DNA of 64,000 bases from an uncultured Planctomycetia bacterium (lineage in GTDB: Bacteria; Omnitrophota; Gorgyraeia; Tantalellales; Tantalellaceae), in assembly GCA_964572255.1 (NCBI GenBank), contig CAZNEE010000002.1, forward strand, positions 210,942 through 274,941, written 5' to 3'. Made by a program: the position numbers and the translations under genes. Numbering within the stretch: the stretch's first letter is position 1; every line of letters starts with the position of its first letter. This document shows, piece after piece, positions 1 to 64,000 of this stretch. The notes beneath the pieces are model-generated. The model did not search any database. It saw nothing but the letters and a program-made list of their open reading frames with translations, and was not told the origin of the DNA.

Positions 1-928
1 GCGTGAATAATTTTCGACGCCCGAGCAATAACCCAGCTCCTGCAGCATCTCCATATCATATCTTGTCCGGCTTTCCAGCCTTTGGGCTTCAAGCAGTTTA
101 CCCGCGTCTCTAAGCTCCGCCAATCGCTCCTTTAATTCCACCGCGATCGACTTTATGGCTTTTGAGATCTTCTCTTCAGTAGTGACAAAATGTTTCGCCG
201 GATAGATCGCTAGCTTATCCAATCTGGCTAAAATATCAAATGTGAGCGGATCTATCTCGGCTATCTTGATTATCTCCTCACCGAAAAACTCGATCCTGTA
301 AGCTGTCTCCTTATACGCCGGGAATATCTCAACGATATCGCCGCGTACCCTGAACTTGCCGCGCTGAAGTTCGATATTGTTACGTTCATATTGTATATCC
401 ACAAGCTTTTTCAATATGTCTTCCCGGGAGACCTCTTCCCCCTTTGTTATATTGACCAGCATAGTGGAATAGTCTTCAGGCGAACCTAATCCGTATATGC
501 AGGATACGCTTGCCACTATTAAAACGTCTTTACGCGAGAATAACGAACTCGTCGCGGAAAGCCTCAAGCGATCGATATCCTCATTGATCGACGCGTCTTT
601 TTCGATATAAACATCGGTCTGAGGGACATATGCTTCGGGTTGGTAATAATCATAATAACTAACAAAATATTCAACCGCATTATTAGGGAAAAATCCTTTA
701 AATTCGGAATATAGCTGTGCCGCAAGGGTTTTATTATGAGATATAACAAGAGTGGGTTTATTAAGTTTTTCGACAATATTCGCCATCGTAAAAGTTTTGC
801 CGCTTCCCGTAACGCCTATAAGCGTTTGGTAACGATTGCCTTTTTTAATAGAATCGGCAATTTGGTCAATGGCTTTGGGCTGATCGCCTGCGGGATTAAG
901 GTCGGTACCTAATTGGAATTTGTCCATC
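1..928 (-). CDS. uvrB: Excinuclease ABC subunit B (UvrB), N-terminal ~309 aa; C-terminus lies beyond the window start
   Basis: Reverse-strand translation from the ATG at 928-926 gives [102 protein letters not shown]..., the canonical UvrB N-terminus with a Walker A motif (GVTGSGKT). It is absent from the ORF track because it runs off the window edge. Confidence 0.9.
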
Positions 929-942
929 TTGAGAGCAGTCTT

Positions 943-1833
943 CTATGACTTAACGATAATTTCAAGGCTAAAATCTATCGGGTCTATGGAACTTGTAATT
1001 GAACCGGTTGATATGCGATCAACGCCTGTTTCGGCATATTCTCTCACATTATCAAGCGTAATGCCGCCTGATGCCTCAAAAAGGACTTTTCCTTCAAGAC
1101 CTTTTTCGCGGCGGAGTTGAACGGCTTTTTTTAGTTTTTCAGCAGACATGTTATCCAGCATTATTATATCGGGCTTTTCATCCAGCGCGTATTCGCATTC
1201 TTTTAATGTTTCAACCTCTATCTCTATTTTTACATTCTGCTGAACGGAAGATCTTGCTTTTTTTATCATCTCCTGAATAACAGCCTGCGTATCAAGCCCG
1301 GGATTATCTTCACTATAAGCCCTTACGTGGTTGTCCTTGATCAGGACCATGTCCCATAATCCGTACCTGTGATTCACTCCCCCGCCTGTTTTTACGGCAT
1401 ATTTTTCAAAATACCTGTGGAGCGGAATTGTCTTTCTTGTATCATAGATCTTAGCGTTTGTGCCCTCGACAAGATCGACCATTTCACGGGTTTTTGTAGC
1501 GACACTGCTTAAAAGAGACAGAAAATTAAGCGCTGTTCTCTCGGCCCTTAAAATAGAACGCACGTTGCCTTCTACAAACGCTATTTCCTGCTCCGGCTCG
1601 ATTTCTTCCCCGTCCTTCACCATCGGACGAAACCTTAAAGTATCATCACAGGAAGCAAAAACCCTTTCGATTATTTCCATGCCGCAGACCATTCCGGAGG
1701 TGCGTGAAATTACCACAGCATCGGCCTCTTGGGCATCACTAATAACGGCTTCCGAAGTGATATCACCCTGCCAGGTATCCTCTTTAATGGCAAAACGGAT
1801 TATTTGATCGACTCTTCTTTGATCCAGATTCAT
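943..1833 (-). CDS. nadC: Nicotinate-nucleotide pyrophosphorylase (quinolinate phosphoribosyltransferase)
   Basis: 296-aa ORF with the QPRTase motifs TRKTIPLHR, GGGVNHR, LIKDNH, MLDNM and EASGGI. Confidence 0.9.
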   Translation of the reverse strand: MNLDQRRVDQIIRFAIKEDTWQGDITSEAVISDAQEADAVVISRTSGMVCGMEIIERVFASCDDTLRFRPMVKDGEEIEPEQEIAFVEGNVRSILRAERTALNFLSLLSSVATKTREMVDLVEGTNAKIYDTRKTIPLHRYFEKYAVKTGGGVNHRYGLWDMVLIKDNHVRAYSEDNPGLDTQAVIQEMIKKARSSVQQNVKIEIEVETLKECEYALDEKPDIIMLDNMSAEKLKKAVQLRREKGLEGKVLFEASGGITLDNVREYAETGVDRISTGSITSSIDPIDFSLEIIVKS

Positions 1834-2546
1834 AGGTTTCTTAAGATTTCTATTTCCTCTTTTGTAAGTTCCCTGTATTCGCCTTCTTTCAAGTCTCCCA
1901 GACTTAAACCCGCATAAACAATGCGTTTAAGTTCAAGTACTCTATGTCCGAAGGTGCCGAATATGCGTTTTATCTGTCTCTTTTTACCCTCATGCAAGTG
2001 TACTGTAAGGATAGAAAATCTCGGCCCTTTGCTTACGACCTGAATTTCACAGGGAGCCAATTTTTTGCCGTCTAGATTTATACCGCTTTCTATCCTCTCC
2101 AGGCTCTCATCCGTTATTTCGTTACTGACTTTGACGAGATAAACCTTTTCCACTTCGGATTTGGGATGGGCAAGCTTATGGGTCAGTTCGCCATCGTTCG
2201 ACACAAGGATTATGCCGGTCGTATCCTTATCCAGCCGGCCTATAGGATACAGCCTCGCATTGATGCCCTTGAAAAAATCCGTTACTTTCTTGCGTTCCTG
2301 GGGGTCGTAAGCTGTGGATATGACGCCTTTCGGTTTATGGAAAAGAAACGTGTATTTTACTTCATCGCCTTCAGGAAGAGGTCTACCCTCAACAAGTATC
2401 TCGCATTCGGCTGCATCTACTCTGTATCCCTTCTCTTTTACAACTTCACCATCAACCGTTACTTTGCCTTCTTCGATCATTTTGGCCGCGTTCCTGCGGC
2501 TGGTTACCCCGGCCTGTGAGATGATAGTCTGCAGTCTCTTTTTCAC
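1830..2546 (-). CDS. rluB: rRNA pseudouridine synthase, RsuA/RluB family (S4 domain + catalytic domain)
   Basis: 238 aa with an N-terminal S4-like segment (RLQTIISQAGVTSRRNAAKMIEEGKVTVDG) and the catalytic motif YPIGRLDKDTTGIILVSNDGEL. It overlaps nadC by 4 nt (ATGA-type coupling). Confidence 0.8.
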   Translation of the reverse strand: MKKRLQTIISQAGVTSRRNAAKMIEEGKVTVDGEVVKEKGYRVDAAECEILVEGRPLPEGDEVKYTFLFHKPKGVISTAYDPQERKKVTDFFKGINARLYPIGRLDKDTTGIILVSNDGELTHKLAHPKSEVEKVYLVKVSNEITDESLERIESGINLDGKKLAPCEIQVVSKGPRFSILTVHLHEGKKRQIKRIFGTFGHRVLELKRIVYAGLSLGDLKEGEYRELTKEEIEILRNL

Positions 2547-5224
2547 TTCAGTGCCTCCAGGTTGTCTTTTAGATTTTGAAGCTGGGCCTCGTATCTCGTT
2601 TCCTTGTCTTTTTCCTTGGCCACAACCTCCGGAGGTGCATTATCAGTAAATCCTTTGTTCGCGAGCTTCTTCCCGATGCTTTTAAGAAAATCCTCCAGCT
2701 CGCCTTTCCTCTTCTCTATCCGCACTCTTTCCTTTTCAACATCAACAATGCCGCTAAGCGAAATGATCACCCTCGCGCCTCCCGCAAGCGCGGAAACAGA
2801 CTGATCGGGTTTAGTGAACTTCTCGTCCACAATGTTTGCCTTGCATTTAGCTAACTTTTCCATGTAATGCTTGTTATCCTCAAAAATATCCTTATTTTTT
2901 ACGCTCACGAACACGTTTATCTCATCCTTGTGGGGAATGTTCCAGAAAGCCCTGCTGTTACGTATGGAAGTAATCACCGATATAAGGTTTTCCATGCCGT
3001 CTAAAGCTTCCGCGTCAATAAGTTTCTTATCCGCCTTTGGCCAGCTTGAAGTCATGAGCCATTTGTCTTTCTCGCCCGGCATCCTTTGCCATATATCTTC
3101 AGTTATGAACGGCATGAAAGAATGCAGGAGTTTCAAGATCCCTTTAAGAACGGTTAAAAGCACATTCTGGGTCGTTTCTTTGTCTTCCGATAACTTCGAG
3201 ACTTCAAGGTACCAATCACAGTACTTGTGCCATATAAAATCATAAAGAACGCTGGAAGCGTCATTAAACCGGTAATTTTCCAAAGCTTTTGTTGCGTCCC
3301 GAGCGGTCTTCTGGAGCTGGCTTAATATCCATTTATCGGCCAGTGTTTTTCTGTCTTCTTCGATCTTCTTATCCAAATAGTCATCATTTATGTTCATCAG
3401 CACATAACGCGACGCGTTCCACAATTTATTCGCGAAATTTCTGCCGATCTCAAATTTGTCTTTCGATAAGAAAACATCCTGCCCCTGGGAAGTGATCGAG
3501 ATTATACTGAAACGTAAAGCATCGCTTCCCACCTCATCAATAATTTCAAGAGGATCTATGACATTGCCTAAGGATTTCGACATCTTCGTCCCGGTTGAGT
3601 CCCTGACAGTACCGTGTATATAAACATCCTTAAAAGGTATGTCCTTGCGGAACTTTAAACCCGCCATTATCATCCTGGCCACCCAGAAGAATATGATCTC
3701 CTGAGCTGTTACCAATGCGTCTGTGGGATAAAAAACTTCCAGATCTTTTGTTTCTTCCGGCCATCCTAAAGTCGAGATAGGCCACAGCCATGAACTGAAC
3801 CAGGTATCCAATACATCCGGATCCTGTTCTATTTTTCCGCTGCCGCATGACGGGCACCTGTCCGGAATCTCCGCGCCGACATATACGCCCTTCTTCCCGG
3901 GCTCGGATATTTCCACGTCCCGGACGTTCTTAGCCCCGAGACAATCCTTGCAATACCACACAGGTATACGGTGCCCCCACCATATCTGGCGTGATATGCA
4001 CCAATCACGTATATTTTTCATCCAGTTAAGATAAACTTTTGTCCATCTTGCCGGATAGAATTTTATCTTTCCGTCCTTAACGACTTTTATCCCCTCTTTT
4101 GCGAGAGGTTTCATTTTGACGAACCATTGTTTTGAAAGACGCGGTTCCACTACAGTATGGCACCTGTAGCAATGTCCGACAGCATGATCGTGTTCTTCAG
4201 CTCTTATAAAAAGTTTTCTTTGTTTCAGGTCCTCTATGATGGCTTCACGGCATTCAAACCTGTCCATACCTTCATAATCTTCACCGACAGCGTTTATCGT
4301 GCCGTCGCTATTCATGGCATTAACGCTTCCCAGCCCATGTTTGGTGCCAAGTTCAAAGTCTACGGGATCATGCGCGGGAGTCACTTTAAGGGCCCCTGTG
4401 CCGAACTCGGGATCCACTGTCTCATCAAAGATCACTTTAAGTTCGCGTTTTAAGATCGGAAGGATTAGCGTTTTTCCTTTTAGACCGGTATATCTGGGGT
4501 CTTTAGGATTAACCGCTACCGCAACGTCACCCAGCATGGTCTCCGGCCTGGTGGTCGCGACAACAACATAATCTTCGTTCTCTTTCTCTACTTTTTCTCT
4601 GCCTTTAACCGGATACTTTATGTAATAAAGCATGCCCTGAGTATCCCTGTGTTCTGCCTCTTCATCACTCAGGGCTGTTTCACATCTCGGACACCAGTTT
4701 ATGATATAGTCGCCTTTATATATGAGCCCTTCATTATACAGCCGCACAAAAACTTCTTTGACCGCATTGGAAAGCCCCTCATCCATGGTAAACCTGGTGC
4801 GTTCCCAGTCGCAGGAACAGCCCAGTTTCTTCAGCTGATGAATAATGGTGTTGCCGTATTCATCCTTCCACTGCCAGACTTTTTCCAGGAATTTTTCGCG
4901 TCCGAGATCCGCTCTTTTTATGTTCTCTTTAGCCAGCTCCCGCTCGACAACATTTTGAGTCGCTATCCCGGCATGGTCCGTGCCCGGCAGCCATAAAGCT
5001 TCGCAACCCTGCATGCGTCTTGAGCGGATGATTATATCCTGAATTGTATTATTGAGGGCATGCCCCATGTGGAGTATCCCGGTAATGTTCGGCGGAGGTA
5101 TGACTATAGAGTAAGGAGTTTTACTTGAAGCGTTGTCGGCATGGAAAAGATCCTCTCCGGCCCACTTACCATAGATAGCTTCTTCCGTCTGCTTGGGATC
5201 ATATTTTGTAGGCATTTCTTTCAT
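2543..5224 (-). CDS. valS: Valine--tRNA ligase
   Basis: Class I aaRS HIGH (PPPNITGILHMGHALN) and KMSKS (KMSKSLGN) motifs plus a C-terminal coiled coil. The ORF track starts it at 5269, but I prefer the internal Met (MKEMPTKYDPKQTEEAIYGKW, ~5224) because that matches typical ValS N-termini and removes the 38-nt overlap with cimA. Confidence 0.9.
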   Translation of the reverse strand: MKEMPTKYDPKQTEEAIYGKWAGEDLFHADNASSKTPYSIVIPPPNITGILHMGHALNNTIQDIIIRSRRMQGCEALWLPGTDHAGIATQNVVERELAKENIKRADLGREKFLEKVWQWKDEYGNTIIHQLKKLGCSCDWERTRFTMDEGLSNAVKEVFVRLYNEGLIYKGDYIINWCPRCETALSDEEAEHRDTQGMLYYIKYPVKGREKVEKENEDYVVVATTRPETMLGDVAVAVNPKDPRYTGLKGKTLILPILKRELKVIFDETVDPEFGTGALKVTPAHDPVDFELGTKHGLGSVNAMNSDGTINAVGEDYEGMDRFECREAIIEDLKQRKLFIRAEEHDHAVGHCYRCHTVVEPRLSKQWFVKMKPLAKEGIKVVKDGKIKFYPARWTKVYLNWMKNIRDWCISRQIWWGHRIPVWYCKDCLGAKNVRDVEISEPGKKGVYVGAEIPDRCPSCGSGKIEQDPDVLDTWFSSWLWPISTLGWPEETKDLEVFYPTDALVTAQEIIFFWVARMIMAGLKFRKDIPFKDVYIHGTVRDSTGTKMSKSLGNVIDPLEIIDEVGSDALRFSIISITSQGQDVFLSKDKFEIGRNFANKLWNASRYVLMNINDDYLDKKIEEDRKTLADKWILSQLQKTARDATKALENYRFNDASSVLYDFIWHKYCDWYLEVSKLSEDKETTQNVLLTVLKGILKLLHSFMPFITEDIWQRMPGEKDKWLMTSSWPKADKKLIDAEALDGMENLISVITSIRNSRAFWNIPHKDEINVFVSVKNKDIFEDNKHYMEKLAKCKANIVDEKFTKPDQSVSALAGGARVIISLSGIVDVEKERVRIEKRKGELEDFLKSIGKKLANKGFTDNAPPEVVAKEKDKETRYEAQLQNLKDNLEALK

Positions 5225-5231
5225 AGGCGGT

Positions 5232-6827
5232 TTATTTTCTAGACCTGCCCTTTCTTTTTTTTCCTTCATCTTTCGCGAATTTGTACTCGATCGAATCTAT
5301 GAGAGCGAGCCAGCTTGCTTCGATAATATTTTCGGAAACTCCGACTGTCCACCAGTTGTCCGTCTTATCCTGAGATTGGATAAGTACGCGCACTTTTGCC
5401 GCGGTACCCGCTTTTTCGTCAAGAACCCTTACCCTGAAATCCGACAAGTGCATATCGTTCAATGACGGATAAAATGAAACTAAAGCTTTTCTGAGAGCCT
5501 GGTCTAATGCATGGACAGGGCCGTCTCCCAGGGCGACTGTATGTTTTACTTTATTGCCGATCTTTACTTTCACGGTCGCTTCTGAAACTATTTCAGTTTC
5601 GCCGCGCTTCTCGACCATGATCCTTAGGTCCTGAAGTTCAAAATGTTTCTTGAAAACTTCCTGCGCCCGTCTCATGAGAAGCATCAGCGATGCTTCCGCC
5701 AATTCGAACTGATACCCGTCACTTTCAAGATCCTGGACATGCATAAGGATCTTTTTTGCCTTATCGGAAGATTTGTCTATTTTGATACCAAGTTCCTCAG
5801 CCTTGCCGAGTATGCTTGATTTGCCCGAAAGCTCTGATATGAGCATTCTGCGCCTATTCCCGACTTTTTCCGGGTCAATATGTTCGTATGACTTTGGATC
5901 TTTAAGTATAGCGTTAACATGCACGCCGGCTTTATGGGCAAAAGCGCTCGAGCCCACATAAGGCTGAAAATCCAGCTGCTTCATATTTGAGATCTCTGCG
6001 ATATATCTGGAAACCTCTGTCAGCTCTTTAAGGGAAAAATCCGACAAACAGTCCATGCTGAGTTTATATCTTAAAGCGGGGATTATCGATACAAGATTGG
6101 CATTCCCGCATCTTTCCCCGTAACCGTTAAACGTACCCTGGACCTGCGTGCATCCCGCCTGCACGGCCGCAACAGAGTTCGCGACCGCCATCTCGGAATC
6201 ATTGTGTGTATGAATGCCGAGCGGCGCTTTTATCTTCTCTCTCACTTCTTCTGTTATCTCGAAGATCCGGCTTGTAACAGTACCGCCGTTGGTATCACAC
6301 AGAATAAGGACTTCAGCTCCCCCGTCAAGCGCGGCTTTAAGCGTATCAACGGCATATTCGGGATTATCCTTATATCCGTCAAAAAAGTGTTCCGCATCAA
6401 ACATTACATGACGGCCTTTTTTCTTGAGGTACTTGATCGAATCGGCTATCATGTTCAGGTTTTCCTGCAAGGTCGTTCTGAGCACATCTCTCACATGAAG
6501 ATCCCAGCTCTTGCCGAAAATGGTTATATGCTTCGTTTGAGATTTAAGAAGCCCCTTCATTACCGCATCTGTTGCTGCGCTTGCATTTGCCCGGCGTGTT
6601 GACCCGAACGCAACAAGCTTGGATTTTTTAAGCTTTAGGTCCTTCGCGGCGACCTTGAAGAACTCGTCATCTTTCGGATTAGAGCCGGGCCATCCTCCTT
6701 CGATAAAATCGATGCCGATCTCATCCAGTTTTTCCGCGATCCGGATTTTATCTTTTATGGTAAAAGAGATCCCTTCAAACTGGGCGCCATCTCTTAACGT
6801 GGTATCATAAATGTAGATTTTTTCCAT
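5232..6827 (-). CDS. cimA: (R)-citramalate synthase-like protein of the 2-isopropylmalate synthase/homocitrate synthase family (LeuA-related, ~530 aa form with a C-terminal regulatory domain)
   Basis: MEKIYIYDTTLRDGAQFEGISFTIKDKIRIAEKLDEIGIDFIEGGWPGSNPKDDEFF plus a HxH metal-binding region (GIHTHNDSEMAVANS). Its size and sequence fit the CimA-type subgroup. The preferred start is the ATG at 6827, which has an AAGGAG Shine-Dalgarno 8 nt upstream; the track starts at a GTG at 6836. Confidence 0.75.
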   Translation of the reverse strand: MEKIYIYDTTLRDGAQFEGISFTIKDKIRIAEKLDEIGIDFIEGGWPGSNPKDDEFFKVAAKDLKLKKSKLVAFGSTRRANASAATDAVMKGLLKSQTKHITIFGKSWDLHVRDVLRTTLQENLNMIADSIKYLKKKGRHVMFDAEHFFDGYKDNPEYAVDTLKAALDGGAEVLILCDTNGGTVTSRIFEITEEVREKIKAPLGIHTHNDSEMAVANSVAAVQAGCTQVQGTFNGYGERCGNANLVSIIPALRYKLSMDCLSDFSLKELTEVSRYIAEISNMKQLDFQPYVGSSAFAHKAGVHVNAILKDPKSYEHIDPEKVGNRRRMLISELSGKSSILGKAEELGIKIDKSSDKAKKILMHVQDLESDGYQFELAEASLMLLMRRAQEVFKKHFELQDLRIMVEKRGETEIVSEATVKVKIGNKVKHTVALGDGPVHALDQALRKALVSFYPSLNDMHLSDFRVRVLDEKAGTAAKVRVLIQSQDKTDNWWTVGVSENIIEASWLALIDSIEYKFAKDEGKKRKGRSRK

Positions 6828-6883
6828 GCTTGTCACTCCTTGCTCCGGTCTGTCTCCAAAAAAGAAGTTCTGGACCTGAATGC

Positions 6884-8110
6884 CTACTTCTTGCCTAATC
6901 CGAACGCGCTGTGGACAGCTTTAACAGCTTTCCCGGCGTCATCTTTATTTATTACACATGAAATTTTTATTTCGCTGGTGGAGATCATATTAATATTTAC
7001 TTTTTTCTTAGCAAGCGCGCCGAACATCTTTGCCGCAACGCCGGAATGGCTTCTCATCCCGACGCCTACAATAGAAACCTTTGCTATATTGTTGTTGTAT
7101 TGAACTTTCCCGGCGCCGATCTTTTTGACGATTCTACCCACTACTTCTTTTGTCCGTATAAGGCCCGCAGCCGGCACGGTAAAAGAAATATCGGTAATGC
7201 CTGTATGTGAAACGTTTTGAACGATCATATCAACATTAACATCGGCTTTTGCGAGCCCTTCAAACAGCTTGCTTGCCTCTCCGGGTTTATCCGGAACATC
7301 GCGCACGGTAACTTTAGCTTCATTTTTATCAACCGTGACACCTCTAACCAGAACATCTTCCATTTTCTTGACCTCCCTGCTTATCAGAGTACCTTTTTCG
7401 TTCGAAAAACTTGATCTTACATAGATCGGTACATTGAATTTTCCGGCAACTTCCATGCTTCTTGCCTGCATCACCTGAGCGCCCAGTGACGCCAGTTCCA
7501 ACATTTCCTCATAACTTATATTGTCAAGCTTGCGGGCGTCCTTGACGACTCTTGGATCCGCGGTATAAACCCCTTTTACATCCGTATATATCTCACACAC
7601 CTCGGCATTAAGAACCTTTGCCAGAGCAACGGCCGTCATGTCCGAACCGCCTCTTCCGAGAGTGGTGATCTCCTGATCGGGGCTTATTCCCTGAAAACCC
7701 GCGACGATCACGATCTTGCCTTTCTTAAGCTGCTCTTTTATCTTGGCGGAATTCACGTCTTTTATCTTGGCCTTCGTGTGGGATTTATCGGTAATTATGC
7801 CGACCTGCGCTCCTGTAAATGAGATCGCTTCCCGGCCGATCTTGTGCAACGCCATCGCGAGAAGCGCGACCGATATCTGCTCGCCCGTTGACATCAGCAT
7901 GTCAAGCTCTCTCGCGGAAGGATCAGGATGTACCTGGTCAGCCAATTTTAAAAGTTCATCGGTTGTATCGCCCAAAGCGGATACGACAACCACCACGTTG
8001 TAGCCTTTTTTTCTGCATGCGGCCACTTTTTTGGCAACACCTTTGATCTTCTCAGGGTTAGCAACGCTTGTCCCGCCGAATTTTTGTACTATTATACCTT
8101 TGCGTTTCAT
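6884..8110 (-). CDS. lysC: Aspartate kinase (monofunctional, with C-terminal ACT domains)
   Basis: KFGGTSVANPEKIKGVAKKV...VVVVSALGDTTDELL (amino-acid kinase fold) followed by ACT-like C-terminal repeats; 408 aa. Confidence 0.9.
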   Translation of the reverse strand: MKRKGIIVQKFGGTSVANPEKIKGVAKKVAACRKKGYNVVVVVSALGDTTDELLKLADQVHPDPSARELDMLMSTGEQISVALLAMALHKIGREAISFTGAQVGIITDKSHTKAKIKDVNSAKIKEQLKKGKIVIVAGFQGISPDQEITTLGRGGSDMTAVALAKVLNAEVCEIYTDVKGVYTADPRVVKDARKLDNISYEEMLELASLGAQVMQARSMEVAGKFNVPIYVRSSFSNEKGTLISREVKKMEDVLVRGVTVDKNEAKVTVRDVPDKPGEASKLFEGLAKADVNVDMIVQNVSHTGITDISFTVPAAGLIRTKEVVGRIVKKIGAGKVQYNNNIAKVSIVGVGMRSHSGVAAKMFGALAKKKVNINMISTSEIKISCVINKDDAGKAVKAVHSAFGLGKK

Positions 8111-8119
8111 CTCTCTTTC

Positions 8120-9325
8120 TTATCCCCTTTCTGAAAGAAGAATTTTCATCAGTTCATGGCCTTTTTTCAGATGCATGCTTCCCGCTTTAGCTGCTTTTTC
8201 GGTGAACACGGTCACGTCGTCAGCTTCGACTCCCGGACCCGCCATGGCAAAAGGAACCGGGTCAGCGGTATGAGTCCTCTTCTTTATAGGAGTCGGGTGA
8301 TCCGGAAGAACCAGCACGCGATACTGGGCTCCCTTTTCGGTAAGCCCTTTAACAATGTTCCCGACTATCTTAGAGTCAAAATTTTCTATAGCTGTCAGCT
8401 TCGCAAGAACATCACCATTATGCCCGGCTTCATCAGTGGCCTCTACATGAACGAACACCATGTCGTTCCTTTCCAGAATACCAAGCGCGGCTTCAGCTTT
8501 GCCTTCATAATTTGTATCATAATAACCGGTAGCGCCCGGCACATTAACAACTTCAAGCCCCAGCACTCTGCCCATTCCTTTCAAGAGATCCACCGCTGAT
8601 ATAACCCCTCCGGTCACTCCGTATGCATCGATAAATTTGGGCATGTCGGGCTTTTTGCCCTGCCCCCAGATCCAGATCATATTAGCGGGGTTCTGCCCCA
8701 GATCAAGGCGCACCTTATTTATGTCATGATCTTTGAGAATATCCTTTGACTTCTCCATAAGATCGACTAATTCCTGTTCCTTGGGAAGATGTTTGGATAC
8801 CGCTTTATCCAAAATATCATGCGGCGGATGGCATAAAACTTTAGACAACCTATCAGCTTCTTCCGAAGAGGCGCAATGGACCATAAGAAGATTGCGATAA
8901 CTGGTCCCGGGATAGAAATGATATCTGTCGCTTGCAAGTTTTTCGTTTAAAAGTTCGGTAAGAACTTTTACTTCCTGGCTGGTTATATGACCGGCGCTGT
9001 AATCTATCATCTTATCATCATGAACGGTAACAGTATTGAACCTGAAAGCAACATCAACCTCAGAAAGTTCTACTCCGAGATTAGCCGCTTCCAATGGTCC
9101 CCGTCCGCAATAATATTTTTTAGGGTCATACCCGAGTATGGATAAATTGGCTATGTCACTTGCCGGTGTCATGCCTTTCGGAACATTATTCGTGGTACCT
9201 ACGATACCCTTGCGCGCTATCATATCCATGTTCGGGGTATTAGCCGCTTCCATGCAAGTACGATCGTTAAGTTCTTCCAGAGGCAGATCCGACATGCCGT
9301 CCGGCACTAAAATCACATATTTCAT
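8120..9325 (-). CDS. Cofactor-independent phosphoglycerate mutase, archaeal-type (ApgM family); in this thrC/lysC context it matches the 'proposed homoserine kinase' subgroup
   Basis: MKYVILVPDGMSDLPLEELNDRTCMEAANTPNMDMIARKGIVGTTNNVPKGMTPASDIANLSILGYDP is a typical ApgM-family N-terminus; 401 aa. Sandwiched between thrC and lysC, and no canonical thrB is present in the cluster. Confidence 0.75.
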   Translation of the reverse strand: MKYVILVPDGMSDLPLEELNDRTCMEAANTPNMDMIARKGIVGTTNNVPKGMTPASDIANLSILGYDPKKYYCGRGPLEAANLGVELSEVDVAFRFNTVTVHDDKMIDYSAGHITSQEVKVLTELLNEKLASDRYHFYPGTSYRNLLMVHCASSEEADRLSKVLCHPPHDILDKAVSKHLPKEQELVDLMEKSKDILKDHDINKVRLDLGQNPANMIWIWGQGKKPDMPKFIDAYGVTGGVISAVDLLKGMGRVLGLEVVNVPGATGYYDTNYEGKAEAALGILERNDMVFVHVEATDEAGHNGDVLAKLTAIENFDSKIVGNIVKGLTEKGAQYRVLVLPDHPTPIKKRTHTADPVPFAMAGPGVEADDVTVFTEKAAKAGSMHLKKGHELMKILLSERG

Positions 9326-9326
9326 C

Positions 9327-10388
9327 TTATAATCCGGCCTCCCTCACAACATCTTCCAATTTGGCGTCTACAACAACAGGTTTGGCAACTTGTTTTATCG
9401 CGCAATCAGGATCTTTTAAACCGTGTCCGGTCAATACGCAAACTATATCTTTTTTATTTTTCTCATCACCTTTATCAAAATAACCTTCTTCAGCTTTTTT
9501 CAAAACACCCGCCACACTCGCAGCCGATGCCGGTTCGGCGAATATGCCTACACCGCCGGCCAAAAGTTTATATGCTTCTATGATCGCCTCATCAGTCACC
9601 TTATCGATCAGCCCGCCGGATTCATCGCGTGCCGCCTCAGCGGTTTTCCAGCTTGCAGGGTTGCCTATTTTGATCGCGGTCGCTATAGTCTTTGGTTCTT
9701 TTATAGGATGACCTTCGACTATCGGAGCCGATCCAGCCGCCTGGAAGCCTATCATCTTCGGCAAGCTATCTATTTTGCCTTTCTCCAAATATTCTTTATA
9801 ACCTTTCCAGTAAGCAGTGATGTTGCCCGCATTGCCGACAGGCAGCGCGTGGAACGCAGGCGCATGTCCCAAGGCATCACATACTTCAAATGCAGCGGTT
9901 TTCTGCCCTTCGATCCTATATGGATTAATTGAGTTAACTAAAGTTATCGGATATTTATCGGCAAGCTCACAAACTATCTCTAACGCCTGATCAAAATTTC
10001 CGCGCACAGCTATGACTTTAGCGTTATGGATCAAGGCTTGAGCGAGTTTCCCCAAAGCGATCGCTCCCTCAGGAATAACGACAACACACTTTATGCCGGC
10101 CCTTACCGCATATGCCGCAGCGGAAGCTGAAGTATTCCCGGTTGACGCGCAGGTCACAGCTTTCGATCCTTCCTCAACCGCCTTGGATACAGCTACAGTC
10201 ATGCCTCTATCCTTAAAGCTTGCGGTAGGATTAAGCCCCTCGTATTTCAGCCATACATTATATCCGGAGCCGACTTTCTCGGCCAAAAAATCAGCTTTAA
10301 CAAGCGGAGTACTGCCTTCCTCTAAACTTATAACAGGAGTTTTATCGCTCACCGGAAGATAATCTTTGTATCTTTCTATTACGCCCAT
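9327..10388 (-). CDS. thrC: Threonine synthase
   Basis: PLP-fold motifs (GSTPLV...[23 protein letters not shown]); 353 aa; overlaps the hom stop by 10 nt. Confidence 0.9.
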
Positions 10389-11692
10389 TCTTCTTCCTCG
10401 ATTCTGATAACAACAGTTTTATCCTTAATGTATTCTAATTTATCAACACTCTCGATGGCTTTTCGCATATTGCCTTCTTCGGCCTTGTGAGTAAGGATAA
10501 TAACCGGCACTACCTCACCTACTGAATGTTCTTCCTGAGAAACATTGGCGATACTGATATCATTATCCGCAAGTATCTTTGATATCCCCGCCAAAACGCC
10601 CGGTTTATCCACAGCAGAGAATCGCAGGTAATAAGAGGTTTTCAGTTCTTCCATGCGGCTGATATCCAGAGAGTTCCCTGCATAGGCAAGGTTATACCCC
10701 ATGTTATTCTTGCCGTCCGAAAAAGCTATTTGTTTCGCCGCATCAACTATATCACCTATCACGGAACTTGAGGTCGGCCGGCCTCCTGCTCCTTTTCCGT
10801 AAAGAAGCGATTCGCCTACAAAATCCCCGTCCACAAATATCGCGTTATCCGAGCCCTTCACATCTGAAAGAAGATGTGAAGAAGCTATAAGGGTCGGGTG
10901 GACTCTCAGCTGAAGTTCACCGTCCGCTCTTTTTGCTATGGCCAGAAGCTTTATGCTGTAACCCCACCTGGCGGCATATTCTATATCCTGCGGACCTATT
11001 TTGGTTATGCCTTCGGTATAAATATCGTCGGGTGATACTTCTATCCCGAAACCAAGCAAAGAAAGTATGGCGAGTTTATGCGCGCTGTCCTTGCCGCTTA
11101 TATCGAGTTCAGGATCAGCTTCCGCAATGCCTTTCTCCTGCGCAACAGAAAGCGCGTCACTGAAACCGCATTTATCCTTGTCCATCTTAGTCAGGATAAA
11201 GTTAGTGGTCCCGTTCAGGATGCCGTACACAACATTAAAATTGTTTGATACAAAACTTTCCTGCAAAGTACGGATTATCGGTATTGATCCCCCTACGCTC
11301 GCTTCAAACTTTACAAAAACATTGTTCTCCGAAGCGGCCCCGAAGATCTCCTTCCAGCATTCCGATAAAAGGGCTTTATTCGCGGTCACAACATGTTTTT
11401 TGTTCTTTATCGCGCTTAGAACAATTTTCTTCGCGGGATCTATGCCTCCGATAAGCTCAACAATAATATCAATATCGCCTGAAGAGATAAGCTCATCAGC
11501 ATTGCCGGTCTTGATGGATGCGTCTTTAGCATTTATGCTGTTAAGGGCATTTTTGTCCTTGTCGCATATTCCCTTCAGAACCAAAGACACGCCGGTTCTG
11601 TCAGCGATCAGCTTCCCGTTTGAAATGATGCCTTCGGCAACTGCCTTACCGACAGCTCCAAGTCCTATTAATCCTATGTTTACGGTTTTCAT
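10379..11692 (-). CDS. hom: Homoserine dehydrogenase (with C-terminal ACT domain)
   Basis: N-terminal Rossmann motif [18 protein letters not shown], a catalytic region, and a C-terminal ACT-like segment ([21 protein letters not shown]). Confidence 0.9.
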
Positions 11693-11716
11693 CGTTTTCC
11701 TTTTTTTTATAAATAA

Positions 11717-11795
11717 TGGTCGGGACGGCCGGATTCGAACCGGCGACCCCTAGTCCCCCAGACTAGTGCGCTAAGCCAGACTGCGCTACGTCCCG
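11717..11795 (-). tRNA. tRNA-Pro (anticodon GGG), 79 nt with encoded CCA
   Basis: Minus-strand sequence CGGGACG-TA-GCGC-AGTCTGGCTTA-GCGC-A-CTAGT-CTGGGGG-ACTAG-GGGTC-GCCGG-TTCGAAT-CCGGC-CGTCCCG-A-CCA folds as a cloverleaf: 7-bp acceptor stem with C1:G72 (a proline identity feature), 4-bp D stem, 5-bp anticodon stem, 7-nt loop with U33-GGG-G37, 5-nt variable loop and a GTTCGAATC T-loop. It starts 2 nt after the gpsA stop codon. Confidence 0.9.
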
Positions 11796-11797
11796 AA

Positions 11798-12790
11798 TCA
11801 ATATATTTCTTCTTTCAGATCCCGCCTCATCAGTTCCTTAACAGCCAACTTGGGATCTTTACCTTCATAAATGATCTGGTATATCTTTTCGGTTATCGGC
11901 ATGTCAACCGAATATTTCTTCGCAAGTTCATACGCTGATCTCGATGTAGCAACGCCTTCAATAGCCATCTCAGTTTCATCCAGGATCTCTTCAACGCTCT
12001 TACCTTTGCCTAACTCTTCTCCAAACCAGCGGTTTCTGCTGTGTGTACTTATACAAGTTGTTGTAAGATCTCCCATGCCGCTCAACCCGCTGAAAGTTTC
12101 TCTTCGAGCGCCCATTTTCACTCCCAAACGCGTAATTTCAGCCAACCCTCTTGTTAAGAGGCCCGCTTTTGTGTTTGTCCCGAAACCAAGCGCATCTGAA
12201 ATGCCTGCCGCAATAGCGATAATATTTTTTAACGCTCCGCCAAGCTCGACACCGATAACATCATTCGATGTATATGCCCTGAAACTCTCGGTTGATAACA
12301 GTTTCTGCAGATCCTTCTTCCAGTCATCAAGGGTCGCAACTACAACTGCCGTAGGCATGTTTCTCGCTACTTCATAAGAAATGCTCGGCCCTGAAAGGAC
12401 CCCTATATGTTCTTCGGGAAAATATTCTTGGAGTATTTCCGACGGCCTTTTAAGAGAGGCCTTTTCAATGCCTTTTGTAGCGCTGACAATATATGAGAAA
12501 GAAGCGTCCTTAAACCGGTCTATAACCGATCTTAAATACTCACAAGGAATTACAAAAAGAGCGTATTCAGCGTCCTTAACCTCATCATCATCTGAAGTTA
12601 TCACGAGATCTTTCGGGATCTTTACTCCCTCTAAAAATTTCGTATTTTCCCTCTTTTTATTTAGATAGGCGGCGTATTCGCCAAAAGCGCTCCAAAGGAC
12701 AGTATCCACCCCTTTGGCGTGCAAAATAATAGCAAGCGCTGTTCCCCAGCCGCCATCTCCTAAAACACATACTTTAGCCATAATATTCAT
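11798..12790 (-). CDS. gpsA: NAD(P)H-dependent glycerol-3-phosphate dehydrogenase
   Basis: MAKVCVLGDGGWGTALAIIL Rossmann N-terminus and GpsA-family length (330 aa). The actual start may be the second Met (12781). Confidence 0.9.
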   Translation of the reverse strand: MNIMAKVCVLGDGGWGTALAIILHAKGVDTVLWSAFGEYAAYLNKKRENTKFLEGVKIPKDLVITSDDDEVKDAEYALFVIPCEYLRSVIDRFKDASFSYIVSATKGIEKASLKRPSEILQEYFPEEHIGVLSGPSISYEVARNMPTAVVVATLDDWKKDLQKLLSTESFRAYTSNDVIGVELGGALKNIIAIAAGISDALGFGTNTKAGLLTRGLAEITRLGVKMGARRETFSGLSGMGDLTTTCISTHSRNRWFGEELGKGKSVEEILDETEMAIEGVATSRSAYELAKKYSVDMPITEKIYQIIYEGKDPKLAVKELMRRDLKEEIY

Positions 12791-12811
12791 AGAAGTTTAA
12801 CATATATGAAT

Positions 12812-12817
12812 ATTATA
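12812..12817 (-). promoter_or_regulatory. Candidate -10 box (TATAAT, preceded by TGAC) for gpsA, ~20 nt upstream of the gpsA start
   Basis: The minus-strand sequence reads cattgacTATAATattcatatatgttaaacttctATG. The -35 element is weak (TTACCC) and no clear Shine-Dalgarno precedes the start. Confidence 0.3.
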
Positions 12818-12927
12818 GTCAATGTTATATAGGGGGTAATCCTGTATATTGAAAAATGGACATGAATTCAGAAGTGTTTTTGCTTGTTCTTGAGGGTGTC
12901 CCCAAATGGGACGTCCCCGATAAGTAA

Positions 12928-12960
12928 AACGGGGATGACCTTTCGGCCATCCCCGTTTTT
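12928..12960. terminator. Bidirectional intrinsic-terminator-like hairpin (9-bp GC-rich stem ACGGGGATG/CATCCCCGT, A-run on one side and T-run on the other)
   Basis: aaaACGGGGATGacctttcggcCATCCCCGTtttttt: perfect inverted repeat with a 12-nt loop, flanked by A4 upstream and T6 downstream on the plus strand (so U-tracts on either strand). It lies in a gene-poor gap between the small ORF/plsY and gpsA. Confidence 0.5.
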
Positions 12961-13125
12961 TGGAGGTTAGGGTAGTACATATATCCGCGCAAATTACCGG
13001 TTAATGCCTATGTATCAGTTCAAGCAATAATACCTGCATCTTTATCACGCTCAGTTTCATAAGCGCCAAAAGGACCAGAAAAAAATGCATAAAATAATTG
13101 CTCGAACGTTTCATGACTCGCTTCC

Positions 13126-13476
13126 TCATTCACATATCTGTATTTTCAGGATATTCACACAAAACACCTTAAACACCTTCAATCTATCGACTATATAGAA
13201 CTCTCCGGCCATTTTAAACAAAACCTTATTAATTCGCTTTTTACGGTCAATATGCCGAAGTATGTGATATTTCCTCACCGCGCTTCGTTCCTTATCTAAC
13301 TCGATCCAGTGTTCCAGCTCGGCCTTGCTTTGGGCCATGAACATATCCTTAAGATAATATTTACTTATCCATTTTTTGACCATCCGAATTTTGGAACGAT
13401 CGCTTGTCTCTTCTATAGAGATCTCGCGCTTCCTCGGATTTGGTCCAGTTATGTTCTTGTAGATTACTTCTTTCAT
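13126..13476 (-). CDS. Hypothetical small basic protein (116 aa, Lys/Arg-rich); coding status uncertain
   Basis: Only a moderate-length ORF (MKEVIYKNITGPNPRKREISIEETSDRSKIRMVKKWISKYYL...) in an 850-bp gap, with a purine-rich stretch (aaagagaag) just upstream. No recognisable family. Confidence 0.3.
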   Translation of the reverse strand: MKEVIYKNITGPNPRKREISIEETSDRSKIRMVKKWISKYYLKDMFMAQSKAELEHWIELDKERSAVRKYHILRHIDRKKRINKVLFKMAGEFYIVDRLKVFKVFCVNILKIQICE

Positions 13477-13636
13477 GCGTCTTCTCTTTACATACTTTTT
13501 AAAAGTTCTTAGAAAGATAAACTAAAAAATGGGGCGCACTTACAGCATCCCCTCCCAAATTTCGATTACAGATCAAGTATACACCTCTATAAAAAAATAA
13601 GCAAGAAAATATTTCTACCTTTTTTATATTTTACCG

Positions 13637-14254
13637 CTATATCAGCTTCTTCTCTGTCCCCTGGATCAAGCGCTTAATATTCGACCTGTGCCCATACACC
13701 CCCACGGCACATAAAATGCAGCAAAATATTATGAATGAAAGACTTCTGCCGAATACCAATGCCATTATCGGAAGCGCGCATGATGCGACAATTGATGCCA
13801 AAGAAACATAGCGCCATATAAAAAAAATTACCGCCCAAATTATTAAACACGACAGAAATACCAACGGCGCTAAAGCTATCATTACCCCGGCTGTTGTGGC
13901 AACGCCTTTCCCGCCTTTAAATTTCAGAAAAATCGTCCAAATATGTCCCGCAATAACTGCCCCTCCGATCAAGGTTATAAAATAGATCGCGCCTCTAAAA
14001 ACACCCGGATAACTTAACTCCAATACCAGAGGAATGATCGTAACAGCCAAAAAACCTTTCAGAAAATCTATTATAAGAACAATAATACCGGGGACTTTTC
14101 CGATAACGCGAAACACATTTGTAGCACCCACGTTGCCGCTTCCGTGCTCTCTTATGTCGATCCCTTTAAGAAGTTTTCCGAAAATATAAGCAGTTGGTAT
14201 TGAGCCGACTATGTAAGAAATTACAAGTGACAGCAAAAGAAGAAGGATCCTCAT
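13637..14254 (-). CDS. plsY: Glycerol-3-phosphate acyltransferase PlsY (acyl-phosphate dependent)
   Basis: MRILLLLLSLVISYIVGSIPTAYIFGKLLKGIDIREHGSGNVGATNVFRVIGK; multi-TM, 205 aa, classic PlsY motifs. Confidence 0.9.
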   Translation of the reverse strand: MRILLLLLSLVISYIVGSIPTAYIFGKLLKGIDIREHGSGNVGATNVFRVIGKVPGIIVLIIDFLKGFLAVTIIPLVLELSYPGVFRGAIYFITLIGGAVIAGHIWTIFLKFKGGKGVATTAGVMIALAPLVFLSCLIIWAVIFFIWRYVSLASIVASCALPIMALVFGRSLSFIIFCCILCAVGVYGHRSNIKRLIQGTEKKLI

Positions 14255-15597
14255 TTTCTTTCCTTTCTTGATTTTTTTAGTTTTATTTTTACGGGAATAC
14301 CGTTTAACGGCAAGCTTTCTCTCAACTTGTTCTCAATAAAACTCAAATGGACCTGAAGAACATTTGACGGGTTATTGACAAATACCGTAAATTCAAGAGG
14401 CCTTTGTCTTGTCTGTGTCATGTAAAGAAAGTTGGGCCTCATCTTTCTTCTGGGGATGGAGATCAGTGAAGGGTCATCTTTTTCCAGAAGTTTATTCAGA
14501 AATGGCGTCGAGACCTTAAGGTCCAGATTGGCATCAAGTACATTTATTACCGAAAGTGTATCAATGACATTTTTTCCGGTCTTCGCGGAAATAAATTCAA
14601 TAGGATATTTTTTAAGAAAATCTTCGGCATATACCAGATGCCTCCTGTACTCATCTATAGTAACATCTTTTACCTCTTCCGCCAGGTCCCATTTGTTCAC
14701 CACGAGCAAACAGGCTTTTCCTTTTTCCTCGATAAACCTTAGTATGCCTATATCATCCCTTGTTATCCCGTCTTTGGCGTCCAGGATCAGAACCGCCACA
14801 TCGCTTCTTGCGATAGATTCTTTTGACCGCATTATACTGAAAGCGTCAACAACGTTCTTGACCTTTCTTCTGTGCCTTATCCCCGCAGTATCGATCAGTA
14901 TGTAATCCTCATTTTCGTAACTGAAATATGTATCGATCGAATCGCGTGTTGTTCCCGGGACATCGCTTACAATGACCCGTTTGCGGGCAAGAAGATTATT
15001 TATAAAAGAAGATTTTCCGACATTCGGCCTTCCGACAACGGCGATCTTTATATAATGTTTTTCCTCGAACTCGCCCTCTTCCGATGAAACAGCTTCTTTC
15101 AGGAGTTTTTTAAGCCTGGCAATGCCCCTTTTATGCACACAGGAAACAGCAACGGGATCGCCGAAACCCAACTGATAAAATTCCGCGACATCGGACAGGA
15201 GCTTGTCATTATCGGTTTTATTGGCGACCAGAACAACGGCTTTGCTGAATTTTCTTAAAATATCCGCTATTTCTCTGTCCGCAGGTGAAATGCCGCTCTG
15301 GGTATCGGTCACTAATAGTATTACCGAAGATTCCTCCATCGCCTCGCGTATCTGCTCTTTGACCTGAAGGGAAAGCTCGTCCTTATCTTCCGCGGCATAC
15401 CCGCCGGTATCAACTATTTTTATGTTACGGCCTCTTAGATTGACCACGGTCTCGACCCTGTCCCGGGTGGTACCGGATTGTTCGACGACAACAGCCGTCC
15501 TTTTCCCGATTATCTGGTTGAAAAGGGACGATTTGCCGACATTCGGCCTTCCAACAATGCATATTGATGGTATGTGAGAGCGTGAACTATTTTCCAT
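14251..15597 (-). CDS. der: Ribosome-associated GTPase Der/EngA (tandem GTPase domains + KH-like C-terminal domain)
   Basis: Two G domains (ICIVGRPNVGKSSLFN...DTGG; IAVVGRPNVGKSSFIN...DTAG...NKWD); 448 aa; overlaps plsY by 4 nt. Confidence 0.9.
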   Translation of the reverse strand: MENSSRSHIPSICIVGRPNVGKSSLFNQIIGKRTAVVVEQSGTTRDRVETVVNLRGRNIKIVDTGGYAAEDKDELSLQVKEQIREAMEESSVILLVTDTQSGISPADREIADILRKFSKAVVLVANKTDNDKLLSDVAEFYQLGFGDPVAVSCVHKRGIARLKKLLKEAVSSEEGEFEEKHYIKIAVVGRPNVGKSSFINNLLARKRVIVSDVPGTTRDSIDTYFSYENEDYILIDTAGIRHRRKVKNVVDAFSIMRSKESIARSDVAVLILDAKDGITRDDIGILRFIEEKGKACLLVVNKWDLAEEVKDVTIDEYRRHLVYAEDFLKKYPIEFISAKTGKNVIDTLSVINVLDANLDLKVSTPFLNKLLEKDDPSLISIPRRKMRPNFLYMTQTRQRPLEFTVFVNNPSNVLQVHLSFIENKLRESLPLNGIPVKIKLKKSRKERK

Positions 15598-16120
15598 TGA
15601 TCTGTCGGGCGCCTATCCTGATATAATCCAGGCCGGAGATGACAGTAAAAACAACCGTAATATTCCAAAGCCAGTTTGAATACATGAACTGCACGAGAAG
15701 CGCGATTATGGTGAATATCTGAAAACAAGTTGTGATTTTACCAAGTGCGGTAGGTTTAACTTCCAAATTACCCGTAATGAGATAAATAAATGCCGCGCCT
15801 ATAAGAATAATAACGTCTCTGCTGATAACCACTATCGGGACATAGACCGGCATTTTAATATATGCCGGAAGCCCTTTAACCAAACTGAAGCTTATATAAG
15901 CGCTTAAAAGAAGCATTTTATCGGCCACGGGGTCCATCATGGTACCCAGCTGAGTTTTCTGATTAAATGTCCTTGCAATATATCCGTCCAGGGCATCTGT
16001 CAGGGCCGCCAGCAGAAAGATCCCGAAAGCCAAGCTAAGCCGGTGATATAAAATAGATATTATAAAAACAGGGACAAGTATTATCCTGAAAACCGTTAAT
16101 CTGTTCGCCCAATTCATCAA
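15587..16120 (-). CDS. pgsA: CDP-diacylglycerol--glycerol-3-phosphate 3-phosphatidyltransferase (CDP-alcohol phosphatidyltransferase family)
   Basis: DALDGYIARTFNQKTQLGTMMDPVADK is the CDP-OH phosphatidyltransferase motif D-G-x2-A-R-x8-G-x3-D-x3-D; 177-aa membrane protein. Confidence 0.8.
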   Translation of the reverse strand: MMNWANRLTVFRIILVPVFIISILYHRLSLAFGIFLLAALTDALDGYIARTFNQKTQLGTMMDPVADKMLLLSAYISFSLVKGLPAYIKMPVYVPIVVISRDVIILIGAAFIYLITGNLEVKPTALGKITTCFQIFTIIALLVQFMYSNWLWNITVVFTVISGLDYIRIGARQINGK

Positions 16121-16713
16121 TCACCCTCGTGTATCATGCGGATCCGCCTGATCGGCCAATGGATCATGAAAGCTTTTCCGACTATTTTTTCAAACGGCGC
16201 AAACCCCCAGTACCTTGAATCCATTGAGTTCGCGCTGTTATCGCCCAAAACGTAAAACTGGCCCTCGGGCACACGGACGGGCTTGTGATCATTCCCGTAC
16301 TTGCCGCGATTATAATAGAATATCCGGTTAAAGGGACTCTCTGTGATCTGTTCCCCGTCTATGTAAAGTTTTCCGTTTTTTATTTCAACAGTCTGTCCTT
16401 CTTTGGCGATAAAACGTTTGACAAGGAATTTTTTCTTCTCAACAGGCGAAAGGAAAACCACAATATCCCCCAGCTTGGGCCACTTATCATCCGGTATCCT
16501 TATATCGGTAAAAGGTATTTTTGTGCCGTAAGAGTATTTTGTGACAAATATCCTGTCTCCCGGCATGAAAGTGGGTTCCATTGAACCCGTCGGTATTTTA
16601 AAAGGCTGGATGATAAACGTTCTTATTAAAAGCGCCAGCACAGCCGCGATAATTATCGGCTTTACCCACTCTTCCCATAAATATTCCCATTTGCTTCCGA
16701 ATGATCTTTTCAT
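16117..16713 (-). CDS. lepB: Signal peptidase I
   Basis: N-terminal TM followed by the catalytic Ser box (IPTGSMEPTFMPGDRIFV), the Lys box (LVKRFIAKEGQTV) and GDNSANSMDSRYWG; 198 aa. Confidence 0.85.
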   Translation of the reverse strand: MKRSFGSKWEYLWEEWVKPIIIAAVLALLIRTFIIQPFKIPTGSMEPTFMPGDRIFVTKYSYGTKIPFTDIRIPDDKWPKLGDIVVFLSPVEKKKFLVKRFIAKEGQTVEIKNGKLYIDGEQITESPFNRIFYYNRGKYGNDHKPVRVPEGQFYVLGDNSANSMDSRYWGFAPFEKIVGKAFMIHWPIRRIRMIHEGD

Positions 16714-16727
16714 TTATTGACCTTTCT

Positions 16728-18527
16728 TTACGACACTCTCATTACTTTCAAAAATGCCTCCTTCGGAACGTCCACTTTGCCGATCCTGCGCATTTTTTTC
16801 TTTCCCTCTTTTTGTTTTTCCCACAATTTACGTTTTCTTGTTATATCACCGCCGTAACATTTGCCGGTAACGTGTTTCTTGAGCGCCGAAATGTTCTCCC
16901 GCGCAATAACCTCGCCGCCTACAGATGCCTGCACGGCTATCTTGAAAAGATGTTTAGGTATCGATTCTTTCAGCTTAGCCGCCAATTCTCTTCCGCGTTC
17001 CCTGGCCTTGCTTTTATGTATCAAAGTCGAAAGCGCGTCGCAGGATACGCCGTTAATAAGAACGTCCAATTTAACTATATCCGACTTTCTGTACCCTATA
17101 AACTCATAGTCAAGTGAGCCGTAACCCTGCGTGCAGGATTTTATCTTATCGTAAAAATCGATAACGATCTCCGCTAAAGGGATATTATAGGCGATCTGGA
17201 CCTTTGTGGGATCAAGATATTTGGTACTGATAAACTCTCCCCGCTTGTTTTCGCAAAGTTTCATTATGGCGCCGATACTTTCGGAAGGCGCAAAAACATA
17301 ACACCTGACATACGGCTCTTCCGCGTACTCTATCCTTTCTTTGGCAGGATATTTTGTCGGGTTATCTATCTCCTGCAGGTCTCCGTGGATCTCTTTTACC
17401 ATATACGTCACACTCGGCGATGAAACTATCAAGTCCAGATCGAATTCGCGTTCCAGGCGTTCCTGTACGATCTCCATGTGCAGGAGCCCCAGGAAACCGC
17501 ACCTGAACCCGAACCCTAATGCCGCGGAAATTTCCGGCTCATACGTAAAGGAAGAATCCGAGAGCCTGAGCTTTTCCATTGCGCTCTTGAGGTCTTCGTA
17601 GTCTTCATTTGTCACAGGATATACACCGCTGAAAACCATCGGTTTTACTTTTTTATAACCCGGAAGAGGTGCTGTCGCGGGCCTTTCCAGATCTGTTATA
17701 GTATCACCCACGACTACTTCTCTTGCGTCTTTGATATTGCATACGATGTATCCGACTTCACCGCAATCTAACTTATCAACGGCCTGTTCTTTGGGCGTGA
17801 ATATACCGACTTCCTTAACTTCGTACTTTGTGCCCCTGTTCATCATTTCAACTCCCATGCCGGCATGAATAGACCCGTTCATGATACGCACGTAAATTAT
17901 CACGCCGCGATATATATCATAAGAAGAGTCGAAGATAAGAGCCTGGAGAGGTTCTTTCTCCTCTCCTGCAGGAGGTGAGATCCTCTTCACTATCGCCTCG
18001 AGAACATCATCGGTGCCTGTCCCTTCTTTCGCGCTTGCAAGAATAATATCCTCTTCCTTCACCCCAAGGACTTCCTTCATCTGTTTTGTGATCTCGTCTA
18101 TCCTTGCGCTTTTAAGGTCTACCTTGTTTATAACAGGTATTATCAAAAGATCATGTTCCATCGCCAAATACAGATTGGCAACAGTCTGCGCCTCAACGCC
18201 CTGAACGGCATCTACCAAAAGTATCGCGCCCTCGCAGGCCGCGATGCTTTTGGATACTTCATAAGAAAAATCAACATGCCCGGGAGTATCGATAAGATTA
18301 AGAAAATAGGTGCTCCCGTCTTTGGCTTTGTATTTGATCTTTACCGCGCTGGATTTTATGGTTATACCGCGTTCTCTTTCCAGGTCCATGCTGTCCAGAA
18401 GCTGGTCATGGAACTCCCTTGCTGACACCGCCCCGGTACGCTGGATCATCCTGTCAGCTAATGTGGATTTTCCGTGGTCTATATGCGCGATTATGCAGAA
18501 GTTTCGTATTTGTTTCAGTTTATTCAT
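16728..18527 (-). CDS. lepA: Translation elongation factor 4 (LepA)
   Basis: IRNFCIIAHIDHGKSTLADRM...DTPGHVDF...NKVD G-domain and the LepA-specific C-terminal domain; 599 aa. Confidence 0.95.
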   Translation of the reverse strand: MNKLKQIRNFCIIAHIDHGKSTLADRMIQRTGAVSAREFHDQLLDSMDLERERGITIKSSAVKIKYKAKDGSTYFLNLIDTPGHVDFSYEVSKSIAACEGAILLVDAVQGVEAQTVANLYLAMEHDLLIIPVINKVDLKSARIDEITKQMKEVLGVKEEDIILASAKEGTGTDDVLEAIVKRISPPAGEEKEPLQALIFDSSYDIYRGVIIYVRIMNGSIHAGMGVEMMNRGTKYEVKEVGIFTPKEQAVDKLDCGEVGYIVCNIKDAREVVVGDTITDLERPATAPLPGYKKVKPMVFSGVYPVTNEDYEDLKSAMEKLRLSDSSFTYEPEISAALGFGFRCGFLGLLHMEIVQERLEREFDLDLIVSSPSVTYMVKEIHGDLQEIDNPTKYPAKERIEYAEEPYVRCYVFAPSESIGAIMKLCENKRGEFISTKYLDPTKVQIAYNIPLAEIVIDFYDKIKSCTQGYGSLDYEFIGYRKSDIVKLDVLINGVSCDALSTLIHKSKARERGRELAAKLKESIPKHLFKIAVQASVGGEVIARENISALKKHVTGKCYGGDITRKRKLWEKQKEGKKKMRRIGKVDVPKEAFLKVMRVS

Positions 18528-18530
18528 TTA

Positions 18531-19958
18531 TTATTTCATCAACCTAAACGCGTATTTTTTGCCTATTAGAGCATATTTCTCGGTTTTCTTTTTTGAATTT
18601 GTCTCACTATAAATCCTTAGTTTCGGCTCGGTACCTGAAAGCCTGAGAAGCATCCAGCTGCCGTCCTCACATATAAATTTAGTACCGTCATAATCCTTTA
18701 TGTCCACGACTTTCTTATTTAAAATTGATTTAAGAGGATCTTTTTTCATCCCCGCAAGAAGTTTTTTTCTCTTCTCTTCAGGAAAAACGCAATCGTTCCT
18801 GGCATAGACAAACTTGCCGTATTCTTTATCTACATCATCAACGACCTCACTGAGCGATTCTTTCCAGTTCGCCATAAGTTCCATAACAAGCATCGCGCTC
18901 AAGAAACTATCCCTCTCGGGAATATAGTCCTTAAAACCTATGCCGCCGGTCTCTTCTCCGCCGATAAGAATATCTTCCTTCGTCATGAGTTCGCATATAT
19001 ACTTGAACCCCACGGGCGTCTCATGCATCTTTATCCCGTATTTTTCGCATATTTTATTTATCAGCACGGTCCCGCAAATAGTCTGCACTACGCCTCCGCG
19101 CATGCCCCTGTTTTCATGCAGATGCAGAAGAAGCAGCGCCATCAGTTTGTGTCCCGAAAGGAGGTTCCCTTTTTCGTCGACGATCGCTACGCGATCGGCA
19201 TCTCCGTCAGTCGCCACCCCCAGATCATATTTCCCGCTTTTTACTCTCTTGATAAGTTCTTTCAGGTTCTGAAGCTTCGGCTCAGGTGCTATGCCCCTGA
19301 ATCCGGGGTTTCTTTCAGCGTTTATAAAATCCACTCTTATATTCGTACCCTTCAGCATATCCCTGAGATATGTTCCGCCTACACCGTTCATGGAATCCAC
19401 CAATACTTTGAACCTTTTCTTCTTCAAAGCTTTCATGTCCGCGTATTTTCTGATAAAATCTATCTGCTCTTTTGTGATATCTTTGCATACGACCTTCTTC
19501 TTTTCTCTTGCCTCTTCTATTCCCATGGTTTTGACAGGATTCTTATGAAGTTTCTTTTCTATTTTTTCTATGATATCAGTGCCGGCAGATCCCCCGAAAA
19601 ACCCCTTATACTTGATGCCATTGTACGCCGCGGGATTATGGCTGGCGGTCACCATTACCCCGCCCGTAAGTTTATTGTTCTTTATGTAAAAACTCACGGC
19701 CGGAGTGGAACAGGCATTATCCGAAAGTATGACCTTCATGCCGTTAGCCGCAAGAACACACGCTATGGCCTCGGCGAACTTATCAGAAAGAAACCTGGTA
19801 TCATAACCGACTAAAACTTTTTTCTTTCCATATATGGACGACTTCTGCGAATTTATAAAGTCCGCGATAGCCTGTGTCACTATCCTGACATTTTCAAAAG
19901 TAAAATCTTCGCCTATTATCGCTCTCCATCCGTCCGTTCCGAATTTTATCTTTGCCAT
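18531..19958 (-). CDS. Phosphoglucomutase/phosphomannomutase family protein (alpha-D-phosphohexomutase)
   Basis: FGTDGWRAIIGEDFT N-terminus, active-site Ser loop VMVTASHNPAAYNGIKY, metal-binding DGDADR and GEETGG sugar-binding loop; 475 aa. Confidence 0.85.
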   Translation of the reverse strand: MAKIKFGTDGWRAIIGEDFTFENVRIVTQAIADFINSQKSSIYGKKKVLVGYDTRFLSDKFAEAIACVLAANGMKVILSDNACSTPAVSFYIKNNKLTGGVMVTASHNPAAYNGIKYKGFFGGSAGTDIIEKIEKKLHKNPVKTMGIEEAREKKKVVCKDITKEQIDFIRKYADMKALKKKRFKVLVDSMNGVGGTYLRDMLKGTNIRVDFINAERNPGFRGIAPEPKLQNLKELIKRVKSGKYDLGVATDGDADRVAIVDEKGNLLSGHKLMALLLLHLHENRGMRGGVVQTICGTVLINKICEKYGIKMHETPVGFKYICELMTKEDILIGGEETGGIGFKDYIPERDSFLSAMLVMELMANWKESLSEVVDDVDKEYGKFVYARNDCVFPEEKRKKLLAGMKKDPLKSILNKKVVDIKDYDGTKFICEDGSWMLLRLSGTEPKLRIYSETNSKKKTEKYALIGKKYAFRLMK

Positions 19959-19969
19959 ACCTGCCCCTT

Positions 19970-20614
19970 CTATTCTCCTCTCAATTCCCTGATCGCTTTG
20001 GCGTAATCATCGGTCTTGAAGATCGATGTACCCGCAACAAGCACATCCACTCCCGCACTGGCCGCTTTTTTAGCGGTTTGGGTATTTATCCCGCCGTCAA
20101 CCGCAACGAGCCCATTGAACTTTTCTTTAAGTTTTTTTATCTTCGGCATCATGTCCGACATGAATTCCTGTCCGCCAAAACCCGGTTCAACAGTCATGAC
20201 AAGAACCATATCCACCAAATCGATCACCTCATTTAGCGCGGATATATCCGTTCCGGGTTTTATGGATACTCCTGCCTGTTTTCCGTTCTTTTTTATTCTC
20301 TCCGCGACAGCCCTGCAATTTGGACATGCTTCTACATGATAAACGATCAAGTCGCTCCCGGCCTTTGCGAAATCATCGACATATCTTATTGGATCATTGA
20401 TCATAAGATGCACATCGAAAAAAAGGTCTGTTATGGGCCTTATGGACTTGACCACAGTAGGGCCTATAGTGATGTTCGGAACGAACATGCCGTCCATGAC
20501 ATCCACGTGTATCCAGTCCGCCCCGGCTTTCTCGACCGCTTTCACCTCTTCACCGAGTTTGCTAAAATCAGCTGAAAGTATGCTCGGCGCAACCAAAATC
20601 TTCTTCTTGTTCAT
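19970..20614 (-). CDS. rpe: Ribulose-phosphate 3-epimerase
   Basis: KKILVAPSILSADFSKLGEEVKAVEKAGADWIHVDVMDGMFVPNITIGP...MTVEPGFGGQEF. The ORF track extends it to 20698, but the Met at 20614 (MNKKKIL) has a GGGAGA Shine-Dalgarno 4 nt upstream and matches Rpe N-termini; the extension would translate through a hairpin. Confidence 0.9.
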   Translation of the reverse strand: MNKKKILVAPSILSADFSKLGEEVKAVEKAGADWIHVDVMDGMFVPNITIGPTVVKSIRPITDLFFDVHLMINDPIRYVDDFAKAGSDLIVYHVEACPNCRAVAERIKKNGKQAGVSIKPGTDISALNEVIDLVDMVLVMTVEPGFGGQEFMSDMMPKIKKLKEKFNGLVAVDGGINTQTAKKAASAGVDVLVAGTSIFKTDDYAKAIRELRGE

Positions 20615-20655
20615 GTCATGTCTCCCACAATTATTACAAACATTTGCATTGTTCC

Positions 20656-20684
20656 TCGCAGGGACGTCAAATTTTCCCAGCGAG
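20656..20684. promoter_or_regulatory. Perfect 11-bp inverted repeat (GTCAAATTTTC-n7-GAAAATTTGAC) upstream of rpe, overlapping a TTGACG -35-like hexamer
   Basis: Seen directly in the sequence. On the rpe-sense strand it reads gagTCAAATTTTCtcgctggGAAAATTTGACgtccc, ~45-70 nt upstream of the rpe start. It is not followed by a U-tract, so an operator or structured leader is more likely than a terminator. Confidence 0.35.
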
Positions 20685-20790
20685 AAAATTTGACTCAAAA
20701 ATCTTCTCGCTCTCGCTGCATTTAATGCGCCAGCGAACCGTGCCCGCTCGCAGATTTGATGCCCTGCTCAAAACATAGCAAATATTCGTA

Positions 20791-21864
20791 TTACTTTTCG
20801 CTGACCATGACATAAACACGGTTTATGTCATCTATGGTCACGATGCCGATGATCTTACCGTTCCGTTCGACCGGTAAGGCGCTGGTCTGGTGCTGACCCA
20901 TCATTTTCTGCACCTTATTCAGCCCCGTAGTGATCTTCACTGCCGGCACGTCAGTTCTCATGATCTCCCTCACAGGAGTATCCTTGCCTTTTACATGTAT
21001 CCCCTGTATCATGTTCCTTCGGGTAACAAAACCTATCATTTTCCCGTCTTCCATGACGGGGAAATCCTCATTATGCGTGTGAAGCACAAGTTCCAACAGT
21101 TTTGATAAAGGCGCGTCCGGCTCAACATAAATAAAATCTTTTGAAAGTATATCAAAAACAGTATATTTCTTGATGGTTTCCTGTACATCAACCTGAAACC
21201 CTTCGCTTGATGCCGCCATATAAATAAAAACAGCTATAATAATGAGAAAGATATGGCCGTGCACAATGCCCAAATAACCGAATAGAAGCGCAAATATGTG
21301 GCCTAACCTCACGGCGACATCCGTCGCTTCTTTATAACTCATCCGGTATGACAGGATCGCTCTCAATACCCTGCCTCCGTCCATCGGAAAAGCGGGAAGC
21401 ATATTGAATACCGCAAGAACAAGATTAAGCCAATATATATGCGCGATAATGCTGATCTGGCCGGTGAACGGCACCTTCCCTATCATCATATAAAAAGGGT
21501 GCATGAGAGTATCTTTACCCAAAAGCAGCATCAAAGGATAATAAAATATGAGAACCACCATAACGTTAGACAAAGGACCCGCGATCGATATCAAAAGCTC
21601 CTGATACGGTTTTTTAGGCGACTCCGTCATCGAAGCGACGCCGCCTATCGGAAGGAGCGTTATCCTTTTTACCTTTATCCCGAAATGCAAAGCCACAAGG
21701 CTGTGGCACAATTCATGCACGGTAACAAAAAAGAATATACCGACGATCAGCGCCAACCCCCTGGGGCCGAGCAAAAGGAAGAAAAACGCCAGAAGCAGGA
21801 AAAAAGTGAAATGTATGTCTATATTTATCCCGAAAACACGGGCCAGTCTAAAGGTGCCTCTCAT
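20791..21864 (-). CDS. Site-2-protease-like zinc metalloprotease (peptidase M50 family) with C-terminal tandem CBS domains
   Basis: Multi-TM N-terminus with HExxH in a TM helix (VHELCHSLVALHFG) and a second zinc-ligand region (NMLPAFPMDGGRV), then CBS-like repeats (ILSKDFIYVEPDAPL...; IMRTDVPAVKITTGL...); 357 aa. Confidence 0.8.
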   Translation of the reverse strand: MRGTFRLARVFGINIDIHFTFFLLLAFFFLLLGPRGLALIVGIFFFVTVHELCHSLVALHFGIKVKRITLLPIGGVASMTESPKKPYQELLISIAGPLSNVMVVLIFYYPLMLLLGKDTLMHPFYMMIGKVPFTGQISIIAHIYWLNLVLAVFNMLPAFPMDGGRVLRAILSYRMSYKEATDVAVRLGHIFALLFGYLGIVHGHIFLIIIAVFIYMAASSEGFQVDVQETIKKYTVFDILSKDFIYVEPDAPLSKLLELVLHTHNEDFPVMEDGKMIGFVTRRNMIQGIHVKGKDTPVREIMRTDVPAVKITTGLNKVQKMMGQHQTSALPVERNGKIIGIVTIDDINRVYVMVSEK

Positions 21865-23132
21865 AATTTGTTCATCTCTTTCTTTATTTTGTCTTTTTCT
21901 TTTATACTGATATTTCCCACCATCGCCAAATTGACCTTTGATGATCTGAATATCTTTTCACAAACCTCTTTTATGTTTTCCACGGTAACTTCATCGATCC
22001 TCTTTACTATCTCCTCCACTTCCGGAATATGTCTGTGCACCATCAGCCTGTCGCCAAGCCAAACCATCCTGGTAGATGTCCTCTCCATGGCCAAGAGAAA
22101 CTGACCCTTGGCATATTCTTTCGCTCTCGTAAGTTCATCTTCAGTAACACCTATATCGCGTATGTTCTTGATCTCATCAAGTATGGCTATGGTGGATTTC
22201 AGGGCATTGCGGTTATCCACGCCGGCATGTATGGTAACTTCCCCGACATCGCTATGTCTTTTATAGGATGAGGAAATATCGTAACAAAGGCCGTATTTTT
22301 CGCGCAGCTCCTCAAAAAGCCGTGATGACATGTTCCCGCCGAAGATCACATTCATGAGTTTCATCGCAAAACGTTCGCTCATGTGCGAATCAACGGCCGG
22401 AAAACCCATGGCAATATGGGTCTGTTTTGTGCCGCCGTGCTCCACCTTCATTCTCGGAGATTTCTGGCTGAGAGCAGGCGATTTGAACGTCATTTTCTTT
22501 TTTTTCTTATATCCGTTAAACTTGCCTGAAGTATACTCAAAAAACTTGTCCGTATGGATCTTCCCGGCAGCCACTACAGCCATGTTCGCGGGCTGATAAC
22601 TTTTTTCCTTAAAAGACATCAATTGATCCCTTTTAAAATTTTTGACTGTTGTGATAGCGCCTGTCAACGGCCTTCCAAGGGGATTCCCCGGCCACATGAC
22701 CGAATTTAAGATATCCTGAACATGTTCGGCGGGCTGATCGCGGTACATCTTTATTTCTTCGCATATAACAAATTTCTCTTTTGCCAGATCTTCTTCGTCA
22801 AATTTCGCATTGAAAACCATGTCGCTTAAGACGCCTATGCCCAGCTCCAGGTAATTGGCGGGGACTTTTACCATGTAACACGTAACTTCATCCGAAGTAA
22901 ACCCGTTAAAAGATCCTCCTATGCCTTCTATCGCCTGCTTCAGATCTTTTGCGGTACGCTCGTATGTGCCCTTGAAAAGCATGTGTTCTATAAAATGACT
23001 TATACCGCTTTCTTTGGCGGACTCGTATCTTCCTCCGGTCCCTATCCATACTCCCACCGTTACGGAAGTCATATGAGGCATCGGGGAAACGATCACCTCA
23101 AGCCCGTTTTTCGTCTGTTTCCTTCTATACAT
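21861..23132 (-). CDS. Peptidase M16 family zinc protease (pitrilysin/insulinase-like, inverted HxxEH motif)
   Basis: HFIEHMLFKGT (HxxEH) followed downstream by a Glu-rich region; 423 aa; overlaps the M50 gene by 4 nt. Confidence 0.8.
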   Translation of the reverse strand: MYRRKQTKNGLEVIVSPMPHMTSVTVGVWIGTGGRYESAKESGISHFIEHMLFKGTYERTAKDLKQAIEGIGGSFNGFTSDEVTCYMVKVPANYLELGIGVLSDMVFNAKFDEEDLAKEKFVICEEIKMYRDQPAEHVQDILNSVMWPGNPLGRPLTGAITTVKNFKRDQLMSFKEKSYQPANMAVVAAGKIHTDKFFEYTSGKFNGYKKKKKMTFKSPALSQKSPRMKVEHGGTKQTHIAMGFPAVDSHMSERFAMKLMNVIFGGNMSSRLFEELREKYGLCYDISSSYKRHSDVGEVTIHAGVDNRNALKSTIAILDEIKNIRDIGVTEDELTRAKEYAKGQFLLAMERTSTRMVWLGDRLMVHRHIPEVEEIVKRIDEVTVENIKEVCEKIFRSSKVNLAMVGNISIKEKDKIKKEMNKL

Positions 23133-23141
23133 ACTAGTCCT

Positions 23142-23561
23142 TCATTTTTTTAAACTATCCAGATAATTCTGCAATATGATCTGTGCGGCGAGTTTGTCCA
23201 GATCCTTCCTGCGTTTTTTTCTTGAAATATCCGCCATTATCATTATATCTTCCGCTTCTTTAGTGCTTAATCTCTCGTCCCACAACTTTACCGGAAGCTT
23301 TAACTCTTTCTCAAGAAGCTTGGCGAACTTTTCACTGTCTTGGGCGCGTTCGCCTCTGGTGCCGTTCATATTCAGCGGAAGTCCGACAACCACCTCTTCC
23401 ACCTTATATTCTTCCGCTATGCCTTTGATCCGGGATATCGCTTTTTTTTCGTTCTCTCTTTTAACGACTCCCCTCGCCTGGGCAATTGTTCCTGTTTCAT
23501 CGCTGACGGCGACACCGATATTTTTGGTGCCGATATCGAGTCCCATTATTCTCATATTCAA
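23142..23561 (-). CDS. ruvX: Putative pre-16S rRNA nuclease / Holliday-junction-resolvase-like protein YqgF (RuvX)
   Basis: MRIMGLDIGTKNIGVAVSDETGTIAQARGVV RNase-H-like fold N-terminus; 139 aa. Confidence 0.85.
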   Translation of the reverse strand: MNMRIMGLDIGTKNIGVAVSDETGTIAQARGVVKRENEKKAISRIKGIAEEYKVEEVVVGLPLNMNGTRGERAQDSEKFAKLLEKELKLPVKLWDERLSTKEAEDIMIMADISRKKRRKDLDKLAAQIILQNYLDSLKK

Positions 23562-23607
23562 CCAGTTGTCTTTTTTCCGCTACCCGCGGGGATAATGCGA
23601 ACTAAAC

Positions 23608-24411
23608 TCAAGCGCCGTGTATAGCCCGGGCAATAGATCGCGCAAAAGATCCGACTTCCTTGCTTATCGCGTTTTTACGAAAAAGATTTTTCTCAAGAAC
23701 ATTTATAACAGAACTTCCGATAATTACGCCATCGGAGGCCGAAGCGATATCCTTCGCCTGCTGAGGTTTTGATATTCCAAAACCCACGCAAATCGGTTTT
23801 TTTGCCGCTCTTTTAAGTTTTCTTACCTCACTTTTCAGCTGGTCTGATAACTTTTTCCTTGCTCCCGTCACGCCGGTGAGCGATACATAGTAAATAAAAC
23901 CTCTTGATGCCGAAGCTATTTTCTTGAATCTTTTCATCGGTGTTGTCGGAGCGACTAGGAGGATCAGATGAAAATCTTCCTTCCTGGTAATACGCATCAA
24001 TTCTTCCGACTCTTCCATGGGAAGATCCGGAACGATGATACCGTCCGCGCCGTTTTTCTTGGCATCCCGGACAAACTTCTCAGGCCCGTAGTTCAGGACT
24101 ATATTGTAATAGGTCATGAATACAAAAGGCGTATCAATACTGCGTCTCAGCGCTTTTACCATAGAGAACACCTTCCGTACGGTACAGCCCGCATCAAGAG
24201 ACCTTTTAACCGCGTTCTGTATAGTCGGGCCGTCCGCAAGAGGGTCGGAAAACGGTATCCCCAGTTCTATTATATCCGCGCCCGCATCCGACAAGGATCT
24301 AATGACTTTCTTGCTTGTTGCCAGGTCCGGATCACCTGCAGTAATATACGGAATAAACGCTTTCTTTTTTTCTTGTCTTAGTTTCTTGAAAGTTTCGTCG
24401 ATTCTATTCAT
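23608..24411 (-). CDS. trpA: Tryptophan synthase alpha chain
   Basis: AFIPYITAGDPDLATSKKVIRSLSDAGADIIELGIPFSDPLADGPTIQ; 267 aa. Confidence 0.95.
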   Translation of the reverse strand: MNRIDETFKKLRQEKKKAFIPYITAGDPDLATSKKVIRSLSDAGADIIELGIPFSDPLADGPTIQNAVKRSLDAGCTVRKVFSMVKALRRSIDTPFVFMTYYNIVLNYGPEKFVRDAKKNGADGIIVPDLPMEESEELMRITRKEDFHLILLVAPTTPMKRFKKIASASRGFIYYVSLTGVTGARKKLSDQLKSEVRKLKRAAKKPICVGFGISKPQQAKDIASASDGVIIGSSVINVLEKNLFRKNAISKEVGSFARSIARAIHGA

Positions 24412-24464
24412 GTGTTTCCTTTTTTTTATGAACCTGTTTCCGCCGCTTCGCGATAAAAACGGGC

Positions 24465-25661
24465 TTAAAGATCAATATTCTCGGTGATAATCCCCATATC
24501 CTTGTCTCCCCGTCCGGAAAGACAAAGAACGATCACGTCTTTTTTCTTAACTTTCTTGGCTATTTTTTTCAGGTAATATACAGCATGTGCCGATTCGAGT
24601 GCCGGTATTATTCCCTCCGCCCGCGAAAGAAGCTTTACCCCCTCGAGCGCTTCTTTATCCGTTACACTTACATATTTTGCCCGGCCGCTCTTTTTGTAAA
24701 ATGAATGTTCCGGACCCACACCCGGATAATCAAGACCGGCAGAGACAGAATGCGCCAGTTTCACCTGCCCGTCTTCATTTTCAAGAAGGTAACTCTTACT
24801 GCCATGAAGAACGCCGACCCTGCCCTTCATGAGAGCCGCCGCATGATGCCCGGTCTTAATACCAAAACCGGCTGCCTCAACACCTATAAACTTCACCTTT
24901 TTATCGTTGTAAAAAGGATGAAATATGCCGATAGAATTACTTCCGCCGCCGACGCATGCCACCAGATAATCCGGAAGTTTTTTCTCCTTTTTAAGTACAT
25001 CTTTTTTTGTTTCCAGTCCGATCACAATTTGAAAATCCCTTACCATCAAGGGATATGGATGCGGGCCGACAACTGAGCCGATTATGTAATGCGTGTCCCT
25101 TACATTGGTAACCCAGTCTCTTATCGCTTCATTGGTCGCATCTTTAAGTGTACAGGAACCGCTTGATACGGGTATAACACGTGCACCCAGGAGTTTCATT
25201 CTGAAAACATTCAGGCTCTGCCGTTCGATATCTTCCGTCCCCATGTAAACATCACACTTAAGACCGAAAAGCGCCGCTACCGTGGCTGTTGCCACGCCAT
25301 GCTGACCCGCGCCTGTCTCGGCAATAACGCGTTTTTTGCCCATTTTAAGAGCAAGAAGCGCCTGGCCTATAGTGTTGTTTATCTTATGCGCGCCTGTGTG
25401 AAGAAGGTCTTCTCTTTTTAGATAGATCTTCCCGCCGCCAAGTTCCCTGGTAAGTTTTTCGGCAAAATATAACGGAGTCGGCCTTCCCGCATACTCTTTA
25501 AGATAGTAATTTAATTTGTCCTTGAAAGCTTTCGTCATGCATATGCGTTTATATGCAGATGTAAGTTCTTCTAAGGCCGGCATAAGTGTCTCCGGTACGT
25601 ATTTACCGCCGAAACGGTCAAAATATCCTTTTTCATTCGGTAATTTAGGCATTTTTCGCAT
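24465..25661 (-). CDS. trpB: Tryptophan synthase beta chain
   Basis: PLP-lysine motif [19 protein letters not shown] and GGGSNSIG loop; 398 aa. Confidence 0.95.
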
Positions 25662-26292
25662 TTTGTATGAACTCCTTTAAGAGATTTTCATCTTTCCTGC
25701 CCGGCTGGCTTTCCACCCCGCTTGATACATCCACGCCAAAGGGATTAACAACCTTGACGGCATCCGCGACATTTTCAGGGTTAAGGCCTCCCGCAAGAAA
25801 AAATGGTTTTACTATAAAATCTTTTACACTGTTTAACACATCCCAATTGAACTTTGAACCTGTACCACCCGCTGTTTCAGGATGAAAGGTATCAAAAACA
25901 AAATAATCCACTTCGGTATATTCCTCCAAAGGCGGCCCCACGATCTTATCGGACACTTTGAGAGCTTTTATTATGCCTACTGATCTTCCTTCCCTCTGGA
26001 AAGCTTCCTTAAGATCGCCGCAATAACCGGGGCTTTCCGCACCATGAAGCTGAACGAGATCAAGATCGCAATAAAACGCGGTTCCCAGCACCTTATCGAT
26101 CTCTTCATCCATAAAAAGCCCGACTTTACCGGCTTTATCCGCAAGAGTGATGATGATCTTTTTCGCGATATCGGGCTCAACAACTCTCGGGGTATCTTTA
26201 ATGAAAATAAAACCCAAGTAATCAGCGCCGAGATCGCATGACTTTTCAGCATCCTCAAAATTGGTTATCCCGCAGATCTTTACTTTTACCAT
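25645..26292 (-). CDS. trpF: N-(5'-phosphoribosyl)anthranilate isomerase
   Basis: [30 protein letters not shown]...QLHG TIM-barrel PRAI signature; 215 aa; overlaps the trpB start by 17 nt. Confidence 0.9.
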
Positions 26293-26294
26293 AT

Positions 26295-27071
26295 TTATTC
26301 CCGCATCAGCTCCCTGACTTTATCGCCGATATTATCCGCGCGCATGAATGTCTCGCCTATCAAAACAGCATGCACGCCTAAACTTTTAAGGAACATCACA
26401 TCTTCATAAGTTTCTATGCCGCTTTCCGAAACGATTATCTTTCCCTGCGGTATGAGCCTTATAAGCCTTTGAGTGTTCGAAATATCCACTTCGAAATTTT
26501 CAAGATTTCTGTTGTTAATGCCTATTATCGAAGCATGGCTGTTCACCGCTTTCTCTATATCTTCCTCATTTTTCACTTCGACCAGGCAATCAAGGCCAAG
26601 TTCCCTGGCAATATTAAGGTACCGGTTAAGCTCTTCCGGCGTAAGTATCTGCGTTATAAGGAGTATCGCATCGGCGCCGGCAACAGCGGATTCGTATATC
26701 TGATACTCATCAATAATGAAATCTTTCCTTAGAACAGGTATGGTAACCCTCTCTTTTATCATCTTAAGATATTCGAGCTTTCCGTCAAAAAACCTTTCAT
26801 CCGTAAGGACACTTATCGCGCTTGCGCCGGACGCCTGATAGGTCAAGGCTATCTGCAGGGGATTGAAATCTCCCCTGATTATTCCTTTTGAAGGTGAACT
26901 TTTCTTTATCTCAGCAATAAGGTTTATATGTCCTTTTCTCGAAATATTCCGTTTGAACGAACTTCTTATACATAAAGATCTGGCTTTGTCCTCCAATTCC
27001 TTAAGAGGGATTTTCTCCCGGGCTCTTTCGACTTCCTGCCTTTTCTCTTCAACGATCTTTGTTAAAATCAT
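26295..27071 (-). CDS. trpC: Indole-3-glycerol phosphate synthase
   Basis: IAEIKKSSPSKGIIR...LRKDFIIDEYQIYE...IGINNRNL IGPS signatures; 258 aa. Confidence 0.9.
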   Translation of the reverse strand: MILTKIVEEKRQEVERAREKIPLKELEDKARSLCIRSSFKRNISRKGHINLIAEIKKSSPSKGIIRGDFNPLQIALTYQASGASAISVLTDERFFDGKLEYLKMIKERVTIPVLRKDFIIDEYQIYESAVAGADAILLITQILTPEELNRYLNIARELGLDCLVEVKNEEDIEKAVNSHASIIGINNRNLENFEVDISNTQRLIRLIPQGKIIVSESGIETYEDVMFLKSLGVHAVLIGETFMRADNIGDKVRELMRE

Positions 27072-28090
27072 TCAACACCTTCATTCGTCATCTTTATGAG
27101 TTCTTCTAATTTTTCTTCCGCTTTTCCCGAATCTATGGATTCGGCAGCCATTTTTACTCCTTTTTTCAGGTCACTTGCCTTGCCGGCTGCCATAAGCGCC
27201 ATGCTGGAATTTGCAAGAACTATGTCCCTTTTTGGCCCTTTTTTGCCGGACAGGATATCTTTTATGATCTTAGCGTTCTCTTTTGCCGTCCCCCCTTTAA
27301 TGTCCTCGAGTTTCCCTTTTTTTAGACCGAATTCTTCGGGCTCAACATAATAGGTACTGAGTTCCCCTTTATCGAACTCACTCACCTTTGTTCTCGCTGT
27401 TATCGTGACTTCATCAAGACCGTCATCGCCATGCACAACATATGCTTTATCGACCCCAAGGTTCCCGAGTACTTCAGCCATGGTCTCGGTCACCTCCGCG
27501 TTAAACACGCCAAGGACCTGGCATGTCGCGGATGCAGGGTTAGAAAGCGGCCCGATGATGTTAAATATCGTTCTTACCCCCACCTCTTTCCTCGGCCCGA
27601 CAGCATGTTTCATCGCGCTGTGATAAAGAGGCGCGAACATGAACCCTATGCCTATAGAATTTATGCATTTTTCTGCAACTTTAACGGGTACATCAATTTT
27701 AACGCCAAGTTCTTCAAGCACATCGGCGCTTCCGCATTTACTTGAAGCGGATCTATTCCCGTGTTTGGCGACTGTAACACCCGAGCCCGCAAGGACAAAA
27801 GCTACAGCAGTCGAGATATTAAACCTGTCGATGCCGCTTCCCCCTGTACCGCACGTATCAAGAACCGGTTTCTTTTTCACTTTTATCTTAGCAGCTTTCT
27901 CGCGCATGACTTCCGCGGCACCGGTTATCTCTCCTACAGTCTCAACTTTCATTCTAAGAGCCACTATGAAAGCCGCCACCTGTGCGGGGGTGGCCTCACC
28001 GCTCATTATTATCTCAAAAGCGGAACGGGTCTCCTCTTCCGTAAGATCCTCGAAATTCACAACTTTTTTTATCGCTTCTTTTATGTCCAT
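27068..28090 (-). CDS. trpD: Anthranilate phosphoribosyltransferase
   Basis: LDTCGTGGSGIDRFNISTAVAFVLAGSGVTVAKHGNRSASSKCGSADVLE; 340 aa; overlaps trpC by 4 nt. Confidence 0.9.
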   Translation of the reverse strand: MDIKEAIKKVVNFEDLTEEETRSAFEIIMSGEATPAQVAAFIVALRMKVETVGEITGAAEVMREKAAKIKVKKKPVLDTCGTGGSGIDRFNISTAVAFVLAGSGVTVAKHGNRSASSKCGSADVLEELGVKIDVPVKVAEKCINSIGIGFMFAPLYHSAMKHAVGPRKEVGVRTIFNIIGPLSNPASATCQVLGVFNAEVTETMAEVLGNLGVDKAYVVHGDDGLDEVTITARTKVSEFDKGELSTYYVEPEEFGLKKGKLEDIKGGTAKENAKIIKDILSGKKGPKRDIVLANSSMALMAAGKASDLKKGVKMAAESIDSGKAEEKLEELIKMTNEGVE

Positions 28091-28102
28091 ACGATCACCA
28101 TC

Positions 28103-28675
28103 TCAGTTCTTGGAAAGGCTTAAAAAATTCCTTAAAATATTCATTCCTTCTTTTGTAAGGATAGATTCCGGATGAAACTGCACGCCCGATAGCGGAAAAT
28201 CTTTATGCCTGATTCCCATCACCTCATTATCCTCTGTCCATGCCGTTAAAATCAAGGGGTCCTTTAAGGTTTTTGGATCCACTACAAGTGAATGATATCT
28301 TGTTGCCGTAAACGGTGACGGTATCCCGCTAAAGACATCTTCGCCGTCATGGTAGATCTGGCTTACCTTTCCGTGCATGATCTTATCTCCTCTGCCGACA
28401 TCGGCGCCATAAACTTCGGCTATGCACTGATGCCCCAGGCACACTCCAAGTATAGGTATCCTGCCGGCTAATTTCTTTATCACATCTTTTGATATACCGG
28501 CATCATCGGGCCTTCCGGGACCGGGCGATATTACTATTCTTCCGGGAGACTTTTTCTCTATTTCCTCAAGAGTTATCTTGTCGTTCCTGTATACTTCGAC
28601 CCTCTCGCCAAGCTCGCCAATATATTGAACGAGGTTATACGTAAAAGAATCGTAGTTATCTATGACGAGTATCAT
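28103..28675 (-). CDS. trpG: Anthranilate synthase component II (TrpG/PabA-type class I glutamine amidotransferase)
   Basis: [23 protein letters not shown]...GVCLGHQ (catalytic Cys)...FHPES (His-Glu); 190 aa. Confidence 0.85.
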
Positions 28676-30147
28676 TCTAATCCCCTCTCCGCAAATTCAA
28701 TAGCCTTGATCATCGCCATCGCCTTATTTTGTGTCTCTTCAAACTCTTTTTCAGGCTCGGAATCCAGAACTATACCGGCTCCCGCCTGTATGTAAGCAAT
28801 ATCGTCTTTCATGACGATAGTTCTTATAGTAATGCAGGTATCGATATTGCCCGAAAAACTTATATAGCCGATGCACCCCGCATAAGGGCCTCTTTTTATA
28901 TTTTCGAACTCATCTATGAGTTCCATGGCCCTTATCTTAGGAGCGCCGGTGACGGTGCCCGCCGGAAAAGTCGCCCTCATCAGGTCATAAACGTCCCTTT
29001 CTTTACTGAGATTCCCCACTATGTCGCTGACAATATGCATAACATGCGAGTATCTTTCGATCCGCATGACCTCACGCGGCTGGACCGACGTATAATCGCA
29101 GACCCTTCCGATATCGTTACGGCCAAGATCGACCAGCATGATATGCTCGGCCTTTTCTTTAGGATCGGCTAAAAGTTCTTTTTCTAATCTTTTATCTTCT
29201 TCGTCTGTTTTTCCGCGTTTTCTTGTTCCCGCTATCGGCCTTATTTCGACAAGACCGTCTTCACATCTTACATGTATCTCGGGAGAAGATCCGATCAGTT
29301 TATATTCCCCGAATTTCAGGTAGAACATGTAAGGCGAAGGATTGATCGACCTTAAGGATCTGTATATCGAGAACGCATCCGCGTCCGTTCTCCTCTTGAA
29401 TCTCTGCGAAAGCACGACCTGGATGATATCTCCCGAACGTATATACTCTTTAGCGCCTTCAACAGCGTCGCAAAACTCTTTCTTCGTAAAGTTTGATTCT
29501 ACCTCTTGTTCAGCCGTTTTGATTTCTTTCGGCTCACCGGAAGCATCGCCGAGTTTAAGTTTTTCGATTATCCTGTCTATTTTTCTGACCGCCGCATCAT
29601 ATGCTTTATCGGGGCTGTTATCAACGATCGCGTTAGATACGACTTTGATCTTTCGGTCAACATGATCGAAAATAAGCAAAGTATCTGTCAATGCAAGTTG
29701 CATATCAGGAATATCCATCCCCTCAGGGTTTTCATCGGGTATATTTTCAAAAAAGCGGATCATGTCGTAGCCGATATAGCCGACAAGCCCCCCGCAAAAT
29801 CTTGGAAGGCCTTCAACGCTGACAAACTTGAAATCTTTCATGATTCTCTTAGCTTCATCTATAGGGTCGGTCTTTGTCGTGAAAGACTCTTCCTTTTTGC
29901 CGCGCCTGATGGTAATATTCTTACCCTTACTCTCAAGAACAAGCGACGGGTTACTCCCAAGGAACGAATATCTTGCTATATTTTCGCCGCCCGTGACAGA
30001 TTCCAACAAATACGAAAAATTTCCTTCCTCGATCTTGGTGAACGCTGAAATAGGCGTGCCAAAATCAGACAGAACTTCCCTGTACACAGGGATCACGTTA
30101 CCCTTCTTAGCCAATTCTTTGAACTGTTCCTTAGTCGGGAAATACAT
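28672..30147 (-). CDS. trpE: Anthranilate synthase component I
   Basis: Chorismate-binding domain motifs ([37 protein letters not shown]); 491 aa. The ATG at 30147-30145 overlaps the hisI stop (TAATG) by one nucleotide. Confidence 0.9.
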
Positions 30148-30536
30148 TACTTGTCTCCGTAAACCTCGTCAGGATCAAATACGCGTTCTTCAACTATTTC
30201 CGTACTGCCGTCTTTTCCCATCTTTTGATAATAACAAGTAAAATAACCCTCGTGGCATGCCGCGCGCTCTTGATCAACCTTAAAAAGAAGAGAATTATTC
30301 GCGCAATCTTTATAAGCCTCTTTCACGGTTTGAACGCATCCTGATGTCTCTCCCTTTATCATTACGCGTCCTTTTGACCTGCGGAATACATATACCTTCT
30401 TCTCTTTAAGGGTCTTTTCTATCGCCTCTTTGCTCATGTAGCAAAGGGTCAGGACTTTTGAACTTTTCTCGTCCTGTATTATTGCAGGAATAAGCCCTTT
30501 ATCATCAAAATTGAGTCCCTCTAAAAAATCCATCAC
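30147..30536 (-). CDS. hisI: Phosphoribosyl-AMP cyclohydrolase (monofunctional HisI; no HisE domain)
   Basis: GLIPAIIQDEKSSKVLTLCYMSKEAIEKT...ACHEGYFTC; 129 aa, too short for a HisIE fusion. Confidence 0.9.
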   Translation of the reverse strand: MMDFLEGLNFDDKGLIPAIIQDEKSSKVLTLCYMSKEAIEKTLKEKKVYVFRRSKGRVMIKGETSGCVQTVKEAYKDCANNSLLFKVDQERAACHEGYFTCYYQKMGKDGSTEIVEERVFDPDEVYGDK

Positions 30537-30542
30537 TTCTCC

Positions 30543-31301
30543 CTAATCTCTGATTAAAACTCCATTATTTTTTAAATATTCTTTAACTTCACCTACGGAA
30601 ATTTCCCTGAAATGAAATATTGATGCCGCCAAGGCAGCATCCGCTTTGCATTTACTGAAAACCTCGGCAAAATGTTCTAACTTTCCGCAGCCTCCCGAAG
30701 CTATAAGAGGTACGCTTACCGCGTCACCAATAGCTTTCGTAAGACCGATATCATACCCGTCTTTAGTGCCGTCCCTATCCATGCTTGTAAGCAGTATTTC
30801 CCCGGCACCAAGCTCGACCACCTTGCGCGCCCATTCTACCGCGTCGATGCCCGTAGCTTCGCGTCCTCCTTTTATGTAAACTTCCCAGGAAGAATCATCT
30901 TTTTTCTTGGCGTCTATCGCCACGACAGTGCATTGTGATCCGAATCTTGAGCTGGCATCCCTGACAAATTCAGGATTCTGAACAGCCGCCGTGTTTATAG
31001 ACACTTTATCGCATCCCGCATTCAGGAGATTGCGTATATCTTCATTTGTCGATATGCCTCCGCCTACCGTGAATGGCATGAAAACTTCTTCCGCCACACG
31101 CTTCACAACATCTATCATGGTCTTGCGTTTTTCGTGGCTTGCGGTTATGTCGAGGAACACCAGTTCGTCAGCTTTTTCATCGTTGTAATATTTAGCATTC
31201 TCAACAGGGTCTCCCGCATCGCGAAGATCGACAAAATTGACGCCTTTCACCACGCGGCCGTCTTTTACGTCAAGGCACGGGATTATCCTTTTAGCCAGCA
31301 T
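30543..31301 (-). CDS. hisF: Imidazole glycerol phosphate synthase cyclase subunit
   Basis: [23 protein letters not shown]...; 252 aa. Confidence 0.95.
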
Positions 31302-32010
31302 TTATGGCCTCCTTAAGATCGATAGTCCCGTCATAAAGCGCCCGGCCGATAATAACGCCGCTTAAACCGAGAGGCTCTATTTTTTTAAGTTCTTTTATGT
31401 GTTCGGTCGTTTTAACGCCGCCTGCTGAAATTATTTTCACGTTCACTTTTTCCAATATTTCTTTAAGCCCTTCTATATTCGGTCCGGAAAGCATGCCGTC
31501 TCTTGCTATGTCAGTAAAAATGATCTCTTTTGCGCCGAAAGAGGCGAATTTCTCCAGGATATAGAACATGTCAACATCAACGGTCTCTTTCCATCCATAA
31601 CGCAGGGGCTTATAATCCCTTGCGTCCAGACTTATAATGACCCTGTTCTTAAAATCCTGTATACAATCTCTTGCAAAATCGATATCCTCCAACGCTTTAG
31701 ATCCGATAACAACGCGCCAAATGCCCCTGTTGAGGGCGTTCTTCACATCGATCTCTTTACGAAAACCTCCGCCTAATTCAACCGGAATATTCACCGATTG
31801 GGCGATCTCTACCGCTTTATCCAGATTAACGGGACGGCCTTCCCTGGCTCCGTCAAGATCGACCACATGAATAAGTTCAGCGCCTTTTGATTCCCACTGT
31901 CTTGCCGCTTCCAAAGGCGTCACTTCATATGTCAGTTTACGATCGTATTTTCCCTGTTCCAAGCGAACGGTTTTACCTCCGATTATGTCTACAGCCGGTA
32001 TTATCTTCAT
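31291..32010 (-). CDS. hisA: 1-(5-phosphoribosyl)-5-[(5-phosphoribosylamino)methylideneamino]imidazole-4-carboxamide isomerase
   Basis: [23 protein letters not shown]...; 239 aa; overlaps hisF by 11 nt. Confidence 0.9.
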
Positions 32011-32615
32011 AATTTTGCAAAATTCTCCAAGATTTTTATTCCTTTTTCCTGCGACCTTTCAGGGTGGAACTGCACCGCAAAGATATTATCTTTCCATAAA
32101 GCGGATGTGTAAGACACCCCGTACTCGGTCACGCCTTCGGTAAATTTTTTTTCCTCATTCGCGCAGTAATACGAATGCACAAAATAAAAAAAACTTTCGT
32201 CCTCTATCCCCTTGAATATAGGACAATCTCTGCTTGCCAGTTTAACTGTGTTCCAGCCGATCTGGGGCACCTTCAGGCCCGCTTCTTTAGGGAAAAGCTT
32301 AACTTCGCCGGATATGATATCCAGACAATCACATCCGCCGCCTTCTTCGCTTCGCGTGAAAAGAAGCTGAAGCCCCAGGCAGATCCCTAAGAAATAAGTT
32401 CCATCGGAAAGCCTTTCAGTAAGGGGCTCAATAAGGCCCCTTTCCTCAAGCCCGTCTATCGCATCCTTGGATGACCCGACCCCCGGCAAGACTATCTTGT
32501 CGGCGCGAGAAAGTTTACGAGCACTGTCGCATATCTCGACTTTCTCCCCGATATAACGGAAAGCGTTGAACACGCTTCTTAGATTTCCTGAACCGTAATC
32601 TATTACCCCTATCAT
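32007..32615 (-). CDS. hisH: Imidazole glycerol phosphate synthase glutaminase subunit
   Basis: MIGVIDYGSGNLRSV...GICLGLQLL...FHPE triad-type GATase; 202 aa. Confidence 0.9.
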   Translation of the reverse strand: MIGVIDYGSGNLRSVFNAFRYIGEKVEICDSARKLSRADKIVLPGVGSSKDAIDGLEERGLIEPLTERLSDGTYFLGICLGLQLLFTRSEEGGGCDCLDIISGEVKLFPKEAGLKVPQIGWNTVKLASRDCPIFKGIEDESFFYFVHSYYCANEEKKFTEGVTEYGVSYTSALWKDNIFAVQFHPERSQEKGIKILENFAKL

Positions 32616-32641
32616 TTACCCAACCCTGTTATCTAATTGAC

Positions 32642-33274
32642 CTACATTATGCCCTTGCTTGAGGGGATCTGTCCGGCCCTGCGCGGATCGATCCGCGTAG
32701 CTTTATCAATAGCTATGCCAAGCGCTTTAAAGACCGCCTCAAGATAATGATGCATATCGCCTTCACCGCCGATATCGACGTGCAGGTTCATGCCAAGCTT
32801 TTTCGCGAAAGTCTCCAAAAGATCCTTGGCAAGCTCTATCGAGTATCCCTCTTCATCCTTTATGGCTTCTGCCCTGGTTCCTCTTTTATCCTCGAACCTG
32901 AATGCCGAACGGTTCGATATATCCACCAGAACCTTAGCTTTTGCCATATCCATGGTAACTTCCGCGGAAGCTATTCTCGTTATCCCGCGGCAATCGCCTA
33001 AAGCTTTAGCAAAAGCCTCGCCTAAAGCAATGCCTATATCTTCATTGAGGTGATGGTTATCAACGTGTGTATCTCCTTTAGCGTTCATCTTCAGATCAAA
33101 ATACCCATGATAAATGAAAAGCGTCAGCATGTGATCCAAAAAACCTATCGATGTAGAGATATCTGTCTCCCCCGTACCATCAATATTAAGCAGGGATATC
33201 TCTATTTGAGTTTCTTTAGATTTTCTTTCGTAATCCACACGTCTTTCTTTTAACTTTCCCCCAAATATGCCCAT
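32642..33274 (-). CDS. hisB: Imidazoleglycerol-phosphate dehydratase (monofunctional)
   Basis: ERKSKETQIEISLLNIDGTGETDISTSIGFLDHML...HHLNEDI...HH IGPD metal-binding signatures; 210 aa. Confidence 0.9.
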   Translation of the reverse strand: MGIFGGKLKERRVDYERKSKETQIEISLLNIDGTGETDISTSIGFLDHMLTLFIYHGYFDLKMNAKGDTHVDNHHLNEDIGIALGEAFAKALGDCRGITRIASAEVTMDMAKAKVLVDISNRSAFRFEDKRGTRAEAIKDEEGYSIELAKDLLETFAKKLGMNLHVDIGGEGDMHHYLEAVFKALGIAIDKATRIDPRRAGQIPSSKGIM

Positions 33275-33287
33275 AACTCCTCCTGTT

Positions 33288-34511
33288 CTATTCGCATCTT
33301 ACACTTACTGATTCCCAGTGTTTTTCTAGTCTCTCAAGCTCGGTAAGCTCTCTTATCCAGCCGCCCGAACCGTAAAGCGCTTTACGCGAATATGAAATTA
33401 TATGCGAGCTTTTAACAAAATCTCTCAAATTAAGCCCCGATGAATAACGAGCCGTTCCTCCAGTAGGAAGCACGTGACTGGGGCCGGCTACATAATCACC
33501 GATCGCGACCGGAGAATACTGCCCCAAAAATATCGCGCCTGCGTGCTTTATTTTTTTTAGAAGCCTTACCGGCCTTTTTACCATGAGCTGAAGGTGTTCC
33601 GGCGCTATTAGATTTGATACATCAGCTGCTTCATCCAGATTCTTCACTTTTATTATGTACCCTCTTATATCCGGATCGCTTTTAAGAGCATTGAAAACCT
33701 TCCTTGAAGGCGTTACCAGAACAGCTAAACCTTTGTGATGTTCGGCCTGCGCCTGAAGATCCTTCTTCAGGTAATCTATATTCGCATGCTGGTTCGCTAT
33801 TATCAGCACTTCGCTCGGACCGGCAAGCATATCAATATCACAATACCCGAATACCTGGCGTTTGGCTTCTGTAACATATTCATTCCCGGGGCCGACGATC
33901 TTATCGACTTTCGGGATCGTTTTAGTGCCGAAAGCCAAAGCTCCTATCGCCTGCGCGCCGCCCACTTTATATATTTCATCCACATTCAAAAGGTTAGCGA
34001 CGACAAGTATGTGCGGGTCTATGCTTTTATACTTATTCGGCGGTGAGACCAAAACAATTCTTTTCACTCCCGCTATTTTAGCCGGCAGGACCGTCATGTA
34101 AACGCTCGAGACCAAAGGCACGGTCCCGCTCGGGACATAAACACCGACATTTTCTATGGGTTCGAACTTCTCGCCAAGCTCGATACCCGATTCAACACGC
34201 ATGGTCCATGACTTAGGAAGCTGTTCCTTGTAAAATTTGTTGATATTGCGTATGATCTTTTTGAGCGTGTTGACGATCTCAGGTTTTATATCCTGATACG
34301 CTCCGCTTATCTCGGCTTCGGTAACCTTCAGATCTTTACGGGGCATTTCAACCTTATCAAACTTTTTTGTAAATCTTACAAGCGCGTCATCGCCTTCAGT
34401 GCGTACTTTTTCAAGAATATTAGCCACTTTTTTCTGCAAACGCAGCTTGCCCTGGTCGCTCCTGTTGACCAGATTGTTGAAAGCAGTGCTGCCGACTTTG
34501 ATCTGTTTCAT
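33288..34511 (-). CDS. hisD: Histidinol dehydrogenase
   Basis: [10 protein letters not shown]...[22 protein letters not shown] HisD signatures; 407 aa; its ATG overlaps the alaS stop by 4 nt. Confidence 0.9.
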
Positions 34512-37261
34512 TTCTTTGCCATCCCTTCAATAACTTTTTTCGCTTCTTCTATAGCTCTTTGCAAACCCCTGGGGTTTTTCCCGCCGGCCTGGGCGAATTC
34601 CGGCCTTCCGCCGCCGCCGCCGTCTATCAGGCCCGCAATGTTATCAATGATCGCTTTCGCGCTCATGTCTTTATCTGTAAGATCCTTTGTCACGGCACAT
34701 ATAAGGGTTGCTTTGCCTTCTTTGCTGCCCCCGACTAAAATTATCCCGGAATCGGTTTTTTTCTCCAAGTAACCCGCGGTTTTTCTCAGCAATGCCACAT
34801 CCGCATCAGAGAATACATGCGAGACAAAATCTATCCCGCCGACAGAAATTTTATCTTCCAGGACTTTATCTATTATTTTTCTGAGCCCATCGAAAGCTCC
34901 CGCTTCTTTTTCTTTCTTCAGCTTCTTTATTTTTTTCTCCGCGAATTCTTTCGCCTCCAAAAAAGCCGGTACTATTTTATCTTCAAACTCATCCATGATA
35001 TCCTTGCTTATTTCAGCTTTCCCCTCTGCGATATCACCGGCCGTCTTTACCGCATTTGCTAAACCGGGCACTTCTTTCTCCACTTCCACTGACCCTCTAA
35101 GCTTCTTAACTAACGCTTCATATCCATTAAGATGCTCCTGCGCGGTCCTTTTGAGCCACGCTTCCACTTCATCTCCGGTCAAAGCGTCTATACGCCTTAT
35201 CCCGCTTGCAACGGCACTTTCGTTTATGATCTTCATGAGCTTTATATCCCCGGTATTGTCCACGTGTGTACCGCCGCAAAGCTCCTTCGATTCTTCGCCC
35301 ACAGAAACAACTCTTACCTTTTCTCCATACTTTTCACCGAAAAAGGACAGCGCGCCTTCCTCTTGCGCTTCTTCAAGAGTTTTTACCTCTTTATATACAG
35401 GAATGCTTTCCTTTATCCATTCATTCACTATATCCTGGACTTTTCTTATTTCCCTATCAGATAGCTTTTTCATGTGCGTAAAATCAAATCTCAACCGTTT
35501 GCTGTCCACCAAAGACCCGGACTGTTTTACATGATCCCCCAGCACCTGCCTGAGAGCCGCCTGCAAAAGATGTGTAGCGGTATGATTCTTCGCGGTCCTG
35601 TGTTTTCTGCTCTCATCGATCTTGAGTGTAACGGTATCATCTATGCTGAAACTTCCGGACTTTACGATAACTTCCAAAACTTTTTTATTCTCAGTAAGAT
35701 ACGTGTTCAGAACATGCATCTTCGCGTTTTCCTTAACAACGTGCCCCGTATCACCTACCTGGCCGCCGGCTTCGGCATAAAACCACGTGCTTTGCGGCGA
35801 AGTTATGATCTCGGCCCTGTCTCCCTCACTTATTTCATCTACTTTCTCGCCGTCTTTTAAAATAAACGCAATACTCGCTTTAAGAGGGATATCTTCTGAA
35901 AACTCAGGCTCCGGCGCGCCCACAAAAGCGTCCGGCTGGAAAATAAAATCACCGGTTATATCGCTGCCTTTGCGTGACTGGTCCTTTCTTTGTTCCATTA
36001 ACTCTTCAAATCCTTTTAAATCTACATCTAATCCCATAGTTGTAGTAGTTACGTCAATAACCTCAACTGGCAATCCATAAGTATCTACTAACAAAAATGC
36101 ATCTTCTGCAAACAATACTTTTCCTTTACTCTTTTTTAATTTTTCTAACATATCTTCAAGAATAGGCATCGCCGAAGCAAGCGTATCATTAAACCTTTTT
36201 TCCTCTTCTTCTATGATCGCGCATATGTGCTCCCGTTTCTCAAAAAGTTCAGGATACACATCTTTGAACATCTCCGTCACTACCGGCACCAAATTAAAAA
36301 GGAAGGGTTCGGTACTTCCGCTTTTTAAATACGCGCGCCTGATAAGTTTTCTGACGACATATCCCCTTCTTTCATTTGAAGGCGAAACTCCGTCAGCTAT
36401 CGCGAACGCGGCCGCGCGAACATGATCGGCGATCAGAAATATATCTTCACGCGGAACTCCGCTCTTTCTCTTGCCCAGGCCTTCTTCTATTTTTTTAATG
36501 AGCGGCACGAAAAGATCCGTTTCAAAATTCGTTTTAACCCCCTGTATAACAGATACCATGCGTTCAAGCCCCATGCCCGTATCAATATTTTTATTCGGCA
36601 AAGCCTCAAGCGTGCCGTCCGGTTTTCTTTCAAACTCCGTGAAAACAAGGTTCCATACCTCGACGAACCTGCCGCAATCACACGAGGGATCGCAAGTTTT
36701 CTTGCCGCAGCCTACGCCCTCTCCCCAATCGTAGAATATTTCCGAACATGGCCCGCAAGGCCCGTTAGGGCCCTTTGTCGGCGCATCCGCCGGCCAGAAG
36801 TTATCATGTTCCCCAAGCTTGATTATTTTTTCTTCCGGCACTTTCACCTCATCGCGCCATATAGCGTAAGCTTCATCGTCACCCTTATACACGGATATCC
36901 ATAAGCGCTCCTCGGGTATCCCCATTACTTCGGTCATGAATTCCCATGCCCATTTAATGGCTTCACTCTTGAAATAATCTCCGAACGAAAAATTGCCCAA
37001 CATTTCAAAGAACGTGTGATGCCTGGGGGTCTTGCCGACATTCTCAAGATCCCCCGTCCTCAGACACTTCTGGGATGAGGCTGCGCGTTTAAAAGTGATG
37101 TTCCTGCCCATGAACTGTTCCTTGAACTGATTCATCCCCGCTCCGGTAAAAAGAAGCGTGGGGTCATTTCTGGGGACAAGCAGGTCACTGGCAACAACCT
37201 TGTGCCCTTTTTCCTCGAAGAAATCAAGGTACTTTTTTCTTATCTCTTTCGATGTCATCAT
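34508..37261 (-). CDS. alaS: Alanine--tRNA ligase
   Basis: Class II AlaRS catalytic core (FTGAGMNQFKEQF, SLLVPRNDPTLLFTG...), editing-domain HxxxH/CxxxH (HTATHLL...CGGTH) and C-terminal DHHA1-like region; 917 aa. Confidence 0.95.
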   Translation of the reverse strand: MMTSKEIRKKYLDFFEEKGHKVVASDLLVPRNDPTLLFTGAGMNQFKEQFMGRNITFKRAASSQKCLRTGDLENVGKTPRHHTFFEMLGNFSFGDYFKSEAIKWAWEFMTEVMGIPEERLWISVYKGDDEAYAIWRDEVKVPEEKIIKLGEHDNFWPADAPTKGPNGPCGPCSEIFYDWGEGVGCGKKTCDPSCDCGRFVEVWNLVFTEFERKPDGTLEALPNKNIDTGMGLERMVSVIQGVKTNFETDLFVPLIKKIEEGLGKRKSGVPREDIFLIADHVRAAAFAIADGVSPSNERRGYVVRKLIRRAYLKSGSTEPFLFNLVPVVTEMFKDVYPELFEKREHICAIIEEEEKRFNDTLASAMPILEDMLEKLKKSKGKVLFAEDAFLLVDTYGLPVEVIDVTTTTMGLDVDLKGFEELMEQRKDQSRKGSDITGDFIFQPDAFVGAPEPEFSEDIPLKASIAFILKDGEKVDEISEGDRAEIITSPQSTWFYAEAGGQVGDTGHVVKENAKMHVLNTYLTENKKVLEVIVKSGSFSIDDTVTLKIDESRKHRTAKNHTATHLLQAALRQVLGDHVKQSGSLVDSKRLRFDFTHMKKLSDREIRKVQDIVNEWIKESIPVYKEVKTLEEAQEEGALSFFGEKYGEKVRVVSVGEESKELCGGTHVDNTGDIKLMKIINESAVASGIRRIDALTGDEVEAWLKRTAQEHLNGYEALVKKLRGSVEVEKEVPGLANAVKTAGDIAEGKAEISKDIMDEFEDKIVPAFLEAKEFAEKKIKKLKKEKEAGAFDGLRKIIDKVLEDKISVGGIDFVSHVFSDADVALLRKTAGYLEKKTDSGIILVGGSKEGKATLICAVTKDLTDKDMSAKAIIDNIAGLIDGGGGGRPEFAQAGGKNPRGLQRAIEEAKKVIEGMAKK

Positions 37262-37290
37262 GTATTGATTGGCTTTCTAAAGGACGCCTC

Positions 37291-38343
37291 TCACTTAACT
37301 TCTTTCAGCGCCTTTTTGACATCACTTTCTATCCGATTAAGGACTTTTGGGTTTTCCTTAAGATAAACCCTTGCGTTTTCTCTGCCCTGGCCTATCCTCT
37401 CCTCTCCATAGGAAAGCCATGTCCCGCTCTTCGTAATGATACCGGTCTGTTCGGCCATATCCAAAATACTGGAAGAACGTGAAATGCCTTCGTCGAACAT
37501 GATATCAAATTCAGCCTGTTTGAACGGAGGGGCTAACTTGTTCTTAACAACTTTTGCTTTTACACGGTTACCGACAACAGTTTCGCCTTTTTTAAGTGAA
37601 GCTATCCTGCGAAGGTCTATCCTGACAGATGAATAAAATTTAAGAGCTCTTCCCCCGGTTGTGGTTTCAGGATTTCCGAACATCACGCCTATCTTCATTC
37701 TTATCTGGTTGATGAATATCACGCATGTTCTTGATTTACTGATCACCGCAGTTAGTTTCCTAAGCGCCTGGCTCATGAGACGTGCCTGAAGACCGACATG
37801 GGAATCTCCCATCTCGCCTTCGATCTCTTTTCTCGGAGTAAGCGCCGCAACAGAATCTATGACTATGACATCAACAGCGTTACTCCTGACAAGAGTTTCG
37901 GCTATCTCAAGCGCCTGTTCACCGTTATCAGGCTGTGATATGAGAAGCTCATCCAGATTCACGCCTATCTTTTTAGCATATGCCGGATCGAACGCGTGTT
38001 CCGCATCGATAAACGCAGCTACTCCTCCGGTTTTCTGCGCATTTGAAAGTACATTCAATGTAAGAGTGGTTTTACCGCTTGATTCCGGGCCGAATATCTC
38101 GATTACTCTTCCGCGAGGAATGCCATTTGTTCCAAGTGCTATATCGAGAGCAAGTGAACCTGTCGAAATAGCGTCGACATGTACCTTGTGATCCTCGCCC
38201 ATTTTCATTATTGCGCCTTCACCGAAATCCTTTTCTATCTTGCTTAACGCAACTTCCAGGGCTTTTCTTTTGCCTGTATCTTTTACCTCTGATCTTTCCT
38301 TAGTTTGTCCGCCTTGAGACTTTGTTTTTTCTTTTTTAGCCAT
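37291..38343 (-). CDS. recA: Recombinase A
   Basis: Walker [12 protein letters not shown]1/L2 loops and the typical RecA N-terminus ([18 protein letters not shown]); 350 aa. GGAGGG Shine-Dalgarno 8 nt upstream of the ATG. Confidence 0.95.
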
Positions 38344-38384
38344 TTTAACCCTCCATTGTTGGTTTTTTGTAATTGATTGCCTTT

Positions 38385-38412
38385 ATTATACAGATATATA
38401 TATATTTTGCAA
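38385..38412 (-). promoter_or_regulatory. Near-consensus sigma70-type promoter for recA (-35 TTGCAA, 16-nt spacer, -10 TATAAT)
   Basis: On the minus strand: TTGCAAaatatatatatatctgTATAATaaaggcaatcaattacaaaaaaccaacaatGGAGGGttaaaATG. The -10 is a perfect TATAAT at the right distance from the ATG (~45 nt leader) and sits in a very AT-rich block. Confidence 0.5.
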
Positions 38413-38446
38413 ACTAAATAATATTAATATGTATCTACCCATAGTC

Positions 38447-38523
38447 AGACGTACAGTATATTTCCTACCAGGGCCCCTCCGCCCGGTGTGGATCCTCCCT
38501 GTACGGAAGCATACTGTACGTCT
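38447..38523. promoter_or_regulatory. Long inverted repeat upstream of the recA promoter: 13-bp perfect arms AGACGTACAGTAT / ATACTGTACGTCT separated by a 51-nt GC-rich spacer that itself contains CAGGG...CCCTG complementarity
   Basis: Seen directly in the sequence. It lies ~35-110 nt upstream of the -35 hexamer, in the thpR-recA intergenic region, and is not followed by a U-tract on the transcribed strand. Confidence 0.4.
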
Positions 38524-38604
38524 AAATATAGGATCGAACATCTTCATCTATAAATATATAGACAAAATTCTTGTGAAGTTTCTTGCATGCGAAATGAAAA
38601 TAAA

Positions 38605-39186
38605 TCAACCAGTGAGATCGTGACTTGCAAGAGGGGTGTAAATTGCGCCTTCCGGGGTAAGTTTAGATTGAAAGAGGATAATCTTGGATATGTGGCTTTT
38701 TGCGGGTTTTACATCCAGAGAATGCGCTTCTTTTTCTAAATGTTCCTTATTTTTAAGAGAACGTACTCTTCCCACCGTGAGGTGCGCTTTAAAATCACGT
38801 TTTTCCTTCTCGAATCCTTCTTCCTCCATTTCATCTTCGATCCGTTTGGAGAGAGCTTTCACTTTATCCGTATAACCGCCGGTGCCTACCCAGACCACCC
38901 TTGGCCTCGTCCATCCAGGGAAAACCCCTATCCTCTCAAGATTGATATCGAACGGCGAGATCCCTTCAGCGATTTTTTCTATTCTTTTTGAGATAGGATC
39001 GATTTGCTCTTCTCTTATATAACCCAGAAACTTCAAGGTAAGATGAATGGATTCGGGCCTGACCCACTTAACATTGGCATCGGATCTTTTAAGCTCTTTT
39101 ATGATGCGCGCGAGTTCCTCTCTCGCTTCATCGGAAAGATCAAGCGCTATAAAGGAACGTATCTTTGTCTTGTTTTCTTCAGGCAT
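38605..39186 (-). CDS. thpR: RNA 2',3'-cyclic phosphodiesterase (LigT/ThpR, 2H phosphoesterase superfamily)
   Basis: Two H-x-T/S-x motifs (HLTLKFLG and HLTVGRV) at the spacing typical of 2H enzymes; 193 aa; its start overlaps the cinA stop by 8 nt. Confidence 0.8.
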   Translation of the reverse strand: MPEENKTKIRSFIALDLSDEAREELARIIKELKRSDANVKWVRPESIHLTLKFLGYIREEQIDPISKRIEKIAEGISPFDINLERIGVFPGWTRPRVVWVGTGGYTDKVKALSKRIEDEMEEEGFEKEKRDFKAHLTVGRVRSLKNKEHLEKEAHSLDVKPAKSHISKIILFQSKLTPEGAIYTPLASHDLTG

Positions 39187-39604
39187 TTTCTTCGATCAGT
39201 TTTAATAACGCGACCGCGAACTTTTCTTTTATTTCGAGGCGAGTCCCTTTAAAAAGGACCTTTTTGGTTTTAACTTTTCGGGATGTCGCAACGGCCATAT
39301 ATGCGAGACCTACAGGTTTTTCTTTTGTCCCGCCTTTAGGCCCGGCTATCCCGGTAATGGCAGCGCCCACATCCGAGGCGAGCACTTCCCTTATACCTTT
39401 AGCCATCTCTTGAGCTGCCTGTCGGCTTACAGCACCGTGTTTTTTTATGGTTTCCTTAGATACGCCGAGCATAGACACCTTAATATCGTTGGAATAAGCG
39501 ACTATTCCGCCTTTAAAGTATTTGGAACTTCCGGAAACGTTCGTTATCAAGCTTGAAACAAGCCCGCCCGTACAAGATTCTGCGATCGCTAATGTCTCTT
39601 TCAT
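39179..39604 (-). CDS. cinA: CinA-family C-terminal domain protein (nicotinamide-nucleotide amidohydrolase PncC-like)
   Basis: MKETLAIAESCTGGLVSSLITNVSGSSKYFKGGIVAYSNDIKVSMLGV...GIAGP CinA C-terminal domain signature. The Met at 39604 is preferred over the track start at 39718, because the N-terminal extension (MPPWGPGTHFACRGPAPF...) would read through a GC-rich hairpin and is not CinA-like. Confidence 0.8.
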   Translation of the reverse strand: MKETLAIAESCTGGLVSSLITNVSGSSKYFKGGIVAYSNDIKVSMLGVSKETIKKHGAVSRQAAQEMAKGIREVLASDVGAAITGIAGPKGGTKEKPVGLAYMAVATSRKVKTKKVLFKGTRLEIKEKFAVALLKLIEENA

Positions 39605-39611
39605 GAAAAGT

Positions 39612-39640
39612 ATTATACCTAAAAAGAGCAGGTTTGGGAA
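39612..39640 (-). promoter_or_regulatory. Candidate promoter for cinA-thpR (TTCCCA -17 nt- TATAAT) placed only 7 nt upstream of the cinA ATG, implying a leaderless or near-leaderless transcript
   Basis: Minus strand reads TTCCCAaacctgctctttttaggTATAATacttttcATGaaagag, with no Shine-Dalgarno between the -10 box and the ATG. Confidence 0.3.
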
Positions 39641-39675
39641 TAATTTTAGAAACGGTACTATCTTAAACGGTGCAG

Positions 39676-39707
39676 GGCCCCGGCACGCAAAATGCGTACC
39701 GGGGCCC
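39676..39707 (-). terminator. GC-rich hairpin (13-bp stem GGGCCCCGGCACGC / GCGTACCGGGGCCC, 5-nt loop, one mismatch) immediately downstream of the 2704-aa giant gene
   Basis: It starts ~17 nt after the giant-gene stop codon. The downstream U-tract on the transcript is weak (GUUUAAG), so it is a terminator or mRNA-stabilising stem; it is the only strong structure between the giant genes and cinA. Confidence 0.4.
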
Positions 39708-39723
39708 CAAGGAGGCATTTCTA

Positions 39724-42700
39724 TTAAGCAGATTCTACAAACTTTTTCAGGTTCGCGTAACGCTGGATAAGTTCCTGTTTGTCGTACTTCTCAGGCGGAT
39801 CTAACAGCGAAAAGATCAAAACTCTGGCTTCATCGGAATTTTCCGCTTTTATGTTAAGATCCTCAAGCATCGCCTTGGGCATCATTTTTAAAACGTGGTT
39901 ATTGCGCTTAAGGTAGTAATAATTCAAAAGCGCCAATGTAACTATTTCAGCAAGCGGATAATATACGTTTGAGAAAGAATATTCCCCGCTTGAGCTTTCA
40001 TTAATGTATGTAGCATATACGTTTTCATTGGATTCCATCCTCTCAAGATCTCCCCTTCCATCGGCTAATGAGAATACGAAAATTTCCGAATTTTTCTCCT
40101 TTATATATCCTTCAAGTTTTTTGGGGAGTTCTTTGGTCCGTCCCTCCTCAATGATCAGATTTTCAAGGAACGTCTTGAATTTTTTATCTTTCTTAAGTTC
40201 GTCAAAGATCTCCATGAGTTTAGCGCTTTGCCATCCGCCTATTTTTTCATCAAAAGCAAGCACCACTTTCTTTCCGCTTAAAAGCATCGAACGGACCGCT
40301 TCGCCTAGATTCCACCCCAACTCTTCAGGAACCCTGAGATCCCGAAGGATCCCCACATTCTCCTCTTCCACATTTTTCTCTTTTATTGGCGGGCTTTGTA
40401 CTTGTGGGGTGTCCCTTCGAGGACCGTCCCCGAGTTCGGTTAAGCTTTTACACATCTTTTCACTTGTGGTATAAAACCGCACAATTGCCTGCTGTTTTCT
40501 ACTCTCTCTGTTCCTCTGCCATTCTTCCAAAAGTTTGTCGTCTTTATATATGCGGCAATTAATTCCACGTAATTGAGTAAAATCTAAAACCCCTAGCAAG
40601 TCCTGATCTGAGACCTCTCTCCCTGTCCTGATAAAATTATCGATCAGATCAAGGGGCAAAATGATCTCAAAATCCCCATCTTTGGAAGCATCGCATAAAC
40701 CTCTTATCGCTTTTTCTATGCATCCGCCGTAATCTGAAATAGTGTAAAAATAATAACCGCTTATAATGACCCTTTTTATTCCGTCCAGTTTACTCCTAAG
40801 GATCTTTTCAGCATATCCATGCAGATCATCGGGATTTATACTTTGCGAGATATCAATGATTTCTCTTAAAATATTCTGTCGTGTCAATTTGCCCTTTACA
40901 CTTTTTTCCTTTTCTTTCTTTTTTTCATCAGTAAATCCATGAACATTCATCCAAAGAACCTGGTCGTTACCTATTTTTACTGGTGAGGTCTGTGCTTGTG
41001 GGGTGTCCCTTCGAGGACCGTCCCCAAGTCCGGTGATAGGCAGGCGGATAATAAAATTCGTCCATTTGCCGGGTTTGCTTTCGACGTCGATAGTGCCTCC
41101 GCAGCGTTTTTCTATATTTTCCTTCGCTATTGCAAGACCCAAACCGGTACCGTTAGGTTTGGTTGTAACGTAAGGATCGAATATCCTTCCTATCACATCA
41201 GATGGTATGCCTTCCGAGTTATCCCATAGAGAAATTTCCACGAACTTTCCTCCGCCGGTGACATAGGTTTTTACGATAAAAAAGCGTTTTTCTTCGGGCA
41301 AAGCCATTAAAACATGATAGGCATTCATCATGATATTCAATAGCGCACGCGACAATGCGGCTTCGTCAGTATTTATTAACACGTCTTTTTTGCCAAATTC
41401 TGTTTGTAAAACATAATCTTTACATCCCGAAAAATGTAAAGTTGACCTAATAACTGAATCCAGGCTCACTTCCCTCTTCTCGCGCCTGGATAAAGGTAAA
41501 AGTTCCGCCAGGATATTCTTGGCCAAAGTTAATGAATTGACAACATTTGTCACGAAAAAATCCTTCTCTTTCTTTGTCTTTTCCCTGTCAGGCAATCTGT
41601 CAAAGAGATCATTTAAAGTATCCTCCAAATGTTCATGCCCGAAAACACTCTGCGCTTTTTTCGCGATCTTCATGGCTTTTGCTGTAAGTACTCTATAATC
41701 TTTTTCCTTATAACTTTCTTCAGTAAATTCAACGACTTCATCGGAAAAAGACATTATTTCCTCGAATGAGGCGTCAGAAAATCCGTGTTTTTCAAAGGTA
41801 TTTTCCGGATAGGCAAGAGCGTTTAAACAATTTTTTACGTCATGCAATACGCCGCTTAAATTTTTAAGCACCGCAATACCCGTTCTATCCCCGGGAGTCA
41901 GTTCCCTCTCCTTGTCCAGGACCATCTCATCGGACAACACCTTGATCAGCTGAAGATAATATTTAAGTCCGGCCGGTATTTTTTCCCGATTCGCGGTGAA
42001 TCCCGGACCCAGTTTATTGATCTCTGACTGCAGGCGACCGGTATCATATTCGCCTACTACCGGGCTAAAGATCAGTTGAGGAAGAATTAATATGTTGCCG
42101 ATAGATGAAACCGCGCCTTCCGCCCCTGCTTTAAGCGCTCCAGCGATCTGGCTTTCATCGCCCTGAAAAGTCCTTATGACTTTTGCATAACTCTCTAAGA
42201 GGTTCAGATCTCCCGAGCTGTCTTTTACTGCGATTATCCTGTTTTTGAGCTCTTGAACAATTTTCGGTTGGATATTACGCCCTTTAACTTTATGGATTGC
42301 CGGGTTATTGTAAAGCACTAACGGCAAGGAAGACTTGACTTTTTTCATGTGCTCGGATATTTCACCATTACTTTTCAGGTAATATAAAGGGGCTAAAACG
42401 ATTGCATTAATATGCGGAAACTCCTCTATTTCCTTAATATTTTGAAGCGTTTCTCTTTCTGTATCGCCTGTTACATTGGCAAAGATAACAAGCCTTCCCC
42501 TTGATTCTTCAGCGAATATTTCTATAGCTTCCAGTCTTTTTTTGTTGGAAAGATCCGTAAATTCGCCCGTTGATCCCATAACAAGTATTGATTTAACGCG
42601 GTTTGATATCAGGTAGTTGATAAGTTGTCTTATCCCGGTTCTATCTATCTCGATCGTTCCGTCTTTTTCCATAAACGGCGTGACAACTGGAACTATGTTC

Positions 42701-45700
42701 TGGTTATAAACTAACTTTGCTTTTGCGGCTCTTTTTTCTATGGAAGTGGGCCTGGTGCCGAGGGAATCAAGGATTGATAAAGGATCCTCCCCGCTAAGCG
42801 GCGGACTTAAGTCGGTTGCTCTATATATTATCACTCCTTTATCCGTAACGCTTCTTTCAGCGAACCCAAGGTAAACCAATGTTCCCAGATCGCGTTTCAC
42901 CACATCAAGTGAAAGATGCCCATCGGCCGCTCTTCCCTTTGTCTTCTTCCTGATCGAATCTGCGGACACCCGCCTGTCCTTGAAATTTTTCTGCATGATG
43001 TTGTAGATCCCAAGCGGCGACCCGTCGGGTTTAGCCGGGTCTTTTTCGCCATCAGAAGATGACGCATCGTCGCTTTCTTTTGCCAAAGCGCCGAGTATTT
43101 TATCCTTCTCCGGATAATTTGCCGCATCAAGCAGGATCAAAGCAAGTTTTTGATCCTTATGTCCGAATACCGCGCTGATAATGGCTTTCTTGACTTCATG
43201 CCATTCGCCGGCACTGGCATGTTCTATGACAGCCGCGCTTAAAGAGCCTTCCGGGAAGATATGCCACTTGATCTGGTCGGCCATTTCATTGACGATGTCC
43301 TGAAATTCCTTGTATGCCGCGGGGTTATTTCTGAAATATTCCTTGAGCTGTCTCATCAGCTGATGGACTTTTCCCAATGAAGATCCGTTAGAGGTATATT
43401 GAAGCCCCGCGCCTGTCTCAGGGAACAGATTGGGAATGTCTTCCCTGCTGATCCTGAACCTATTTATCAAAAATTTCATGATCCTGCTCTTATTGTCCAG
43501 GTATATCTTCTTCAATCCTTCATCCATTACGCCGTATTCTTCAAGCAGGCCTGCTACACCCGTTACCAAGAGAAAGTTCCTCTCAATATCAAGCTCAAAA
43601 AGGTTTACTTCCCGCTCCATGAGAAAACTTTTATCATCCGAATACGAAACTATCAGTGAAGCGAACACGCTGTGAAAAAAACTTGTCTGCGCGCCTTTCC
43701 TTGGACCGTCCAGGATCTTTCCGGTCCAGGCATCTACGCCCGGCCTTCTGGCTACCCCCGGAAAAAGCGCCGCCTTTGAATCGACATTTTTATAGTCCGC
43801 CACGGACGGAACGATACGCAATTTATGCGGAAGAAAACAGAAAAAAAGACAAACCGATAAAAATGAGGCTTCCTTCAGGTAATCGCCGTCAAAATTCAAT
43901 GTATAATCGTACTGGTGTTTTATTATCCCCATCCGGAACAATTTATTCACCATCAGTGAGAATATGGGATAAACGGTCGGGGGCACCTTGAGGAAGTAAT
44001 CCCTTCTTCCCTTAAACCCGGATTTATCCATCGCATGCTCTGTTTTTACATTGGAGAAATAATTGGTCAGGATCACCCCCTCTATCGCATCTTCAAAAAT
44101 GATCCCTGCCCTGCCCACCTTGACCTGCATGTCCATCCCCATGGCGGGATACTGCCTTGAGATGCTTTCGACCGCTCTTAAGGCCGGGATGACTTCATTC
44201 CGGATCTGCTCCATGAATTCACCGGTAGCCGTATGATTTATCACTTCGTCAAAAATAAGCAGTTTAATATAAGCTTGCGTTCCCGAGGCCAGGCCTTCCA
44301 GGTCCAGATCTTCAAAGATCTCATTTGTCCTGATGAACTCTTCGGCATATTCTTCGTATATTTTTCCGATTATTAAAACAGCGTCTTTGCGTTCATCGGA
44401 ATTCATCAGTTCCGAAAGTATGTCGCGAAGCACCCTGTACACGTTTAAAGGATAGACATTTCTCTTGTTTAAAAGGCTTATTGCCAGGCTCAAGACTGAC
44501 TGCTGTTTGATCTTGCCTTCAAATTCCGAAAGGATCTCGGCCAGGTTGTCGATATCCCTTCTCGTGCCGTACGAATCGATCAATCCGTGGGTCGCGGCGG
44601 TTTTATCCGGCGGACTTACGATCCTGTCGATCAACCCTTTTTTGATGCGAATAAACCCTTCCAGAACATCTTCTATCGCCAATAGCCGGTCGTGCCTGTT
44701 TGATTGCCTTTGTATTATTTCCCTGAAAAACCTTTTATCGTTAATATCGACAAGTTCCGCCTCTTTGGTCTTGGTCGGAAATTGACGGAATATTTTCCGT
44801 AATGTCTGAAAAGCGTATGACGGATAGATGCCCGCTCCCGCCAGCGCTATTCCCGTCGCGAACACCATCTCGCGCACTTCGGGATCGGAAACATCTTCCA
44901 GCAGGTCATAAAGCGTTTCAAACGCCCAAGACAGATCCATATCTTTTTCGACTAATGCCTTGGCGAATTCGTAGACATAATAACGCGGATAAAGCGAACC
45001 GATCACCCTGGATGTTTTTTTCGACTGAAAAGATCTTTTGGCCAGCGCCAGCAATTCATCTTCTTTCTTCTCTTCGGTTTTCACCCTGTAAGGGCCCAAA
45101 CGATCCTCATCAAGCCATTCGACCTTTACCCTGAATCCGGCCAAAGGATTGTCTGTCTTTTTTAACGAAACGGTATTGGCTCTTTCCGATATGAATTCAA
45201 ATCCATTTGCCGCGAAAAGCCGGCCGAACCCCGTATCCTCGAATTTGACGCCTTCCGCAAGGCTTTTTACCGTCAGATCATGCCTTACCCTGAACGTGAC
45301 CGTGGCGCCGTACGGGATATAACTTGATATGAATTCATTTATCGCCAGGGCCACCGTATCACCTTCAAAATTTTTTCCCAAACATTTCAGGTAAATCCTG
45401 ATATATTCTTCGTCATCTTCGAGCTGAAGCTTTTCAGCTTCCCTTAAGATCAATTCCACCTGTTTTCCATGCACACTATCGTTCTCCACAAGGCGATTAT
45501 AATATCCGTATAATGCGTCGTAAAAAGGCAGCATTCTGCTTATGAACCCGCCTTTTCGGTATTTTTCAAAATCCCCTATTAACTCGGGATAATTCAAAGT
45601 GCCGCCCCAGCCCAATATGAATAAATTATCCTCGGCGATCTGCATTTCCAGGAAACCCGCCAGGATACTCCTGCCGCTGAAGGTATCCTCGAAATAGACC

Positions 45701-47838
45701 TTTAAATCGAGATGTTTGCGGTTTACATGATCTTTTTCGGCGGCGCGTTCAACCTCGAGCCGGTATTGTCCCATGGGGAATTTACTGCTCTTAAAATAGA
45801 ACGGACCTTTGGCTTCGAGCAATTTTCCTTCATCAAGAATATTTCCCTGGCCTGAGTCGCCGGGGTCATGATCATTTTTATCCTTACCCCGTCCCTTTAT
45901 AAGAGGTGCCGCGACAATCATCATTAAAATAGGTATTAGAACTGTCGCGATTAACGAAAACTTAAATATTCCGAATAACATAAATATCCCGCCGGATACA
46001 CCCGCAACGCCAAAAAGAAAAGTAATCATGGCGGAACCTTTTTCTGATCCTCCCGGCTTATTATTATCTTCCTGTTTTGCCTTATTTCTTCTTTCTTTCT
46101 CACGCTCTATTTCTTCCTGCCGGATCTTCCTGAAAGCCTCTTCAAGGCCCATTGCCTCTTTTTTCTTGGCAGCCGCCCGCTTCTGTTCTTTTTTCTCTTT
46201 TTTCCTCAGTCCTCTTTCGATCCTTTTCTTTCTGGCCTCATAAAATGCGCTGATGATCTCGCCGGGCTCCTTACCCAAATCCTTCTTCTCCCAATTAAGC
46301 ACATCCTCCAGAGCGCTTAAACTATATGCTTTGGATATGCCCGTGACAATACTGGCCGCATGCCTCCATTTGGCAGCCATGTCATGCGCCTTTGCCGTAA
46401 GTCCTCCCCGCTCTATGTATTTTGCCAGGACCTCAGAATTTATGATCTTCAGCTTTTCGAAGGCCCTTTCAAATTCTCTTTTGCTTACATAACATAAAAG
46501 AAGTTTTATAAAGCCGGGTAAAATGTGCCGCGCATGGTCCTTGCTCTCCTCAAAATAAAGCTTTATCAAAGTTACGGCATTATCGAACATCCTATCCGCC
46601 CTATCAAAATAACTTTGCTGGACAAAAATATAAGCAAGGCGTGTGTTAACTCTTACAACATGCCCTATGGCCGCATCCCTTACCTCTTTGATGTCTCCAT
46701 ATCTGATCAACAGTTCAAACGCCGCCTTTGCCGTGTTCTCTGCCTTGTCCAGATACACCTTGTCCTTCTCTTTCAGCCATTTATTACGGAAAGGGTACGC
46801 CAGTCGATCATATGTTTTTATCAAATGCTGGATATCTTCGACGGTTTCGTCCGGTTCAGCGGGATCCCCAGGCTTGATATCCCTGTATCTGGTCAATATC
46901 TCAAATGAGTTGTTTGCCGCGGATTCCGCCTTGATCAAATATGTATCATCCTCTCCGGCTACCCATTTATTGAGGAAAGTATGCGCCAGGGCATTGTAGT
47001 TTCCTATGATATACTGAATATTTTTGGCGGAAACTTTCGATCTGTCAAAACTTTCCATAAGCATGTCTGACGTTCTTGCAACACGTAGAGCTTCAGCGAT
47101 ATTCCCTATATTAAGGAAAACGTTCGCTAATTCGTTATGGAGAGATACTGCCCGATCAATATGCCGCCCGATCACTTCCGGTGTTCTATCCCGAAAATCC
47201 TCTAATATCCCGACCAGGATATCGCTTGACTGTTTTGCTTTATAAAATTTGCCTTTGGAAAGATGCTCCTCCATCTGTGTCAGTAGCTCGACGATGTCTT
47301 CCTCTATTTCTTTACTATCATACTTATTGATGGTTCTATCTGTTGCGTTTTTCTCTTCAAAAATTTCCTGCGCGTTATCTTCTTCTCTTTCAGCTTCTCT
47401 TCTTATCGACACGGCATTTTCATCGTCAGGATCTATCAGCGCTTCGTACTGCCATGAATATTTTTGATCATTCCCGATATCATACTCAATGGTGCAGGGA
47501 ACTCTTAATTTTCCCTGATCTTCACCCTTTTCATCAAAACGCAGGTGAAGCATTACATCTTTGCCGTTATGGGTGAAAACCGGGAACAGATGATCTCTGG
47601 CATCCCTAATATTAAAACTGTTCTTTTTGAGGGATTTCATAAGGCCCCTTAAATGGAATTCAATGAGAGCTTTGTGTCCGATCGCAGGATAAACTAAGGG
47701 ATTGGATACGCTCTGGACCTGAAGAGAATATTTCCTCCCGGAAGCAAGATCAGGATCCGCCCAGAGGATATTCTGGCAAGAGAACGTGATCACAAGCAGG
47801 ATCGCTATGATTTTTACGAATATTTTTCTTCTTCCCAT
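39724..47838 (-). CDS. Giant mosaic membrane protein (2704 aa): signal peptide, helical TPR/Sel1-like repeats, Lys/Glu-rich coiled coil, 2-TM hairpin, DapA/N-acetylneuraminate-lyase-family aldolase domain, histidine-kinase-type ATPase (HATPase_c) domain, and tandem C-terminal modules separated by a GDGPRRDTPQ linker
   Basis: One uninterrupted 8115-nt ORF. N-terminus MGRRKIFVKIIAILLVITFSCQNILWA is signal-peptide-like. TM hairpin MITFLFGVAGVSGGIFMLFGIFKFSLIATVLIPILMMIVAAPLI sits at ~45890-46030. Aldolase domain IVPVVTPFMEKDGTIEIDRTGIRQLINYLISNRVKSILVMGSTGEF...VLYNNPA...IIAVKDSSGD at ~41850-42740. ATPase N, G1 and G2 boxes LLNIMMNAYHV / WDNSEGIP / GTGLGLAIA at ~41040-41400. Separated from the downstream giant gene by 4 nt. 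Confidence 0.85.
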   Translation of the reverse strand: MGRRKIFVKIIAILLVITFSCQNILWADPDLASGRKYSLQVQSVSNPLVYPAIGHKALIEFHLRGLMKSLKKNSFNIRDARDHLFPVFTHNGKDVMLHLRFDEKGEDQGKLRVPCTIEYDIGNDQKYSWQYEALIDPDDENAVSIRREAEREEDNAQEIFEEKNATDRTINKYDSKEIEEDIVELLTQMEEHLSKGKFYKAKQSSDILVGILEDFRDRTPEVIGRHIDRAVSLHNELANVFLNIGNIAEALRVARTSDMLMESFDRSKVSAKNIQYIIGNYNALAHTFLNKWVAGEDDTYLIKAESAANNSFEILTRYRDIKPGDPAEPDETVEDIQHLIKTYDRLAYPFRNKWLKEKDKVYLDKAENTAKAAFELLIRYGDIKEVRDAAIGHVVRVNTRLAYIFVQQSYFDRADRMFDNAVTLIKLYFEESKDHARHILPGFIKLLLCYVSKREFERAFEKLKIINSEVLAKYIERGGLTAKAHDMAAKWRHAASIVTGISKAYSLSALEDVLNWEKKDLGKEPGEIISAFYEARKKRIERGLRKKEKKEQKRAAAKKKEAMGLEEAFRKIRQEEIEREKERRNKAKQEDNNKPGGSEKGSAMITFLFGVAGVSGGIFMLFGIFKFSLIATVLIPILMMIVAAPLIKGRGKDKNDHDPGDSGQGNILDEGKLLEAKGPFYFKSSKFPMGQYRLEVERAAEKDHVNRKHLDLKVYFEDTFSGRSILAGFLEMQIAEDNLFILGWGGTLNYPELIGDFEKYRKGGFISRMLPFYDALYGYYNRLVENDSVHGKQVELILREAEKLQLEDDEEYIRIYLKCLGKNFEGDTVALAINEFISSYIPYGATVTFRVRHDLTVKSLAEGVKFEDTGFGRLFAANGFEFISERANTVSLKKTDNPLAGFRVKVEWLDEDRLGPYRVKTEEKKEDELLALAKRSFQSKKTSRVIGSLYPRYYVYEFAKALVEKDMDLSWAFETLYDLLEDVSDPEVREMVFATGIALAGAGIYPSYAFQTLRKIFRQFPTKTKEAELVDINDKRFFREIIQRQSNRHDRLLAIEDVLEGFIRIKKGLIDRIVSPPDKTAATHGLIDSYGTRRDIDNLAEILSEFEGKIKQQSVLSLAISLLNKRNVYPLNVYRVLRDILSELMNSDERKDAVLIIGKIYEEYAEEFIRTNEIFEDLDLEGLASGTQAYIKLLIFDEVINHTATGEFMEQIRNEVIPALRAVESISRQYPAMGMDMQVKVGRAGIIFEDAIEGVILTNYFSNVKTEHAMDKSGFKGRRDYFLKVPPTVYPIFSLMVNKLFRMGIIKHQYDYTLNFDGDYLKEASFLSVCLFFCFLPHKLRIVPSVADYKNVDSKAALFPGVARRPGVDAWTGKILDGPRKGAQTSFFHSVFASLIVSYSDDKSFLMEREVNLFELDIERNFLLVTGVAGLLEEYGVMDEGLKKIYLDNKSRIMKFLINRFRISREDIPNLFPETGAGLQYTSNGSSLGKVHQLMRQLKEYFRNNPAAYKEFQDIVNEMADQIKWHIFPEGSLSAAVIEHASAGEWHEVKKAIISAVFGHKDQKLALILLDAANYPEKDKILGALAKESDDASSSDGEKDPAKPDGSPLGIYNIMQKNFKDRRVSADSIRKKTKGRAADGHLSLDVVKRDLGTLVYLGFAERSVTDKGVIIYRATDLSPPLSGEDPLSILDSLGTRPTSIEKRAAKAKLVYNQNIVPVVTPFMEKDGTIEIDRTGIRQLINYLISNRVKSILVMGSTGEFTDLSNKKRLEAIEIFAEESRGRLVIFANVTGDTERETLQNIKEIEEFPHINAIVLAPLYYLKSNGEISEHMKKVKSSLPLVLYNNPAIHKVKGRNIQPKIVQELKNRIIAVKDSSGDLNLLESYAKVIRTFQGDESQIAGALKAGAEGAVSSIGNILILPQLIFSPVVGEYDTGRLQSEINKLGPGFTANREKIPAGLKYYLQLIKVLSDEMVLDKERELTPGDRTGIAVLKNLSGVLHDVKNCLNALAYPENTFEKHGFSDASFEEIMSFSDEVVEFTEESYKEKDYRVLTAKAMKIAKKAQSVFGHEHLEDTLNDLFDRLPDREKTKKEKDFFVTNVVNSLTLAKNILAELLPLSRREKREVSLDSVIRSTLHFSGCKDYVLQTEFGKKDVLINTDEAALSRALLNIMMNAYHVLMALPEEKRFFIVKTYVTGGGKFVEISLWDNSEGIPSDVIGRIFDPYVTTKPNGTGLGLAIAKENIEKRCGGTIDVESKPGKWTNFIIRLPITGLGDGPRRDTPQAQTSPVKIGNDQVLWMNVHGFTDEKKKEKEKSVKGKLTRQNILREIIDISQSINPDDLHGYAEKILRSKLDGIKRVIISGYYFYTISDYGGCIEKAIRGLCDASKDGDFEIILPLDLIDNFIRTGREVSDQDLLGVLDFTQLRGINCRIYKDDKLLEEWQRNRESRKQQAIVRFYTTSEKMCKSLTELGDGPRRDTPQVQSPPIKEKNVEEENVGILRDLRVPEELGWNLGEAVRSMLLSGKKVVLAFDEKIGGWQSAKLMEIFDELKKDKKFKTFLENLIIEEGRTKELPKKLEGYIKEKNSEIFVFSLADGRGDLERMESNENVYATYINESSSGEYSFSNVYYPLAEIVTLALLNYYYLKRNNHVLKMMPKAMLEDLNIKAENSDEARVLIFSLLDPPEKYDKQELIQRYANLKKFVESA
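40386..40439. repeat. Copy 1 of a ~54-nt direct repeat (31-nt identical core CTTGTGGGGTGTCCCTTCGAGGACCGTCCCC) inside the 2704-aa gene; it encodes the linker LGDGPRRDTPQ
   Basis: About 48 of 54 nt are identical to the copy at ~40981-41034 (~595 nt upstream on the plus strand), and both copies are in the coding frame. Coordinates are ±2 nt. Confidence 0.7.
40981..41034. repeat. Copy 2 of the ~54-nt direct repeat inside the 2704-aa gene (encodes TGLGDGPRRDTPQAQTSP)
   Basis: See copy 1; the repeats flank a ~190-aa module that appears duplicated in tandem at the C-terminus of the protein. Confidence 0.7.
41040..41400 (-). other. Histidine-kinase-like ATPase (HATPase_c / GHKL) domain in the 2704-aa protein, preceded by a possible degenerate DHp helix containing His (FGHEHLEDTLNDL)
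   Basis: N box LLNIMMNAYHVL, D/G1 box ISLWDNSEGIP, G2 box KPNGTGLGLAIAKEN and a C-terminal GGTIDVESKPGKWTNFIIRLP; boundaries approximate. Confidence 0.6.
41850..42740 (-). other. DapA/NAL-family class I aldolase (dihydrodipicolinate synthase-like) domain embedded in the 2704-aa protein
   Basis: VTPF...DG.ID...LI..L...V..I.V.GSTGE (compare GTTGE), YNNPA (compare the E. coli DapA Tyr133 loop YNVP) and a Schiff-base lysine in IIAVKDSSGD (compare IVGIKEA); boundaries approximate. Confidence 0.6.
46550..47250 (-). other. Four or more tandem ~68-aa alpha-helical repeats (TPR/Sel1-like) in the N-terminal exported part of the 2704-aa protein
   Basis: Recurring units ...NYNALAHTFLNKWVAGEDDTYLIKAESAANNSFEILTRYRDIK... 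/ ...TYDRLAYPFRNKWLKEKDKVYLDKAENTAKAAFELLIRYGDIK... / ...NTRLAYIFVQQSYFDRADRMFDNAVTLIKLY...; boundaries approximate. Confidence 0.5.
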
Positions 47839-47842
47839 AGTC

Positions 47843-50800
47843 TTACGCGTTGGTCTTTAAGTACTCCGCTATCGCCATGTATTCTACCGTCCCGGCTGTG
47901 ATCTGCTCGGCATCCGGAATACCTAATTTAATAGTTATAATGCCTCCCGTTTTGCACCTGTTCGCAGTTTCATCCCAGCATAAAGCAAGCAGTTCATCCG
48001 CACTTAGCCGGCTCATGTCTATATTAGGAATCGATCGATAAAACTCCGCTAACTCTTCCTTATCGAATTCCAATAGCCTGTACCGCGCCAGTGAGAATAG
48101 AACGATCTCTAACAATGGATAATAAGAATCCATTCCCAGATCTTTATCATTAATTTTTGTTATGACAGAATCCGTATACGGCTTTAGACACTCGAATTCT
48201 TCATCAAGCGCTATAACTATCAGATCTTCATTCTTTACATGTTTTTGGTCTTTCATGTAATCGAGTGTCATTTCGGTGATATCGCCGGTATGGATCACGA
48301 TATTCTCCAGCCATTCCTTTAAGAGCGGGTCTTCGCTGCGCATAAGGTCGCTTAAAGCTTTCCTCACCTCATCCGCTCTTCCGTTGCCCAATCTTTTATC
48401 AATTAAAATACCGACTCTTTCCTTCTTCTGGTAAACCGCACTTTTTACCTTGGCCGCTAAGTCCTCTCCTTCCGCAATAGATCCCGGAGATATCCTTGAA
48501 CTGGCTATGAACATGCTGTTCGTAAGCCGGGGAACGGCTTTTCTTATGCTGTCCATGATCAGGTCTTTATCTGATCTTTCAATATCCGTAACTTCTTCTT
48601 CGATCAGTTCTTCAAAAGTTCCGTCAGGATGACTTATGAATATCCTGTCCCTGCCGTTCACCTTAGCTCTGTACAGGGCCTTATCGGCTCTTGTTACAAT
48701 GGGATCGATCGCTTCCTGTTCCATCTTGTTAAGCAAACTACTGTTCGCATTTTTTTCTTCCTCCGTTTCAAATGAACTTTCTTTTTCTTCTTTCTCCCTG
48801 ATCCCTCTTATAAAACTTTCCTTCTCCTTGTCCGTAAGCTGGGCTATACCCATACTCCATGAAATATCAATATCCCTGACTATTTCCTTTCCTTCTTCAT
48901 CAACAGTTGTTCCCTGGATCTCAATACTGCGTACGGTATTCAATATTTTTTCCGCCGCTTTTTTGACTTTGTCCAATTCATCAAATATTATTATCAGAAA
49001 TTCCTCTCCGCCGTATCTTATGAAGAAATCGGTCCCTCTTTTAAGCTCATCATCAACTACTGACGCGATCGCCTGGAGCACCTCATCCCCCTTGGGATGT
49101 CCGTATGTATCGTTCACGCCTTTAAAATGATCGATATCGCACATGATAGCGCACATCGGGGTGGGGTTCTGCGATCCCTTCTCTTCATCTCTTCGCTCGA
49201 AAGCGCGTATATAGCCCGGGATCTCATTAATAAGGTATCTTCTGTTATGCAGATCGGTCAATTCGTCTCTGAGAGTTTCTTCTTCTAATCTGCGGCTCTT
49301 TTCCTCAAGCTTTTTCTGCAGCTGTTTTAGCTCGGTAATATCAGTGAAAACTCCCAGCACGCCGTTTCCCAGACGCTCTTTACTTACCTGTACATGAATG
49401 GTTTCTCCCTCTCTTACGTTTGTCTCTTCCACGGATATGGCTGTATTATTCTGATAAACTCTCAAGTCATCGGCTTCATATTTTTCAGCATCATAAGATT
49501 TCCCTAGTTCAAATTTGTCTCTGATCTCGATATCGGTTAACCCCTCGACCTTTTGAGTTTCCGGATCCAGCCCCAACATGCTGTAAAACCTGGAATTCGC
49601 ATATTTCACGCGCATTTTTCTGCCGTCAAATTCTTTATAGAACACAGCCGCGGGTAAATTTTCCAGCATTGCGCCTATATACTCTTCTCCCTTTTTTATC
49701 TCCTCCATCGCCTGGATCAATTTTGTTATATCTCTAAATGATGTCAGGACTATAGTTTTGCCGTCCTTTATTATCGTGTCATCGGTTTTTGCATAGATGA
49801 TGGTGCCGTCTTTCTTTACATATCTTCTGCCTTCTTCCCTTTGCGGAACATCTTCCCCCCTTAGACGCGCTTCAAAACGTCTTCTCGCGTCTTCAACCTC
49901 ATCGGTATGCATAAAATCAAAGATCTCTTTGCCGATAATCTCATCCTCATCATATCCCATCAATTCACACCAATATCTGTTAACCTGCTTGATTATGCCT
50001 TTTTTTCTGCCGTCTTCTTCTGTAACCTCTAACACGTGGAACCCGATCGGGGAATTATCATAGAACTCTTTATATTGTTTTTCGGAAGCCATAAGCTCTC
50101 TATTTACTTCATCGAGATCTCTTGCTGCGGATCTTAATTTGTTCAGGACCCTCTGGCCGAGAACGCCTGCTATTACAAAAACAATTAAACACGCCGCCCG
50201 CAACGCAAGATTGTATATATCCGTTAAAGGAAGTAATCCCTCAAGGATATCTCCCTTATAAAAGAGATATGCGTCCCCGATAGACCTAACAGCCCAGTAC
50301 AATGCTCCAAAAATAATAGCGGCATATTTAATGCTTGATACTTTAGGCACCGCCCCTATCTCCGTAAACTGCCTTTTGTCGGAAACAAAACGCCCCTTAA
50401 CCTCTATGCCTTTTATAAGCCTCGTGAACGCTTCGTTGCCTTCTTCGGATTTTCTGTCCTGCAAACCATGTGTAAGTTTTTGGCCGCCAAAACCAAGAAC
50501 TATCTCGTTGTACTCAATAAGATTGAATTCAGATTTGTTAAGTCTTTCCGGAGGAAGATTCTTTTTAAGATAGGATATGAACTCGGCCGCTGTATAGTGT
50601 TTCCCCAGTTTCTTTTTTGCCTCATGGGCCAACAGCCTTACGCTGCTGCCGGCACCTCTTAAGAATTGATGAGGGTGAATGTCGAATTTTACCAGATCAC
50701 CATATTCATCTATCATATCGAAAGATTCCGGCACATGATATTTTTTAAGATAATCGATAATATCGTCGGCTTCACTATCCGGATCCAGATCGCCCTCTAT

Positions 50801-53800
50801 TTTTGCTTTTTTGACTGATTCTGACAGGCGGGAATAGAACTGTTCTCTCTCTTCATGGAAAAGCGCATGTTGGTTCTCAGATAAGGATTGTATCAGATAC
50901 ACTTTCTCGCTATTAGCAAACCCTCGTATATTCTCATTGTCCTCCAATATTTTTATTTTTTCTCCGCCTGATGCCGCCAGATCCGTTTCTATTATTTTCA
51001 CTCTTGCCTCTCGGCCGTCTTTTGTATAAAGCGGCTCGCCAACAGCATTATAAAAAGCAAGAATGGTCCCCTCTTCTTCCTCTTTTCCTATGATCCCTTC
51101 GGTTATCTGATCCGCTGCTTCCTTATCGCGGAAAAGTTTTCCTATCAGGCCTCCCGTTTCTTCATCCGGGGCCGGCCGCTTTGATAAAACATTTTTCTTC
51201 GCAGCTCTATCCTTGAACCAGTCAATAAGCACTTTTATGCCGGAGATCGGCCATAAGAGCGCGATCGGAAGGAGAATGGCCACAGAAGCAACAAAGGCAA
51301 TAAAAGGATTGGATTTTACATAATCCGCAATACCCGCATACTCTATAATATATTCAAAAACTTCGGCCGAAGTATCGGGCGCGAACCAGCATATGGCAGC
51401 GCTGATGATCATCCCCAAAGTCGCGGCCATGAAATGCCTTCTGTTAAGCATTTTTCTGTACTTCTGCACGTATTCCTCTTTATACGCGTTGGTCTCTCTG
51501 CCCTCCGCCAGATTTCCGATATCTTCCGCTAATTCTTCGGCTGAATAACGCTCTCTTGGGTTCAATTTCAGGCACTTCATTATAACGGCCTGGAGGTTAA
51601 GGCTGATCTTGCTGTTTATTTCTTTGGGAAGTTTCGGAGGATCGAATTTAAGCATGATAAAATCATCCGTAAGTTCGTTCGCGAAAGGTTTTTCGCCCGT
51701 AGCCATCTCATAAAGAAGTATTCCCAACGAGAAGATGTCCACCTTGTATTCTTCCGCGGGTTCTTCCCTGTAATCAATGTACGGAATACCGTGTTTATGC
51801 AGGAATTTGATTATCCGCCTCTTGTAAGACTCATCGGATTCCATGGGTTTTTCGGTCACTGCGAGCGTGACCGACTGTTCGGGCGAGGCATATTCCGGAG
51901 TTCCCAAAAATATATTCTCCATCGTGTCCCTTATGGACCCCGTCTTCTTTATGTCATACCCCCTTGCCGCCAGACCCAGGTCGGCAATGAGCGGCTGATA
52001 CTCGGTAGCTGTATTCAATGCGGCAACCCGTCTCATCAGGACGTTCATCGGCTTCAGGTCCCTGTGGATGATACCCAACGAATGCATATAAGCGATCGAA
52101 TCCGCTATATGCCTGAACAGGCCCACGACCTCTCTCTCGTCATATTTCCTGTACTTAAGACTCTCGATATAATCCCCGAGGGTCGGGCCTTCGATCATTT
52201 CCATGGAATAGAAGGGAATGTTGTGTTTCTTGCGGTCATATACATCGTGTACTTTGATGATCCCTTTATGCGACAGCTCTCTCATATACCTTATCTCTCT
52301 CAGGAACCTTTCCCTCTGCCTCTGGCCGCCCTGTTTCATGACTTTAAGGGCTATGGTCCTGCCCATTTCCCTGTCAAAAACAAGAAAAACGGAACACATG
52401 CCCCCGCTGCCGATCTCCTTGATGATTTCATATCTGTCCTCAAAGACGTCCCCGCTTTTCAGGCCCGTGTTTATATACGCGTTATCCAGTTTTGAAGAGG
52501 ATGCGCTGTCGGGGATCTCCTTCTCCTGAAAAGCCGCAAATAAGGTCCCTCCCAAAACAGTTTTATCGCTGAGATAAGATTTGGACGAGATGTTCTTAAA
52601 TAATTCCAATACTGATCCCTGGCGCGCGTAATCGAGTATTCCCCTTCTTCTTATCGTGCACCAATCCAAAAGCCTCTTCTCGTTCTCCGTCGGCCTTGGC
52701 TTATTTTTCAGCCTTGCGATGTCCAGCTTTAATATATCGTCCATGATCAATATATTGCAGGCATGGGCTTCCTTGTCCACCCATACCTTGTTGAAATCGA
52801 TCGCATTCCCGAGGAACAAGATCGACTCATGCGGAAGCGTTATAAGTCTCGAAAGAAGTTCTTCTCTCCCTTTAATATCATGTCCTGCAGCGGCGTGTTC
52901 CAGCTGTTTCGCGCCGAAAATATTTATCTTAACCTTGAGCGGGTCGTATCCAAGATCCGGGAATATCTTCTTTACGGTTTCCCTGTCAAGTTCATAAGAT
53001 GCAAATTCCCTCTCCCCGTCCGCAATAACGTCTATCTGGAGATCATCCGCCGACCTATCAAGCCAGAAATAACTGCCGGAAGTATAGACCCTGAATGCCT
53101 CTTCATTATTTATCAGTTCATTTTCGATCAGGCGCGGGATAACAACCTCTTCTATTCCCTCTGCCATATATCCTATTCTGTCCTCTACATCCTTCAGGGA
53201 CAAAGGTTCAGTGTTCTGTCCTCTTTTATTTGAGAATTCCACAAGACGCAGCCAGTTTTCCATAGAACCCGATTTATCCGCAGCTTTGAGGCTGTCCATT
53301 ATCGCTGTGCGCGGCCATGATGTCACAACTCTTTGCTCTTGAGGGTCTACCCCCAATCTGTACGGCTTATGATACTTGCCTAAGAGAATATCGGGGCCGT
53401 TGAGGACATATCTTAATGCTTTTTGAAGTTCACCTTTATATAAGGTGTTGGGTTTTTTCGGGTCCTGGATCTGGTCATCCCTGTCGGGATAATTCTCGCG
53501 GAAATGGTCCTGAAGAAGAACGATCGTTCTGTAATGGCCCAGGATGGAACAAAGGATCTCATGAAGCAGGTATTCGTCTACCAAGGGATGTGTGTCGTTT
53601 TCCGGCGGGCCGCGCTGCTTTAATTTGGAAATTACATCTGTTGCCACGTAAAGCTCGTTATCGTCTTTAAGATGATCTCCGTTGCCCAGCATAAAATCAT
53701 TCTCGGCTTTGACGATAATGGAATCAAACCCGTATATCTTGATCTGTTCCTTTCTTTGTTCCGCTAAAAATCCCGCCAATTTCTCTCTTTTATAGTCCGG

Positions 53801-56800
53801 GATCTTGATACCGTTTTCCCGCAGGAACTCGTCCAGATTTGAGCTGTCCTTTCTGTTTCTCTTGAACTGCCTGAAAAATTCAATAAACCTCCCTATCTTA
53901 TCCTTGGGCAGTTTTATCTCATTTCCCTGAAGGAACGCGGTCAACATCCTTTCCTCGTCCTTCTTGTTCTTTAAGAGGTCCCTGATCCTCTTGATCTCGC
54001 TTATCTCGCCTTCGGTCAGCCTCTTCACCCGCTTAGAGCGGTAGCCTTCATGCGCCATCTTCTCTTCCTTGTCCAGGAAGGATTCAAGGAGCTGAAGTAT
54101 CCGGTCGTTATAATCGTCCGTGACATCGTTCTTTCTGATCCTTTCACGTTCCCGATCGAATATATTCTTTGAAGCTTTTCCCTGGCTGATAAAACCGTCC
54201 GGAGTTGTTTTTGAAACTTCGAAAATGGTCACCGTTATCTTGTTCCCCCTAACTTCACTGTCAAAGGTTTCTTCCTTGCCATGCGAAAATCTCATTCCGT
54301 CTCTCCAGCTTTCCACCAATAAAGTTACATCCTTATAATCTTTAGCGATACGGCTGAGCCTCAATAGAAATATCCCCCTTAATTCGACAGGGATAGATAT
54401 TTCCGATAATATTTTTTCAGATTCGGTATTGCGCAGTATGCCGCCGTTGAATATCCTGTAAAGTTCCATTTTAGACGGACCTTCGTCTTCAGATATTATC
54501 CGTATGCCCGGCCTGGAATCTGACCTTCTTCTGACCGCCTGGAGTTTTATTGAAAAATCAACATCCTTATGATTGCCCCACACATGATCACGCAAATTCT
54601 TATTTAGCTCATAGATCACATGCCGGGCAAGTTCCTCCCTGTTTGTGGGAGTTCTTTTGACACTGAAAAATATCTCGTATTCTGTTTTAAAGCTTTCTTT
54701 CTCTTCGAAATCAAACTTCGAAATAAACTTTTTTAATTCACCAAAAGAGTCCTGATCATTATTTACCATGTTCTCTTTACTTAATGTAAATGTTTCAAGA
54801 ATTTCTATATCCTCCCCCTCATCTTGTTTCTCTTTATCCTGAGGCTGTTCTTTTGGTTTTGACTTTTTCTTTAAGATCCATACTGCGATTAAAAACCCTA
54901 TGATCGGCAATAAGAACCCGGCATCGAAATTGACCTTTTGACCCCCCATGAAACAGCCGCCTGAATGATGTGAATGGTCACCTTCGCCCGGAGCTTTGCC
55001 CACATGGACAGTCCCGGGATAATATGAATAATCTCCGTCAGTCTGCCCGTCAGGCATCTCTGTCCTGATAGCCAGATCATAATTTCCCGAATACATGTCA
55101 GACGGAATGTTTATGATGATCGAGGATGTCGATACGCCCGGCACAAAGAATTCTTCCGATCCTATCATGATCGTGTAGCCGTCGGCTGAACCCTGCAGGG
55201 ATCCGGTGTATGGATCCCAGGTAAGCTCAAAAGTCCTGTCATTGTTGCTGGCTGTGACGCTTGTGATCTCGGGCGAGAAAGGCCTCGCATCCGTTGACTC
55301 CGCCCAATGCCGGATAGAATCAGCATTAGCATCAGATATTATAAAGCCCATATCATCCTGCCAGAAAAGCCCGCCATCCACTCCGCTGGCGTATATTGCG
55401 GAATATTTATCCCCAAAATTTGTAGGCTCAAGTTCTCCAAAAATGACCGGCCCGTCAAGCGACGAACCCCAGTTCGTCAAAGGATCCGCTATCGGGAACC
55501 AAACCTCCATATAATCATAATAATGCGGCTGGTAAAGATCCAGGCCCAGATCGGTCCAGTTGTCCATGAGCGTTTCCCTGTTCCTCGCGCCCACTGTGAC
55601 CACTGACCCCGGATCCTGATTATGTATCATCTGAACATGCAGATCCAGAAATCCGTGCACTTGCGCCATCGTCAGAGATGTCAATTCCGGTATCTCTTCG
55701 GGTTCGCTCATCACGTCCCAGGCGACTATTTCCGGACGGTCCGCGTAATCATTGACGAATTGTGCCATTAAGGCAAGTATTGCGTTGATCTTCGCGGGTT
55801 CACTTATTATGTCCGGATGTTCTCCCACAGGATTAGGGCCTTCCATGTCGATGCCGTCCGCGATCAAATAATCGTATAATACCGGCATCAATCTTATACC
55901 CAGAACATTGGCGGCTTCGATCAGGGTATCCATGTCTTCATAAACATGGGCGCTAAAGCCCGTAGGTGTACCTGTTCCGTCAAAAACTATTCCGCTTCTT
56001 AGATCACAGAATAAAAACACTCTCACAGTACAGCCCTTGAAACGATTAAGCTCCTGCAGGAGCAGTTCTCTTCTGGTAGCTAAACCTACATAATCCTCGC
56101 CATTGGCCCCGTCCCCGATATCGTAGCCGTATTCTATCCACAGGTTCGCTCCGCGGGCAAAATCAGAACCGGGCGTTAAGTTCTCGATGATCTGCTGAAC
56201 ATGATCGATCCTTTCAAGCCTTCCGTCAGTGTGATAAATAAGGGTTTCGGTCAGATCCCAGGAAGCGTCATATTCAAATGTACGGACCGTTCCGTCCTCC
56301 AAACGTTCGGTATTCAGATACATCCTCCCGTTAGCTAGATGGTAAGAAGCGCCTGCCTTATTGGTGTATTTCCTTATCGCAAACCCCGGCGTAGCTGTCT
56401 CCTGTACGACCGTTTCATGCACAAATGTCGGATCTCCCCCCGCATCATATCCCCTGATAAAGTGAATAATATCCGTGCCCGCGTAATATTCAGGTTCCTC
56501 GTAACTGCCATCAGGCCATGTTATCCTGTCGATCCTGCCGGACGTTCCGTTGCCGTAGAAATCAAAATCCTCTCTATGCACCACTGTATCAGCCAGGTAG
56601 TCATCCAGCTCATAATCAGGCGTATCGTGGTCCCAATCCTCCAAATATGTCTCTGTTTCGATAAAGCCGGACGGTGAATAGTACGTGTAATCGACCTCCG
56701 CGGCCGCAAGGACCTTGAACGGAAATAAAAGGAAAAGTACGGTGACGAGAAGCATTTTCGTGCCCGAATTCCTGAATGCCCTAAAGACCGCCTTAAAAAT

Positions 56801-59800
56801 GTTCCCTATCAATCGAAATGTCTTGGAAACTGATCTTGATAAAATCCCTGTAACCTTAAATACAAAGACCGCCGGGTAATACCATTTGAACAGGAAAATC
56901 TTATTGGCGAACATGGTCGTTGTGCGGATCTTTCCGTCCGGCTTCTCTATCGGAAATACGCATATATCGTTCGCAATGATCTCTATTGCCGCGTTGACCC
57001 TTATGTATTCCTTGGTTTTCCTGTCCTTGAACATATTCGCGTTGATCGCAAAATTCCATTTCCTGTATTTCCTTTGAATATCATCCTTTTTGAACGGATC
57101 AGGCTCCTCCAGCCACTCCTTGAGATATCTTTTGGCGGCGAATATCCTGCGTATAAGCCTTATATTGGGAATTAAAAGGATCAACGCCCCCACTCCTATT
57201 ATAAAGAGGAAAGATGAAAGCATGGACCACGCACCCGAACCTGCAATTAAAAACGGCGCTGAAAATAAATATCTATAATTCATCTTATTGAGCCTCGCCA
57301 TCTGCTTAAGGACCTTTTCATCCTTCTCATCCAGCGAATAATCTGCGGCCAGGGCTTTTATTAATTCCCTTTTCTCGCTTTGTTTAAGGTTCGCAAAATT
57401 TCCTTTATCTTTAAATCCTTCCATGACAGCATAAGTCTCATTTTTCAGCGTGCCTTTGCGCGCTATATACTCGAAATCGACCGTATCGATTATAAGTAAC
57501 AGGTCCTGCGCGGCTTTGAATAAAGGATTAGTGATAGGTTCTTTTGAAGTGGGTTCTTTCTTTGTCGTTTCTAAAAAGACTGCCATGAAAAAAGGAGCAA
57601 AATATCTGTAATAGTCGGGTGATCCCCTGACTATGTTTGCTTTTGCTTCGAAATCTTCATATGTTGAATTAAATGCCTGCATCTTGGCATCGCTGCCGCC
57701 TTTTCCTTTCGATCTTAGGTCAAGGTATCTGTCCCTGTAATCCGCCATGAGTTTGGATAATCCTTGCGCGTCTTCACACTTCCTCTTTATATAGTGCGCA
57801 AACGCAAGAGCCTGATCTTTGCTCTCCCGGGCTATCCTTTTATTCGGATGATTGATCTTATTCAGATGTTCCGGCATGCCCAGAGCGGCCTGCCTGACCT
57901 TTCTGAACTCGGGCTCTCTGACCCAGTAGGAATATGCTATCGCCTGGGCCGCGCCAGAGACGGTTATCCTTCCGGCCTTTTTCAATGTTATGAAAGGCCT
58001 GTTCGTGATCCAGCGTTCGTTGTTCTCGATCGCTTTTATCATGTCTTCAGCCAACCGCTTGAATTCCCTGTTTCTGCGATCGGTGCTCTCCCTCAATTCT
58101 TTTCTTACAAATTTAGAGTCATTATTGCGTATGCTTCCTGCCGCTTCCTGTCTTTCTCTGAGAAGTTCACCGGCATGTTTTAACACTCTTTTCGCTTTTT
58201 CTGCCAATCCTATTTCAAGTAATTCGCAGGCGGCTTTGATATATATGATCGCGAGCACCTTGACCTTTAAAGGCGATCTCTCGAGATCCTCTATGCATGA
58301 CTTTAAAGTGTTTACAAATCTTCTTTCAGTCTTTCTTCTTAATCTGACCTGCTCTCTTAAGTCCTGCATGCCGGGCAGGAAGGTATGTTTAGCTTCTTCC
58401 CGGGACTTCTTCTCTCTTTTGTCTATATACTCGGTTATCTCGGAGATCTTTTCCCTTATTCTCGGAATATTTATTTTTTCTTCATCTAATTCATAATCGA
58501 TCCTTTCGTCATACCCCCTGTAGACCTGCCATAAAAGAAAGTATCTCGCTCCCTGGTGTCCCGGATGAGCGTATCTTCGCCCGTCCTTAGGATAATATTT
58601 TTGAAAAATGTAAAAGGGCGACCATCCCTTCCAGATCTTCTTGCCGTCTTTTGCCTCATCAAAAACCCTTTTAGGGAGCCTGATCTTCTTCAGCCTTCGG
58701 GGCCTTGCTATCCTTTTCTTAAGAAGGGCAACCTGTTCGCCGGCTATCCTGTTAAGAATATCTCTGACCTTCTTATACGCTTTTGAATCTTCGTAGTTCT
58801 TTAGGTCTTCCGCCTCTTCGACCAGTTTTACCACTTCATCAAAATCCGCTTTTATCAATTTAGCGAAAGCGGGTATTCTTGCAACCGGCTGGTTTTTCTC
58901 TTTCTTTCTGTCCGTTTTTACATCCCCGGCAATTTCGTCAATATCTTGCTTCGCTGAAGCTGTCGCTTCCTTTACTTCTTCTAATAATTCCCCCAATCTC
59001 TTTTCATGTTTTCTGATCCGTCCCTGCAGATACTCTTCACGATATCTTTCATGCTTGATCCTCCATTTCAGAAGTCTTATTTTCTTCTGCAGTTCGATCC
59101 TTTCTGAGATCTTCACGTAAAGTTGGGTATGATACTCAAAGATCGTGATGAATAGATCGTTGTCTACCGGTTCTTCCCTATATAATCTTTCCATGTAGTT
59201 ATAGGGGATTTCTCTTTTTAGCTGTTCGCTTGAGACAGGAGGTTCTGACCTCCCGTAATTATTTTCATTCGCTGCATTGTTCCCCCCGGCGAAAAATTGG
59301 CATATAATAAAGAGGAAGGATAGAACAAGGGCGGGTATCATAAACCTGCCCACCGCACCTTCAGGCAAAGAACCGCTAGTAAATATTGAAGCGGCAAAAA
59401 CTGTTAAAAATCCCAAAACTCCTATGTAACTAAAACCTTTATCGGCTCTTTGCTGCTCTATTTTTTCTTCAATATTCCTTATATAAGGCTCCAATTCGGG
59501 AGCGATATCCCCTCCCAGGCTGACTATAAAATTACGTAAATGGCTCTCCAGCTTTTCTCCCGAATATTTCGGCAGTTCTTCCAAGAGGGCGATCCTGAAA
59601 TTGATATAACTCTTATGAACCACCCGTGTTATTTCCGCCATGAAAGCGGCTATCCTGTCTTTTTTCACATCATCCAAAGGCGTGCTTTTCAGAAGATCCC
59701 TGAATGCCTTGATCAATTTTTTCTCTTTTTCCGGGGACGGAAGGGTTTTGTTCGTCTTCTCTATATCGTCGTAAAAAGACTTCCATTCGGGGCCCAGTTC

Positions 59801-62800
59801 CACAAAAATTCTCTCCCTTTTACCTAACTGAAGCTCTACATCTTCCGACTCTTCTATCTTCTCTATCTTTGGCTTCTCTGATATTTTTTCTGCCGGTTCG
59901 GATTTTTCATCTTCTTCTTTCTTTATGTCTTCGATCATTATATTGAGGCGTTCTCGGATAACTTCTATCCACTCAATGGATTCCTCTTCCAACCCATCAA
60001 ATCGGGAAACCGTTCTATCGAAAACTTTTCTAAACCCTTTAAGGATATTTTTAAATTCAGGATCGGATTCCTGCAATCTTAAAAGAGTGTCCAATGCCAT
60101 ATCAGCTTGGCGTATCCATGCATCAAAATCCTTAACATCTCCGCCTGATAGCTCCTCCATCCGCGCTTTTGTATCATCCAGACTTTTACGGCTGTACCCG
60201 CCGATGCTGTCATAGAAAAAATTCATGAACAGCACGGTGATAATACTTGCTACAACAAACGATAATATTCCCGAAACAGTTATCTCCAGCATAGAATCAG
60301 CCATACCCAATAATGAAGCTATTGATCCGAGAAAAGAAGTTCCAAAAACCAGTAATGGCGTATGCACTATCCCTTTCTGTCCCCGCGCTTCGGGGTGCCC
60401 TCCCAAATCTTTCTCTGTACGAACTATCTCCTCATGCCTGATTACAATTTTCTTGGCAAAATTAGGATCTTGAAGTTTTCCCGTCAGCCAACCGTAAAAG
60501 CCTTTCATCTTGATACCGACATCAGCCAATTTAGTCTTTACATCGCTATCGATGCACCTCCCGTACTTCTCCAATGCTCTTTCTTCCTCAAGCAGGCCCA
60601 GCAATAACAACCTCTGTTTTTCCTTTCCTTGCTTGTCCTTATAAGCTGTATTATTGAATTTGTCGGTTTCCGTCTTGTGCCTATCTCTTATTTCGGGCAA
60701 ATAGAGATCTAGTAAAAATTTTCTTTCCGCAAAAAGGACCAGCAGGATCTTCGCCAAGGCGGACTTCCTGCTGGGATCGATCAATATCAACTGTTGATAT
60801 ACACTTACCTTTATATAAACATTCCCCGTATCCGCCTCTATGCATATTTTCTGCCCCGAAAAAGGCATGGTGGAATCTTCGCTGCAGATGAATATCCCTC
60901 TTTCACCCTTTTTATACTTTTCATCGCTTCGCATTTTTTCTATAAGTTGAATAGCGTCTTTAATAAACGCGAGCTGCCGCTCCAACTTATCGATCGCAAG
61001 CTTGTCTTTTTTCTCTTTCACTTTCAGAAATTCTATTTCCTCTTTTACTTCCGCAAATCCCTCGGAATTAAGGACTTCTTCGCGTAACTTATTCAAATAA
61101 GCGGGAGACAATCTTTCATCTAAAATAGTGCGCTTTTTTCCCTTAACAATAAGAGACTGAATTTCCTCGTCAAAATATGATTTCATTTGCCTTTCATAAT
61201 CATTTAAATCTCCAAAATAACGCAATACTTCAATATATTGCATTACCTTTTTCAGAATTGTAAGAAACTCTTCTTTGCCGATAGACTCGAAATCAACCTT
61301 GGTCATCTCTTCGATATCAGCCCCCCAATTATACTCTACTGCCGCTATCCCATTTTGGAGCAATTTGAACGGCTCCATTAAGGGCTCCAATTCTGTTTCT
61401 ATTTTTTCCTTTTCCCCTTCGAGGAATTTAACCACATCCTGTAAAGTTTTTTCGTCTACCTTTTCTATTTCGCCATCCTGTTTTTTATGATCCGCTATGC
61501 TAAGAGCCTCTAACAAATTAGTTCCCGCATTAGTGCCCGCAAAAAACCGGTACATAACAAACATAAGAGATAAAATAACAATGGGGACCATAAATCCGCC
61601 GCTAAACAGTGAAGCGGCAAGACCTGTCAGAAATACAGGAATCCCTATGAAGATAAACCCTTCATCGGATCTCTTTTTTCCTTTCTGTTCTCCTGCTGAG
61701 GATTCTTCCGCTTTTTTGATAGGCACGATCTTTACAACAGTCTCTACCCCTCCTCCCCAAAAATGTTTTTTAGTGATCTCGGTATCAATCCTATAGCCTA
61801 TTCTGCCCAAAGCCTCTTTTAAGATATTGAGAGTCCATATCGCGGCATCCCTCTCTCCTTGCTTTTCTATGTCTCGCAGGATCTTTTGGATGTCTTCGCC
61901 ATATTTTTTGGCATTATTGCCGAGTCTTGCGAATATTGCATAAATAGCTTCTTCCGTATGGCCCAGATATATGCCTGAGCGTAAAAAGCCGTTCCAGGAT
62001 TCAGCCCATACCTGGTCAAATTCTTTCTGATATTTAAAAATATTGTGTAAGCGCTGTTCATCCGGCGGGGCGAAAAGGATCTTATTCTTTTTCTTTTTAA
62101 ACAGGGTTAATAGAAGGTTTTCCGCATCATAGAAATTTCCGTATTTTCCCAGCATCTCAGCTGCAAACTTGAAAGCTTCATCGTTCCCATGCCCCATATG
62201 ATCCAGGGAAACCACAACCGTATCCCGTAAAGAGTTTCTTATCTTGGACCAGCCCATATTTGTTTTGGCATATTTTTTAACGATTTTTCTAACCGTTTCT
62301 TTGGCCACATGATCGTTTGCGCCTGTTAAGTTGAAAAGTAACGGATTGATCACATCCGGCCCTGATTTTGCCAACTTACCTATCTTTTCTTTATCGCTTA
62401 AAGAAGCGTCTTTAACGATATTTTCAGCGACCGTGATAAATTTCGATACTTCTTTAAACCTGTCTCTTATCTCCCTTTTACACATCTCGCCGTAAAGCAA
62501 TGTGAAAAAGAGGTCTTCATTGTTTTTCAAAACATCTTTCGCTGTCGTGTCCTTTTCGATCAAACTTACGACTCTTTTAAGGACTCTATTCCTTAACTCC
62601 TGGCCTAAACGAATCTTTTCCAGGTAATCATCATCTGGGACAGTTCCGCTTCTTTTAATTGTTCGTGCCAGGTTTGCAGCACTGGAATTGAAAGTTATGT
62701 CCAAAGATTTTAAATTTTTCAGGAATTTATCGATGATCTGGGCAATGATCTTGCTTTTATCCACCTTTTTCGAGTAAGCTATTATTCTCTCGGTTGCCAC

Positions 62801-63898
62801 GGATGACGGCAATTTTATCTTTGCCAATCCTTTTATAGCGCCGATATTCCCTTGCAACATCAGGATCGCTCCGGGCTTAAGGCCTGCTGCTTTTCCTTCC
62901 AGTTTCTCCTTGAGATCCAACTCCTCCTCGTCCATTTCTTCCGGAGGGGACATGTACGGCCAGAATATGAAAATAAGATCATATTCGGAAAAATCTTCAT
63001 CAAATATATCGCTGTCCTTATCCGCGATCTCAATATTTGATACATCAATTCCTCCTTTTCCCCCGATCTCTTTAACGCATCCTTCGCCCTCTTCTCGAAG
63101 CATATCGTTCAACTCGTAACATTTGACTTTTTTCGCATACTGTCCGAATATCAAAGCGGATTTTGCGTTACCCCCGTATCCTATCAGCACCTTACGGGCT
63201 CTTTTCGAGAGCCATTTAGCTATCATCTTTAGATGTGAAGTTTGAGGGCTTAAATATGCCCCCACTTTATCTCTTGTTTTAAAAAATGTCAGTCTTTTAG
63301 AATCCACCCCTTGTTTATAATATTTGCCTATAAGATCTATCGCTTCTTCCGGGGTGTTCGGAGCCGGATGATTCTCAAGGAAGAAATCCATCTCTTCCGA
63401 CGACAATCTGCTATGACGGCTTCTTGTAACCGTGAAAAATCTTCCTAAACTTTCCGCCTGTTCGGACGTAAGTTTTTTGTATTTACCCGTCAATTCATAA
63501 TAACCCGGGGTTTCACTGGATACATATTTAAGCATTCCTCTGCCTATAAGACTTTCCAGCCCGATGATCGTTGTTTTTCCCGTAATACTTTTTTGCAGTT
63601 TTTCTTCCATACTTTTTTTGAATTCGTAAAAATCTATCCGGCGATTCTTGAAGTATTCAAAATTCGACAAGATGAATTCAAATGTCTCATCCATGGCATC
63701 ATGCAGTCCCACAAGATAATTTTCGAATGCCGGAGTTAAAGCTTCTGCGGTATCCTCATCTATGTTCTCCTTATGGGAAAGGGTCTTTAACAAACTAAGC
63801 CATGATCCCACATCGGCTTTATGCCTTATGAATACATCCCTCAAATAAGGTCTTGGTTCGGTAAGGGCAGAGATCTGATCGGAAAGAGAAAAGACCAC
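47843..63898 (-). CDS. Giant mosaic multi-pass membrane protein (5351 aa): repeated 2-TM hairpin modules, long coiled-coil/charged regions, an exported segment with YD-repeat-like beta region + TIM-barrel glycoside-hydrolase-like domain + FN3-like domain, a Hanks-type Ser/Thr protein kinase, a periplasmic-sensor-like loop, and a C-terminal PAS-PAS-GGDEF (diguanylate cyclase) unit
   Basis: One uninterrupted 16056-nt ORF. The track start is a GTG at 63898 with an in-frame stop 21 codons upstream and no obvious Shine-Dalgarno, so the true start may be a downstream ATG. Diagnostic motifs: kinase IGSGGMCSV / ALKVMK / HRDLKPMNV / DLG / GTPEYASPE (~51850-52430); GGDEF [12 protein letters not shown] / [21 protein letters not shown] / RGTD...RYGGEEF (~48650-49270); hydrolase-like [12 protein letters not shown] and VIFGELEP (~55330-56060). 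Its stop lies 4 nt upstream of the next giant gene. Confidence 0.85.
   Translation of the reverse strand: [5351 protein letters not shown]
48650..49270 (-). other. GGDEF diguanylate cyclase domain with intact GGEEF active site and RxxD inhibitory site, containing a ~70-aa acidic insertion
   Basis: [54 protein letters not shown] (RxxD five residues before GGEEF), and the terminal [16 protein letters not shown]. Confidence 0.85.
49320..50090 (-). other. Tandem PAS domains downstream of a TM/sensor region
   Basis: [59 protein letters not shown]...KDGTIIYAK (PAS 1) and [41 protein letters not shown]...[13 protein letters not shown] (PAS 2). Confidence 0.7.
51850..52430 (-). other. Hanks-type (eukaryotic-like) Ser/Thr protein kinase catalytic domain within the 5351-aa protein
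   Basis: Glycine-rich loop [10 protein letters not shown], beta3 Lys in TIALKVMK, alphaC Glu in FLREIRYM, catalytic loop [12 protein letters not shown], DLG variant of DFG (IADLGLA) and APE-like GTPEYASPE. Confidence 0.85.
55000..55300 (-). other. Fibronectin type III-like beta-sandwich module following the hydrolase-like domain
   Basis: [76 protein letters not shown] has the FN3-like W/Y/L periodicity; it is followed by a TM helix ([15 protein letters not shown]) at ~54870-54930. Confidence 0.45.
55330..56060 (-). other. TIM-barrel glycoside-hydrolase-like domain (clan GH-A-like; candidate acid/base Glu in MSEPE and nucleophile Glu in FGELEP) in an exported segment of the 5351-aa protein
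   Basis: [17 protein letters not shown]...[19 protein letters not shown]...[21 protein letters not shown]...[26 protein letters not shown]...VIFGELEPT: the spacing of the conserved Asn/Glu-Pro and second Glu resembles GH5/GH113-type (beta/alpha)8 hydrolases. The family assignment is tentative. Confidence 0.45.
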
Positions 63899-64000
63899 TG
63901 TTTCAAGATACAGCGTTTTATTCAGCTCTTTAACTTTCCGTATTAAACGAAGATTGTGATTCAGCGCGTTAACGATAACTACTTCAAGAGGAAGTGTTAT

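Follow-up and report, generated by a model that had tools for sequence, protein, structure and literature searches.

Two giant genes in tandem

Two giant genes follow each other on the minus strand, which carries every feature described below, at one end of the 64,000-nucleotide stretch of DNA analysed here (the window). Gene A (39724..47838) is complete, starts with ATG and encodes 2,704 aa. Of the 19,134 nt of gene B, the window includes the 3' 16,158 nt (47843..64000), corresponding to residues 993-6377 and the stop codon; the 5' 2,976 nt lie outside it. A spacer of 4 nt (GACT, 47839..47842) separates the TAA of B from the ATG of A. A first-pass annotation had proposed two co-directional ORFs, 4 nt apart and free of internal stops, of 2,704 and 5,351 aa (16.1 kb). 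The arrangement and the first size were correct, and the second size was not. The frame of B stays open for 5,385 codons, up to the edge of the window, and has no in-frame stop from the GTG at 63898 to base 64000, so the figure of 5,351 aa is an artefact of the window edge. On the source contig B encodes 6,377 aa, with the same call on ENA and Logan contigs. Because the window part matches this full-length protein (P0022) exactly from residue 993 on, the pair measures 19.1 kb plus 8.1 kb.

Both genes are real and uninterrupted. They contain no internal stop, for which the open-frame chance is about 1e-79 and 1e-157, and the remaining two frames of the same strand hold 366 and 569 stops. With a codon-usage model trained on the flanking housekeeping genes, the annotated frame was preferred in 51 of 51 segments of 300 codons, at a coding signal of 0.19-0.39 nat per codon versus 0.38 in the housekeeping genes. 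No large internal repeats were detected by self-BLAST of the proteins, and no relevant tandem DNA repeats by TRF. In metagenome-derived data, and with about 80% of the length devoid of known domains, one could suspect a chimeric contig or several genes mis-joined by missing stops. This suspicion is effectively refuted. The same 6,377-aa and 2,704-aa proteins recur on 6-7 contigs from separate assemblies (MEGAHIT for ENA and independent Logan assemblies of different runs), and the exact A protein is found on 4-6 contigs (NCBI, JGI, ENA). The in-frame codon bias extends over every segment, and modules of the pair also sit within single ORFs of other organisms. Since a leader opens and a C-terminal domain closes each of the two ORFs, A and B are neither one broken gene nor several ordinary genes fused. 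A single gene split by a stop was likewise rejected, each ORF having both family termini.

A protein family defined by its ends

Genes A and B encode complete paralogues, arranged in tandem, of a large Omnitrophota family which, within the accessible literature and HMM libraries, seems to be undescribed. In the family plan, a signal-like leader and an N-domain of ~130 aa come first, an alpha/beta domain of ~215 aa closes the chain at the C-terminus, and the interior between them is variable (0-7,000 aa). In most full-length members the leader combines a basic n-region and a hydrophobic core with conserved ..QDIVWA|NPD.. and LQVPSFF motifs. The leader of A (residues 1-27, MGRRKIFVKIIAILLVITFSCQNILWA|DPD; 47758..47838) resembles a signal peptide, with a predicted cleavage after W-A. 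It precedes the conserved N-domain (residues ~28-160, motifs LQVxS, VPC and YEAxI; 47359..47757), and 33 family members cover residues 2-185 of A in the N-terminal alignment. The N-profile scores 1.6e-59 on A and, more weakly, 1.1e-5 on B, whose leader is a WAYP variant closest to that of P0096.

At the other end, the C-terminal family domain of A (residues 2496-2704, ending in ...ESA; 39727..40353) has a three-layer alpha/beta fold. Its counterpart in B (residues 6159-6377; 47846..48502) represents a divergent subtype whose nearest relatives are P0096 and P0072 (~1e-60). The C-domain profile recognises both (8e-92 for A, 5.8e-80 for B), and the domain is marked by the motifs KKxVLAF, YYPLxEIVT and, at its end, RYxxLxxFLxSA. 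An exhaustive HMMER profile search with the C-domain retrieved at least 380 protein clusters at E<=1e-3, 261 of them at E<=1e-10, with lengths of 150-7,288 aa; none exceeds 7.3 kaa among the best 150 of the 380 matches. In 149 of 150 representatives no more than 10 aa separate the end of the domain from the C-terminus, and the final residue is alanine in 141 of 149, the tail reading -AA or -SA. Of the 59 representatives that reach 1,500 aa or more, 46 have the N-terminal leader and domain.

Neither terminus has a sequence match in Pfam, NCBIfam or PDB, and Pfam at E<=1 returned only noise for both. The sensitivity of the search tool matters here: a word-indexed search with a 42-sequence C-domain profile returned nothing, against 380 clusters by HMMER, which reflects a limit of the tool and not biology. 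The same kind of search with A found only A itself and HATPase-domain matches; for B, queried with its first 2,800 residues inside the window, it gave one weak match and missed B itself. The first 400 of these residues found nothing in genome and metagenome scans.

The family also points to the source organism. All three GTDB loci with the family leader belong to Omnitrophota MAGs, and all named family members are from this phylum. One of them, RKY43126.1 of Ca. Makaraimicrobium thalassicum, lies in a relative's syntenic locus; the RecA of this relative and that of the window are 80% identical. Taken indirectly, through the family loci and this relative, the source organism is an Omnitrophota bacterium.

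The interior of A: an aldolase and a histidine-kinase-like module

By hydropathy, A has three hydrophobic segments, the leader and one pair, and a fourth, weak, inside the aldolase domain. The pair is a double stretch (residues 607-647; 45898..46020) followed by KGRGKDK, which would span the membrane as a hairpin or as one long TM. Residues 1715-1970 (41929..42696) constitute a class I aldolase of the DHDPS/N-acetylneuraminate-lyase family according to both Pfam (PF00701, 105.5 bits for a cut-off of 22.1, 2.8e-30) and PDB (NAL structure 8u8w, 1.4e-18). This domain retains the GSTGEF, LYNNP and AVKDSSG motifs, the last with the Schiff-base Lys, and remains below the equivalog cut-offs of DapA (99 vs 206 bits) and NanA (68 vs 382 bits).

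It is followed by a histidine-kinase-like module (residues ~1990-2270; 41029..41871) whose HATPase_c domain, at 2158-2268, scores 64.4 bits (cut-off 26.4, 1.5e-17) and has both the N-box and the G2-box. No Pfam match to HisKA was obtained in A; by eye, a candidate H-box GVLHDVKNCLNAL can be placed at His2005, and alignments to histidine kinases reach upstream to ~1982-2090. The first-pass annotation had regarded the aldolase as exported. Its identity stands, and its export is not supported, because the distribution of K/R and hydropathy places it on the same membrane side as the ATP-dependent histidine-kinase domain.

The interior of B: a predicted exposed glycosidase-like loop and signalling domains

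Protein B has ~13-14 hydrophobic segments by hydropathy, and all residue numbers below refer to the full-length protein. The in-window part of B begins with the end (63827..64000) of a module spanning residues 854-1050 and common to P0155 and P0126. It is possibly an HD-type phosphohydrolase, a weak attribution suggested by a motif read by eye (FHDTGK...H...D) and by profile comparison with PDB, in which the only matches are HD domains at E=0.19-0.52 (HD-GYP 4mcw at 0.19). Three predicted TM hairpins come next by hydropathy, at residues 1773-1814 (61535..61660), 2208-2250 (60227..60355) and 2514-2563 (59288..59437). The third is a paralogue of the first (5.6e-30), and a search for this element across the family returned only the two copies of B. 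A helical module of 650 aa (residues 2584-3234; 57275..59227) is common to the 1,353-aa member P0071 (6e-158) and has no Pfam or PDB match.

The central part of B contains what is, by prediction, its only clearly exposed loop. A signal-anchor-like TM (residues 3408-3426; 56699..56755), K/R-rich upstream and followed by ...VLAAA|EVD, and a stop-transfer-like TM (residues 4017-4035; 54872..54928), followed by KKKSKPK, both recognised by hydropathy, delimit ~590 aa (residues 3427-4016; 54929..56698) predicted to be extracytoplasmic from K/R and hydropathy. According to predicted secondary structure, this loop starts with a YD-like part rich in beta structure, continues with a GH5 barrel and finishes in a tail that is again beta-rich. 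The core of the barrel (residues 3553-3891; 55304..56320), shared with P0001 and P0075, resembles GH5 (clan GH-A) beta-mannanases. The GH-like TIM barrel of the first-pass annotation is thus borne out by profile search: a three-sequence profile finds four GH5 mannanases at 1e-14 to 8e-19 (4oou 8e-19, 5y6t 2e-17 and 2c0h 3e-16 in PDB), and the single-sequence search is weak (E=0.005). Both catalytic Glu align (DVMSEPEE and IFGELEP), and in the NEP motif Ser takes the place of Asn. An AF2 model of the loop built from three sequences reached a pLDDT of 39.5, too low to use. The FN3 and YD-like repeats that had been announced for this region gave no Pfam match at E<=1 in the loop segment. A YD-like motif of the YEYDSDGRL type is visible by eye in the homologue P0001, with weak similarity in B.

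Beyond the loop, residues 4041-4279 (54140..54856) form a module common to P0046, P0049 and P0128 with no PDB match. A Hanks-type Ser/Thr kinase occupies residues 4849-5170 (51467..52432; Pfam Pkinase 153 bits, 1.2e-44; ~1e-24 to 4e-27 against 4eqm/PknB). It displays GSGGMCSV, IALK, HRDLKPMN, DLG and TPEYASPE and an insert of ~50 aa. After a weaker TM hairpin by hydropathy (residues 5182-5238; 51263..51433), Pfam identifies two PAS domains (49325..50005) and a GGDEF diguanylate-cyclase domain (48818..49270; 1.2e-27, and 112.8 bits against TIGR00254 for a cut-off of 37.4), in which the GGEEF active site is intact and an RxxD I-site is present (RGTDFFIRYGGEEF). The histidine-kinase-type ATPase of A and the Hanks kinase and PAS-PAS-GGDEF of B had all been anticipated, as had the mosaic and membrane-threaded nature of both proteins, and Pfam, the other domain matches and hydropathy agree with these assignments.

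Some PADLOC and NCBIfam kinase models (mad6, PD-T4-6, PglW) match the kinase of B, and nuclease and methyltransferase cargo in paralogues, together with an accessory locus, could evoke a kinase-centred anti-phage defence or conflict system. We reject this reading as very improbable: the matches are limited to the generic kinase domain (126.7 bits for MADS6, with an equivalog cut-off of 460), PADLOC returns nothing for A or for the first 2,800 residues of B inside the window, and partner defence genes are absent nearby.

About 80% of the length of A and B has no recognisable domain, and 13 segments between TMs gave nothing beyond noise in Pfam at E<=1. Because of this large share, the named domains may not define the function of the two proteins.

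Mosaic interiors in a variable locus

Position by position, the modules of B match different family members. In 15 other members the cargo includes methyltransferases, GNAT, HATPase_c, PD-(D/E)XK, HD, MBL, PALP, RidA and TPR. From these sequence comparisons, family interiors are mosaics of interchangeable modules, often with TM hairpins between them. Among 50 leader-bearing representatives, 20 have no further strong hydrophobic segment.

The pair sits between smc and cinA and shares the composition and strand of its flanks, as expected from the first-pass description of native chromosomal content. That description is only half right, as the slot is variable. In one related locus (L012) the smc-cinA slot houses family members of 6,814 and 1,315 aa, in another (L014) a member of at least 3,090 aa, and in a third (L016) smc adjoins cinA and the slot is empty. 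The syntenic comparison suggested earlier shows two equally distant lineages filling the slot with other family members and a third with nothing. As judged from these sequences, the slot is accessory and turns over fast.

A promoter-like TTGACA-17-TAATAT with TG lies 98 nt upstream of the ATG of B, the intergenic gaps are 4 nt and 5 nt, and no minus-strand terminator-like site was found between B and recA. The pair is probably transcribed with cinA-ligT from one promoter ahead of B. Translational coupling of A to B is plausible, considering the 4-nt gap and the lack of a Shine-Dalgarno-like motif in the 20 nt before the ATG of A. The ~84 kb of annotated contig contain housekeeping genes only (fab, smc, cinA, recA, alaS, his, trp, lepA, lepB and others), with no carbohydrate-import genes near the pair. 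No response regulator or c-di-GMP effector genes occur nearby, and no secretion-system, T2SS, pilus or processing-protease genes within about 20 kb.

Relation to known giant proteins

Among the unexplained features of Omnitrophota, giant membrane-threaded mosaics stand out most. Earlier reports describe multi-TM giants with HATPase_c, GGDEF, glycolytic-type enzymes and GH in this phylum (10.1101/2023.11.21.568195; PMC10066038; 10.64898/2026.06.07.730766). They comprise the 'Archaeovorins', Omnitrophota giant proteins above 30,000 aa (West-Roberts et al. 2023, 10.1101/2023.11.21.568195), and a 'multi-enzyme metabolic cluster' class of at least 10,000 aa with a signal-transduction module (Nielsen & Lui 2026, 10.64898/2026.06.07.730766); Omnitrophota giant proteins also appear in Seymour et al. 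2023 (PMC10066038). A and B share with such proteins the phylum, an architecture of SP and TM segments, the latter about one every few hundred residues, a mostly Pfam-dark patchwork of HATPase_c, GGDEF, GNAT, methyltransferase, glycolytic-type and GH domains, and poor sequence conservation between genomes. They differ by their size (2.7 and 6.4 kaa, under the 10-30 kaa thresholds of those studies), by the absence of SecA_DEAD, C39/S8, HEAT, GT5 and dockerin domains in Pfam searches, and by the lack of T2SS or pilus genes in their vicinity. The SecA, GT, methyltransferase, peptidase, NUDIX and HEAT set of Archaeovorins is absent from A and B with Pfam at E<=0.01 on whole proteins and E<=1 on segments, and a GH domain is the only one in common with the recurrent domain set given in that preprint.

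The text available from the two giant-protein preprints does not mention the leader/N-domain or the C-terminal domain. To call the architecture different from any described system, as was done initially, was too strong, since Omnitrophota giant mosaics are documented. The pair represents a family within this known kind of giant multi-TM mosaics, and its conserved leader and C-domain are apparently new.

The published focus has been on proteins above 10-30 kaa, which are almost impossible to align, fold or express. The leader and C-terminal domain now provide a profile for gathering hundreds of relatives of tractable size.

Proposed membrane-tethered sensing and possible alternatives

Our best explanation, which we hold with somewhat better than even confidence, is that A and B are family paralogues with fixed termini and a shuffled interior, housed in a variable slot and acting as a membrane-tethered sensing and enzymatic scaffold. 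Both proteins would be inserted in the cytoplasmic membrane, with hairpins tethering successive nucleotide-dependent modules to its inner face. The GH5 loop of B would be exposed outside between its two flanking helices, and glycan binding or cleavage there might signal to the Hanks kinase and PAS-PAS-GGDEF that follow on the cytoplasmic side, with phosphorylation and c-di-GMP as output. A would contribute its NAL/DHDPS-type aldolase and histidine-kinase-like ATPase. The surface sensory and enzymatic machine imagined in the first-pass annotation would fit the GH5 loop, kinase and GGDEF of B.

For B, the K/R distribution around hydrophobic segments serves as a topology clue. Hairpins do not change sides, and therefore the chain must cross the membrane an odd number of times to run N-out/C-in; crude hydropathy suggests such a path. 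A cleavable leader would export the part downstream of it, yet most of the cargo needs ATP, GTP, SAM or acetyl-CoA.

Like PknB-like receptor kinases and membrane PAS-GGDEF cyclases, B would link an exposed domain through a TM helix to a cytoplasmic kinase and PAS-GGDEF, the latter with catalytic and I-site motifs intact. It differs from receptor-type signalling proteins in that its candidate sensor, a GH5 barrel, sits in a loop inside a chain of 6,377 aa, its kinase lies about 800 aa downstream of the TM and not at the N-terminus, and several outputs share one chain devoid of PASTA domains. The two proteins could instead be membrane-tethered scaffolds of cytoplasmic enzymes that sense nothing, with the GH5 loop as an independent surface enzyme. 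This is the 'multi-enzyme metabolic cluster' reading of Omnitrophota giants, in which enzymes are co-localised at the inner membrane. Metabolic and modification enzymes do dominate the family cargo, partner regulators are missing nearby, and the TM density (about one per 400-500 aa) matches the published recipe (10.64898/2026.06.07.730766). We nevertheless find it improbable, as the kinase, PAS-PAS and GGDEF with I-site come directly downstream of the exposed loop.

MARTX and polymorphic toxins have conserved ends around strain-variable enzymatic cargo and reside at fixed loci with quick turnover. The family recalls their conserved ends, swappable cargo and fast locus turnover, and the pair differs from them by having no RTX/GD-rich repeats, CPD protease, Rhs/YD shell (by Pfam) or T1SS genes, by termini that are both globular domains, and by internal TM hairpins. 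A similar logic would make A and B exported multi-effector polyproteins: Sec export through the leader, hairpins entering the membrane of a host or prey, and cargo (kinase, GGDEF, GHKL ATPase and aldolase here, methyltransferases, nucleases and GNAT in paralogues) acting in or on the partner cell, the termini being handles for export, docking or processing. A signal-peptide-like leader on cytoplasm-type cargo, the many members without other TM, the accessory and fast-changing locus, the exchange of cargo between conserved ends and a near-invariant -AA/-SA tail that suggests recognition by some machinery all argue for it. Two reports likewise present Omnitrophota as host-dependent or predatory and link their giant proteins to attachment (PMC10066038; 10.1101/2023.11.21.568195). 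We regard such polyproteins as rather unlikely, given the absence of neighbouring secretion, pilus or processing genes, the lack of autoprocessing (CPD/C39/S8) and RTX domains by Pfam, K/R patterns at the helices of B that fit a stable inner-membrane topology, and a PAS-GGDEF with I-site typical of self-signalling.

Going further, we would speculate, at a low probability, that the conserved termini are handles of a phylum-specific delivery or display pathway and the interior an array of effector or sensor cassettes tracking hosts or prey. Cleavage would occur at VWA|NPD and the invariant -AA/-SA tail would be recognised by an export, sorting or processing pathway; cassettes would be exchanged between paralogues and lineages, making the smc-cinA slot a diversifying 'interaction locus'. 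If true, this would represent a novel type of polymorphic multi-effector system, in ultra-small bacteria that depend on a host, and a tractable (2-7 kaa) entry to the unexplained mega-proteins of Omnitrophota. Were A and B only membrane-tethered signalling enzymes, the gain would be a useful but incremental annotation. Leader cleavage, the membrane side of the 'cytoplasmic' enzymes and the recogniser of the C-terminal tail have become testable questions, and the filled and empty alleles of the smc-cinA slot offer natural contrasts.

Extent and integrity of the gene pair

The two giant genes lie in tandem on the minus strand, A at 39724-47838 (2,704 aa, ATG start) and B directly upstream, and the four bases GACT between the TAA of B and the ATG of A account for the 4-nt separation noted in the first-pass annotation. 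That annotation was right about the existence of both frames, their shared direction and the length of A; the larger gene, listed as 5,351 aa and 16.1 kb (47843..63898, minus strand, GTG start), is longer than it stated. On the minus strand, the frame of B has no in-frame stop from base 64000 to the GTG at 63898, and the translation from 64000 to 47846 gives 5,385 codons without a stop, in agreement with the earlier statement that internal stops are absent. On a 498,635-bp ENA metagenome contig that carries A (exact look-up), the gene call upstream of it is 6,377 aa long. P0022, the full-length B recovered by an exhaustive protein search, shows no difference from the window translation over residues 993-6377, so the full pair is 19.1 kb (B) plus 8.1 kb (A); residues 1-992 of B lie outside the window and 16.1 kb was a window-edge figure. 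The ORF listing began B at the first GTG of a frame that is open to 64000, and ORFs at a window edge may be silently shortened to an internal start codon.

Chance open frames are excluded. The probability of meeting no stop at the local base composition is ~1e-157 for B and ~1e-79 for A, stops number 366 and 569 in the remaining two frames of that strand, and a codon model trained on the housekeeping genes of the window prefers the annotated frame in 51 of 51 windows of 300 codons (0.19-0.39 nat/codon versus 0.38). Since A is found on 6 contigs and B on 7, from separate assemblies, one of them by MEGAHIT in ENA and, independent of it, one by Logan from SRR14699969, an assembly artefact is a very unlikely source of these genes; the independent Logan contig and the codon preference in every window essentially exclude an artefactual reading of the pair.

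A family defined by its ends

By BLAST against the first few homologues, the first ~150 and last ~210 residues of A match the ends of the otherwise unrelated giants P0011 and P0001, and the C-terminus of B matches that of A. An exhaustive search of 1.84 billion representative proteins with a profile of the C-terminal domain retrieved 380 clusters at E<=1e-3, of which 261 reached E<=1e-10, in proteins of 150 to 7,288 aa. In 149 of the best 150 of the 380 clusters, no more than 10 residues follow the domain; none of the 150 representatives has it twice, and the final residue is Ala in 141 of 149 (-AA in 77, -SA in 49). This near-invariant family C-terminus resembles an ssrA/Tsp/PDZ-like recognition tail, a likeness read from sequence. 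The corresponding sites are residues 2702-2704 in A (window 39727-39735) and window 47846-47854 in B.

Among these best 150, 59 representatives reach 1,500 aa or more, and 46 of the 59 start with the same leader and N-domain. The leader consists of a basic n-region, a hydrophobic core and a strongly conserved ..QDIVWA|NPD(I).. motif, followed ~15 residues later by LQVPSFF and then by VPC and YEAV motifs. The leader of A is canonical (..QNILWADPD..SLQVQS..) and that of B is a variant (..YDIVWAYPLD..) common to the homologues P0096 and P0072. Neither end of the family has a sequence match in Pfam, NCBIfam or the PDB. A leader and a terminal domain are present in each of the two ORFs, so A and B are two complete paralogues in tandem, neither one interrupted gene nor several fused genes.

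Domains and catalytic motifs

Pfam, NCBIfam and PDB sequence searches bear out the aldolase and HK-type ATPase previously proposed for A and the Hanks kinase and PAS-PAS-GGDEF unit proposed for B. In A, a DHDPS/N-acetylneuraminate-lyase-family aldolase (residues 1715-1970, 2.8e-30) keeps the catalytic motifs GSTGEF, LYNNP and AVKDSSG; it is no DapA or NanA equivalog, because its scores fall far below both cut-offs. The HK module of A, with HATPase_c at residues 2158-2268, has N and G2 boxes and a candidate H-box, GVLHDVKNCLNAL. In B, the Hanks kinase keeps GSGGMCSV, IALK, HRDLKPMN, DLG and TPEYASPE and contains a ~50-aa insert, and two PAS domains accompany a GGDEF domain in which RGTDFFIRYGGEEF holds the active site and the I-site. 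In the HMM searches, ~80% of A and B matched no Pfam or NCBIfam model, and relaxing the cut-off to E<=1 for thirteen inter-TM segments did not change this.

The GH-like TIM barrel attributed to B is weak in a single-sequence search (E=0.005) and gains support from a three-sequence profile, made of the B segment and the homologous segments of two family members, which matches four GH5 beta-mannanases at 1e-14 to 8e-19. The two catalytic glutamates of GH5 align in B, and the Asn of the NEP motif is replaced by Ser. The AF2 model of this loop, with a pLDDT of 39.5, is too poor for use. The FN3 and YD-like repeats of the earlier description have no HMM support; inspection by eye shows a YD-like motif in the homologue P0001, and the regions on either side of the barrel of B are predicted to be beta-rich.

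Membrane segments and topology

All statements on topology come from crude hydropathy and the positive-inside rule. A has an N-terminal hydrophobic leader and, further on, a double hydrophobic stretch (residues 607-647) with KGRGKDK behind it. B likewise has a leader, then three clear hairpins (full-length residues 1773-1814, 2208-2250 and 2514-2563) and, nearer its end, a weaker one at 5182-5238. In between stand two further helices: residues 3408-3426, with a basic stretch ahead and ...VLAAA|EVD behind, resemble a signal anchor, and residues 4017-4035, with KKKSKPK behind, resemble a stop-transfer segment. These two helices bound 590 residues that contain the GH5 barrel, the only stretch with a clear in-out-in signature; the kinase, the PAS-PAS-GGDEF unit and the C-terminal domain lie downstream of this loop, on the predicted cytoplasmic side. 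The exported aldolase of the first reading is unlikely, because in A the aldolase and the ATP-dependent HK domain are predicted to share a compartment.

Two TM hairpins of B (window 61535-61660 and 59288-59437) are paralogous, basic N-flanks included (5.6e-30), with the pattern GFxxIGxxxFLTxxAASxF ... FMxPxxxLSxxF..FFAG. The modules adjoining them are dissimilar to each other, and the hairpin element was not found in the other 149 family representatives.

Modular interiors

A phmmer comparison of A and B with the 150 family representatives shows B to be a mosaic of modules matching different members. In full-length coordinates, these are residues 854-1050 (P0155, P0126), 1212-1407 and 1817-2142 (P0054), 2584-3234 (P0071, 6e-158), the GH5 segment 3553-3891 (P0001, P0075), 4041-4279 (P0046, P0049, P0128) and 4379-4527 (P0126, P0046; window ~53396-53842), and their positions differ widely in the matching proteins. 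The interior of A (residues ~185-2085) matches none of the 150. Pfam identifies SAM methyltransferases in 6 of 15 other members, and further cargo in these 15 includes GNAT, HATPase_c, PD-(D/E)XK, metallo-beta-lactamase, HD, PALP, RidA, LOG-like, CheB, HAD, TPR, sugar transferase and sigma-70 region 4.

Profiles of three dark modules of B found nothing significant in the PDB; for a module with an HDxGK...H...D pattern, the best PDB matches are HD-GYP and HD proteins at a weak E=0.19-0.52. The small 4379-4527 module shares with P0126 and P0046 a conserved DEYLLHE(I/F)LC..(L/M)GHY, reminiscent of a degenerate HExxH metallopeptidase site in which the second His is Cys. In the P0001 locus (L003 10001-26558, ENA ERZ27250602 k141_527696), P0001, a 3,489-aa protein with RidA, HATPase_c, GNAT, HATPase_c and a GH5-like module, precedes genes for a 1,883-aa repeat protein of RCC1/WD40-like type, a FecR-like protein and a CHASE2-GGDEF protein, with a POTRA/ShlB (two-partner-secretion-type) gene nearby.

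A variable slot between smc and cinA

Annotation of ~84 kb of contig around the pair confirms that the flanks are co-directional housekeeping genes: fabG, acpP, fabF, acyl-CoA dehydrogenase, ETF, merR and smc on the upstream side of B, and cinA, ligT, recA, alaS, the his and trp operons and many others downstream of A. Secretion, pilus, integrase and transposase genes are absent from these ~84 kb, and no mobile-element gene was seen near this copy of the pair.

The slot itself differs among lineages. In a Makaraimicrobium-like JGI contig (L012/L015; RecA 80%, HisD 81% and AlaRS 62% versus the window), a 6,814-aa member (methyltransferases, TPR, others) and the 1,315-aa P0096 (HATPase_c and CofD) stand directly upstream of cinA-ligT-recA-recX-alaS-his; in L014 (RecA 80%, AlaRS 65%), cinA has a single member ahead of it, at least 3,090 aa long; in L016 (RecA 77%, AlaRS 63%, SMC 59%) the slot is empty, cinA following smc after ~100 nt. 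The giants of the compared lineages are alike at their termini only, the C-domain of B being 47% identical to that of P0096, the downstream gene of its locus. The GC content of the pair is 0.40-0.46 against 0.41-0.47 in the flanks. The earlier view of native content rather than an island thus stands for composition and fails for position: the pair is compositionally native yet occupies an accessory, rapidly exchanging slot.

The empty site lies within 5775-9993 of L016 (Ga0163203_1000006), compared with window 39179-64000 plus L008, which covers sequence outside the window, and there smc is followed by cinA-ligT-recA-alaS. The L012/L015 and L014 lineages, with different members in the slot, are at the same distance as L016. 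The cinA-ligT-recA-alaS order is kept in L012, L014 and L016, and in L017 cinA precedes ligT.

Proposed mode of action

We lean, with some reserve, towards A and B being modular proteins inserted in the membrane. B would expose its GH5 loop and wire it to a cytoplasmic Hanks kinase and c-di-GMP synthase, A would add an aldolase and an HK-like ATPase, and the conserved termini may be used throughout the family for insertion, sorting or docking. Confidence is much higher in the parts of this reading that were shown directly. The main rival, which we consider improbable, is that the leader truly exports the chains and that the cytoplasm-type cargo acts on a partner cell or inside it, a multi-effector design like that of MARTX; that the locus is accessory speaks for it, as does the topology paradox that 20 of 50 leader-bearing representatives have no further strong hydrophobic segment. 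A defence system is essentially excluded.

Comparison with known Omnitrophota giants

Giant, multi-TM and mostly unannotated ORFs are a recognised Omnitrophota trait, exceeding 20 kb in most classes (PMC10066038). West-Roberts et al. describe 'Archaeovorins' with many TM segments and SecA-like, HATPase_c, GGDEF and glycolytic-type enzyme domains, and remark on their implausible predicted localisations (10.1101/2023.11.21.568195). Nielsen & Lui list 916 proteins of at least 10 kaa, with a 'multi-enzyme' class among them; methyltransferase, HATPase_c, GNAT and HAD form a co-occurrence module there, TM segments number about one per ~370 residues, and T2SS/pilus genes are frequent in the flanks (10.64898/2026.06.07.730766). 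The first-pass suggestion of an undescribed system therefore survives in part: such mosaics were already known, and the terminal domains that unite A and B are not mentioned in either preprint, as far as the sections considered here and a term search of one of the two show. We file the pair with the known giants as a variant, because phylum, architectural recipe and part of the domain vocabulary are common to both, yet A and B are smaller, lack SecA_DEAD, C39, HEAT, GT and dockerin domains, have no secretion-gene neighbours, and carry their own terminal domains. No family protein exceeds 7.3 kaa among the best 150 of the 380 clusters.

Transcription and host

The smc-B spacer is an AT-rich 167 nt. 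It contains TTGACA-17-(TG)TAATAT 98 nt before the ATG of B (L008 9875-9903, outside the window), a putative near-consensus extended -10 sigma-70-type promoter, such sites numbering 3 against 2.2 expected in the region overall, without enrichment. A lacks an SD-like motif, which most window genes have; cinA starts 5 nt past A, and no terminator-like site was found on the sense strand between B and recA. This arrangement is consistent with a predicted single transcription unit of B, A, cinA and ligT. The cinA gene (window 39179-39718) is short and CinA-domain-only, with a gene call of 141 aa and a mechanical ORF of 179 aa; its overlap with ligT is 8 nt, and recA comes next.

A genome scan by leader alignment gave three confirmed loci, all three in Candidatus Omnitrophota MAGs; family members with names are 'Candidatus Omnitrophota bacterium' proteins, and RKY43126.1 (Ca. 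Makaraimicrobium thalassicum) falls within the 90% cluster of P0096. With complete his and trp operons and thr/leu genes in window 1-39718, the organism looks biosynthetically capable and not strongly reduced. The minus strand carries every called gene of the 64-kb window, and cumulative GC skew shows a monotonic fall; a tRNA gene at 11720-11795 (-) is the sole Rfam match at gathering score in the window.

Follow-up and report, generated by a model that had tools for sequence, protein, structure and literature searches.

The giant gene and its modular assembly

The window analyzed here, a stretch of 64,000 nucleotides, carries on its minus strand a single, intact 8.1-kb open frame encoding a mosaic giant protein of 2,704 aa (Table 1). 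Its start codon lies 4 nt past the stop codon of an upstream giant gene, the product of which contains Pkinase, two PAS, and GGDEF domains and ends in the same C-terminal cap. An identical 2,704-aa protein was called on six contigs, one of them 498,635 bp long, and the ORF therefore did not arise through misassembly. Within the same window are three genes of the aspartate pathway: lysC, hom, and thrC.

Three strongly hydrophobic segments (aa 6–24, 607–625, and 629–647), with a K/E/R-rich stretch ahead of the latter pair, point to membrane association of the protein, in agreement with the initial annotation. By a crude count, all three precede the aldolase domain, which would leave the aldolase as well as the ATP-dependent kinase on the non-cytoplasmic side; such a placement, based as it is on this crude count, is hard to reconcile with a kinase function.

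Table 1. Features of the 2,704-aa ORF and its upstream neighbor (window positions)
Feature	Position	Strand	Remark
Whole ORF, mosaic giant protein, 2,704 aa	39724..47838	-	
N-terminal cap, aa 1–149; signal-peptide-like hydrophobic aa 6–24 (...ILWA|DPD)	47392..47838	-	
Close pair of TM-like hydrophobic segments, aa 607–625 and 629–647	45898..46020	-	
Pre-aldolase region, aa 1604–1712	42703..43029	-	conserved only with P0030, P0031
DHDPS/NAL-family class I aldolase domain, aa 1713–1989; TIM barrel and C-terminal helical subdomain	41872..42702	-	
K1872 codon, predicted Schiff-base lysine in IIAVKDSSGD	42223..42225	-	alignment
H-box helix, aa 1991–2009 (LKNLSGVLHDVKNCLNAL)	41812..41868	-	profile and model
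Helical insertion of ~79 aa, aa 2010–2088, between H-box helix and second DHp helix	41575..41811	-	
Second DHp helix, aa 2089–2119 (...NILAELLPLSRRE)	41482..41574	-	aligns with LLxFSR helix of related kinases
HATPase_c catalytic domain, aa 2158–2268	41035..41367	-	PF02518
Direct repeat copy 1, 60 nt, encoding linker GLGDGPRRDTPQAQTSP	40975..41034	.	87% identity between copies
Domain X, aa 2285–2470	40429..40986	-	between the two linker repeats
Direct repeat copy 2, 60 nt, encoding linker ELGDGPRRDTPQVQSPP	40381..40440	.	
C-terminal cap, aa 2490–2704; motifs VVLAFDxKxGG, YYPLAEIV, ...LKxxxxSA-stop	39727..40371	-	
Upstream giant gene, 3′ part; 6,377 aa on full contig	47843..63898	-	

The protein is a mosaic. 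Its aldolase unit (aa 1604–1989) is shared with one giant lineage, that of P0030 and P0031, the two closest long relatives, in which the pre-aldolase region travels with the aldolase domain. The N-cap, HATPase_c, and C-cap are common to another lineage, represented by P0002 and the upstream neighbor: the N-cap has a counterpart in P0002 (29% identity), and the C-cap recurs in the upstream neighbor, P0002, and four metagenome loci. The C-terminal part includes an inserted 594-bp module bracketed by the 60-nt direct repeat. Domain X has no detectable relatives and is lacking in P0002, whose degenerate-looking HATPase_c, part of the same C-terminal cassette, abuts the C-cap.

A complete aldolase module and its clade

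The embedded region comprises an entire aldolase module of class I (Schiff-base, pyruvate/2-oxo-acid-dependent), and it falls in the DHDPS/NAL superfamily. Pfam DHDPS (PF00701) matched aa 1715–1970 (E 2.8e-30; score 105.5 bits, cut-off 22.1), corresponding to window positions ~41929–42696 and thus falling within 41850–42740, where such a domain had initially been annotated. The AF2 model of the domain has a pLDDT of ~95, and in Foldseek comparisons it aligned with solved DHDPS/NAL structures at TM 0.81–0.87 over ~300 columns. The solved structures that match best by sequence are those of NanA and DHDPS enzymes (E-values of 6e-20 or weaker), with the NanA enzyme 8u8w among the best (E 5.8e-20).

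The catalytic motifs described in the initial annotation are all intact: GSTGE at aa 1755–1759, YNNPA at aa 1843–1847, and IIAVKDSSGD, containing K1872, at aa 1868–1877. S1756/T1757, Y1843, and K1872 align with S47/T48, Y137, and K165 of solved N-acetylneuraminate lyases (NanA numbering) and with T44/T45, Y133, and K161 of E. coli DapA, with no substitution of the Schiff-base Lys or the catalytic Tyr. The inter-subunit Tyr is also kept, the Tyr of a PLYY motif aligning with Y110/Y107 (NanA/DapA). Neither the Lys nor the YNNP Tyr varies in any of the 36 aligned clade and family members, and TGE is nearly invariant, which argues for purifying selection on the chemistry. The catalytic residues are retained here as well as in stand-alone members, and P0007, a 57%-identical relative, has the same motifs, indicating that the domain has diverged yet kept them. 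The aldolase module is, as judged from these residues, most probably catalytically competent.

By sequence, the domain falls into a clade of its own within the superfamily, neither DapA nor NanA, with the signature YNNPxIH, KDSSGD, and QGDE. Among 31 representatives at E<1e-30, most of the closest (40–60% identity) are embedded in other proteins of 1.2–5.9 kaa, at varied positions. At least 20 other long proteins carry an aldolase of the same clade with differing partner domains, including Aminotran_1_2, Methyltransf_28, PALP, Epimerase with HEAT, and Rrf2; these long relatives share only the aldolase domain, plus aa 1604–1712 in the case of P0030 and P0031. Giant multi-domain proteins have repeatedly taken up aldolases of this clade as "cargo" enzymes. 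Stand-alone relatives are located in sugar or sugar-acid gene clusters: P0037 lies beside F_bP_aldolase and an ILVD_EDD dehydratase, P0039 beside an FGGY kinase, and P0046 beside PFK, a GHMP kinase, an FGGY kinase, and a xylose-isomerase-like TIM protein. These three neighborhoods, of stand-alone proteins 40–43% identical, are the basis for proposing a sugar-acid substrate.

The kinase core and its junction with the aldolase

A histidine-kinase ATPase does adjoin the aldolase, as previously noted: HATPase_c matched aa 2158–2268 (E 1.5e-17, 64.4 bits), and AtoS/ZraS-type models matched aa 2090–2269. The N (NIMMNA), F (IFDPY), and G2 (GTGLGL) boxes are intact, and the G1 box reads DNSEG, with Ser replacing the first Gly. 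A profile built from related H-boxes matched only aa 1995–2007, around H1999 (LSGVLHDVKNCLNAL). The His-containing helix FGHEHLEDTLNDL highlighted in the initial annotation exists, at aa 2066–2078 within the helical insertion, but its H2068 and H2070 were missed by the profile, and H1999 is the better candidate for the phospho-acceptor. As for a matching DHp domain, candidate H1999 and a second DHp helix were found, but Pfam HisKA had no match in the protein, even at E≤10. H1999 is separated from the LLPLSR helix by 115 aa, compared with 47–72 aa in relatives, and model confidence for the kinase core is low (pLDDT 50–78). None of the window genes that were scanned encodes a receiver domain or response regulator. 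Overall, the core is an atypical one, with an aberrant DHp.

Homology to other aldolase modules extends to ~aa 1988, and from ~aa 1991 the sequence is H-box-like. In the AF2 model, one unbroken helix (aa 1982–2009) runs from the last aldolase helix into the H-box helix; as modeled, the C-terminal helix of the aldolase joins the H-box helix directly, with no intervening linker, and this H-box helix is part of an NtrB/AtoS-like kinase core. HATPase_c was found in 0 of the 148 closest aldolase relatives, so the junction is lineage-specific; it is unique among these relatives.

Interpretation and comparison with known systems

On balance, and by a modest preference, the domain is interpreted as a catalytically competent, clade-specific aldolase cargo module in an Omnitrophota mosaic giant, possibly serving also as a kinase input. 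K1872 would form an enamine with a 2-oxo acid, and the module may cleave or make a 2-keto-3-deoxy sugar acid. DHDPS-family enzymes work as tightly bound dimers, and histidine kinases are dimeric as well, so the dimerization or ligand state of the aldolase could set the geometry of the kinase helical bundle, in this protein only, and the module may in this way additionally act as a kinase input.

A dedicated sensor, in which the aldolase fold is a pure ligand-binding input and a 2-oxo or sugar acid (perhaps held covalently at K1872) switches the kinase irrespective of turnover, is rather unlikely. The seamless junction, the single modeled helix, the intact N, F, and G2 boxes, and the natively dimeric nature of both module types would all suit it, and the seamless junction is what survives, for this one protein, of the sensor role proposed initially. 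However, no conservation of such a role was observed: none of the 148 relatives has the kinase domain, fusion partners differ, and the catalytic residues are kept as in stand-alone members, unlike the pattern of pseudo-enzyme sensors. The aberrant DHp (no HisKA, long H1999–LLPLSR spacing) and the lack of a response regulator among the scanned window genes also argue against it. It is improbable, too, that the module is an evolutionary by-product, recently shuffled into a fast-evolving giant gene without a selected function. The differing relatives of its parts, the direct repeat around the 594-bp module, and the reported sequence uniqueness of Omnitrophota long proteins would fit such an origin, but the 8.1-kb frame is intact, all catalytic residues and ATP-binding boxes are retained, and the divergence from P0007 has left the motifs unchanged.

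Neither familiar enzyme identity was supported, both scoring far below NCBIfam cut-offs, with GDES in place of the GYDE sugar motif of NanA. An N-acetylneuraminate (sialic acid) lyase is very improbable: although NanA enzymes such as 8u8w are the best solved-structure sequence matches and GSTGE is NanA-like, as is the hydrophobic residue that follows YNxPA, identity to NanA is only ~25%, NanA models, with cut-offs of 281 and 382, give 68–69 bits, and the sugar-binding G189-Y190-D191-E192 is G-D-E-S here (QGDE clade-wide). Sialic acid, initially suggested as a ligand, thus has no specific support. A fused DapA (4-hydroxy-tetrahydrodipicolinate synthase) acting in lysine/diaminopimelate synthesis would fit lysC, hom, and thrC in the window and dapA being the top NCBIfam model by bits, yet its 99.2 bits fall far short of the 206.15 required for the equivalog, YNNP is followed by a loop three residues longer than that of DapA, R138 has no clear counterpart, and clade relatives occur in sugar clusters or giants rather than dap operons, making this identity extremely improbable.

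The favored cargo module has the fold of the DHDPS/NAL aldolases (DapA, NanA, KDG aldolase, and YagE/YjhH) and their common catalytic set of GxTGE Ser/Thr, YNxP Tyr, Schiff-base Lys, and inter-subunit Tyr, but lies under every NCBIfam equivalog cut-off and occupies aa 1713–1989 of a 2,704-aa protein, whereas a typical member is a soluble enzyme of ~300 aa. E. coli YagF/YagE and YjhG/YjhH are dehydratase–aldolase pairs, and the occurrence of stand-alone clade relatives beside an ILVD_EDD dehydratase or sugar kinases recalls them.

Long, HATPase-rich proteins with signal peptides or TM segments have been described in Omnitrophota as "Archaeovorins" or "multi-enzyme metabolic clusters" (West-Roberts et al., 2023, bioRxiv 10.1101/2023.11.21.568195; Nielsen and Lui, 2026, bioRxiv 10.64898/2026.06.07.730766). 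In these proteins, 94% of which have signal peptides or TM segments, HATPase_c is among the commonest domains, central-metabolism enzymes (TIM, PGI, FBPase, PGM, and FBP aldolase) are embedded, and sequences are reported to be overwhelmingly unique (West-Roberts et al., 2023; Nielsen and Lui, 2026). The present protein is from the same phylum, the best named AlaRS matches of the host all being Omnitrophota, and it likewise has a signal-peptide-like N-terminus, TM segments, unrelated enzyme and signaling domains on one chain, and a giant gene in tandem. It differs in size, being 2.7 kaa (its neighbor 6.4 kaa) compared with the catalogued ≥10 kaa and ≥30 kaa, and in that a domain search detected no HEAT, dockerin, glycosyltransferase, or C39 domains in it. 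The main texts of both studies make no mention of a DHDPS-type module, and the N- and C-terminal caps are not described in either (West-Roberts et al., 2023; Nielsen and Lui, 2026).

With NtrB/AtoS/ZraS-type (HPK4-like) sensor histidine kinases, in which a helix joins a cytoplasmic input domain to the DHp, the protein shares an H-box resembling xAGIAHEIKNPLNxx, the LLxxSR second helix, the N, F, and G2 boxes, and the continuation of the input domain's last helix into the H-box helix. It departs from them in having an enzyme fold rather than PAS, GAF, or HAMP as the input, 45–70 aa of extra helical insertion in a DHp hairpin that Pfam HisKA does not match, the DNSEG G1 box, two more domains after the ATPase, and no partner response regulator found nearby. 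In trigger enzymes and enzyme-derived sensors, the fold of an active metabolic enzyme is tied physically to a signaling output; here, as seen in the sequence, the tie is covalent, through fusion with a histidine kinase. Long multi-enzyme, HATPase-rich proteins are already known in Omnitrophota, a literature search found no example of an aldolase–kinase fusion, and the aldolase module is one example of reuse in many giant mosaic proteins rather than a conserved sensor.

The aldolase domain: fold, residues and relatives

The studied region is a real aldolase–kinase fusion within a mosaic protein, and its aldolase domain is most likely a catalytically competent DHDPS/NAL-type "cargo" module that this Omnitrophota protein carries and whose clade has its roots in sugar-acid metabolism. 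The initial annotation had described an aldolase domain with intact catalytic residues inside a 2,704-aa membrane protein, and this is borne out by Pfam, by alignments to NanA and DapA, and by an AlphaFold2 model; the motifs that it quoted, together with a His-containing helix further downstream, were all found at the positions it had assigned to them (see the table). The HMM check likewise placed the region in the DHDPS family, and "membrane protein" is a reasonable label because of three hydrophobic segments, the 19-residue windows of highest hydrophobicity in the chain.

Features of the studied protein and related sequences (nucleotide positions in the window unless marked aa or by locus)
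Feature	Position	Strand	Remarks
Studied ORF	39724..47838	-	2,704 aa, single ORF (ORF listing)
Hydrophobic segments	aa 6-24, 607-625, 629-647		studied protein
DHDPS (PF00701)	aa 1715-1970		Pfam, E 2.8e-30, 105.5 bits, cut-off 22.1
GSTGE	aa 1755-1759		aldolase motif
YNNPA	aa 1843-1847		aldolase motif
IIAVKDSSGD	aa 1868-1877		aldolase motif
H-box profile match	aa 1995-2007		SGVLHDVKNCLNA, contains H1999
His-containing helix	aa 2066-2078		FGHEHLEDTLNDL, contains H2068/H2070
HATPase_c (PF02518)	aa 2158-2268		Pfam, E 1.5e-17, 64.4 bits, cut-off 26.4
Segment ahead of aldolase	42703-43029	-	~110 aa (aa 1604-1712)
TM pair to aldolase unit	42739-45900	-	~1,000 aa (aa ~650-1600)
N-cap	47392-47838	-	aa 1-149
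C-cap, studied protein	39727-40371	-	~205-210 aa, always extreme C-terminus
C-cap, upstream neighbour	47846-48553	-	as above
60-nt direct repeats	40381-40440 and 40975-41034		87% identity, 26-nt exact core, spacing 594 bp; encode GDGPRRDTPQ linkers
Domain X	aa 2285-2470		orphan, ~186 aa
Upstream neighbour	47843-63898	-	6,377 aa (5,351 aa in window)
Giant metagenome ORF	L012:29-10687	+	at least 3,553 aa, ends in C-cap

Among PDB sequences searched by phmmer, N-acetylneuraminate lyases came top (8u8w, E 5.8e-20), with many DHDPS enzymes after them. In the phmmer PDB alignments and in BLASTP to E. coli DapA—a sequence that agrees with the 292-aa 1dhp match—S1756/T1757 align with S47/T48 of NanA and T44/T45 of DapA, and the Tyr of PLYY, a residue contributed across the tight dimer, with Y110 and Y107. 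Furthermore, the catalytic Tyr of the YNxP motif (Y1843) aligns with Y137 and Y133, and the predicted Schiff-base Lys (K1872) with K165 and K161, so that neither residue is substituted. The AlphaFold2 model of aa 1690-2290 has a pLDDT of ~95 over aa ~1709-1990 and was matched by Foldseek to the solved DHDPS/NAL structures 2rfg, 5c54, 1dhp, and 8u91, with a target-normalised TM of 0.81-0.87. The (beta/alpha)8 barrel is followed by a C-terminal helical subdomain, the presence of which is indicated by matches spanning ~300 columns. Judged by its residues and modelled fold, the domain is complete and looks catalytically competent.

Family membership did not extend to either namesake enzyme. A DapA identity was rejected, with 99.2 bits against an equivalog cut-off of 206.15 (NCBIfam TIGR00674). 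A NanA identity was also rejected, with scores far under the cut-offs (68.9 bits against 281 for PRK04147 and 67.9 against 382 for TIGR00683) and the sugar-binding G189-Y190-D191-E192 of NanA aligned with G-D-E-S; the archaeal KDG aldolase model gave 67.9 bits against 390. At the position of the NanA GYDE, the consensus of the clade in a 36-member alignment is QGDE. Relative to the DapA sequence, the loop reading YNNPAIHKVKG is 3 residues longer than YNVPSRTG, and Arg138 of DapA, which binds aspartate semialdehyde, falls in a BLAST gap with His/Lys nearby and no clear counterpart. By these scores and alignments, the domain is neither DapA nor NanA.

An exhaustive HMMER search with aa 1700-1988 against 1.84 billion representatives returned 6,176 matches, 31 of them with E<1e-30. 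The nearest relatives (40-60% identity) are mostly proteins of 1,200-5,900 aa in which the position of the domain is very variable, with a few stand-alone proteins of ~300 aa (40-43% identity) scattered among them. The Schiff-base Lys and the Tyr of YNNP are invariant in all 36 aligned members, and conservation is strong at TGE(F), KDSSG, and QGDE. Partner domains vary from one relative to the next—Aminotran_1_2, Methyltransf_28, PALP, NAD-epimerase with HEAT, and Rrf2—and, by BLASTP and phmmer, the long relatives have only the aldolase domain in common with the studied protein, except for the database proteins P0030 and P0031, which additionally share aa 1604-1712. This segment, conserved with these two closest long relatives only, seems to travel together with the aldolase domain as a single unit. 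Giant genes also lie on either side of the gene for P0030. As for the stand-alone members, one adjoins an F_bP_aldolase and an ILVD_EDD dehydratase, another an FGGY kinase, and a third lies in a cluster with PFK, a GHMP kinase, an FGGY kinase, and an AP_endonuc_2 protein; these three neighbourhoods point to sugar or sugar-acid catabolism.

The kinase core and its junction with the aldolase domain

Downstream of the aldolase domain, NCBIfam models of the AtoS, ZraS, and VirA type match aa 2090-2269. Three boxes of the ATPase, N (NIMMNA), F (IFDPY), and G2 (GTGLGL), are intact; the G1 box is DNSEG, in which Ser stands in place of the first Gly. Pfam HisKA was not matched at E<=10 when aa 1975-2135 were searched as three sub-fragments. 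The H-boxes of the recovered related kinases all read xAGIAHE[IV][KR]NPL, and a profile built from these 26 H-boxes and run on the whole protein gave a sole match, around H1999, with 2.1 bits and an E of 0.007 (the best score among 300 shuffles being 1.4); indeed, LSGVLHDVKNCLNAL around this residue fits the kinase consensus xAGIAHEIKNPLNxx. H1999 is thus the better candidate phospho-acceptor. The His-containing helix of the initial annotation, carrying H2068/H2070, does exist and lies at the canonical spacing of ~104 aa from the N box; however, it showed no H-box similarity even at very lax profile thresholds, and it was set aside in favour of H1999, with some doubt remaining. This helix sits within an extra helical insertion of 45-70 aa that separates the H-box helix from the LLPLSR second helix, and the distance from H1999 to LLPLSR is 115 aa, compared with 47-72 in the related kinases.

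Homology to other aldolase modules stops at ~aa 1988, the H-box-like sequence starts at ~aa 1991, and one helix is modelled over aa 1982-2009, with a confidence that drops from ~96 to ~56 along its length; the two domains are therefore fused without a linker. Because of this junction, the aldolase domain could double as the input of the kinase core in this protein, and it is possible that it acts as a sensor in this way. Conservation, however, lends this sensor reading no support: the fusion of an aldolase domain to HATPase_c that the initial annotation had pointed out is present here, but HATPase_c is absent from all 148 of the closest aldolase relatives when tested with both the CA domain of the studied protein and a CA profile, and by sequence comparison the fusion is a single occurrence. 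Neither a receiver domain nor Response_reg was found in the studied protein, the upstream neighbour, or the other genes scanned, which comprised those of the window apart from four ORFs in its trp region (window 25645-28675).

Gene setting, shared caps, and linker repeats

Calls of the identical 2,704-aa protein are carried by six contigs, the longest of 498,635 bp. For the AlaRS of the window, every named best match (50-66% identity) belongs to Candidatus Omnitrophota/Omnitrophica, Ca. Makaraimicrobium and Ca. Aadella among them. Beside the giant genes, the window contains housekeeping genes (cinA, ligT, recA, alaS, the his and trp operons, lysC/hom/thrC, valS, lepA/lepB, and others), with a tRNA-Pro as the one result of RNA scans. 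The stop of the upstream giant gene is followed after 4 nt by the start codon of the studied gene, and thus the two are probably co-transcribed. The upstream neighbour contains Pkinase, two PAS, and GGDEF domains, and Pfam matches nothing in the first ~2,660 aa of the part that lies within the window. In the studied protein, likewise, neither aa 150-600 nor the long stretch from the TM pair to the aldolase unit has a Pfam, NCBIfam, or PDB sequence match. Neither the N-terminal 1,700 aa nor the C-terminal 415 aa had a meaningful match among PDB sequences; a whole-protein homologue search recovered no full-length match but the protein itself, K/E-rich stretches probably having swamped the word filter, and a whole-protein search of genome contigs gave unrelated HATPase_c matches only.

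More can be said of the two ends of the chain. The database protein P0002 (2,504 aa, Pkinase-containing) shares with the studied protein the N-terminal 149 aa (29% identity), HATPase_c (29%), and the C-terminal ~210 aa (39%). In both N-caps, a signal-peptide-like leader ends in [LV]WA immediately before DP[DE], and the leader is also present in the protein P0042. The C-cap is common to the studied protein, its upstream neighbour, P0002, and four metagenome ORFs (loci L012-L015), and is marked by the motifs VVLAFDxxLGG, an invariant YYPLxEIV, and LLPxAExxDxQELxxxYAxLKxxLxxA-stop. It has no Pfam match, PDB sequence match, or significant fold match; a model built on 3 sequences predicts an alpha/beta fold with moderate confidence (pLDDT 69.5). 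Its role may be in targeting or assembly, as a module that defines the family. The "...AA" tails of the long aldolase-clade proteins were ruled out as C-caps, the C-cap HMM matching P0001 and P0002 only. Near the C-terminus of the giant ORF at L012 lie two Ribonuc_L-PSP domains (RidA-type enamine/imine deaminase), another small metabolic enzyme embedded in the C-cap protein class.

In P0002, HATPase_c directly abuts the C-cap, without a domain X insert. In the studied protein, the two 60-nt repeats bracket the 594-bp module encoding domain X, which looks like the footprint of a module insertion by linker recombination. The HATPase_c of P0002 (aa 2180-2285) looks degenerate, with a G2 region of ISTGWPFAK and no H-box seen upstream, and therefore the cassette of HATPase_c and C-cap may not always act as a kinase.

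Possible export, and comparison with Omnitrophota long proteins

By appearance, the studied protein and most of its long relatives begin with a Sec-like signal peptide with an AxA-type site. In many relatives no other hydrophobic segment precedes the aldolase domain, and in six of them this domain starts 50-85 residues from the N-terminus. In the studied protein, the three hydrophobic segments before the aldolase domain, by a crude count, would imply a paradoxical location outside the cytoplasm for both the aldolase and an ATP-dependent kinase; the same location puzzle has been described for glycolytic domains (West-Roberts et al., 2023; bioRxiv 10.1101/2023.11.21.568195). One far-reaching proposal—that the clade consists of exported, cofactor-free class I aldolases on giant Omnitrophota proteins that process 2-keto-3-deoxy/nonulosonic-type sugar acids from host or prey surfaces, and that here the catalytic state gates the fused kinase as a "catalytic receptor kinase"—is considered improbable.

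On the preferred reading, that of a competent cargo module, a discrete DHDPS-like aldolase module recurs among the building blocks of Omnitrophota-type giants, beyond the glycolytic domains reported so far, and its catalytic residues remain under selection in every protein context. Being cofactor-free, clonable, and assayable, the module offers a handle on the activity and membrane side of the enzyme domains of giant proteins, and the seamless fusion to an H-box provides a natural test case for the control of a histidine-kinase core by a dimeric metabolic enzyme. In addition, the shared N- and C-caps, with linker repeats around an inserted module, are handles for classifying the giants and for understanding their assembly by module shuffling.

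Long Omnitrophota proteins have been reported to carry triose-phosphate isomerase, PGI, FBPase, PGM, FBP aldolase, and PPDK domains, with HATPase_c among their commonest domains and signal peptides or TM helices in 94% of them (bioRxiv 10.1101/2023.11.21.568195; 10.64898/2026.06.07.730766). A DHDPS-type domain is unmentioned in the main texts of both preprints, and a literature search found no paper pairing DHDPS with Omnitrophota and nothing relevant on aldolase–kinase fusions or trigger enzymes. Unlike the catalogued Omnitrophota giants (at least 10 kaa, with "giant" set at 30 kaa), the studied protein has 2,704 aa and its neighbour 6,377 aa; unlike Archaeovorin- and dockerin-type giants, it has no HEAT, glycosyltransferase, dockerin, or C39 peptidase domain (Pfam, E<=0.1). 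On present evidence, the aldolase–kinase fusion is not a new signalling principle. Like the multi-enzyme mosaics of Omnitrophota, the protein has an Omnitrophota host and combines DHDPS and HATPase_c on one chain bearing signal-peptide-like and TM-like segments, and it falls within the already described phenomenon of enzyme-studded long Omnitrophota proteins.

Follow-up and report, generated by a model that had tools for sequence, protein, structure and literature searches.

A Hanks-type kinase domain and a PAS-PAS-GGDEF cyclase domain set on one 6377-residue mosaic protein

Locus and coding status

The window, i.e., the whole stretch of 64,000 nucleotides that was analysed, contains on its minus strand a frame of 5385 codons that the ORF scan found free of stops from 47843 to the edge at 64000. 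The gene is called at 6377 amino acids (aa) on the ENA contig k141_130128, a contig of 498 kb, and its start codon lies approximately 3.0 kb past the window edge. The length of 5351 aa given for the protein in the earlier note was an artefact, because the ORF continues beyond the window edge, no stop having been reached by base 64000. Residues are numbered here within the window ORF (residue 1, GTG at 63898); the full-length number is the window number plus 1026. The following features were recognised, with the basis of each in brackets.

47843..64000 (-), window part of the giant ORF of 6377 aa, 5385 codons plus stop (no stop to 64000; ENA gene call; codon usage)
56699..56755 (-), internal hydrophobic segment MLLVTVLFLLFPFKVLAAA/EV, window aa 2382-2400 (hydropathy scan)
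55328..56161 (-), GH5-like (beta-mannanase-like) glycoside hydrolase domain, window aa ~2580-2857 (phmmer against PDB)
54872..54928 (-), transmembrane segment, window aa 2991-3009, followed by KKKSKPK (hydropathy and flanking charge)
51449..52432 (-), Hanks-type Ser/Thr kinase domain, window aa 3823-4150 (Pfam, PDB matches, motif and subfamily alignments)
51245..51433 (-), first hydrophobic hairpin, window aa 4156-4174 and ~4196-4218 (hydropathy, charge counts)
50423..51169 (-), conserved domain of unknown function, hereinafter the loop domain, window aa 4244-4492 (homologous copies)
50144..50359 (-), second hydrophobic hairpin, window aa ~4514-4546 (weak) and 4564-4585 (hydropathy)
49721..50005 (-), PAS domain 1, window aa 4632-4726 (Pfam PAS_9, 2.7e-16)
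49325..49666 (-), PAS domain 2, window aa 4745-4858 (Pfam PAS_4, 3.5e-10, and PAS_8)
48644..49270 (-), GGDEF diguanylate cyclase domain, window aa 4877-5085 (Pfam, PDB, motif positions)
47846..48643 (-), C-terminal tail of 266 aa, for which Pfam, PDB and phmmer searches detected no relatives besides the protein itself
39724..47838 (-), downstream gene of 2704 aa with an N-terminal leader, DHDPS-like and HATPase_c domains (ORF list, Pfam, leader sequence)

Codon usage of the giant ORF was of the coding type in every 200-codon block, including the stretch from kinase to cyclase, and neither a stop nor a frameshift was found between the kinase and GGDEF domains. The placement of kinase and PAS-PAS-GGDEF in one polypeptide, as first proposed for this locus, was thus borne out by a single continuous frame, a uniform coding signal and the same product in public assemblies. 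The sequence is metagenome-assembled, and assemblers readily err on giant genes, so that domains from different genes might have been joined in a chimera or be seen in a decaying pseudogene. Such an artefact is, however, extremely unlikely: in a genome of 44% GC, more than 19 kb pass without a stop, codon usage in every block matches that of the neighbouring housekeeping genes, the same 6377-aa product is recorded on four contigs and by four sources, the neighbouring gene was found on six contigs (five of them 0.2-1 Mb), and the giant gene sits among syntenic housekeeping genes that share one strand. Downstream of it are the 2704-aa gene, cinA, a LigT-like gene and recA. The 2704-aa gene starts 4 nt past the stop of the giant gene (junction TAA-GACT-ATG) and is probably translationally coupled to it within the same operon.

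Kinase and cyclase domains

Over the entire 6377 aa, Pfam matched only Pkinase, PAS and GGDEF. The Pkinase match (153 bits against a cutoff of 31.7; 1.3e-44) covered aa 3823-4007 and a second stretch, and the domain also matched PDB entry 4eqm (6e-28) and PknB of Mycobacterium tuberculosis (~1e-24). The full set of catalytic residues claimed in the earlier note was recovered, with DLG in place of DFG, and the motifs matched S. aureus and M. tuberculosis PknB column for column: GSGGMCSV (3830), K3852, E3868, HRDLKPMN (3945-3952), DLG (3973), GTPEYASPE (3999-4007), helix-F D4054, and R4115 of subdomain XI. DLG, which also occurs in TGF-beta type I receptor kinases and, in our subfamily alignment, in one of the two nearest kinase relatives, is a tolerated variant of DFG. 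The domain carries two inserts, one of 8 aa after the catalytic loop and one of ~38 aa between SPE and helix F, and its activation loop contains Thr/Ser. With its full catalytic motif set kept, the kinase is predicted to be active.

The two PAS domains are joined to GGDEF by a coiled linker that follows PAS domain 2. The GGDEF match (97 bits against a cutoff of 23.8; 1.3e-27) covered aa 4877-5027 plus a C-terminal piece, and an acidic insert of ~50 aa precedes the last GGDEF helix (~aa 5057-5085). PDB matches included 6hbz (6e-19), PleD (3.8e-16) and WspR. The motifs DIDHFKGVND (4921-4930), GD (4937-4938), RGTD (4954-4957) and GGEEF (4963-4967) aligned column for column with diguanylate cyclases of solved structure, PleD and WspR among them, and exactly five residues (FFIRY) separate the I-site RGTD from GGEEF. 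The two PAS domains, the intact GGEEF and the RxxD I-site reported earlier were all confirmed in this way, and the cyclase, which keeps the full catalytic motif set, is likewise predicted to be active.

Membrane segments and topology

A hydropathy scan detected ~14-15 hydrophobic segments in the 6377-aa protein, and topology was drawn from this crude scan together with the positive-inside rule. The internal segment at window aa ~2382-2403 resembles a signal peptide with an AxA site, and the part at 2382-2400 may form an in-to-out membrane crossing before the GH5-like domain. The GH5-like domain had no Pfam match and was seen only by sequence search against PDB (phmmer; 4oou 1.4e-8, 3vup 5.9e-6, 2c0h 3e-5), where its putative catalytic glutamates aligned in SEPE (acid/base) and GELEP (nucleophile); it is probably extracytoplasmic. 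Between it and the kinase lies a single transmembrane segment (2991-3009), strongly basic on its C-terminal side, which would cross from outside to inside and leave everything downstream in the cytoplasm. Separately, the K/R-rich flanks of three hairpins in the N-terminal part argue against an extracytoplasmic N-terminal half.

The region between the kinase and PAS-GGDEF was earlier described as a TM-flanked, sensor-like loop. Hydrophobic segments do lie on both sides of it, but as two hairpins (2+2) and not as single spans. In the first hairpin, an acidic loop of 21 aa connects the two segments and the outer flanks are K/R-rich. The third of the four segments scores weakly (1.2); the equivalent pair in a related protein, P0253, is stronger. 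The loop domain itself (window aa 4244-4492) matched neither Pfam nor PDB, and its AF2 model (pLDDT 47.7) was too low in confidence to use. Homologous copies were nevertheless found in Omnitrophota proteins, one in P0253 and two in P0251, with the invariant motifs HE, H, RGxG and QDR. The even number of hydrophobic segments from kinase to PAS-GGDEF, their charge bias and the homologues point to a conserved domain that is most likely cytoplasmic, and not to an extracytoplasmic sensor. Kinase and PAS-GGDEF would then share one compartment, the cytoplasm.

The signal-peptide-like segment also bears on whether kinase and cyclase stay together, since proteolysis or internal initiation might place them on different mature polypeptides and leave a fusion at the gene level only. 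Processing has been proposed for Omnitrophota giant proteins in the literature; moreover, N-terminal leaders with a WA/xP motif resemble a signal-peptidase site, and a signal peptidase I gene is present in the window. However, the AxA site lies ~1400 residues upstream of the kinase, so that cleavage there would leave kinase and cyclase on one fragment. The stretch from kinase to PAS-GGDEF offered neither a candidate site for cleavage nor any convincing promoter or start within the gene, promoter-like sites being no more frequent than by chance, and no protease domain was detected in the giant protein by Pfam. Separation of the two enzymes by processing is accordingly considered quite improbable.

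Host and relatives

The named best RecA matches were all Candidatus Omnitrophota (75-84% identity), and the relatives of the giant protein's modules carry the same annotation. Judged by these matches, the host is an Omnitrophota bacterium, and the protein is a large multi-transmembrane mosaic protein of the Omnitrophota kind.

The nearest kinase relatives, all from Omnitrophota, were P0267 (38% identity) and P0290/P0401 (36-39%), in which transmembrane segments and HEAT arrays come after the kinase and no GGDEF is paired with it. Neither GGDEF nor PAS was found in the 3559 residues downstream of the P0401 kinase, using phmmer and a GGDEF profile built here. A single alignment to P0253 (31% over 889 aa, E 7e-88) takes in the loop domain, two transmembrane segments, PAS-PAS and GGDEF, and P0251 (4964 aa) has PAS-GGDEF and the two loop-domain copies without a kinase. 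P0251 is probably complete, because an N-terminal leader is present and its contig is 98.9 kb. P0253 and P0267 are both cut at both contig ends, P0267 with a PAS domain at the cut end, so that the P0253 block may be preceded by a kinase, or the P0267 PAS followed by a GGDEF domain, beyond the cut. As far as these sequences extend, the pairing is not kept in the nearest relatives (P0401 and P0267, kinase without GGDEF; P0251, GGDEF without kinase), and the loop domain-PAS-PAS-GGDEF block appears elsewhere as a unit of its own.

Discussion

We propose, with moderate confidence, that the C-terminal region of this mosaic protein carries two cytoplasmic signalling modules that work autonomously on a single giant membrane scaffold. 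A leader peptide would be followed by a very large extracytoplasmic part with the GH5-like domain and by the crossing at window aa 2991-3009, after which ~2340 cytoplasmic residues would be held by two helical hairpins. Kinase and cyclase would be separate modules with a common scaffold. The kinase may autophosphorylate its Ser/Thr-containing activation loop and phosphorylate further substrates, while the cyclase may be governed by its own PAS domains, dimerise through PAS and linker helices, and be product-inhibited at the RxxD I-site. Their pairing in one chain would be a product of the domain shuffling typical of Omnitrophota giant genes and not a dedicated kinase-to-cyclase relay; because the protein is a giant mosaic with many unrelated modules, sharing a chain says little about functional coupling.

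A dedicated relay in cis, in which the kinase would phosphorylate its own chain (linker, loop domain or PAS-GGDEF) and so switch the cyclase, seems unlikely. Both enzymes are predicted active on one polypeptide in the same putative compartment, and the activation loop offers Thr/Ser. Ser/Thr phosphorylation controls cyclases elsewhere, as in DgcB (PMC6733907) and SiaABCD (PMC7647112), and independent kinase-GGDEF fusions in other phyla suggest that the pairing can be useful. In contrast, no FHA or other phospho-binding domain was detected by Pfam over the entire 6377 aa, ~470 residues with four hydrophobic segments separate kinase from cyclase, the pairing is absent in the nearest homologues of either part, and the cyclase comes with PAS sensors and an I-site of its own. 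The evidence obtained lends no support to the two ideas of the earlier note, direct cross-talk between the systems and autophosphorylation as a control on the cyclase, although the kinase may act directly on the cyclase. If such a relay existed, phospho-signalling and c-di-GMP would be hard-wired together. In a further variant, which we regard as distinctly doubtful, the protein would be a giant receptor that passes an event across the membrane, whereupon the kinase would phosphorylate its own chain and gate PAS-PAS-GGDEF, with surface contact setting c-di-GMP. A single polypeptide would then link surface contact to c-di-GMP in an ultra-small episymbiotic or predatory bacterium.

Comparison with known systems

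Like PknB/PrkC/Stk1-type membrane kinases, its best matches among solved structures, the giant's kinase has the common catalytic motifs and is followed by membrane segments. It differs in two family-specific inserts, in its position 4848 residues into the chain instead of at the N-terminus, and in lacking extracellular PASTA, for which Pfam gave no match in the giant protein. With PleD/WspR-type cyclases the protein shares GGEEF, DxDxFKxxND, the guanine-reading Asn and Asp, RxxD five residues ahead of GGEEF, and a helical linker from PAS; the acidic insert of ~50 aa, the unmatched 266-aa tail and a PAS input in place of a receiver domain set it apart.

Published accounts agree with what is seen here: Omnitrophota giants have been described as having many transmembrane segments and sparse, divergent enzyme domains, with GGDEF and HATPase_c among the commonest (10.1101/2023.11.21.568195), and another study describes a signal-transduction module (10.64898/2026.06.07.730766). 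The parts of such descriptions that were searched contain no mention of a Hanks-type kinase domain. With Archaeovorins (West-Roberts et al. 2023), 'multi-enzyme' long proteins (Nielsen & Lui 2026) and giant ORFs (Seymour et al. 2023), the present protein shares the phylum, numerous transmembrane regions by hydropathy, unannotated stretches, scattered divergent GGDEF/HATPase_c/glycoside hydrolase domains, an N-terminal signal-like leader, and modules shuffled between relatives. Its 6377 aa fall far short of the at least 30,000 aa (gene >90 kb) of Archaeovorins, and the protein is also below the size of 'giant ORFs' (over 20 kb). Pfam detected no SecA_DEAD, C39/S8 peptidase, glycosyltransferase, methyltransferase or NUDIX domain in the 6377 aa, and no PilZ gene, as in Archaeovorins, was found downstream among the larger ORFs of the window.

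DgcB of the predatory bacterium Bdellovibrio (FHA-GGDEF; PMC6733907) and SiaABCD of Pseudomonas aeruginosa (PMC7647112) bring a cyclase under Ser/Thr phosphorylation control through a phospho-reader (an FHA domain and the partner SiaC, respectively) and a separately encoded kinase, whereas the giant protein has its kinase on the same chain and no detected reader domain.

The pairing of kinase and GGDEF, called unusual in the earlier note, is indeed rare, but it is not new: a 1826-aa kinase-6xTPR-GGDEF protein of Clostridium thermocellum was described in 2005 (Krupa & Srinivasan; PMC1262709). Our search of the best 150 representatives, which gives a lower bound, added at least two more, P0108 of Couchioplanes (Pkinase-AAA_16-GAF-GGDEF) and P0388 (GGDEF-Pkinase). 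No biochemical characterisation of such fusions was found in the literature searched. The present locus is a further case of this known kind, and it fits the mix-and-match giant proteins already known from Omnitrophota. As in the fusions of C. thermocellum and Couchioplanes caeruleus (BG844_37250), the kinase comes first and GGDEF follows on the same chain, with sensor or scaffold domains between them. Those fusions, however, make up a whole soluble protein of ~1800 aa with TPR or AAA_16-GAF linkers, whereas the present one occupies the C-terminal quarter of a membrane protein of 6377 aa, and two hairpins, the loop domain and two PAS domains serve as its linker.

Coding frame and catalytic domains

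The minus-strand frame of the giant protein, which ends at position 47843, was free of stop codons as far as base 64000, where the window ends:

63899-64000, minus strand: frame beyond the listed GTG start, open to the edge

A 498,635-bp ENA contig carries the gene with a called length of 6377 aa. The full protein was present in the representative library (P0250), and its sequence is the same as the window translation, with residue numbers shifted by 1026. The earlier note had given 5351 aa because counting began at the first in-window GTG (63898); the true length is 6377 aa, and since the frame is still open at the edge, ORF lengths near the window ends are lower bounds. An exact 43-mer from the window edge, used to seek the N-terminus, had no match in metagenome contigs, and the N-terminus was taken from P0250. 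A codon-usage log-likelihood trained on the 27 housekeeping genes of the window was calculated for 27 blocks of 200 codons; the open frame scored positive and the other two frames negative in 27/27 blocks, with values of 0.15-0.29 in the giant frame and 0.18-0.37 in the housekeeping genes. This uniform coding-type codon usage places kinase and cyclase in one genuine coding frame, and the claimed fusion of kinase and PAS-PAS-GGDEF in one polypeptide was thus confirmed by a stop-free frame with coding signal in every block. That the fusion is an artefact is very improbable, and less likely than two modules sharing one scaffold, the reading preferred here. A scan for promoters and terminators within the giant gene found nothing above chance.

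The catalytic domains were located as follows (residues of the window translation, counted from the GTG at 63898):

Window aa 3823-4007 and a second stretch, minus strand: Pkinase (Pfam, 153 bits)
Window aa 4632-4726, minus strand: PAS_9 (Pfam)
Window aa 4745-4858, minus strand: PAS_4 (Pfam)
Window aa 4877-5027, minus strand: GGDEF (Pfam, 97 bits)

The kinase motifs (GSGGMCSV, K3852 in ALK, E3868, HRDLKPMN, D3973-L-G, GTPEYASPE, D4054, and R4115) matched PknB of S. aureus (4eqm, 6e-28) and M. tuberculosis column for column. The kinase carries two inserts, one of 8 aa behind the catalytic loop and another of ~38 aa that separates SPE from helix F. DLG in place of DFG was shared by one of the two nearest relatives, and active TGF-beta type I receptor kinases have it natively. 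The GGDEF domain contained DIDHFKGVND, the guanine-reading GD, and the C-terminal K/R pair, with RGTD exactly five residues ahead of GGEEF and the last helix at approximately aa 5057-5085, after an acidic insert; it aligned with solved cyclases, among them WspR and PleD (about 4e-16). These alignments and the Pfam matches bore out the earlier assignment of a complete set of kinase catalytic residues, two PAS domains, an intact GGEEF, and an RxxD I-site, and both the kinase and the GGDEF domain are predicted to be active.

Membrane topology and additional domains

Pfam detected nothing beyond Pkinase, PAS, and GGDEF in the 6377 residues of P0250; searches of all non-annotated segments against Pfam at E<=1, and of the C-terminal tail by PDB sequence search, returned no credible match. 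A further domain, undetected by Pfam, was found by PDB sequence search:

55328-56161, minus strand: GH5 beta-mannanase-like domain (window aa 2580-2857)

It matched 4oou (1.4e-8), 3vup, and 2c0h, both GH5 catalytic glutamates were aligned (in SEPE and GELEP), and the domain, probably extracytoplasmic, lies between two hydrophobic segments (aa 2382-2400 and 2991-3009). The N-terminus of the giant protein, MIYSNKNKTFKLVIRVIAAITLMCFISYDIVWAYP, is a signal-like leader. It shares the pattern ...[DN]I.WA.P with the N-termini of the 2704-aa protein encoded downstream and of a 4964-aa Omnitrophota protein (P0251):

47749-47838 of the window, minus strand, with P0250 aa 1-36 and P0251 aa 1-36: shared leader, from sequence
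56690-56755, minus strand: internal segment KMLLVTVLFLLFPFKVLAAA/EV, resembling a signal peptide with an AxA cleavage site

The leaders consist of a basic start, a hydrophobic core, and then the pattern (DIVWAYP, NILWADP, DIAWAHP), which may represent a signal peptide or a sorting motif of long proteins peculiar to this lineage. The internal segment lies 3408 residues into the full protein and is a possible site of processing. Published work has suggested that Omnitrophota giant proteins may be processed into smaller polypeptides; release of separate polypeptides from this one is a rather improbable alternative, less likely than a shared scaffold.

A hydropathy scan revealed about 14-15 hydrophobic segments, mostly paired. 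Topology was assigned by parity, on the assumption that kinase and cyclase are cytoplasmic, given their need for ATP and GTP, and that the glycosidase is outside. The order would then be the leader, a very large part outside the cytoplasm from which three hairpins dip into the membrane, a transmembrane segment, about 140 cytoplasmic residues, another transmembrane segment, the GH5-like ectodomain, and a transmembrane segment followed by KKKSKPK and about 2340 cytoplasmic residues. The N-terminal hairpins have basic flanks, which argue against the extracytoplasmic placement, and topology predictions for Omnitrophota giant proteins were found unreliable in published work, too.

Between the kinase and the first PAS domain, four hydrophobic segments form two hairpins. 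The loop connecting the first hairpin is acidic and its outer flanks are rich in K/R (6 K/R against 2 D/E on each side), and this arrangement puts the ~310-aa region enclosed by the two hairpins most likely on the cytoplasmic side. This region contains a domain of ~250 aa with invariant HE...H...RGxG...QDR motifs (hereafter the intervening domain):

50423-51169, minus strand: intervening domain

All copies found were in large proteins of Omnitrophota, some of which have the domain in duplicate: one copy in the Omnitrophota relative P0253 (aa 158-374) and two in P0251 (aa 2680-2914 and 3525-3729). The first P0251 copy is part of 2860 residues free of hydrophobic segments, together with PAS-GGDEF, HATPase_c, and a cytidylate-kinase-like domain, and this setting also points to a cytoplasmic location. 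The transmembrane-flanked sensor-like loop of the earlier note is thus most likely a cytoplasmic domain set between two hydrophobic hairpins. No relative of the domain was found in Pfam or PDB, and a word-index protein search returned nothing; an AlphaFold2 model from a four-sequence alignment was unusable (mean pLDDT 47.7). Assignment as an HExxH-type metalloprotease was rejected, as this spacing was present in one of the four copies only.

Genomic neighborhood

The window is bacterial chromosome in which every identified gene of the 64 kb is on the minus strand, including valS, a leuA-like gene, the operons thr, trp, and his, lepA, der, alaS, recA, cinA, and a LigT-like gene. The RecA is 75-84% identical to dozens of Candidatus Omnitrophota proteins (Makaraimicrobium, Tantalella, Aadella). 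GC skew was negative in all 2-kb bins (-0.09 to -0.26), which, together with the one-strand genes, fits a single long replichore segment read in one direction. A tRNA-Pro(GGG) (11717-11795) and a signal peptidase I gene (16117-16713) were also present. The gene next to the giant gene was as follows:

39724-47838, minus strand: 2704-aa gene, beginning 4 nt past the giant gene's stop (TAA-GACT-ATG)

In its product, a dihydrodipicolinate-synthase-family domain (aa 1715-1970) and HATPase_c (aa 2158-2268) were found, and HisKA was not. A metabolic-enzyme fold inside a large membrane protein is odd, yet typical of Omnitrophota long proteins.

Distribution of the kinase and GGDEF modules

HMMER, run exhaustively against 1.84 billion representatives with the 1200 residues from kinase to GGDEF, revealed, besides the giant protein itself, no protein matching both domains with high similarity. 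When the best 150 representatives and 120 word-index matches were re-scanned per domain, only two other proteins carried both: P0388 (885 aa, GGDEF-Pkinase) and P0108 of Couchioplanes caeruleus (Pkinase-AAA_16-GAF-GGDEF). A word-index search with the C-terminal region gave no match over more than 29% of the query and missed the source protein itself, a result biased against giant relatives since very long proteins may be absent from this index. In a contig scan with the C-terminal 1535 aa, generic GGDEF proteins dominated among the matches listed, from which the source genome was absent; four loci with apparent matches to both kinase and GGDEF (L011, L018, L038, L081) were rejected as fusions, the two domains being in separate adjoining ORFs. 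Metagenome contigs scanned with a module alignment (A2) yielded only generic PAS-GGDEF proteins, none spanning the intervening domain.

The nearest kinase relatives, all annotated as Omnitrophota, share family-specific inserts with the giant protein:

51740-51877, minus strand: variable post-SPE insert of the kinase, common to P0267, P0290, and P0401

The insert is variable and ends in the conserved EPxExYKxD[IV]FS[LF]G; the subfamily that carries it is specific to Omnitrophota large proteins and has AVIMKCLxxNPRxRY as a second distinguishing motif. Kinase identity was 38% for P0267, in which transmembrane segments and HEAT arrays follow, and 36-39% for P0290 and P0401. In relatives, the kinase usually precedes transmembrane segments and long HEAT-repeat arrays. 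NCBI names relatives 'serine/threonine-protein kinase, partial [Candidatus Omnitrophota bacterium]'. No GGDEF was found in the 3559 residues behind the P0401 kinase, even with a purpose-built GGDEF profile. Conversely, the intervening domain, two transmembrane segments, PAS-PAS, and GGDEF aligned as one stretch to P0253 (31% over 889 aa, E 7e-88), which runs on into HEAT repeats and is cut at its upstream end, and P0251 has PAS-GGDEF and intervening-domain modules in another order and no kinase. The occurrence of the kinase without GGDEF and of the GGDEF block without the kinase indicates that the modules assort independently, as judged from relatives several of which are contig-length fragments.

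Interpretation and comparison with known systems

The giant protein probably carries two autonomous cytoplasmic signaling modules on one giant membrane scaffold, joined by module shuffling. One would be a PAS-regulated, product-inhibited diguanylate cyclase and the other a Hanks-type kinase, brought together by the shuffling typical of Omnitrophota giant genes. The observation in the earlier note is real, and its interpretation is supported in part only. Domain co-occurrence in mosaic giants should not be taken for functional coupling without comparative support. The value at present is descriptive, adding a Hanks-type kinase subfamily and a conserved block of intervening domain, PAS-PAS, and GGDEF to the modules shuffled by Omnitrophota giants.

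Cyclase control by Ser/Thr phosphorylation is known from Bdellovibrio DgcB, via an FHA domain (PMC6733907), and from the SiaABCD system of Pseudomonas aeruginosa (PMC7647112). A dedicated relay in which the kinase gates the cyclase in cis is unlikely here; nothing specific speaks for it, and the giant protein, unlike DgcB with its FHA domain, has no phospho-reader domain. If true, such gating would provide a compact, testable case of eukaryotic-like phosphorylation feeding c-di-GMP signaling and a first way to approach what the cytoplasmic parts of these giants do. As for the fusion itself, called unusual in the earlier note, it was rare in our searches but is not new, since a 2005 paper reported a Clostridium thermocellum protein with kinase, six TPRs, and GGDEF and speculated likewise on shared signaling (PMC1262709).

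The giant protein falls outside the formal 'Archaeovorin' type of at least 30,000 aa in three respects: it has 6377 aa, it lacks SecA_DEAD and the accompanying domain set, and no PilZ gene was found downstream among the larger window ORFs scanned. Searchable texts on Omnitrophota giant genes made no mention of a Hanks-type kinase domain. In published descriptions these genes are mosaics with many transmembrane segments and little annotation, and GGDEF and HATPase_c rank among their most frequent domains (10.1101/2023.11.21.568195); glycoside hydrolases belong to their domain content and metabolic-enzyme domains are embedded in them. The giant protein matches this style.

Follow-up and report, generated by a model that had tools for sequence, protein, structure and literature searches.

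A predicted membrane-tethered GH5 cassette within a giant polytopic protein of Omnitrophota

RESULTS

The cassette lies inside a giant open reading frame

The data suggest that a giant polytopic protein of Omnitrophota probably carries, as its extracytoplasmic part, a Sec-exported and membrane-tethered GH5 glycanase or glycan-binding module. The cassette (54866-56773 in the 64,000-nt stretch of DNA that was analyzed, here called the window; all features below are on the reverse strand) consists of an internal helix that resembles a signal peptide, an acidic beta region of YD-like type, a (beta/alpha)8 barrel, an all-beta domain, and, with KKKSKPK behind it, a stop-transfer helix. The cassette features named in the original prediction were located where it had placed them in the giant ORF, and the features themselves are far above chance. 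The size given for this ORF, 16 kb, was not borne out, because the frame (47843..64000) leaves the window, with no stop in 63899-64000, and its product is longer. The gene call on ENA contig k141_130128 yields a full protein, P0253, of 6,377 aa, the C-terminus of which is the window translation (5,385 codons). The bacterium is an uncultured member of Omnitrophota, and every named best match of its RecA belongs to this phylum (75-84% identity). Residues are numbered here from the GTG at 63898 as window aa 1, and the P0253 position is the window aa plus 1026.

The region C-terminal of the cassette contains signalling domains. A Hanks-type Ser/Thr kinase (51479..52432; Pfam Pkinase, E 6e-45) with intact HRDLKPMN, DLG, and TPEYASPE motifs is located ~810 aa beyond the membrane anchor, and no recognisable transducer was found in these ~810 aa. 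Further on (48818..50089), Pfam and NCBIfam matched two PAS domains and a GGDEF domain whose motif reads GGEEF. The 2,381 aa upstream of the cassette contained no signalling domain recognisable with Pfam or NCBIfam, and this part may not be cytoplasmic. For the proposed placement of the cassette between cytoplasmic signalling regions, this is a caveat on the upstream side. No genes for glycan use, secretion, or pili were found in the window, where all neighbors that were scanned or annotated were housekeeping genes. A lepB gene is also present in the window.

The barrel is a GH5 fold with both catalytic glutamates

The barrel (55295..56170, aa 2577-2868) was assigned to GH5 (clan GH-A) by homology and by its AF2 fold, a (beta/alpha)8 barrel with pLDDT >90. 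The single sequence, which gave no match to the cassette in Pfam or NCBIfam, matched GH5 mannanases in the PDB (4oou, 3e-7), and a seven-sequence profile matched the same mannanases at 3.4e-37. These results uphold the predicted GH5-like TIM barrel, while the suggested affinity to GH113 was rejected, as the PDB matches listed include no GH113 entry. Among these listed matches the barrel appears closest to the GH5_10 endo-beta-1,4-mannanases of Eisenia fetida (5Y6T), Mytilus edulis (2C0H), Aplysia (3VUP), and Cryptopygus (4OOU) (profile match E 3e-37), although the identity is 19-24% and the subfamily placing comes from these PDB matches. GH5_10 also includes bacterial members without characterised activity (PMC3526467). 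With these as the nearest solved structures (19-24% identity), the substrate could be mannan-like.

The predicted general acid/base, Glu2732 (55703..55705), was present in all 125 aligned homologues, and it is located directly C-terminal of beta4, where strand E324-329 stops one residue earlier in the AF2 model. The predicted nucleophile, Glu2822 (55433..55435), was a glutamate in 124 of 125 homologues, the other row being a gap in a truncated sequence, and it lies at the end of beta7, within strand E416-421. This arrangement, as well as the conserved residues R2626, H2792, Y2794, and W2846, is shared with the GH5_10 mannanases (acid/base after beta4, nucleophile after beta7, and conserved Arg, His, Tyr, and Trp). 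In contrast to these enzymes, the window barrel has Ser2731 (AGC, 55706..55708) just before the acid/base Glu, where 124 of 125 aligned homologues have Asn. Both glutamates of the predicted catalytic motifs are thus in place in a GH5 fold, but the NEP motif reads SEP. Among 144 family representatives the motif was NE in 134 and SE in four, and a single transition separates AGC from AAC. Within the giant-protein clade this Asn was lost only in the window copy, while three stand-alone members of the family show the same N-to-S change, a recurrence that points to a variant tolerated in the enzyme. On the other hand, the window copy may be a poor enzyme, given the prevalence of the Asn and the fact that its replacement by Ala abolished activity in another clan GH-A enzyme (PMC7157763).

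The barrel is flanked by beta-rich regions and two hydrophobic helices

The internal signal sequence (56699..56773) has a basic n-region RNSGTK, an h-region MLLVTVLFLLF, a Pro, and a c-region KVLAAA, and within it MLLVTVLFLLFPFKVLAAA spans aa 2382-2400 (nt 56699-56755), with a putative signal peptidase I site at A2400|E2401. All eight embedded cassettes have a basic n-region as well as small residues at -3/-1, seven have a Pro ahead of the putative site, and six have a strict A-x-A; no Met is conserved. This n/h/c layout agrees with the proposed cleavable signal peptide. The pattern P..AxA, which was picked post hoc, was found in 6 of 15 cassette helices versus 11 of 193 other TM helices (p=4e-4). 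Cleavage by signal peptidase I after AAA is a serious possibility, if somewhat short of an even one.

The segment that follows (56204..56692) comprises an acidic linker of ~75 aa with low pLDDT and then nine beta strands, in which degenerate motifs of YD-like type occur (GRIDRITWPDGSYEEPEYY; FEYDASWDL...DGRLERI); TFEYDASWDLTETLIYHTDGRLERI lies at aa 2540-2564, and the strands correspond to loop residues 77-163 (pLDDT 60-88). Pfam RHS_repeat did not match this segment, which aligns, at the level of the region only, to the pre-barrel YD-like region of the stand-alone protein P0003, a region in which RHS_repeat matched P0003 residues 247-294 at E 0.0018. The beta-rich, YD-like character of the stretch is therefore confirmed, but its assignment to the YD family is sub-threshold. 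Similarly, the predicted FN3-like domain was found as an all-beta spacer of ~95 aa (54995..55282, aa 2873-2968, beginning PFSPEITSV...) with six to seven strands at pLDDT 50-77, but its FN3/Ig-like assignment is unproven, as Pfam fn3 scored below threshold (E 0.023, 15.3 bits with a cutoff of 25); the L003 orthologue gave E 0.0012.

The TM anchor is the stop-transfer helix GFLLPIIGFLIAVWIL (54866..54919; Kyte-Doolittle 2.24), given as GFLLPIIGFLIAVWILKK at aa 2994-3011, with the basic KKKSKPK behind it. A GGC motif (54953..54961) is located 12 aa ahead of the helix, and GG(S)C (GCCC in L003) was kept 8-14 aa before it in all seven cassettes that possess the helix. The tag of the window protein did not match MYXO-CTERM, and its relatives did so only below threshold.

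The cassette is likely placed outside the cytoplasm

Topology was judged by hydropathy and flank-charge counts, which are crude measures. Both cassette helices obey the positive-inside rule, with four K/R before and none after the internal helix, and one before and five after the stop-transfer helix, while the loop between them contains 101 D+E versus 31 K+R. The kinase, which is ATP-dependent, comes after the second helix with no hydrophobic segment in between, and the sampled stand-alone relatives have N-terminal signal peptides or lipoboxes. Together, the charge asymmetry, the kinase position, and the exported relatives support the view that the megaprotein threads the cassette outward. The parity of TM helices counted from the conserved N-terminal signal peptide also fits an outside cassette in P0253, P0256, P0260, and L003; helix counts give an ambiguous topology for the N-terminal 3,400 aa.

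Related giant proteins carry the same cassette

The same cassette was found within an open frame of at least 5,348 aa in another genome, and related giant proteins with the cassette include P0254 (1,745 aa), P0255 (4,986 aa), P0256 (3,508 aa), and L003; 60 of the 144 family representatives are at least 1,000 aa long. Cassette identity in P0254-P0256 was 54-57%, as compared to 23-38% for their other shared segments, and by this measure the cassette is the best-conserved part of the giant-protein family. The flanks vary among the relatives, and the kinase, PAS, and GGDEF domains are not common to those bearing the cassette.

The closest stand-alone homologues were exported YD+GH5 proteins. The embedded clade (window, L003, P0001) was nested within these proteins in an NJ tree, and EVDYTYYSPSGF, which comes next to the internal helix on its C-terminal side, could be aligned with the N-termini of mature P0003 and P0004. 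These data support capture of the cassette from an exported YD-repeat/GH5 gene, the fusion origin that had been offered as the alternative to outward threading; the two are not exclusive. The stand-alone P0003, P0004, P0057, and P0002 share with the cassette the GH5 subclade with ELEPT and GGLFWQD, the YD-like beta region ahead of the barrel, and a signal peptide after which the mature N-terminus bears xYTYYPxG. They differ in their length of 500-800 aa, their N-terminal signal peptide, the lack of a membrane anchor, and YD repeats C-terminal of the barrel, where the cassette has the FN3-like domain and the TM helix; their identity to the window cassette is ~30-40%.

DISCUSSION

Cleavage at an internal signal peptide is known from the FbcH cytochrome b/c1 precursor of Bradyrhizobium and from flavivirus polyproteins. 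Like the cassette, they have a signal sequence of n/h/c layout within the chain, small residues at its -3/-1 positions, and then an exported domain, although cleavage at the cassette is only putative and the scale and biology are unrelated. By comparison, P0253 could be a polyprotein cut by SPase I at the internal signal peptide, maybe with a second event at the GG(S)C/TM/basic tag, freeing the GH5 module, either by itself or still joined to the signalling half at the C-terminus, so that it may reach the cell surface. This reading is a fair possibility, though less likely than not. The SPase-I-type c-region is kept in eight diverged cassettes and enriched relative to other TM helices of the same proteins, and in alignments it takes the position of the genuine signal peptides at the N-termini of stand-alone relatives, but helix packing or descent could also preserve a small-x-small motif. 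The GG(S)C motif is present in 7/7 cassettes and the P0261 tag gave a near-full-length, though sub-threshold, MYXO-CTERM match (E 0.06), whereas the window's own tag lacks a sorting-domain match and no stand-alone family member has such a C-terminal tag. The presence of lepB in the window would also fit, as would the description of giant-protein cleavage points as unknown by West-Roberts et al. (10.1101/2023.11.21.568195), who discuss cleavage only through C39/S8 peptidase domains.

It is less likely that the barrel is a weakened pseudo-enzyme that acts as the ligand-binding ectodomain of a glycan sensor, signalling via the helix to the kinase and PAS-GGDEF (c-di-GMP). The order ectodomain-TM-kinase, as in receptor kinases, the intact HRD/DLG and GGEEF motifs, and the Asn replaced in the window member alone of its clade would agree with such a role, but the ~810 aa without a transducer, the intact catalytic glutamates and other conserved residues, the N-to-S change in stand-alone members, and the fact that cassette-keeping relatives do not share the kinase, PAS, and GGDEF argue against it. 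A histidine-kinase-type HATPase_c domain lies ~180-210 aa past the cassette anchor in P0255 and P0256; this adjacency may be due to chance, as the domain is among the commonest in Omnitrophota long proteins (10.64898/2026.06.07.730766). A precedent exists in the GH10 and GH5 sensory modules of the transmembrane anti-sigma factors RsgI of Clostridium thermocellum and its relatives (PMC6852018), which likewise join an external glycoside-hydrolase module through a TM link to a cytoplasmic signalling part. The likeness is one of layout; RsgI is single-pass, has an anti-sigma rather than kinase/GGDEF output, and belongs to another organism with another envelope. Finally, the varying flanks and the lost Asn could point to an inert fusion relic, or to mis-assembly or a gene-calling artefact, but this is very improbable: the cassette is the most conserved part among giant relatives, conservation extends to its catalytic Glu, its signal-sequence features, and its anchor, the ORF is unbroken both in the window and in a second, independent genome, and the neighboring gene occurs in similar surroundings on six contigs.

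Giant proteins of Omnitrophota have been described by West-Roberts et al. in 2023 (10.1101/2023.11.21.568195) and in a 2026 preprint (10.64898/2026.06.07.730766). Like P0253, they are very long multi-TM proteins of the same phylum with GGDEF and kinase-type modules, and carbohydrate-active domains were reported within or adjoining them. However, P0253 is far shorter than the giant proteins of at least 30,000 aa analyzed there (10.1101/2023.11.21.568195), its window part contains no SecA_DEAD, and no secretion or pilus genes are near its gene. The main texts of both papers contain neither GH5/PF00150 nor an internal signal peptide, and that of the 2026 preprint mentions no cleavage of any sort. 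The GH5_10 mannanases also differ in setting, as the window barrel is inside a 6,377-aa membrane protein, flanked by an internal signal sequence on one side and a stop-transfer helix on the other.

The favored explanation remains a tethered, exported module. The internal Sec-type signal sequence (window aa 2376-2400) would begin translocation of ~590 residues, comprising the acidic linker, the short YD-like beta sheet, the GH5_10-type barrel, and the small beta-sandwich spacer, and the stop-transfer helix (aa 2994-3011, then KKKSKPK) would bring the chain back into the cytoplasm, to be followed by ~810 aa, the Ser/Thr kinase, more membrane helices, two PAS domains, and GGDEF. On the outer face of the cytoplasmic membrane, the module would bind a beta-linked, mannan-like glycan and probably cleave it by a retaining mechanism. 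With Ser instead of Asn beside the acid/base Glu, catalysis is probably weakened or retuned, and binding probably not abolished. In a diderm, the inner-membrane tether would keep the domain periplasmic, away from a prey surface, unless it is released. Because the same cassette recurs in related giant proteins, it provides a tangible entry point for testing how proteins of this kind are threaded across the membrane and, perhaps, cut.

Location of the cassette in the giant protein

The cassette, which combines an internal signal-like helix, a YD-like region, a GH5 barrel, an all-beta domain and a stop-transfer helix (54866–56773, minus strand), is part of a single open frame on the minus strand, which extends from the window end at 64000 to the stop codon at 47843–47845. 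When residues are counted from the GTG at 63898 as aa 1, this ORF is listed with 5,351 aa; because there are zero stop codons in its frame in 63899–64000, it is cut off by the window end. The giant gene was called at 6,377 aa on contig k141_130128 (498,635 bp) of ENA ERZ27256770, and the C-terminus of this full-length protein, which is P0253, a representative in the exhaustive library, is the same as the window translation of the giant ORF (1026 is added to window numbering to obtain P0253 numbering). For the neighbouring RecA every named best match was from Omnitrophota, at 75–84% identity.

The other identified genes of the window have housekeeping roles, which include His, Trp, Thr and Leu biosynthesis, tRNA synthetases, RecA and lipid synthesis. 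Genes for secretion, pili or glycan use were not found in the window, and the scanned or annotated neighbours were all housekeeping genes. The lepB gene, encoding signal peptidase I (Peptidase_S26), is located at 16117–16713 on the minus strand, where it adjoins lepA (16728–18527). A second large gene (39724–47838, minus strand), encoding 2,704 aa with DHDPS and HATPase_c matches, starts 4 nt past the stop codon of the giant gene, and the C-terminal ~140 aa of its product resemble the C-terminal region of the giant protein (26% identity, E 3e-5). The sole RNA gene detected in the window by ARAGORN and Rfam is tRNA-Pro with the anticodon GGG (11717–11795, minus strand).

The original prediction placed cytoplasmic signalling regions on both sides of the cassette. 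This was borne out downstream, where a Ser/Thr kinase with intact HRD, DLG and APE-type motifs is followed by two PAS domains and a GGDEF domain that reads GGEEF, but not upstream, where the 2,381 aa of the window part gave zero matches in Pfam, NCBIfam or PDB. Pfam also found no domain in the N-terminal 1,100 aa of P0253, and the region between the anchor and the kinase was without a PDB match. The Pfam match of the kinase domain is split in two, with an apparent ~60-aa insert past TPEYASPE (window ~51700–52000, aa ~4010–4075).

Orientation of the cassette in the membrane

All features of the cassette were located where they had been predicted. The hydrophobic helix MLLVTVLFLLFPFKVLAAA spans aa 2382–2400 (56699–56755, minus strand), the loop between the helices spans aa 2401–2993 (54920–56698, minus strand), and the second helix, GFLLPIIGFLIAVWIL, which is followed by KKKSKPK, spans aa 2994–3011 (54866–54919, minus strand) and agrees with the proposed TM anchor. 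The orientation of the cassette can be argued from three independent lines. The charges are unevenly distributed, as the 15 residues before the first helix include four K/R and no acidic residues, while the 15 residues after it include no K/R and three D/E; there is one K/R before the second helix and five after it, and the loop contains 101 D+E versus 31 K+R. The Ser/Thr kinase located downstream requires cytoplasmic ATP, and there are no hydrophobic segments between the second helix and this kinase. Also, the stand-alone relatives that were sampled have N-terminal signal peptides or lipoboxes. Hence, these data suggest that the cassette is located outside the cytoplasmic membrane, which is in agreement with its predicted export.

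Upstream of the cassette there are four pairs of hydrophobic segments that are hairpin-like. Three TM hairpins are located at 61553–61660, ~60203–60355 and 59288–59437 (aa 747–782, 1182–1232 and 1488–1537), and two of them are clearly alike in sequence (EGFIFIGIPVFLTGLAASLFSGG... and KGFSYIGVLGFLTVFAASIFTSG...), so that a membrane-hairpin module may be repeated in this part of the protein. The N-terminus of P0253 (residues 1–1026 are outside the window) contains a signal-peptide-like helix ending IVWA/YP. An N-terminal helix ending xWA/YP is common to P0253, to the related cassette-containing proteins P0255, P0256, P0257 and P0260, and to the giant protein of the related contig L003. The TM parity counted from this helix fits the cassette being outside in P0253, P0256, P0260 and L003. 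By this parity, much of the N-terminal region would be outside too, which would be a strange place for the HD domain of L003.

Fold and family of the barrel

In Pfam and NCBIfam scans of the single sequence the cassette gave no useful match, and the window sequence did not match PF00150, which many of the barrel homologues carry. The homology of the cassette was visible only in a phmmer search of PDB sequences and with a family profile. The phmmer search matched the GH5 mannanases 4OOU (3e-7) and 2C0H. The profile of seven homologues matched 5Y6T (3.4e-37) and 2C0H (1e-34), then 3VUP and 4OOU, so that the four best PDB matches ranged from 1e-28 to 3e-37, while fungal-type (GH5_7-type) GH5 mannanases matched the same profile more weakly (1e-7 to 1e-10). 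We take these four best matches to be GH5_10 enzymes in the CAZy classification. In the AlphaFold2 model, built with 125 sequences, the barrel is formed by loop residues 175–465 with pLDDT >90, and Foldseek with this barrel model returned the same GH5_10 structures on top (3e-16). The (beta/alpha)8 fold, together with the similarity to characterised GH5 members in the phmmer and profile searches, defines the domain as a TIM barrel of the GH5 type. The additional likeness to GH113 that had been proposed was ruled out, as GH113 was absent among the PDB and Foldseek matches listed. The placement of 2C0H in GH5_10 is confirmed by Aspeborg et al. (PMC3526467), according to whom mannanase is the only activity known in GH5_10 and its bacterial members are uncharacterised, while non-catalytic GH5 modules also exist.

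The predicted acid/base Glu2732 is located directly after strand beta4 of the model, and the predicted nucleophile Glu2822 at the end of strand beta7, which is consistent with the clan GH-A rule, where the acid/base Glu follows beta4 and the nucleophile Glu follows beta7 (PMC7157763). All 125 aligned homologues have Glu at the first position and 124 of them at the second, the other row having a gap; R2626, H2792, Y2794 and W2846 are likewise conserved in the alignment. Hence, both catalytic glutamates of the original prediction are in place, but its NEP motif is not, as the window copy reads SEP, with S2731 instead of Asn.

Asn precedes the acid/base Glu in 124 of the 125 aligned homologues, and the Ser2731 codon, AGC, is one transition from the AAC codon of Asn. 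Among 144 family representatives there were 134 with NE, four with SE, and a few apparently dead variants. P0327 (ND, with Ala at the nucleophile position), P0347 (SQ) and P0378 (AN) are catalytically dead by appearance. The SE variant is also found in P0308, P0325 and P0329; since these proteins are stand-alone and are not the nearest relatives of the window protein, the N-to-S change has recurred, and it looks like a tolerated variant. In BuGH158, another member of clan GH-A, the N-to-A change abolished activity (PMC7157763). Because Ser retains a hydroxyl, catalysis is expected to be reduced or retuned in the window copy rather than lost.

Regions flanking the barrel

The first ~75 residues of the loop are acidic and were modelled by AlphaFold2 with low confidence, while residues 77–163 form nine consecutive strands (pLDDT 60–88). 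Degenerate YD-type motifs are visible by eye in residues 77–163, as had been noted, but the Pfam RHS_repeat model (PF05593) did not match the window segment. The stand-alone relative P0003 has a YD-like region before its barrel, which aligns to that of the window, with an RHS_repeat match at 247–294 (E 0.0018, 19 bits, cutoff 22). In another relative, P0002, the RHS_repeat match reached 29.7 bits (8e-7), but it was located after the barrel.

The ~95-aa domain that follows the barrel matched fn3 (PF00041) with 15.3 bits (E 0.023), and its L003 orthologue with 19.5 bits (E 0.0012), both under the cutoff of 25. Aligned to 10Fn3 by hhalign, it gave a weak match in the FN3 register (E 0.045). It was modelled as all-beta with low confidence (pLDDT 50–77; 52 in a single-sequence AF2 model), and Foldseek with this low-confidence model was uninformative. 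Hence, with fn3/Ig-like matches that all stay under the threshold, the domain is described as FN3-like, while its membership of FN3 is unproven.

In each of the seven cassettes with a stop-transfer helix, this helix and its basic cluster are preceded, at a distance of 8–14 residues, by a GG(S)C motif (GCCC in L003). In the window it is located at 54953–54961 (aa 2980–2982, minus strand), and it has counterparts in P0254–P0256, P0260, P0261 and L003. The arrangement of this motif, the helix and the basic cluster resembles Cys/TM/Arg sorting tags. However, MYXO-CTERM tags are C-terminal, while the window tag is internal. The window tag did not match the MYXO-CTERM-type sorting HMMs (TIGR03901 / TIGR03382), and MYXO-CTERM/JDVT matches were found in two relatives only, below the threshold (the best was 13.7 bits in P0261, cutoff 20), so a known sorting tag at the second helix was rejected. 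None of the stand-alone family members ends in such a C-terminal tag.

Recurrence of the cassette in other giant proteins

A word-indexed search returned few close relatives, which were P0001 and P0002–P0004. P0001, an Omnitrophota fragment, is collinear with the window over the upstream region, the helix and the barrel. P0003 and P0004 are exported stand-alone proteins homologous to the cassette, in keeping with the proposed fusion origin; they are 700–770 aa long and consist of an N-terminal signal peptide, YD-like repeats and a barrel. Near the gene of P0004, L001 contains at 4084–7062 an RtcB RNA ligase gene with an intein (an Intein_splicing match within RtcB).

The contig L003 (CAZGQR010000009.1 of a GTDB genome), which has the same sequence as L004 (JGI metagenome Ga0180432_10000093), contains the cassette (55% identity) in an open frame that runs for at least 5,348 codons. 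The helices on either side of the cassette are the same, the NEP motif is intact, and the FN3-like domain is conserved. In the giant protein of L003 the cassette is preceded by an HD domain and followed by GNAT and HopA1-like domains. Although the genome record of L003, which holds the closest genomic relative, bears the label "uncultured Planctomycetia bacterium", its giant protein shares the cassette, the helix at the N-terminus and further pieces with Omnitrophota proteins, which may reflect mis-binning or mislabelling.

An exhaustive HMMER search identified 791 family members (E<=1e-3). The whole cassette is present, at 58–64% identity, in P0254 (1,745 aa), P0255 (4,986 aa) and P0256 (3,508 aa), shorter versions are present in P0257 (5,101 aa), P0258, P0260 and P0261, and the barrel is also found within P0358 (7,255 aa) and P0374 (7,866 aa). 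Among the 144 representatives, 60 are at least 1,000 aa long and 23 at least 2,000 aa. In other long members the only helix is N-terminal; two of these proteins combine FG-GAP repeats with a subtilase domain, one of the two also having Laminin_G_3, and they look like large secreted proteins.

In a direct comparison the cassette is 54–57% identical between the window and P0254–P0256, while the other shared pieces are 23–38% identical and partly rearranged; both termini are common to P0255 and P0256. The kinase, PAS and GGDEF domains are not shared with P0254–P0256, and a conserved coupling of the cassette to the kinase was not found among the relatives. Because the cassette is better conserved than the other shared pieces, and the kinase, PAS and GGDEF domains are not shared, these comparisons identify it as the conserved core of a modular giant-protein family. 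In P0255 (2045–2164) and P0256 (2170–2280) a HATPase_c domain of the histidine-kinase type is located ~180–210 aa past the cassette anchor, in a sensor-kinase layout. In a neighbour-joining tree without support values, the window protein, L003 and P0001 group together, followed outward by P0002 with P0057, then P0003 with P0004, and then lipoprotein-type GH5 enzymes. This branching fits a scenario in which an exported YD+GH5 gene was captured once into giant proteins.

The signal-peptide-like internal helix and its possible cleavage

By inspection, the internal helix has the layout of a signal peptide, with a basic n-region (RNSGTK), an h-region (MLLVTVLFLLF-P-F) and a c-region with small residues at –3/–1 (KVLAAA/E, the slash marking the predicted site), and the basic n-region and the small residues at –3/–1 are kept in eight of eight embedded cassettes. 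The signal-peptide-like segment was thus predicted correctly, although it is located 3,401 residues into the 6,377-aa protein and not at the N-terminus, as in ordinary Sec signal peptides. The helix ends in LFPFKVLAAA/E in P0253, LIPFSAWA/A in P0254, MFPVLVYA/A in P0255, LPPRAWA/A in P0256, MPFKSAQA/Q in P0258, APAKSAGA/Q in P0260, APAKSAQA/Q in P0261 and SSFA/S in P0257. The pattern P..AxA is present in six of the eight cassette helices (6/15 in a looser set) versus 11/193 of the remaining helices in these proteins (Fisher p = 4e-4, which is post hoc, as the pattern was picked after the data had been seen). In P0253–P0256 a YTYY(S)PSG motif is located 3–6 residues past the predicted site, and in the stand-alone P0003 and P0004 this motif is located behind the true signal peptide (AEA/AIIRTYYPNGRL).

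An internal translation start at M2382 was rejected as a general mechanism. The only AGGA before M2382 is located 18 nt upstream, while genes in the window have AGGA at –9 to –12, so that no well-spaced Shine–Dalgarno sequence for an internal start was found in the window. The Met at the helix start is missing in four of the seven closest relatives, and no Met is conserved among the embedded cassettes. Hence, if the helix is active at all, it is as an internal start-transfer sequence rather than as the beginning of a gene of its own. The layout of the helix makes a cut by signal peptidase I at A2400/E2401 a plausible event, if still somewhat short of a probable one.

Possible roles of the cassette

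The data are best explained if the cassette is a Sec-exported, membrane-tethered GH5 module derived from an exported gene, which binds, and probably cleaves, a beta-linked mannan-like glycan; we consider this likely. The fold, the family, the pair of catalytic glutamates, the recurrence and the relative conservation are shown by the data, while the orientation, the substrate class and the activity are inferred. The GH5 module would then act at the outer face of the cytoplasmic membrane. If the cell is diderm, its two-ended inner-membrane tether would keep the module in the periplasm, away from the envelope of another cell on which it had been suggested to act, unless it is released. The GH5 barrel could instead be a glycan sensor that feeds the kinase/c-di-GMP half of the protein, for which there is a precedent in RsgI (PMC6852018). 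The order of ectodomain, TM and kinase with catalytic motifs, and the loss in the window copy of the Asn before the acid/base Glu, are consistent with such a role, which is nevertheless unlikely, because a ~810-aa spacer without a recognised transducer separates the anchor from the kinase and the cassette–kinase pairing is not conserved in relatives.

Processing of the giant ORF as a polyprotein is compatible with either enzyme or sensor function, so the likelihoods assigned to these readings are not meant to be exclusive. Such processing is conceivable, given the predicted sites at the internal helices, but we consider it less probable than not. A specific version, in which signal peptidase I cuts after A2400 (A3426 in the full-length protein), and in which the GG(S)C/TM/basic tag may point to a further processing event, or to lipidation, that releases the glycanase or anchors it at the surface, is a little more doubtful. 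If it is true, a cleavage point of an Omnitrophota giant protein would for the first time be defined by sequence. That the cassette is a relic or an artefact is highly improbable for a module that recurs in giant proteins with its catalytic glutamates retained.

GH5 enzymes are well known, but we know of no earlier description of a complete exported unit conserved as a module within a giant-protein family; as read from the sequence, this unit would consist of a signal peptide with an SPase-type site, the GH5 barrel, a spacer, the Cys motif and the anchor. Omnitrophota giant proteins with carbohydrate-active parts have already been described (West-Roberts 2023; 2026 preprint). When the main text of both preprints was searched, neither GH5/PF00150 nor an internal signal peptide came up, and cleavage did not come up in the 2026 preprint, while in the earlier one cleavage is discussed only via peptidase domains and the cleavage points are called unknown (West-Roberts 2023). 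Our literature search did not find a bacterial precedent for an internal signal peptide. The archaeovorin-type giants are at least 30,000 aa long, with many TM regions, and most have a divergent SecA_DEAD (West-Roberts 2023); in contrast, P0253 has 6,377 aa, and Pfam scans of the window part and of the N-terminal 1,100 aa found no SecA domain.

The ~300-aa GH5 domain could be expressed and assayed on beta-glycans, and A2400/E2401 is a specific site that is searchable in metaproteomes, where, if the cut occurs, the semi-tryptic peptide EVDYTYYSPSGFIETETYLEDWDHDTPDYELDDYLADTVVHR would be its signature. The Asn-to-Ser change provides a natural experiment on whether such modules drift from enzyme to sensor. 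Little is settled about the topology and processing of Omnitrophota giant proteins, or about which side of the membrane they act on, and the cassette, as a small, well-folded and recognisable piece, provides a fixed point for the topology of a 6,377-aa protein. It appears to be a recurring, mobile building block, found in many long proteins, where it has diverged less than the sequence around it, and if the polyprotein reading is true, giant "proteins" may be operon-like precursors.
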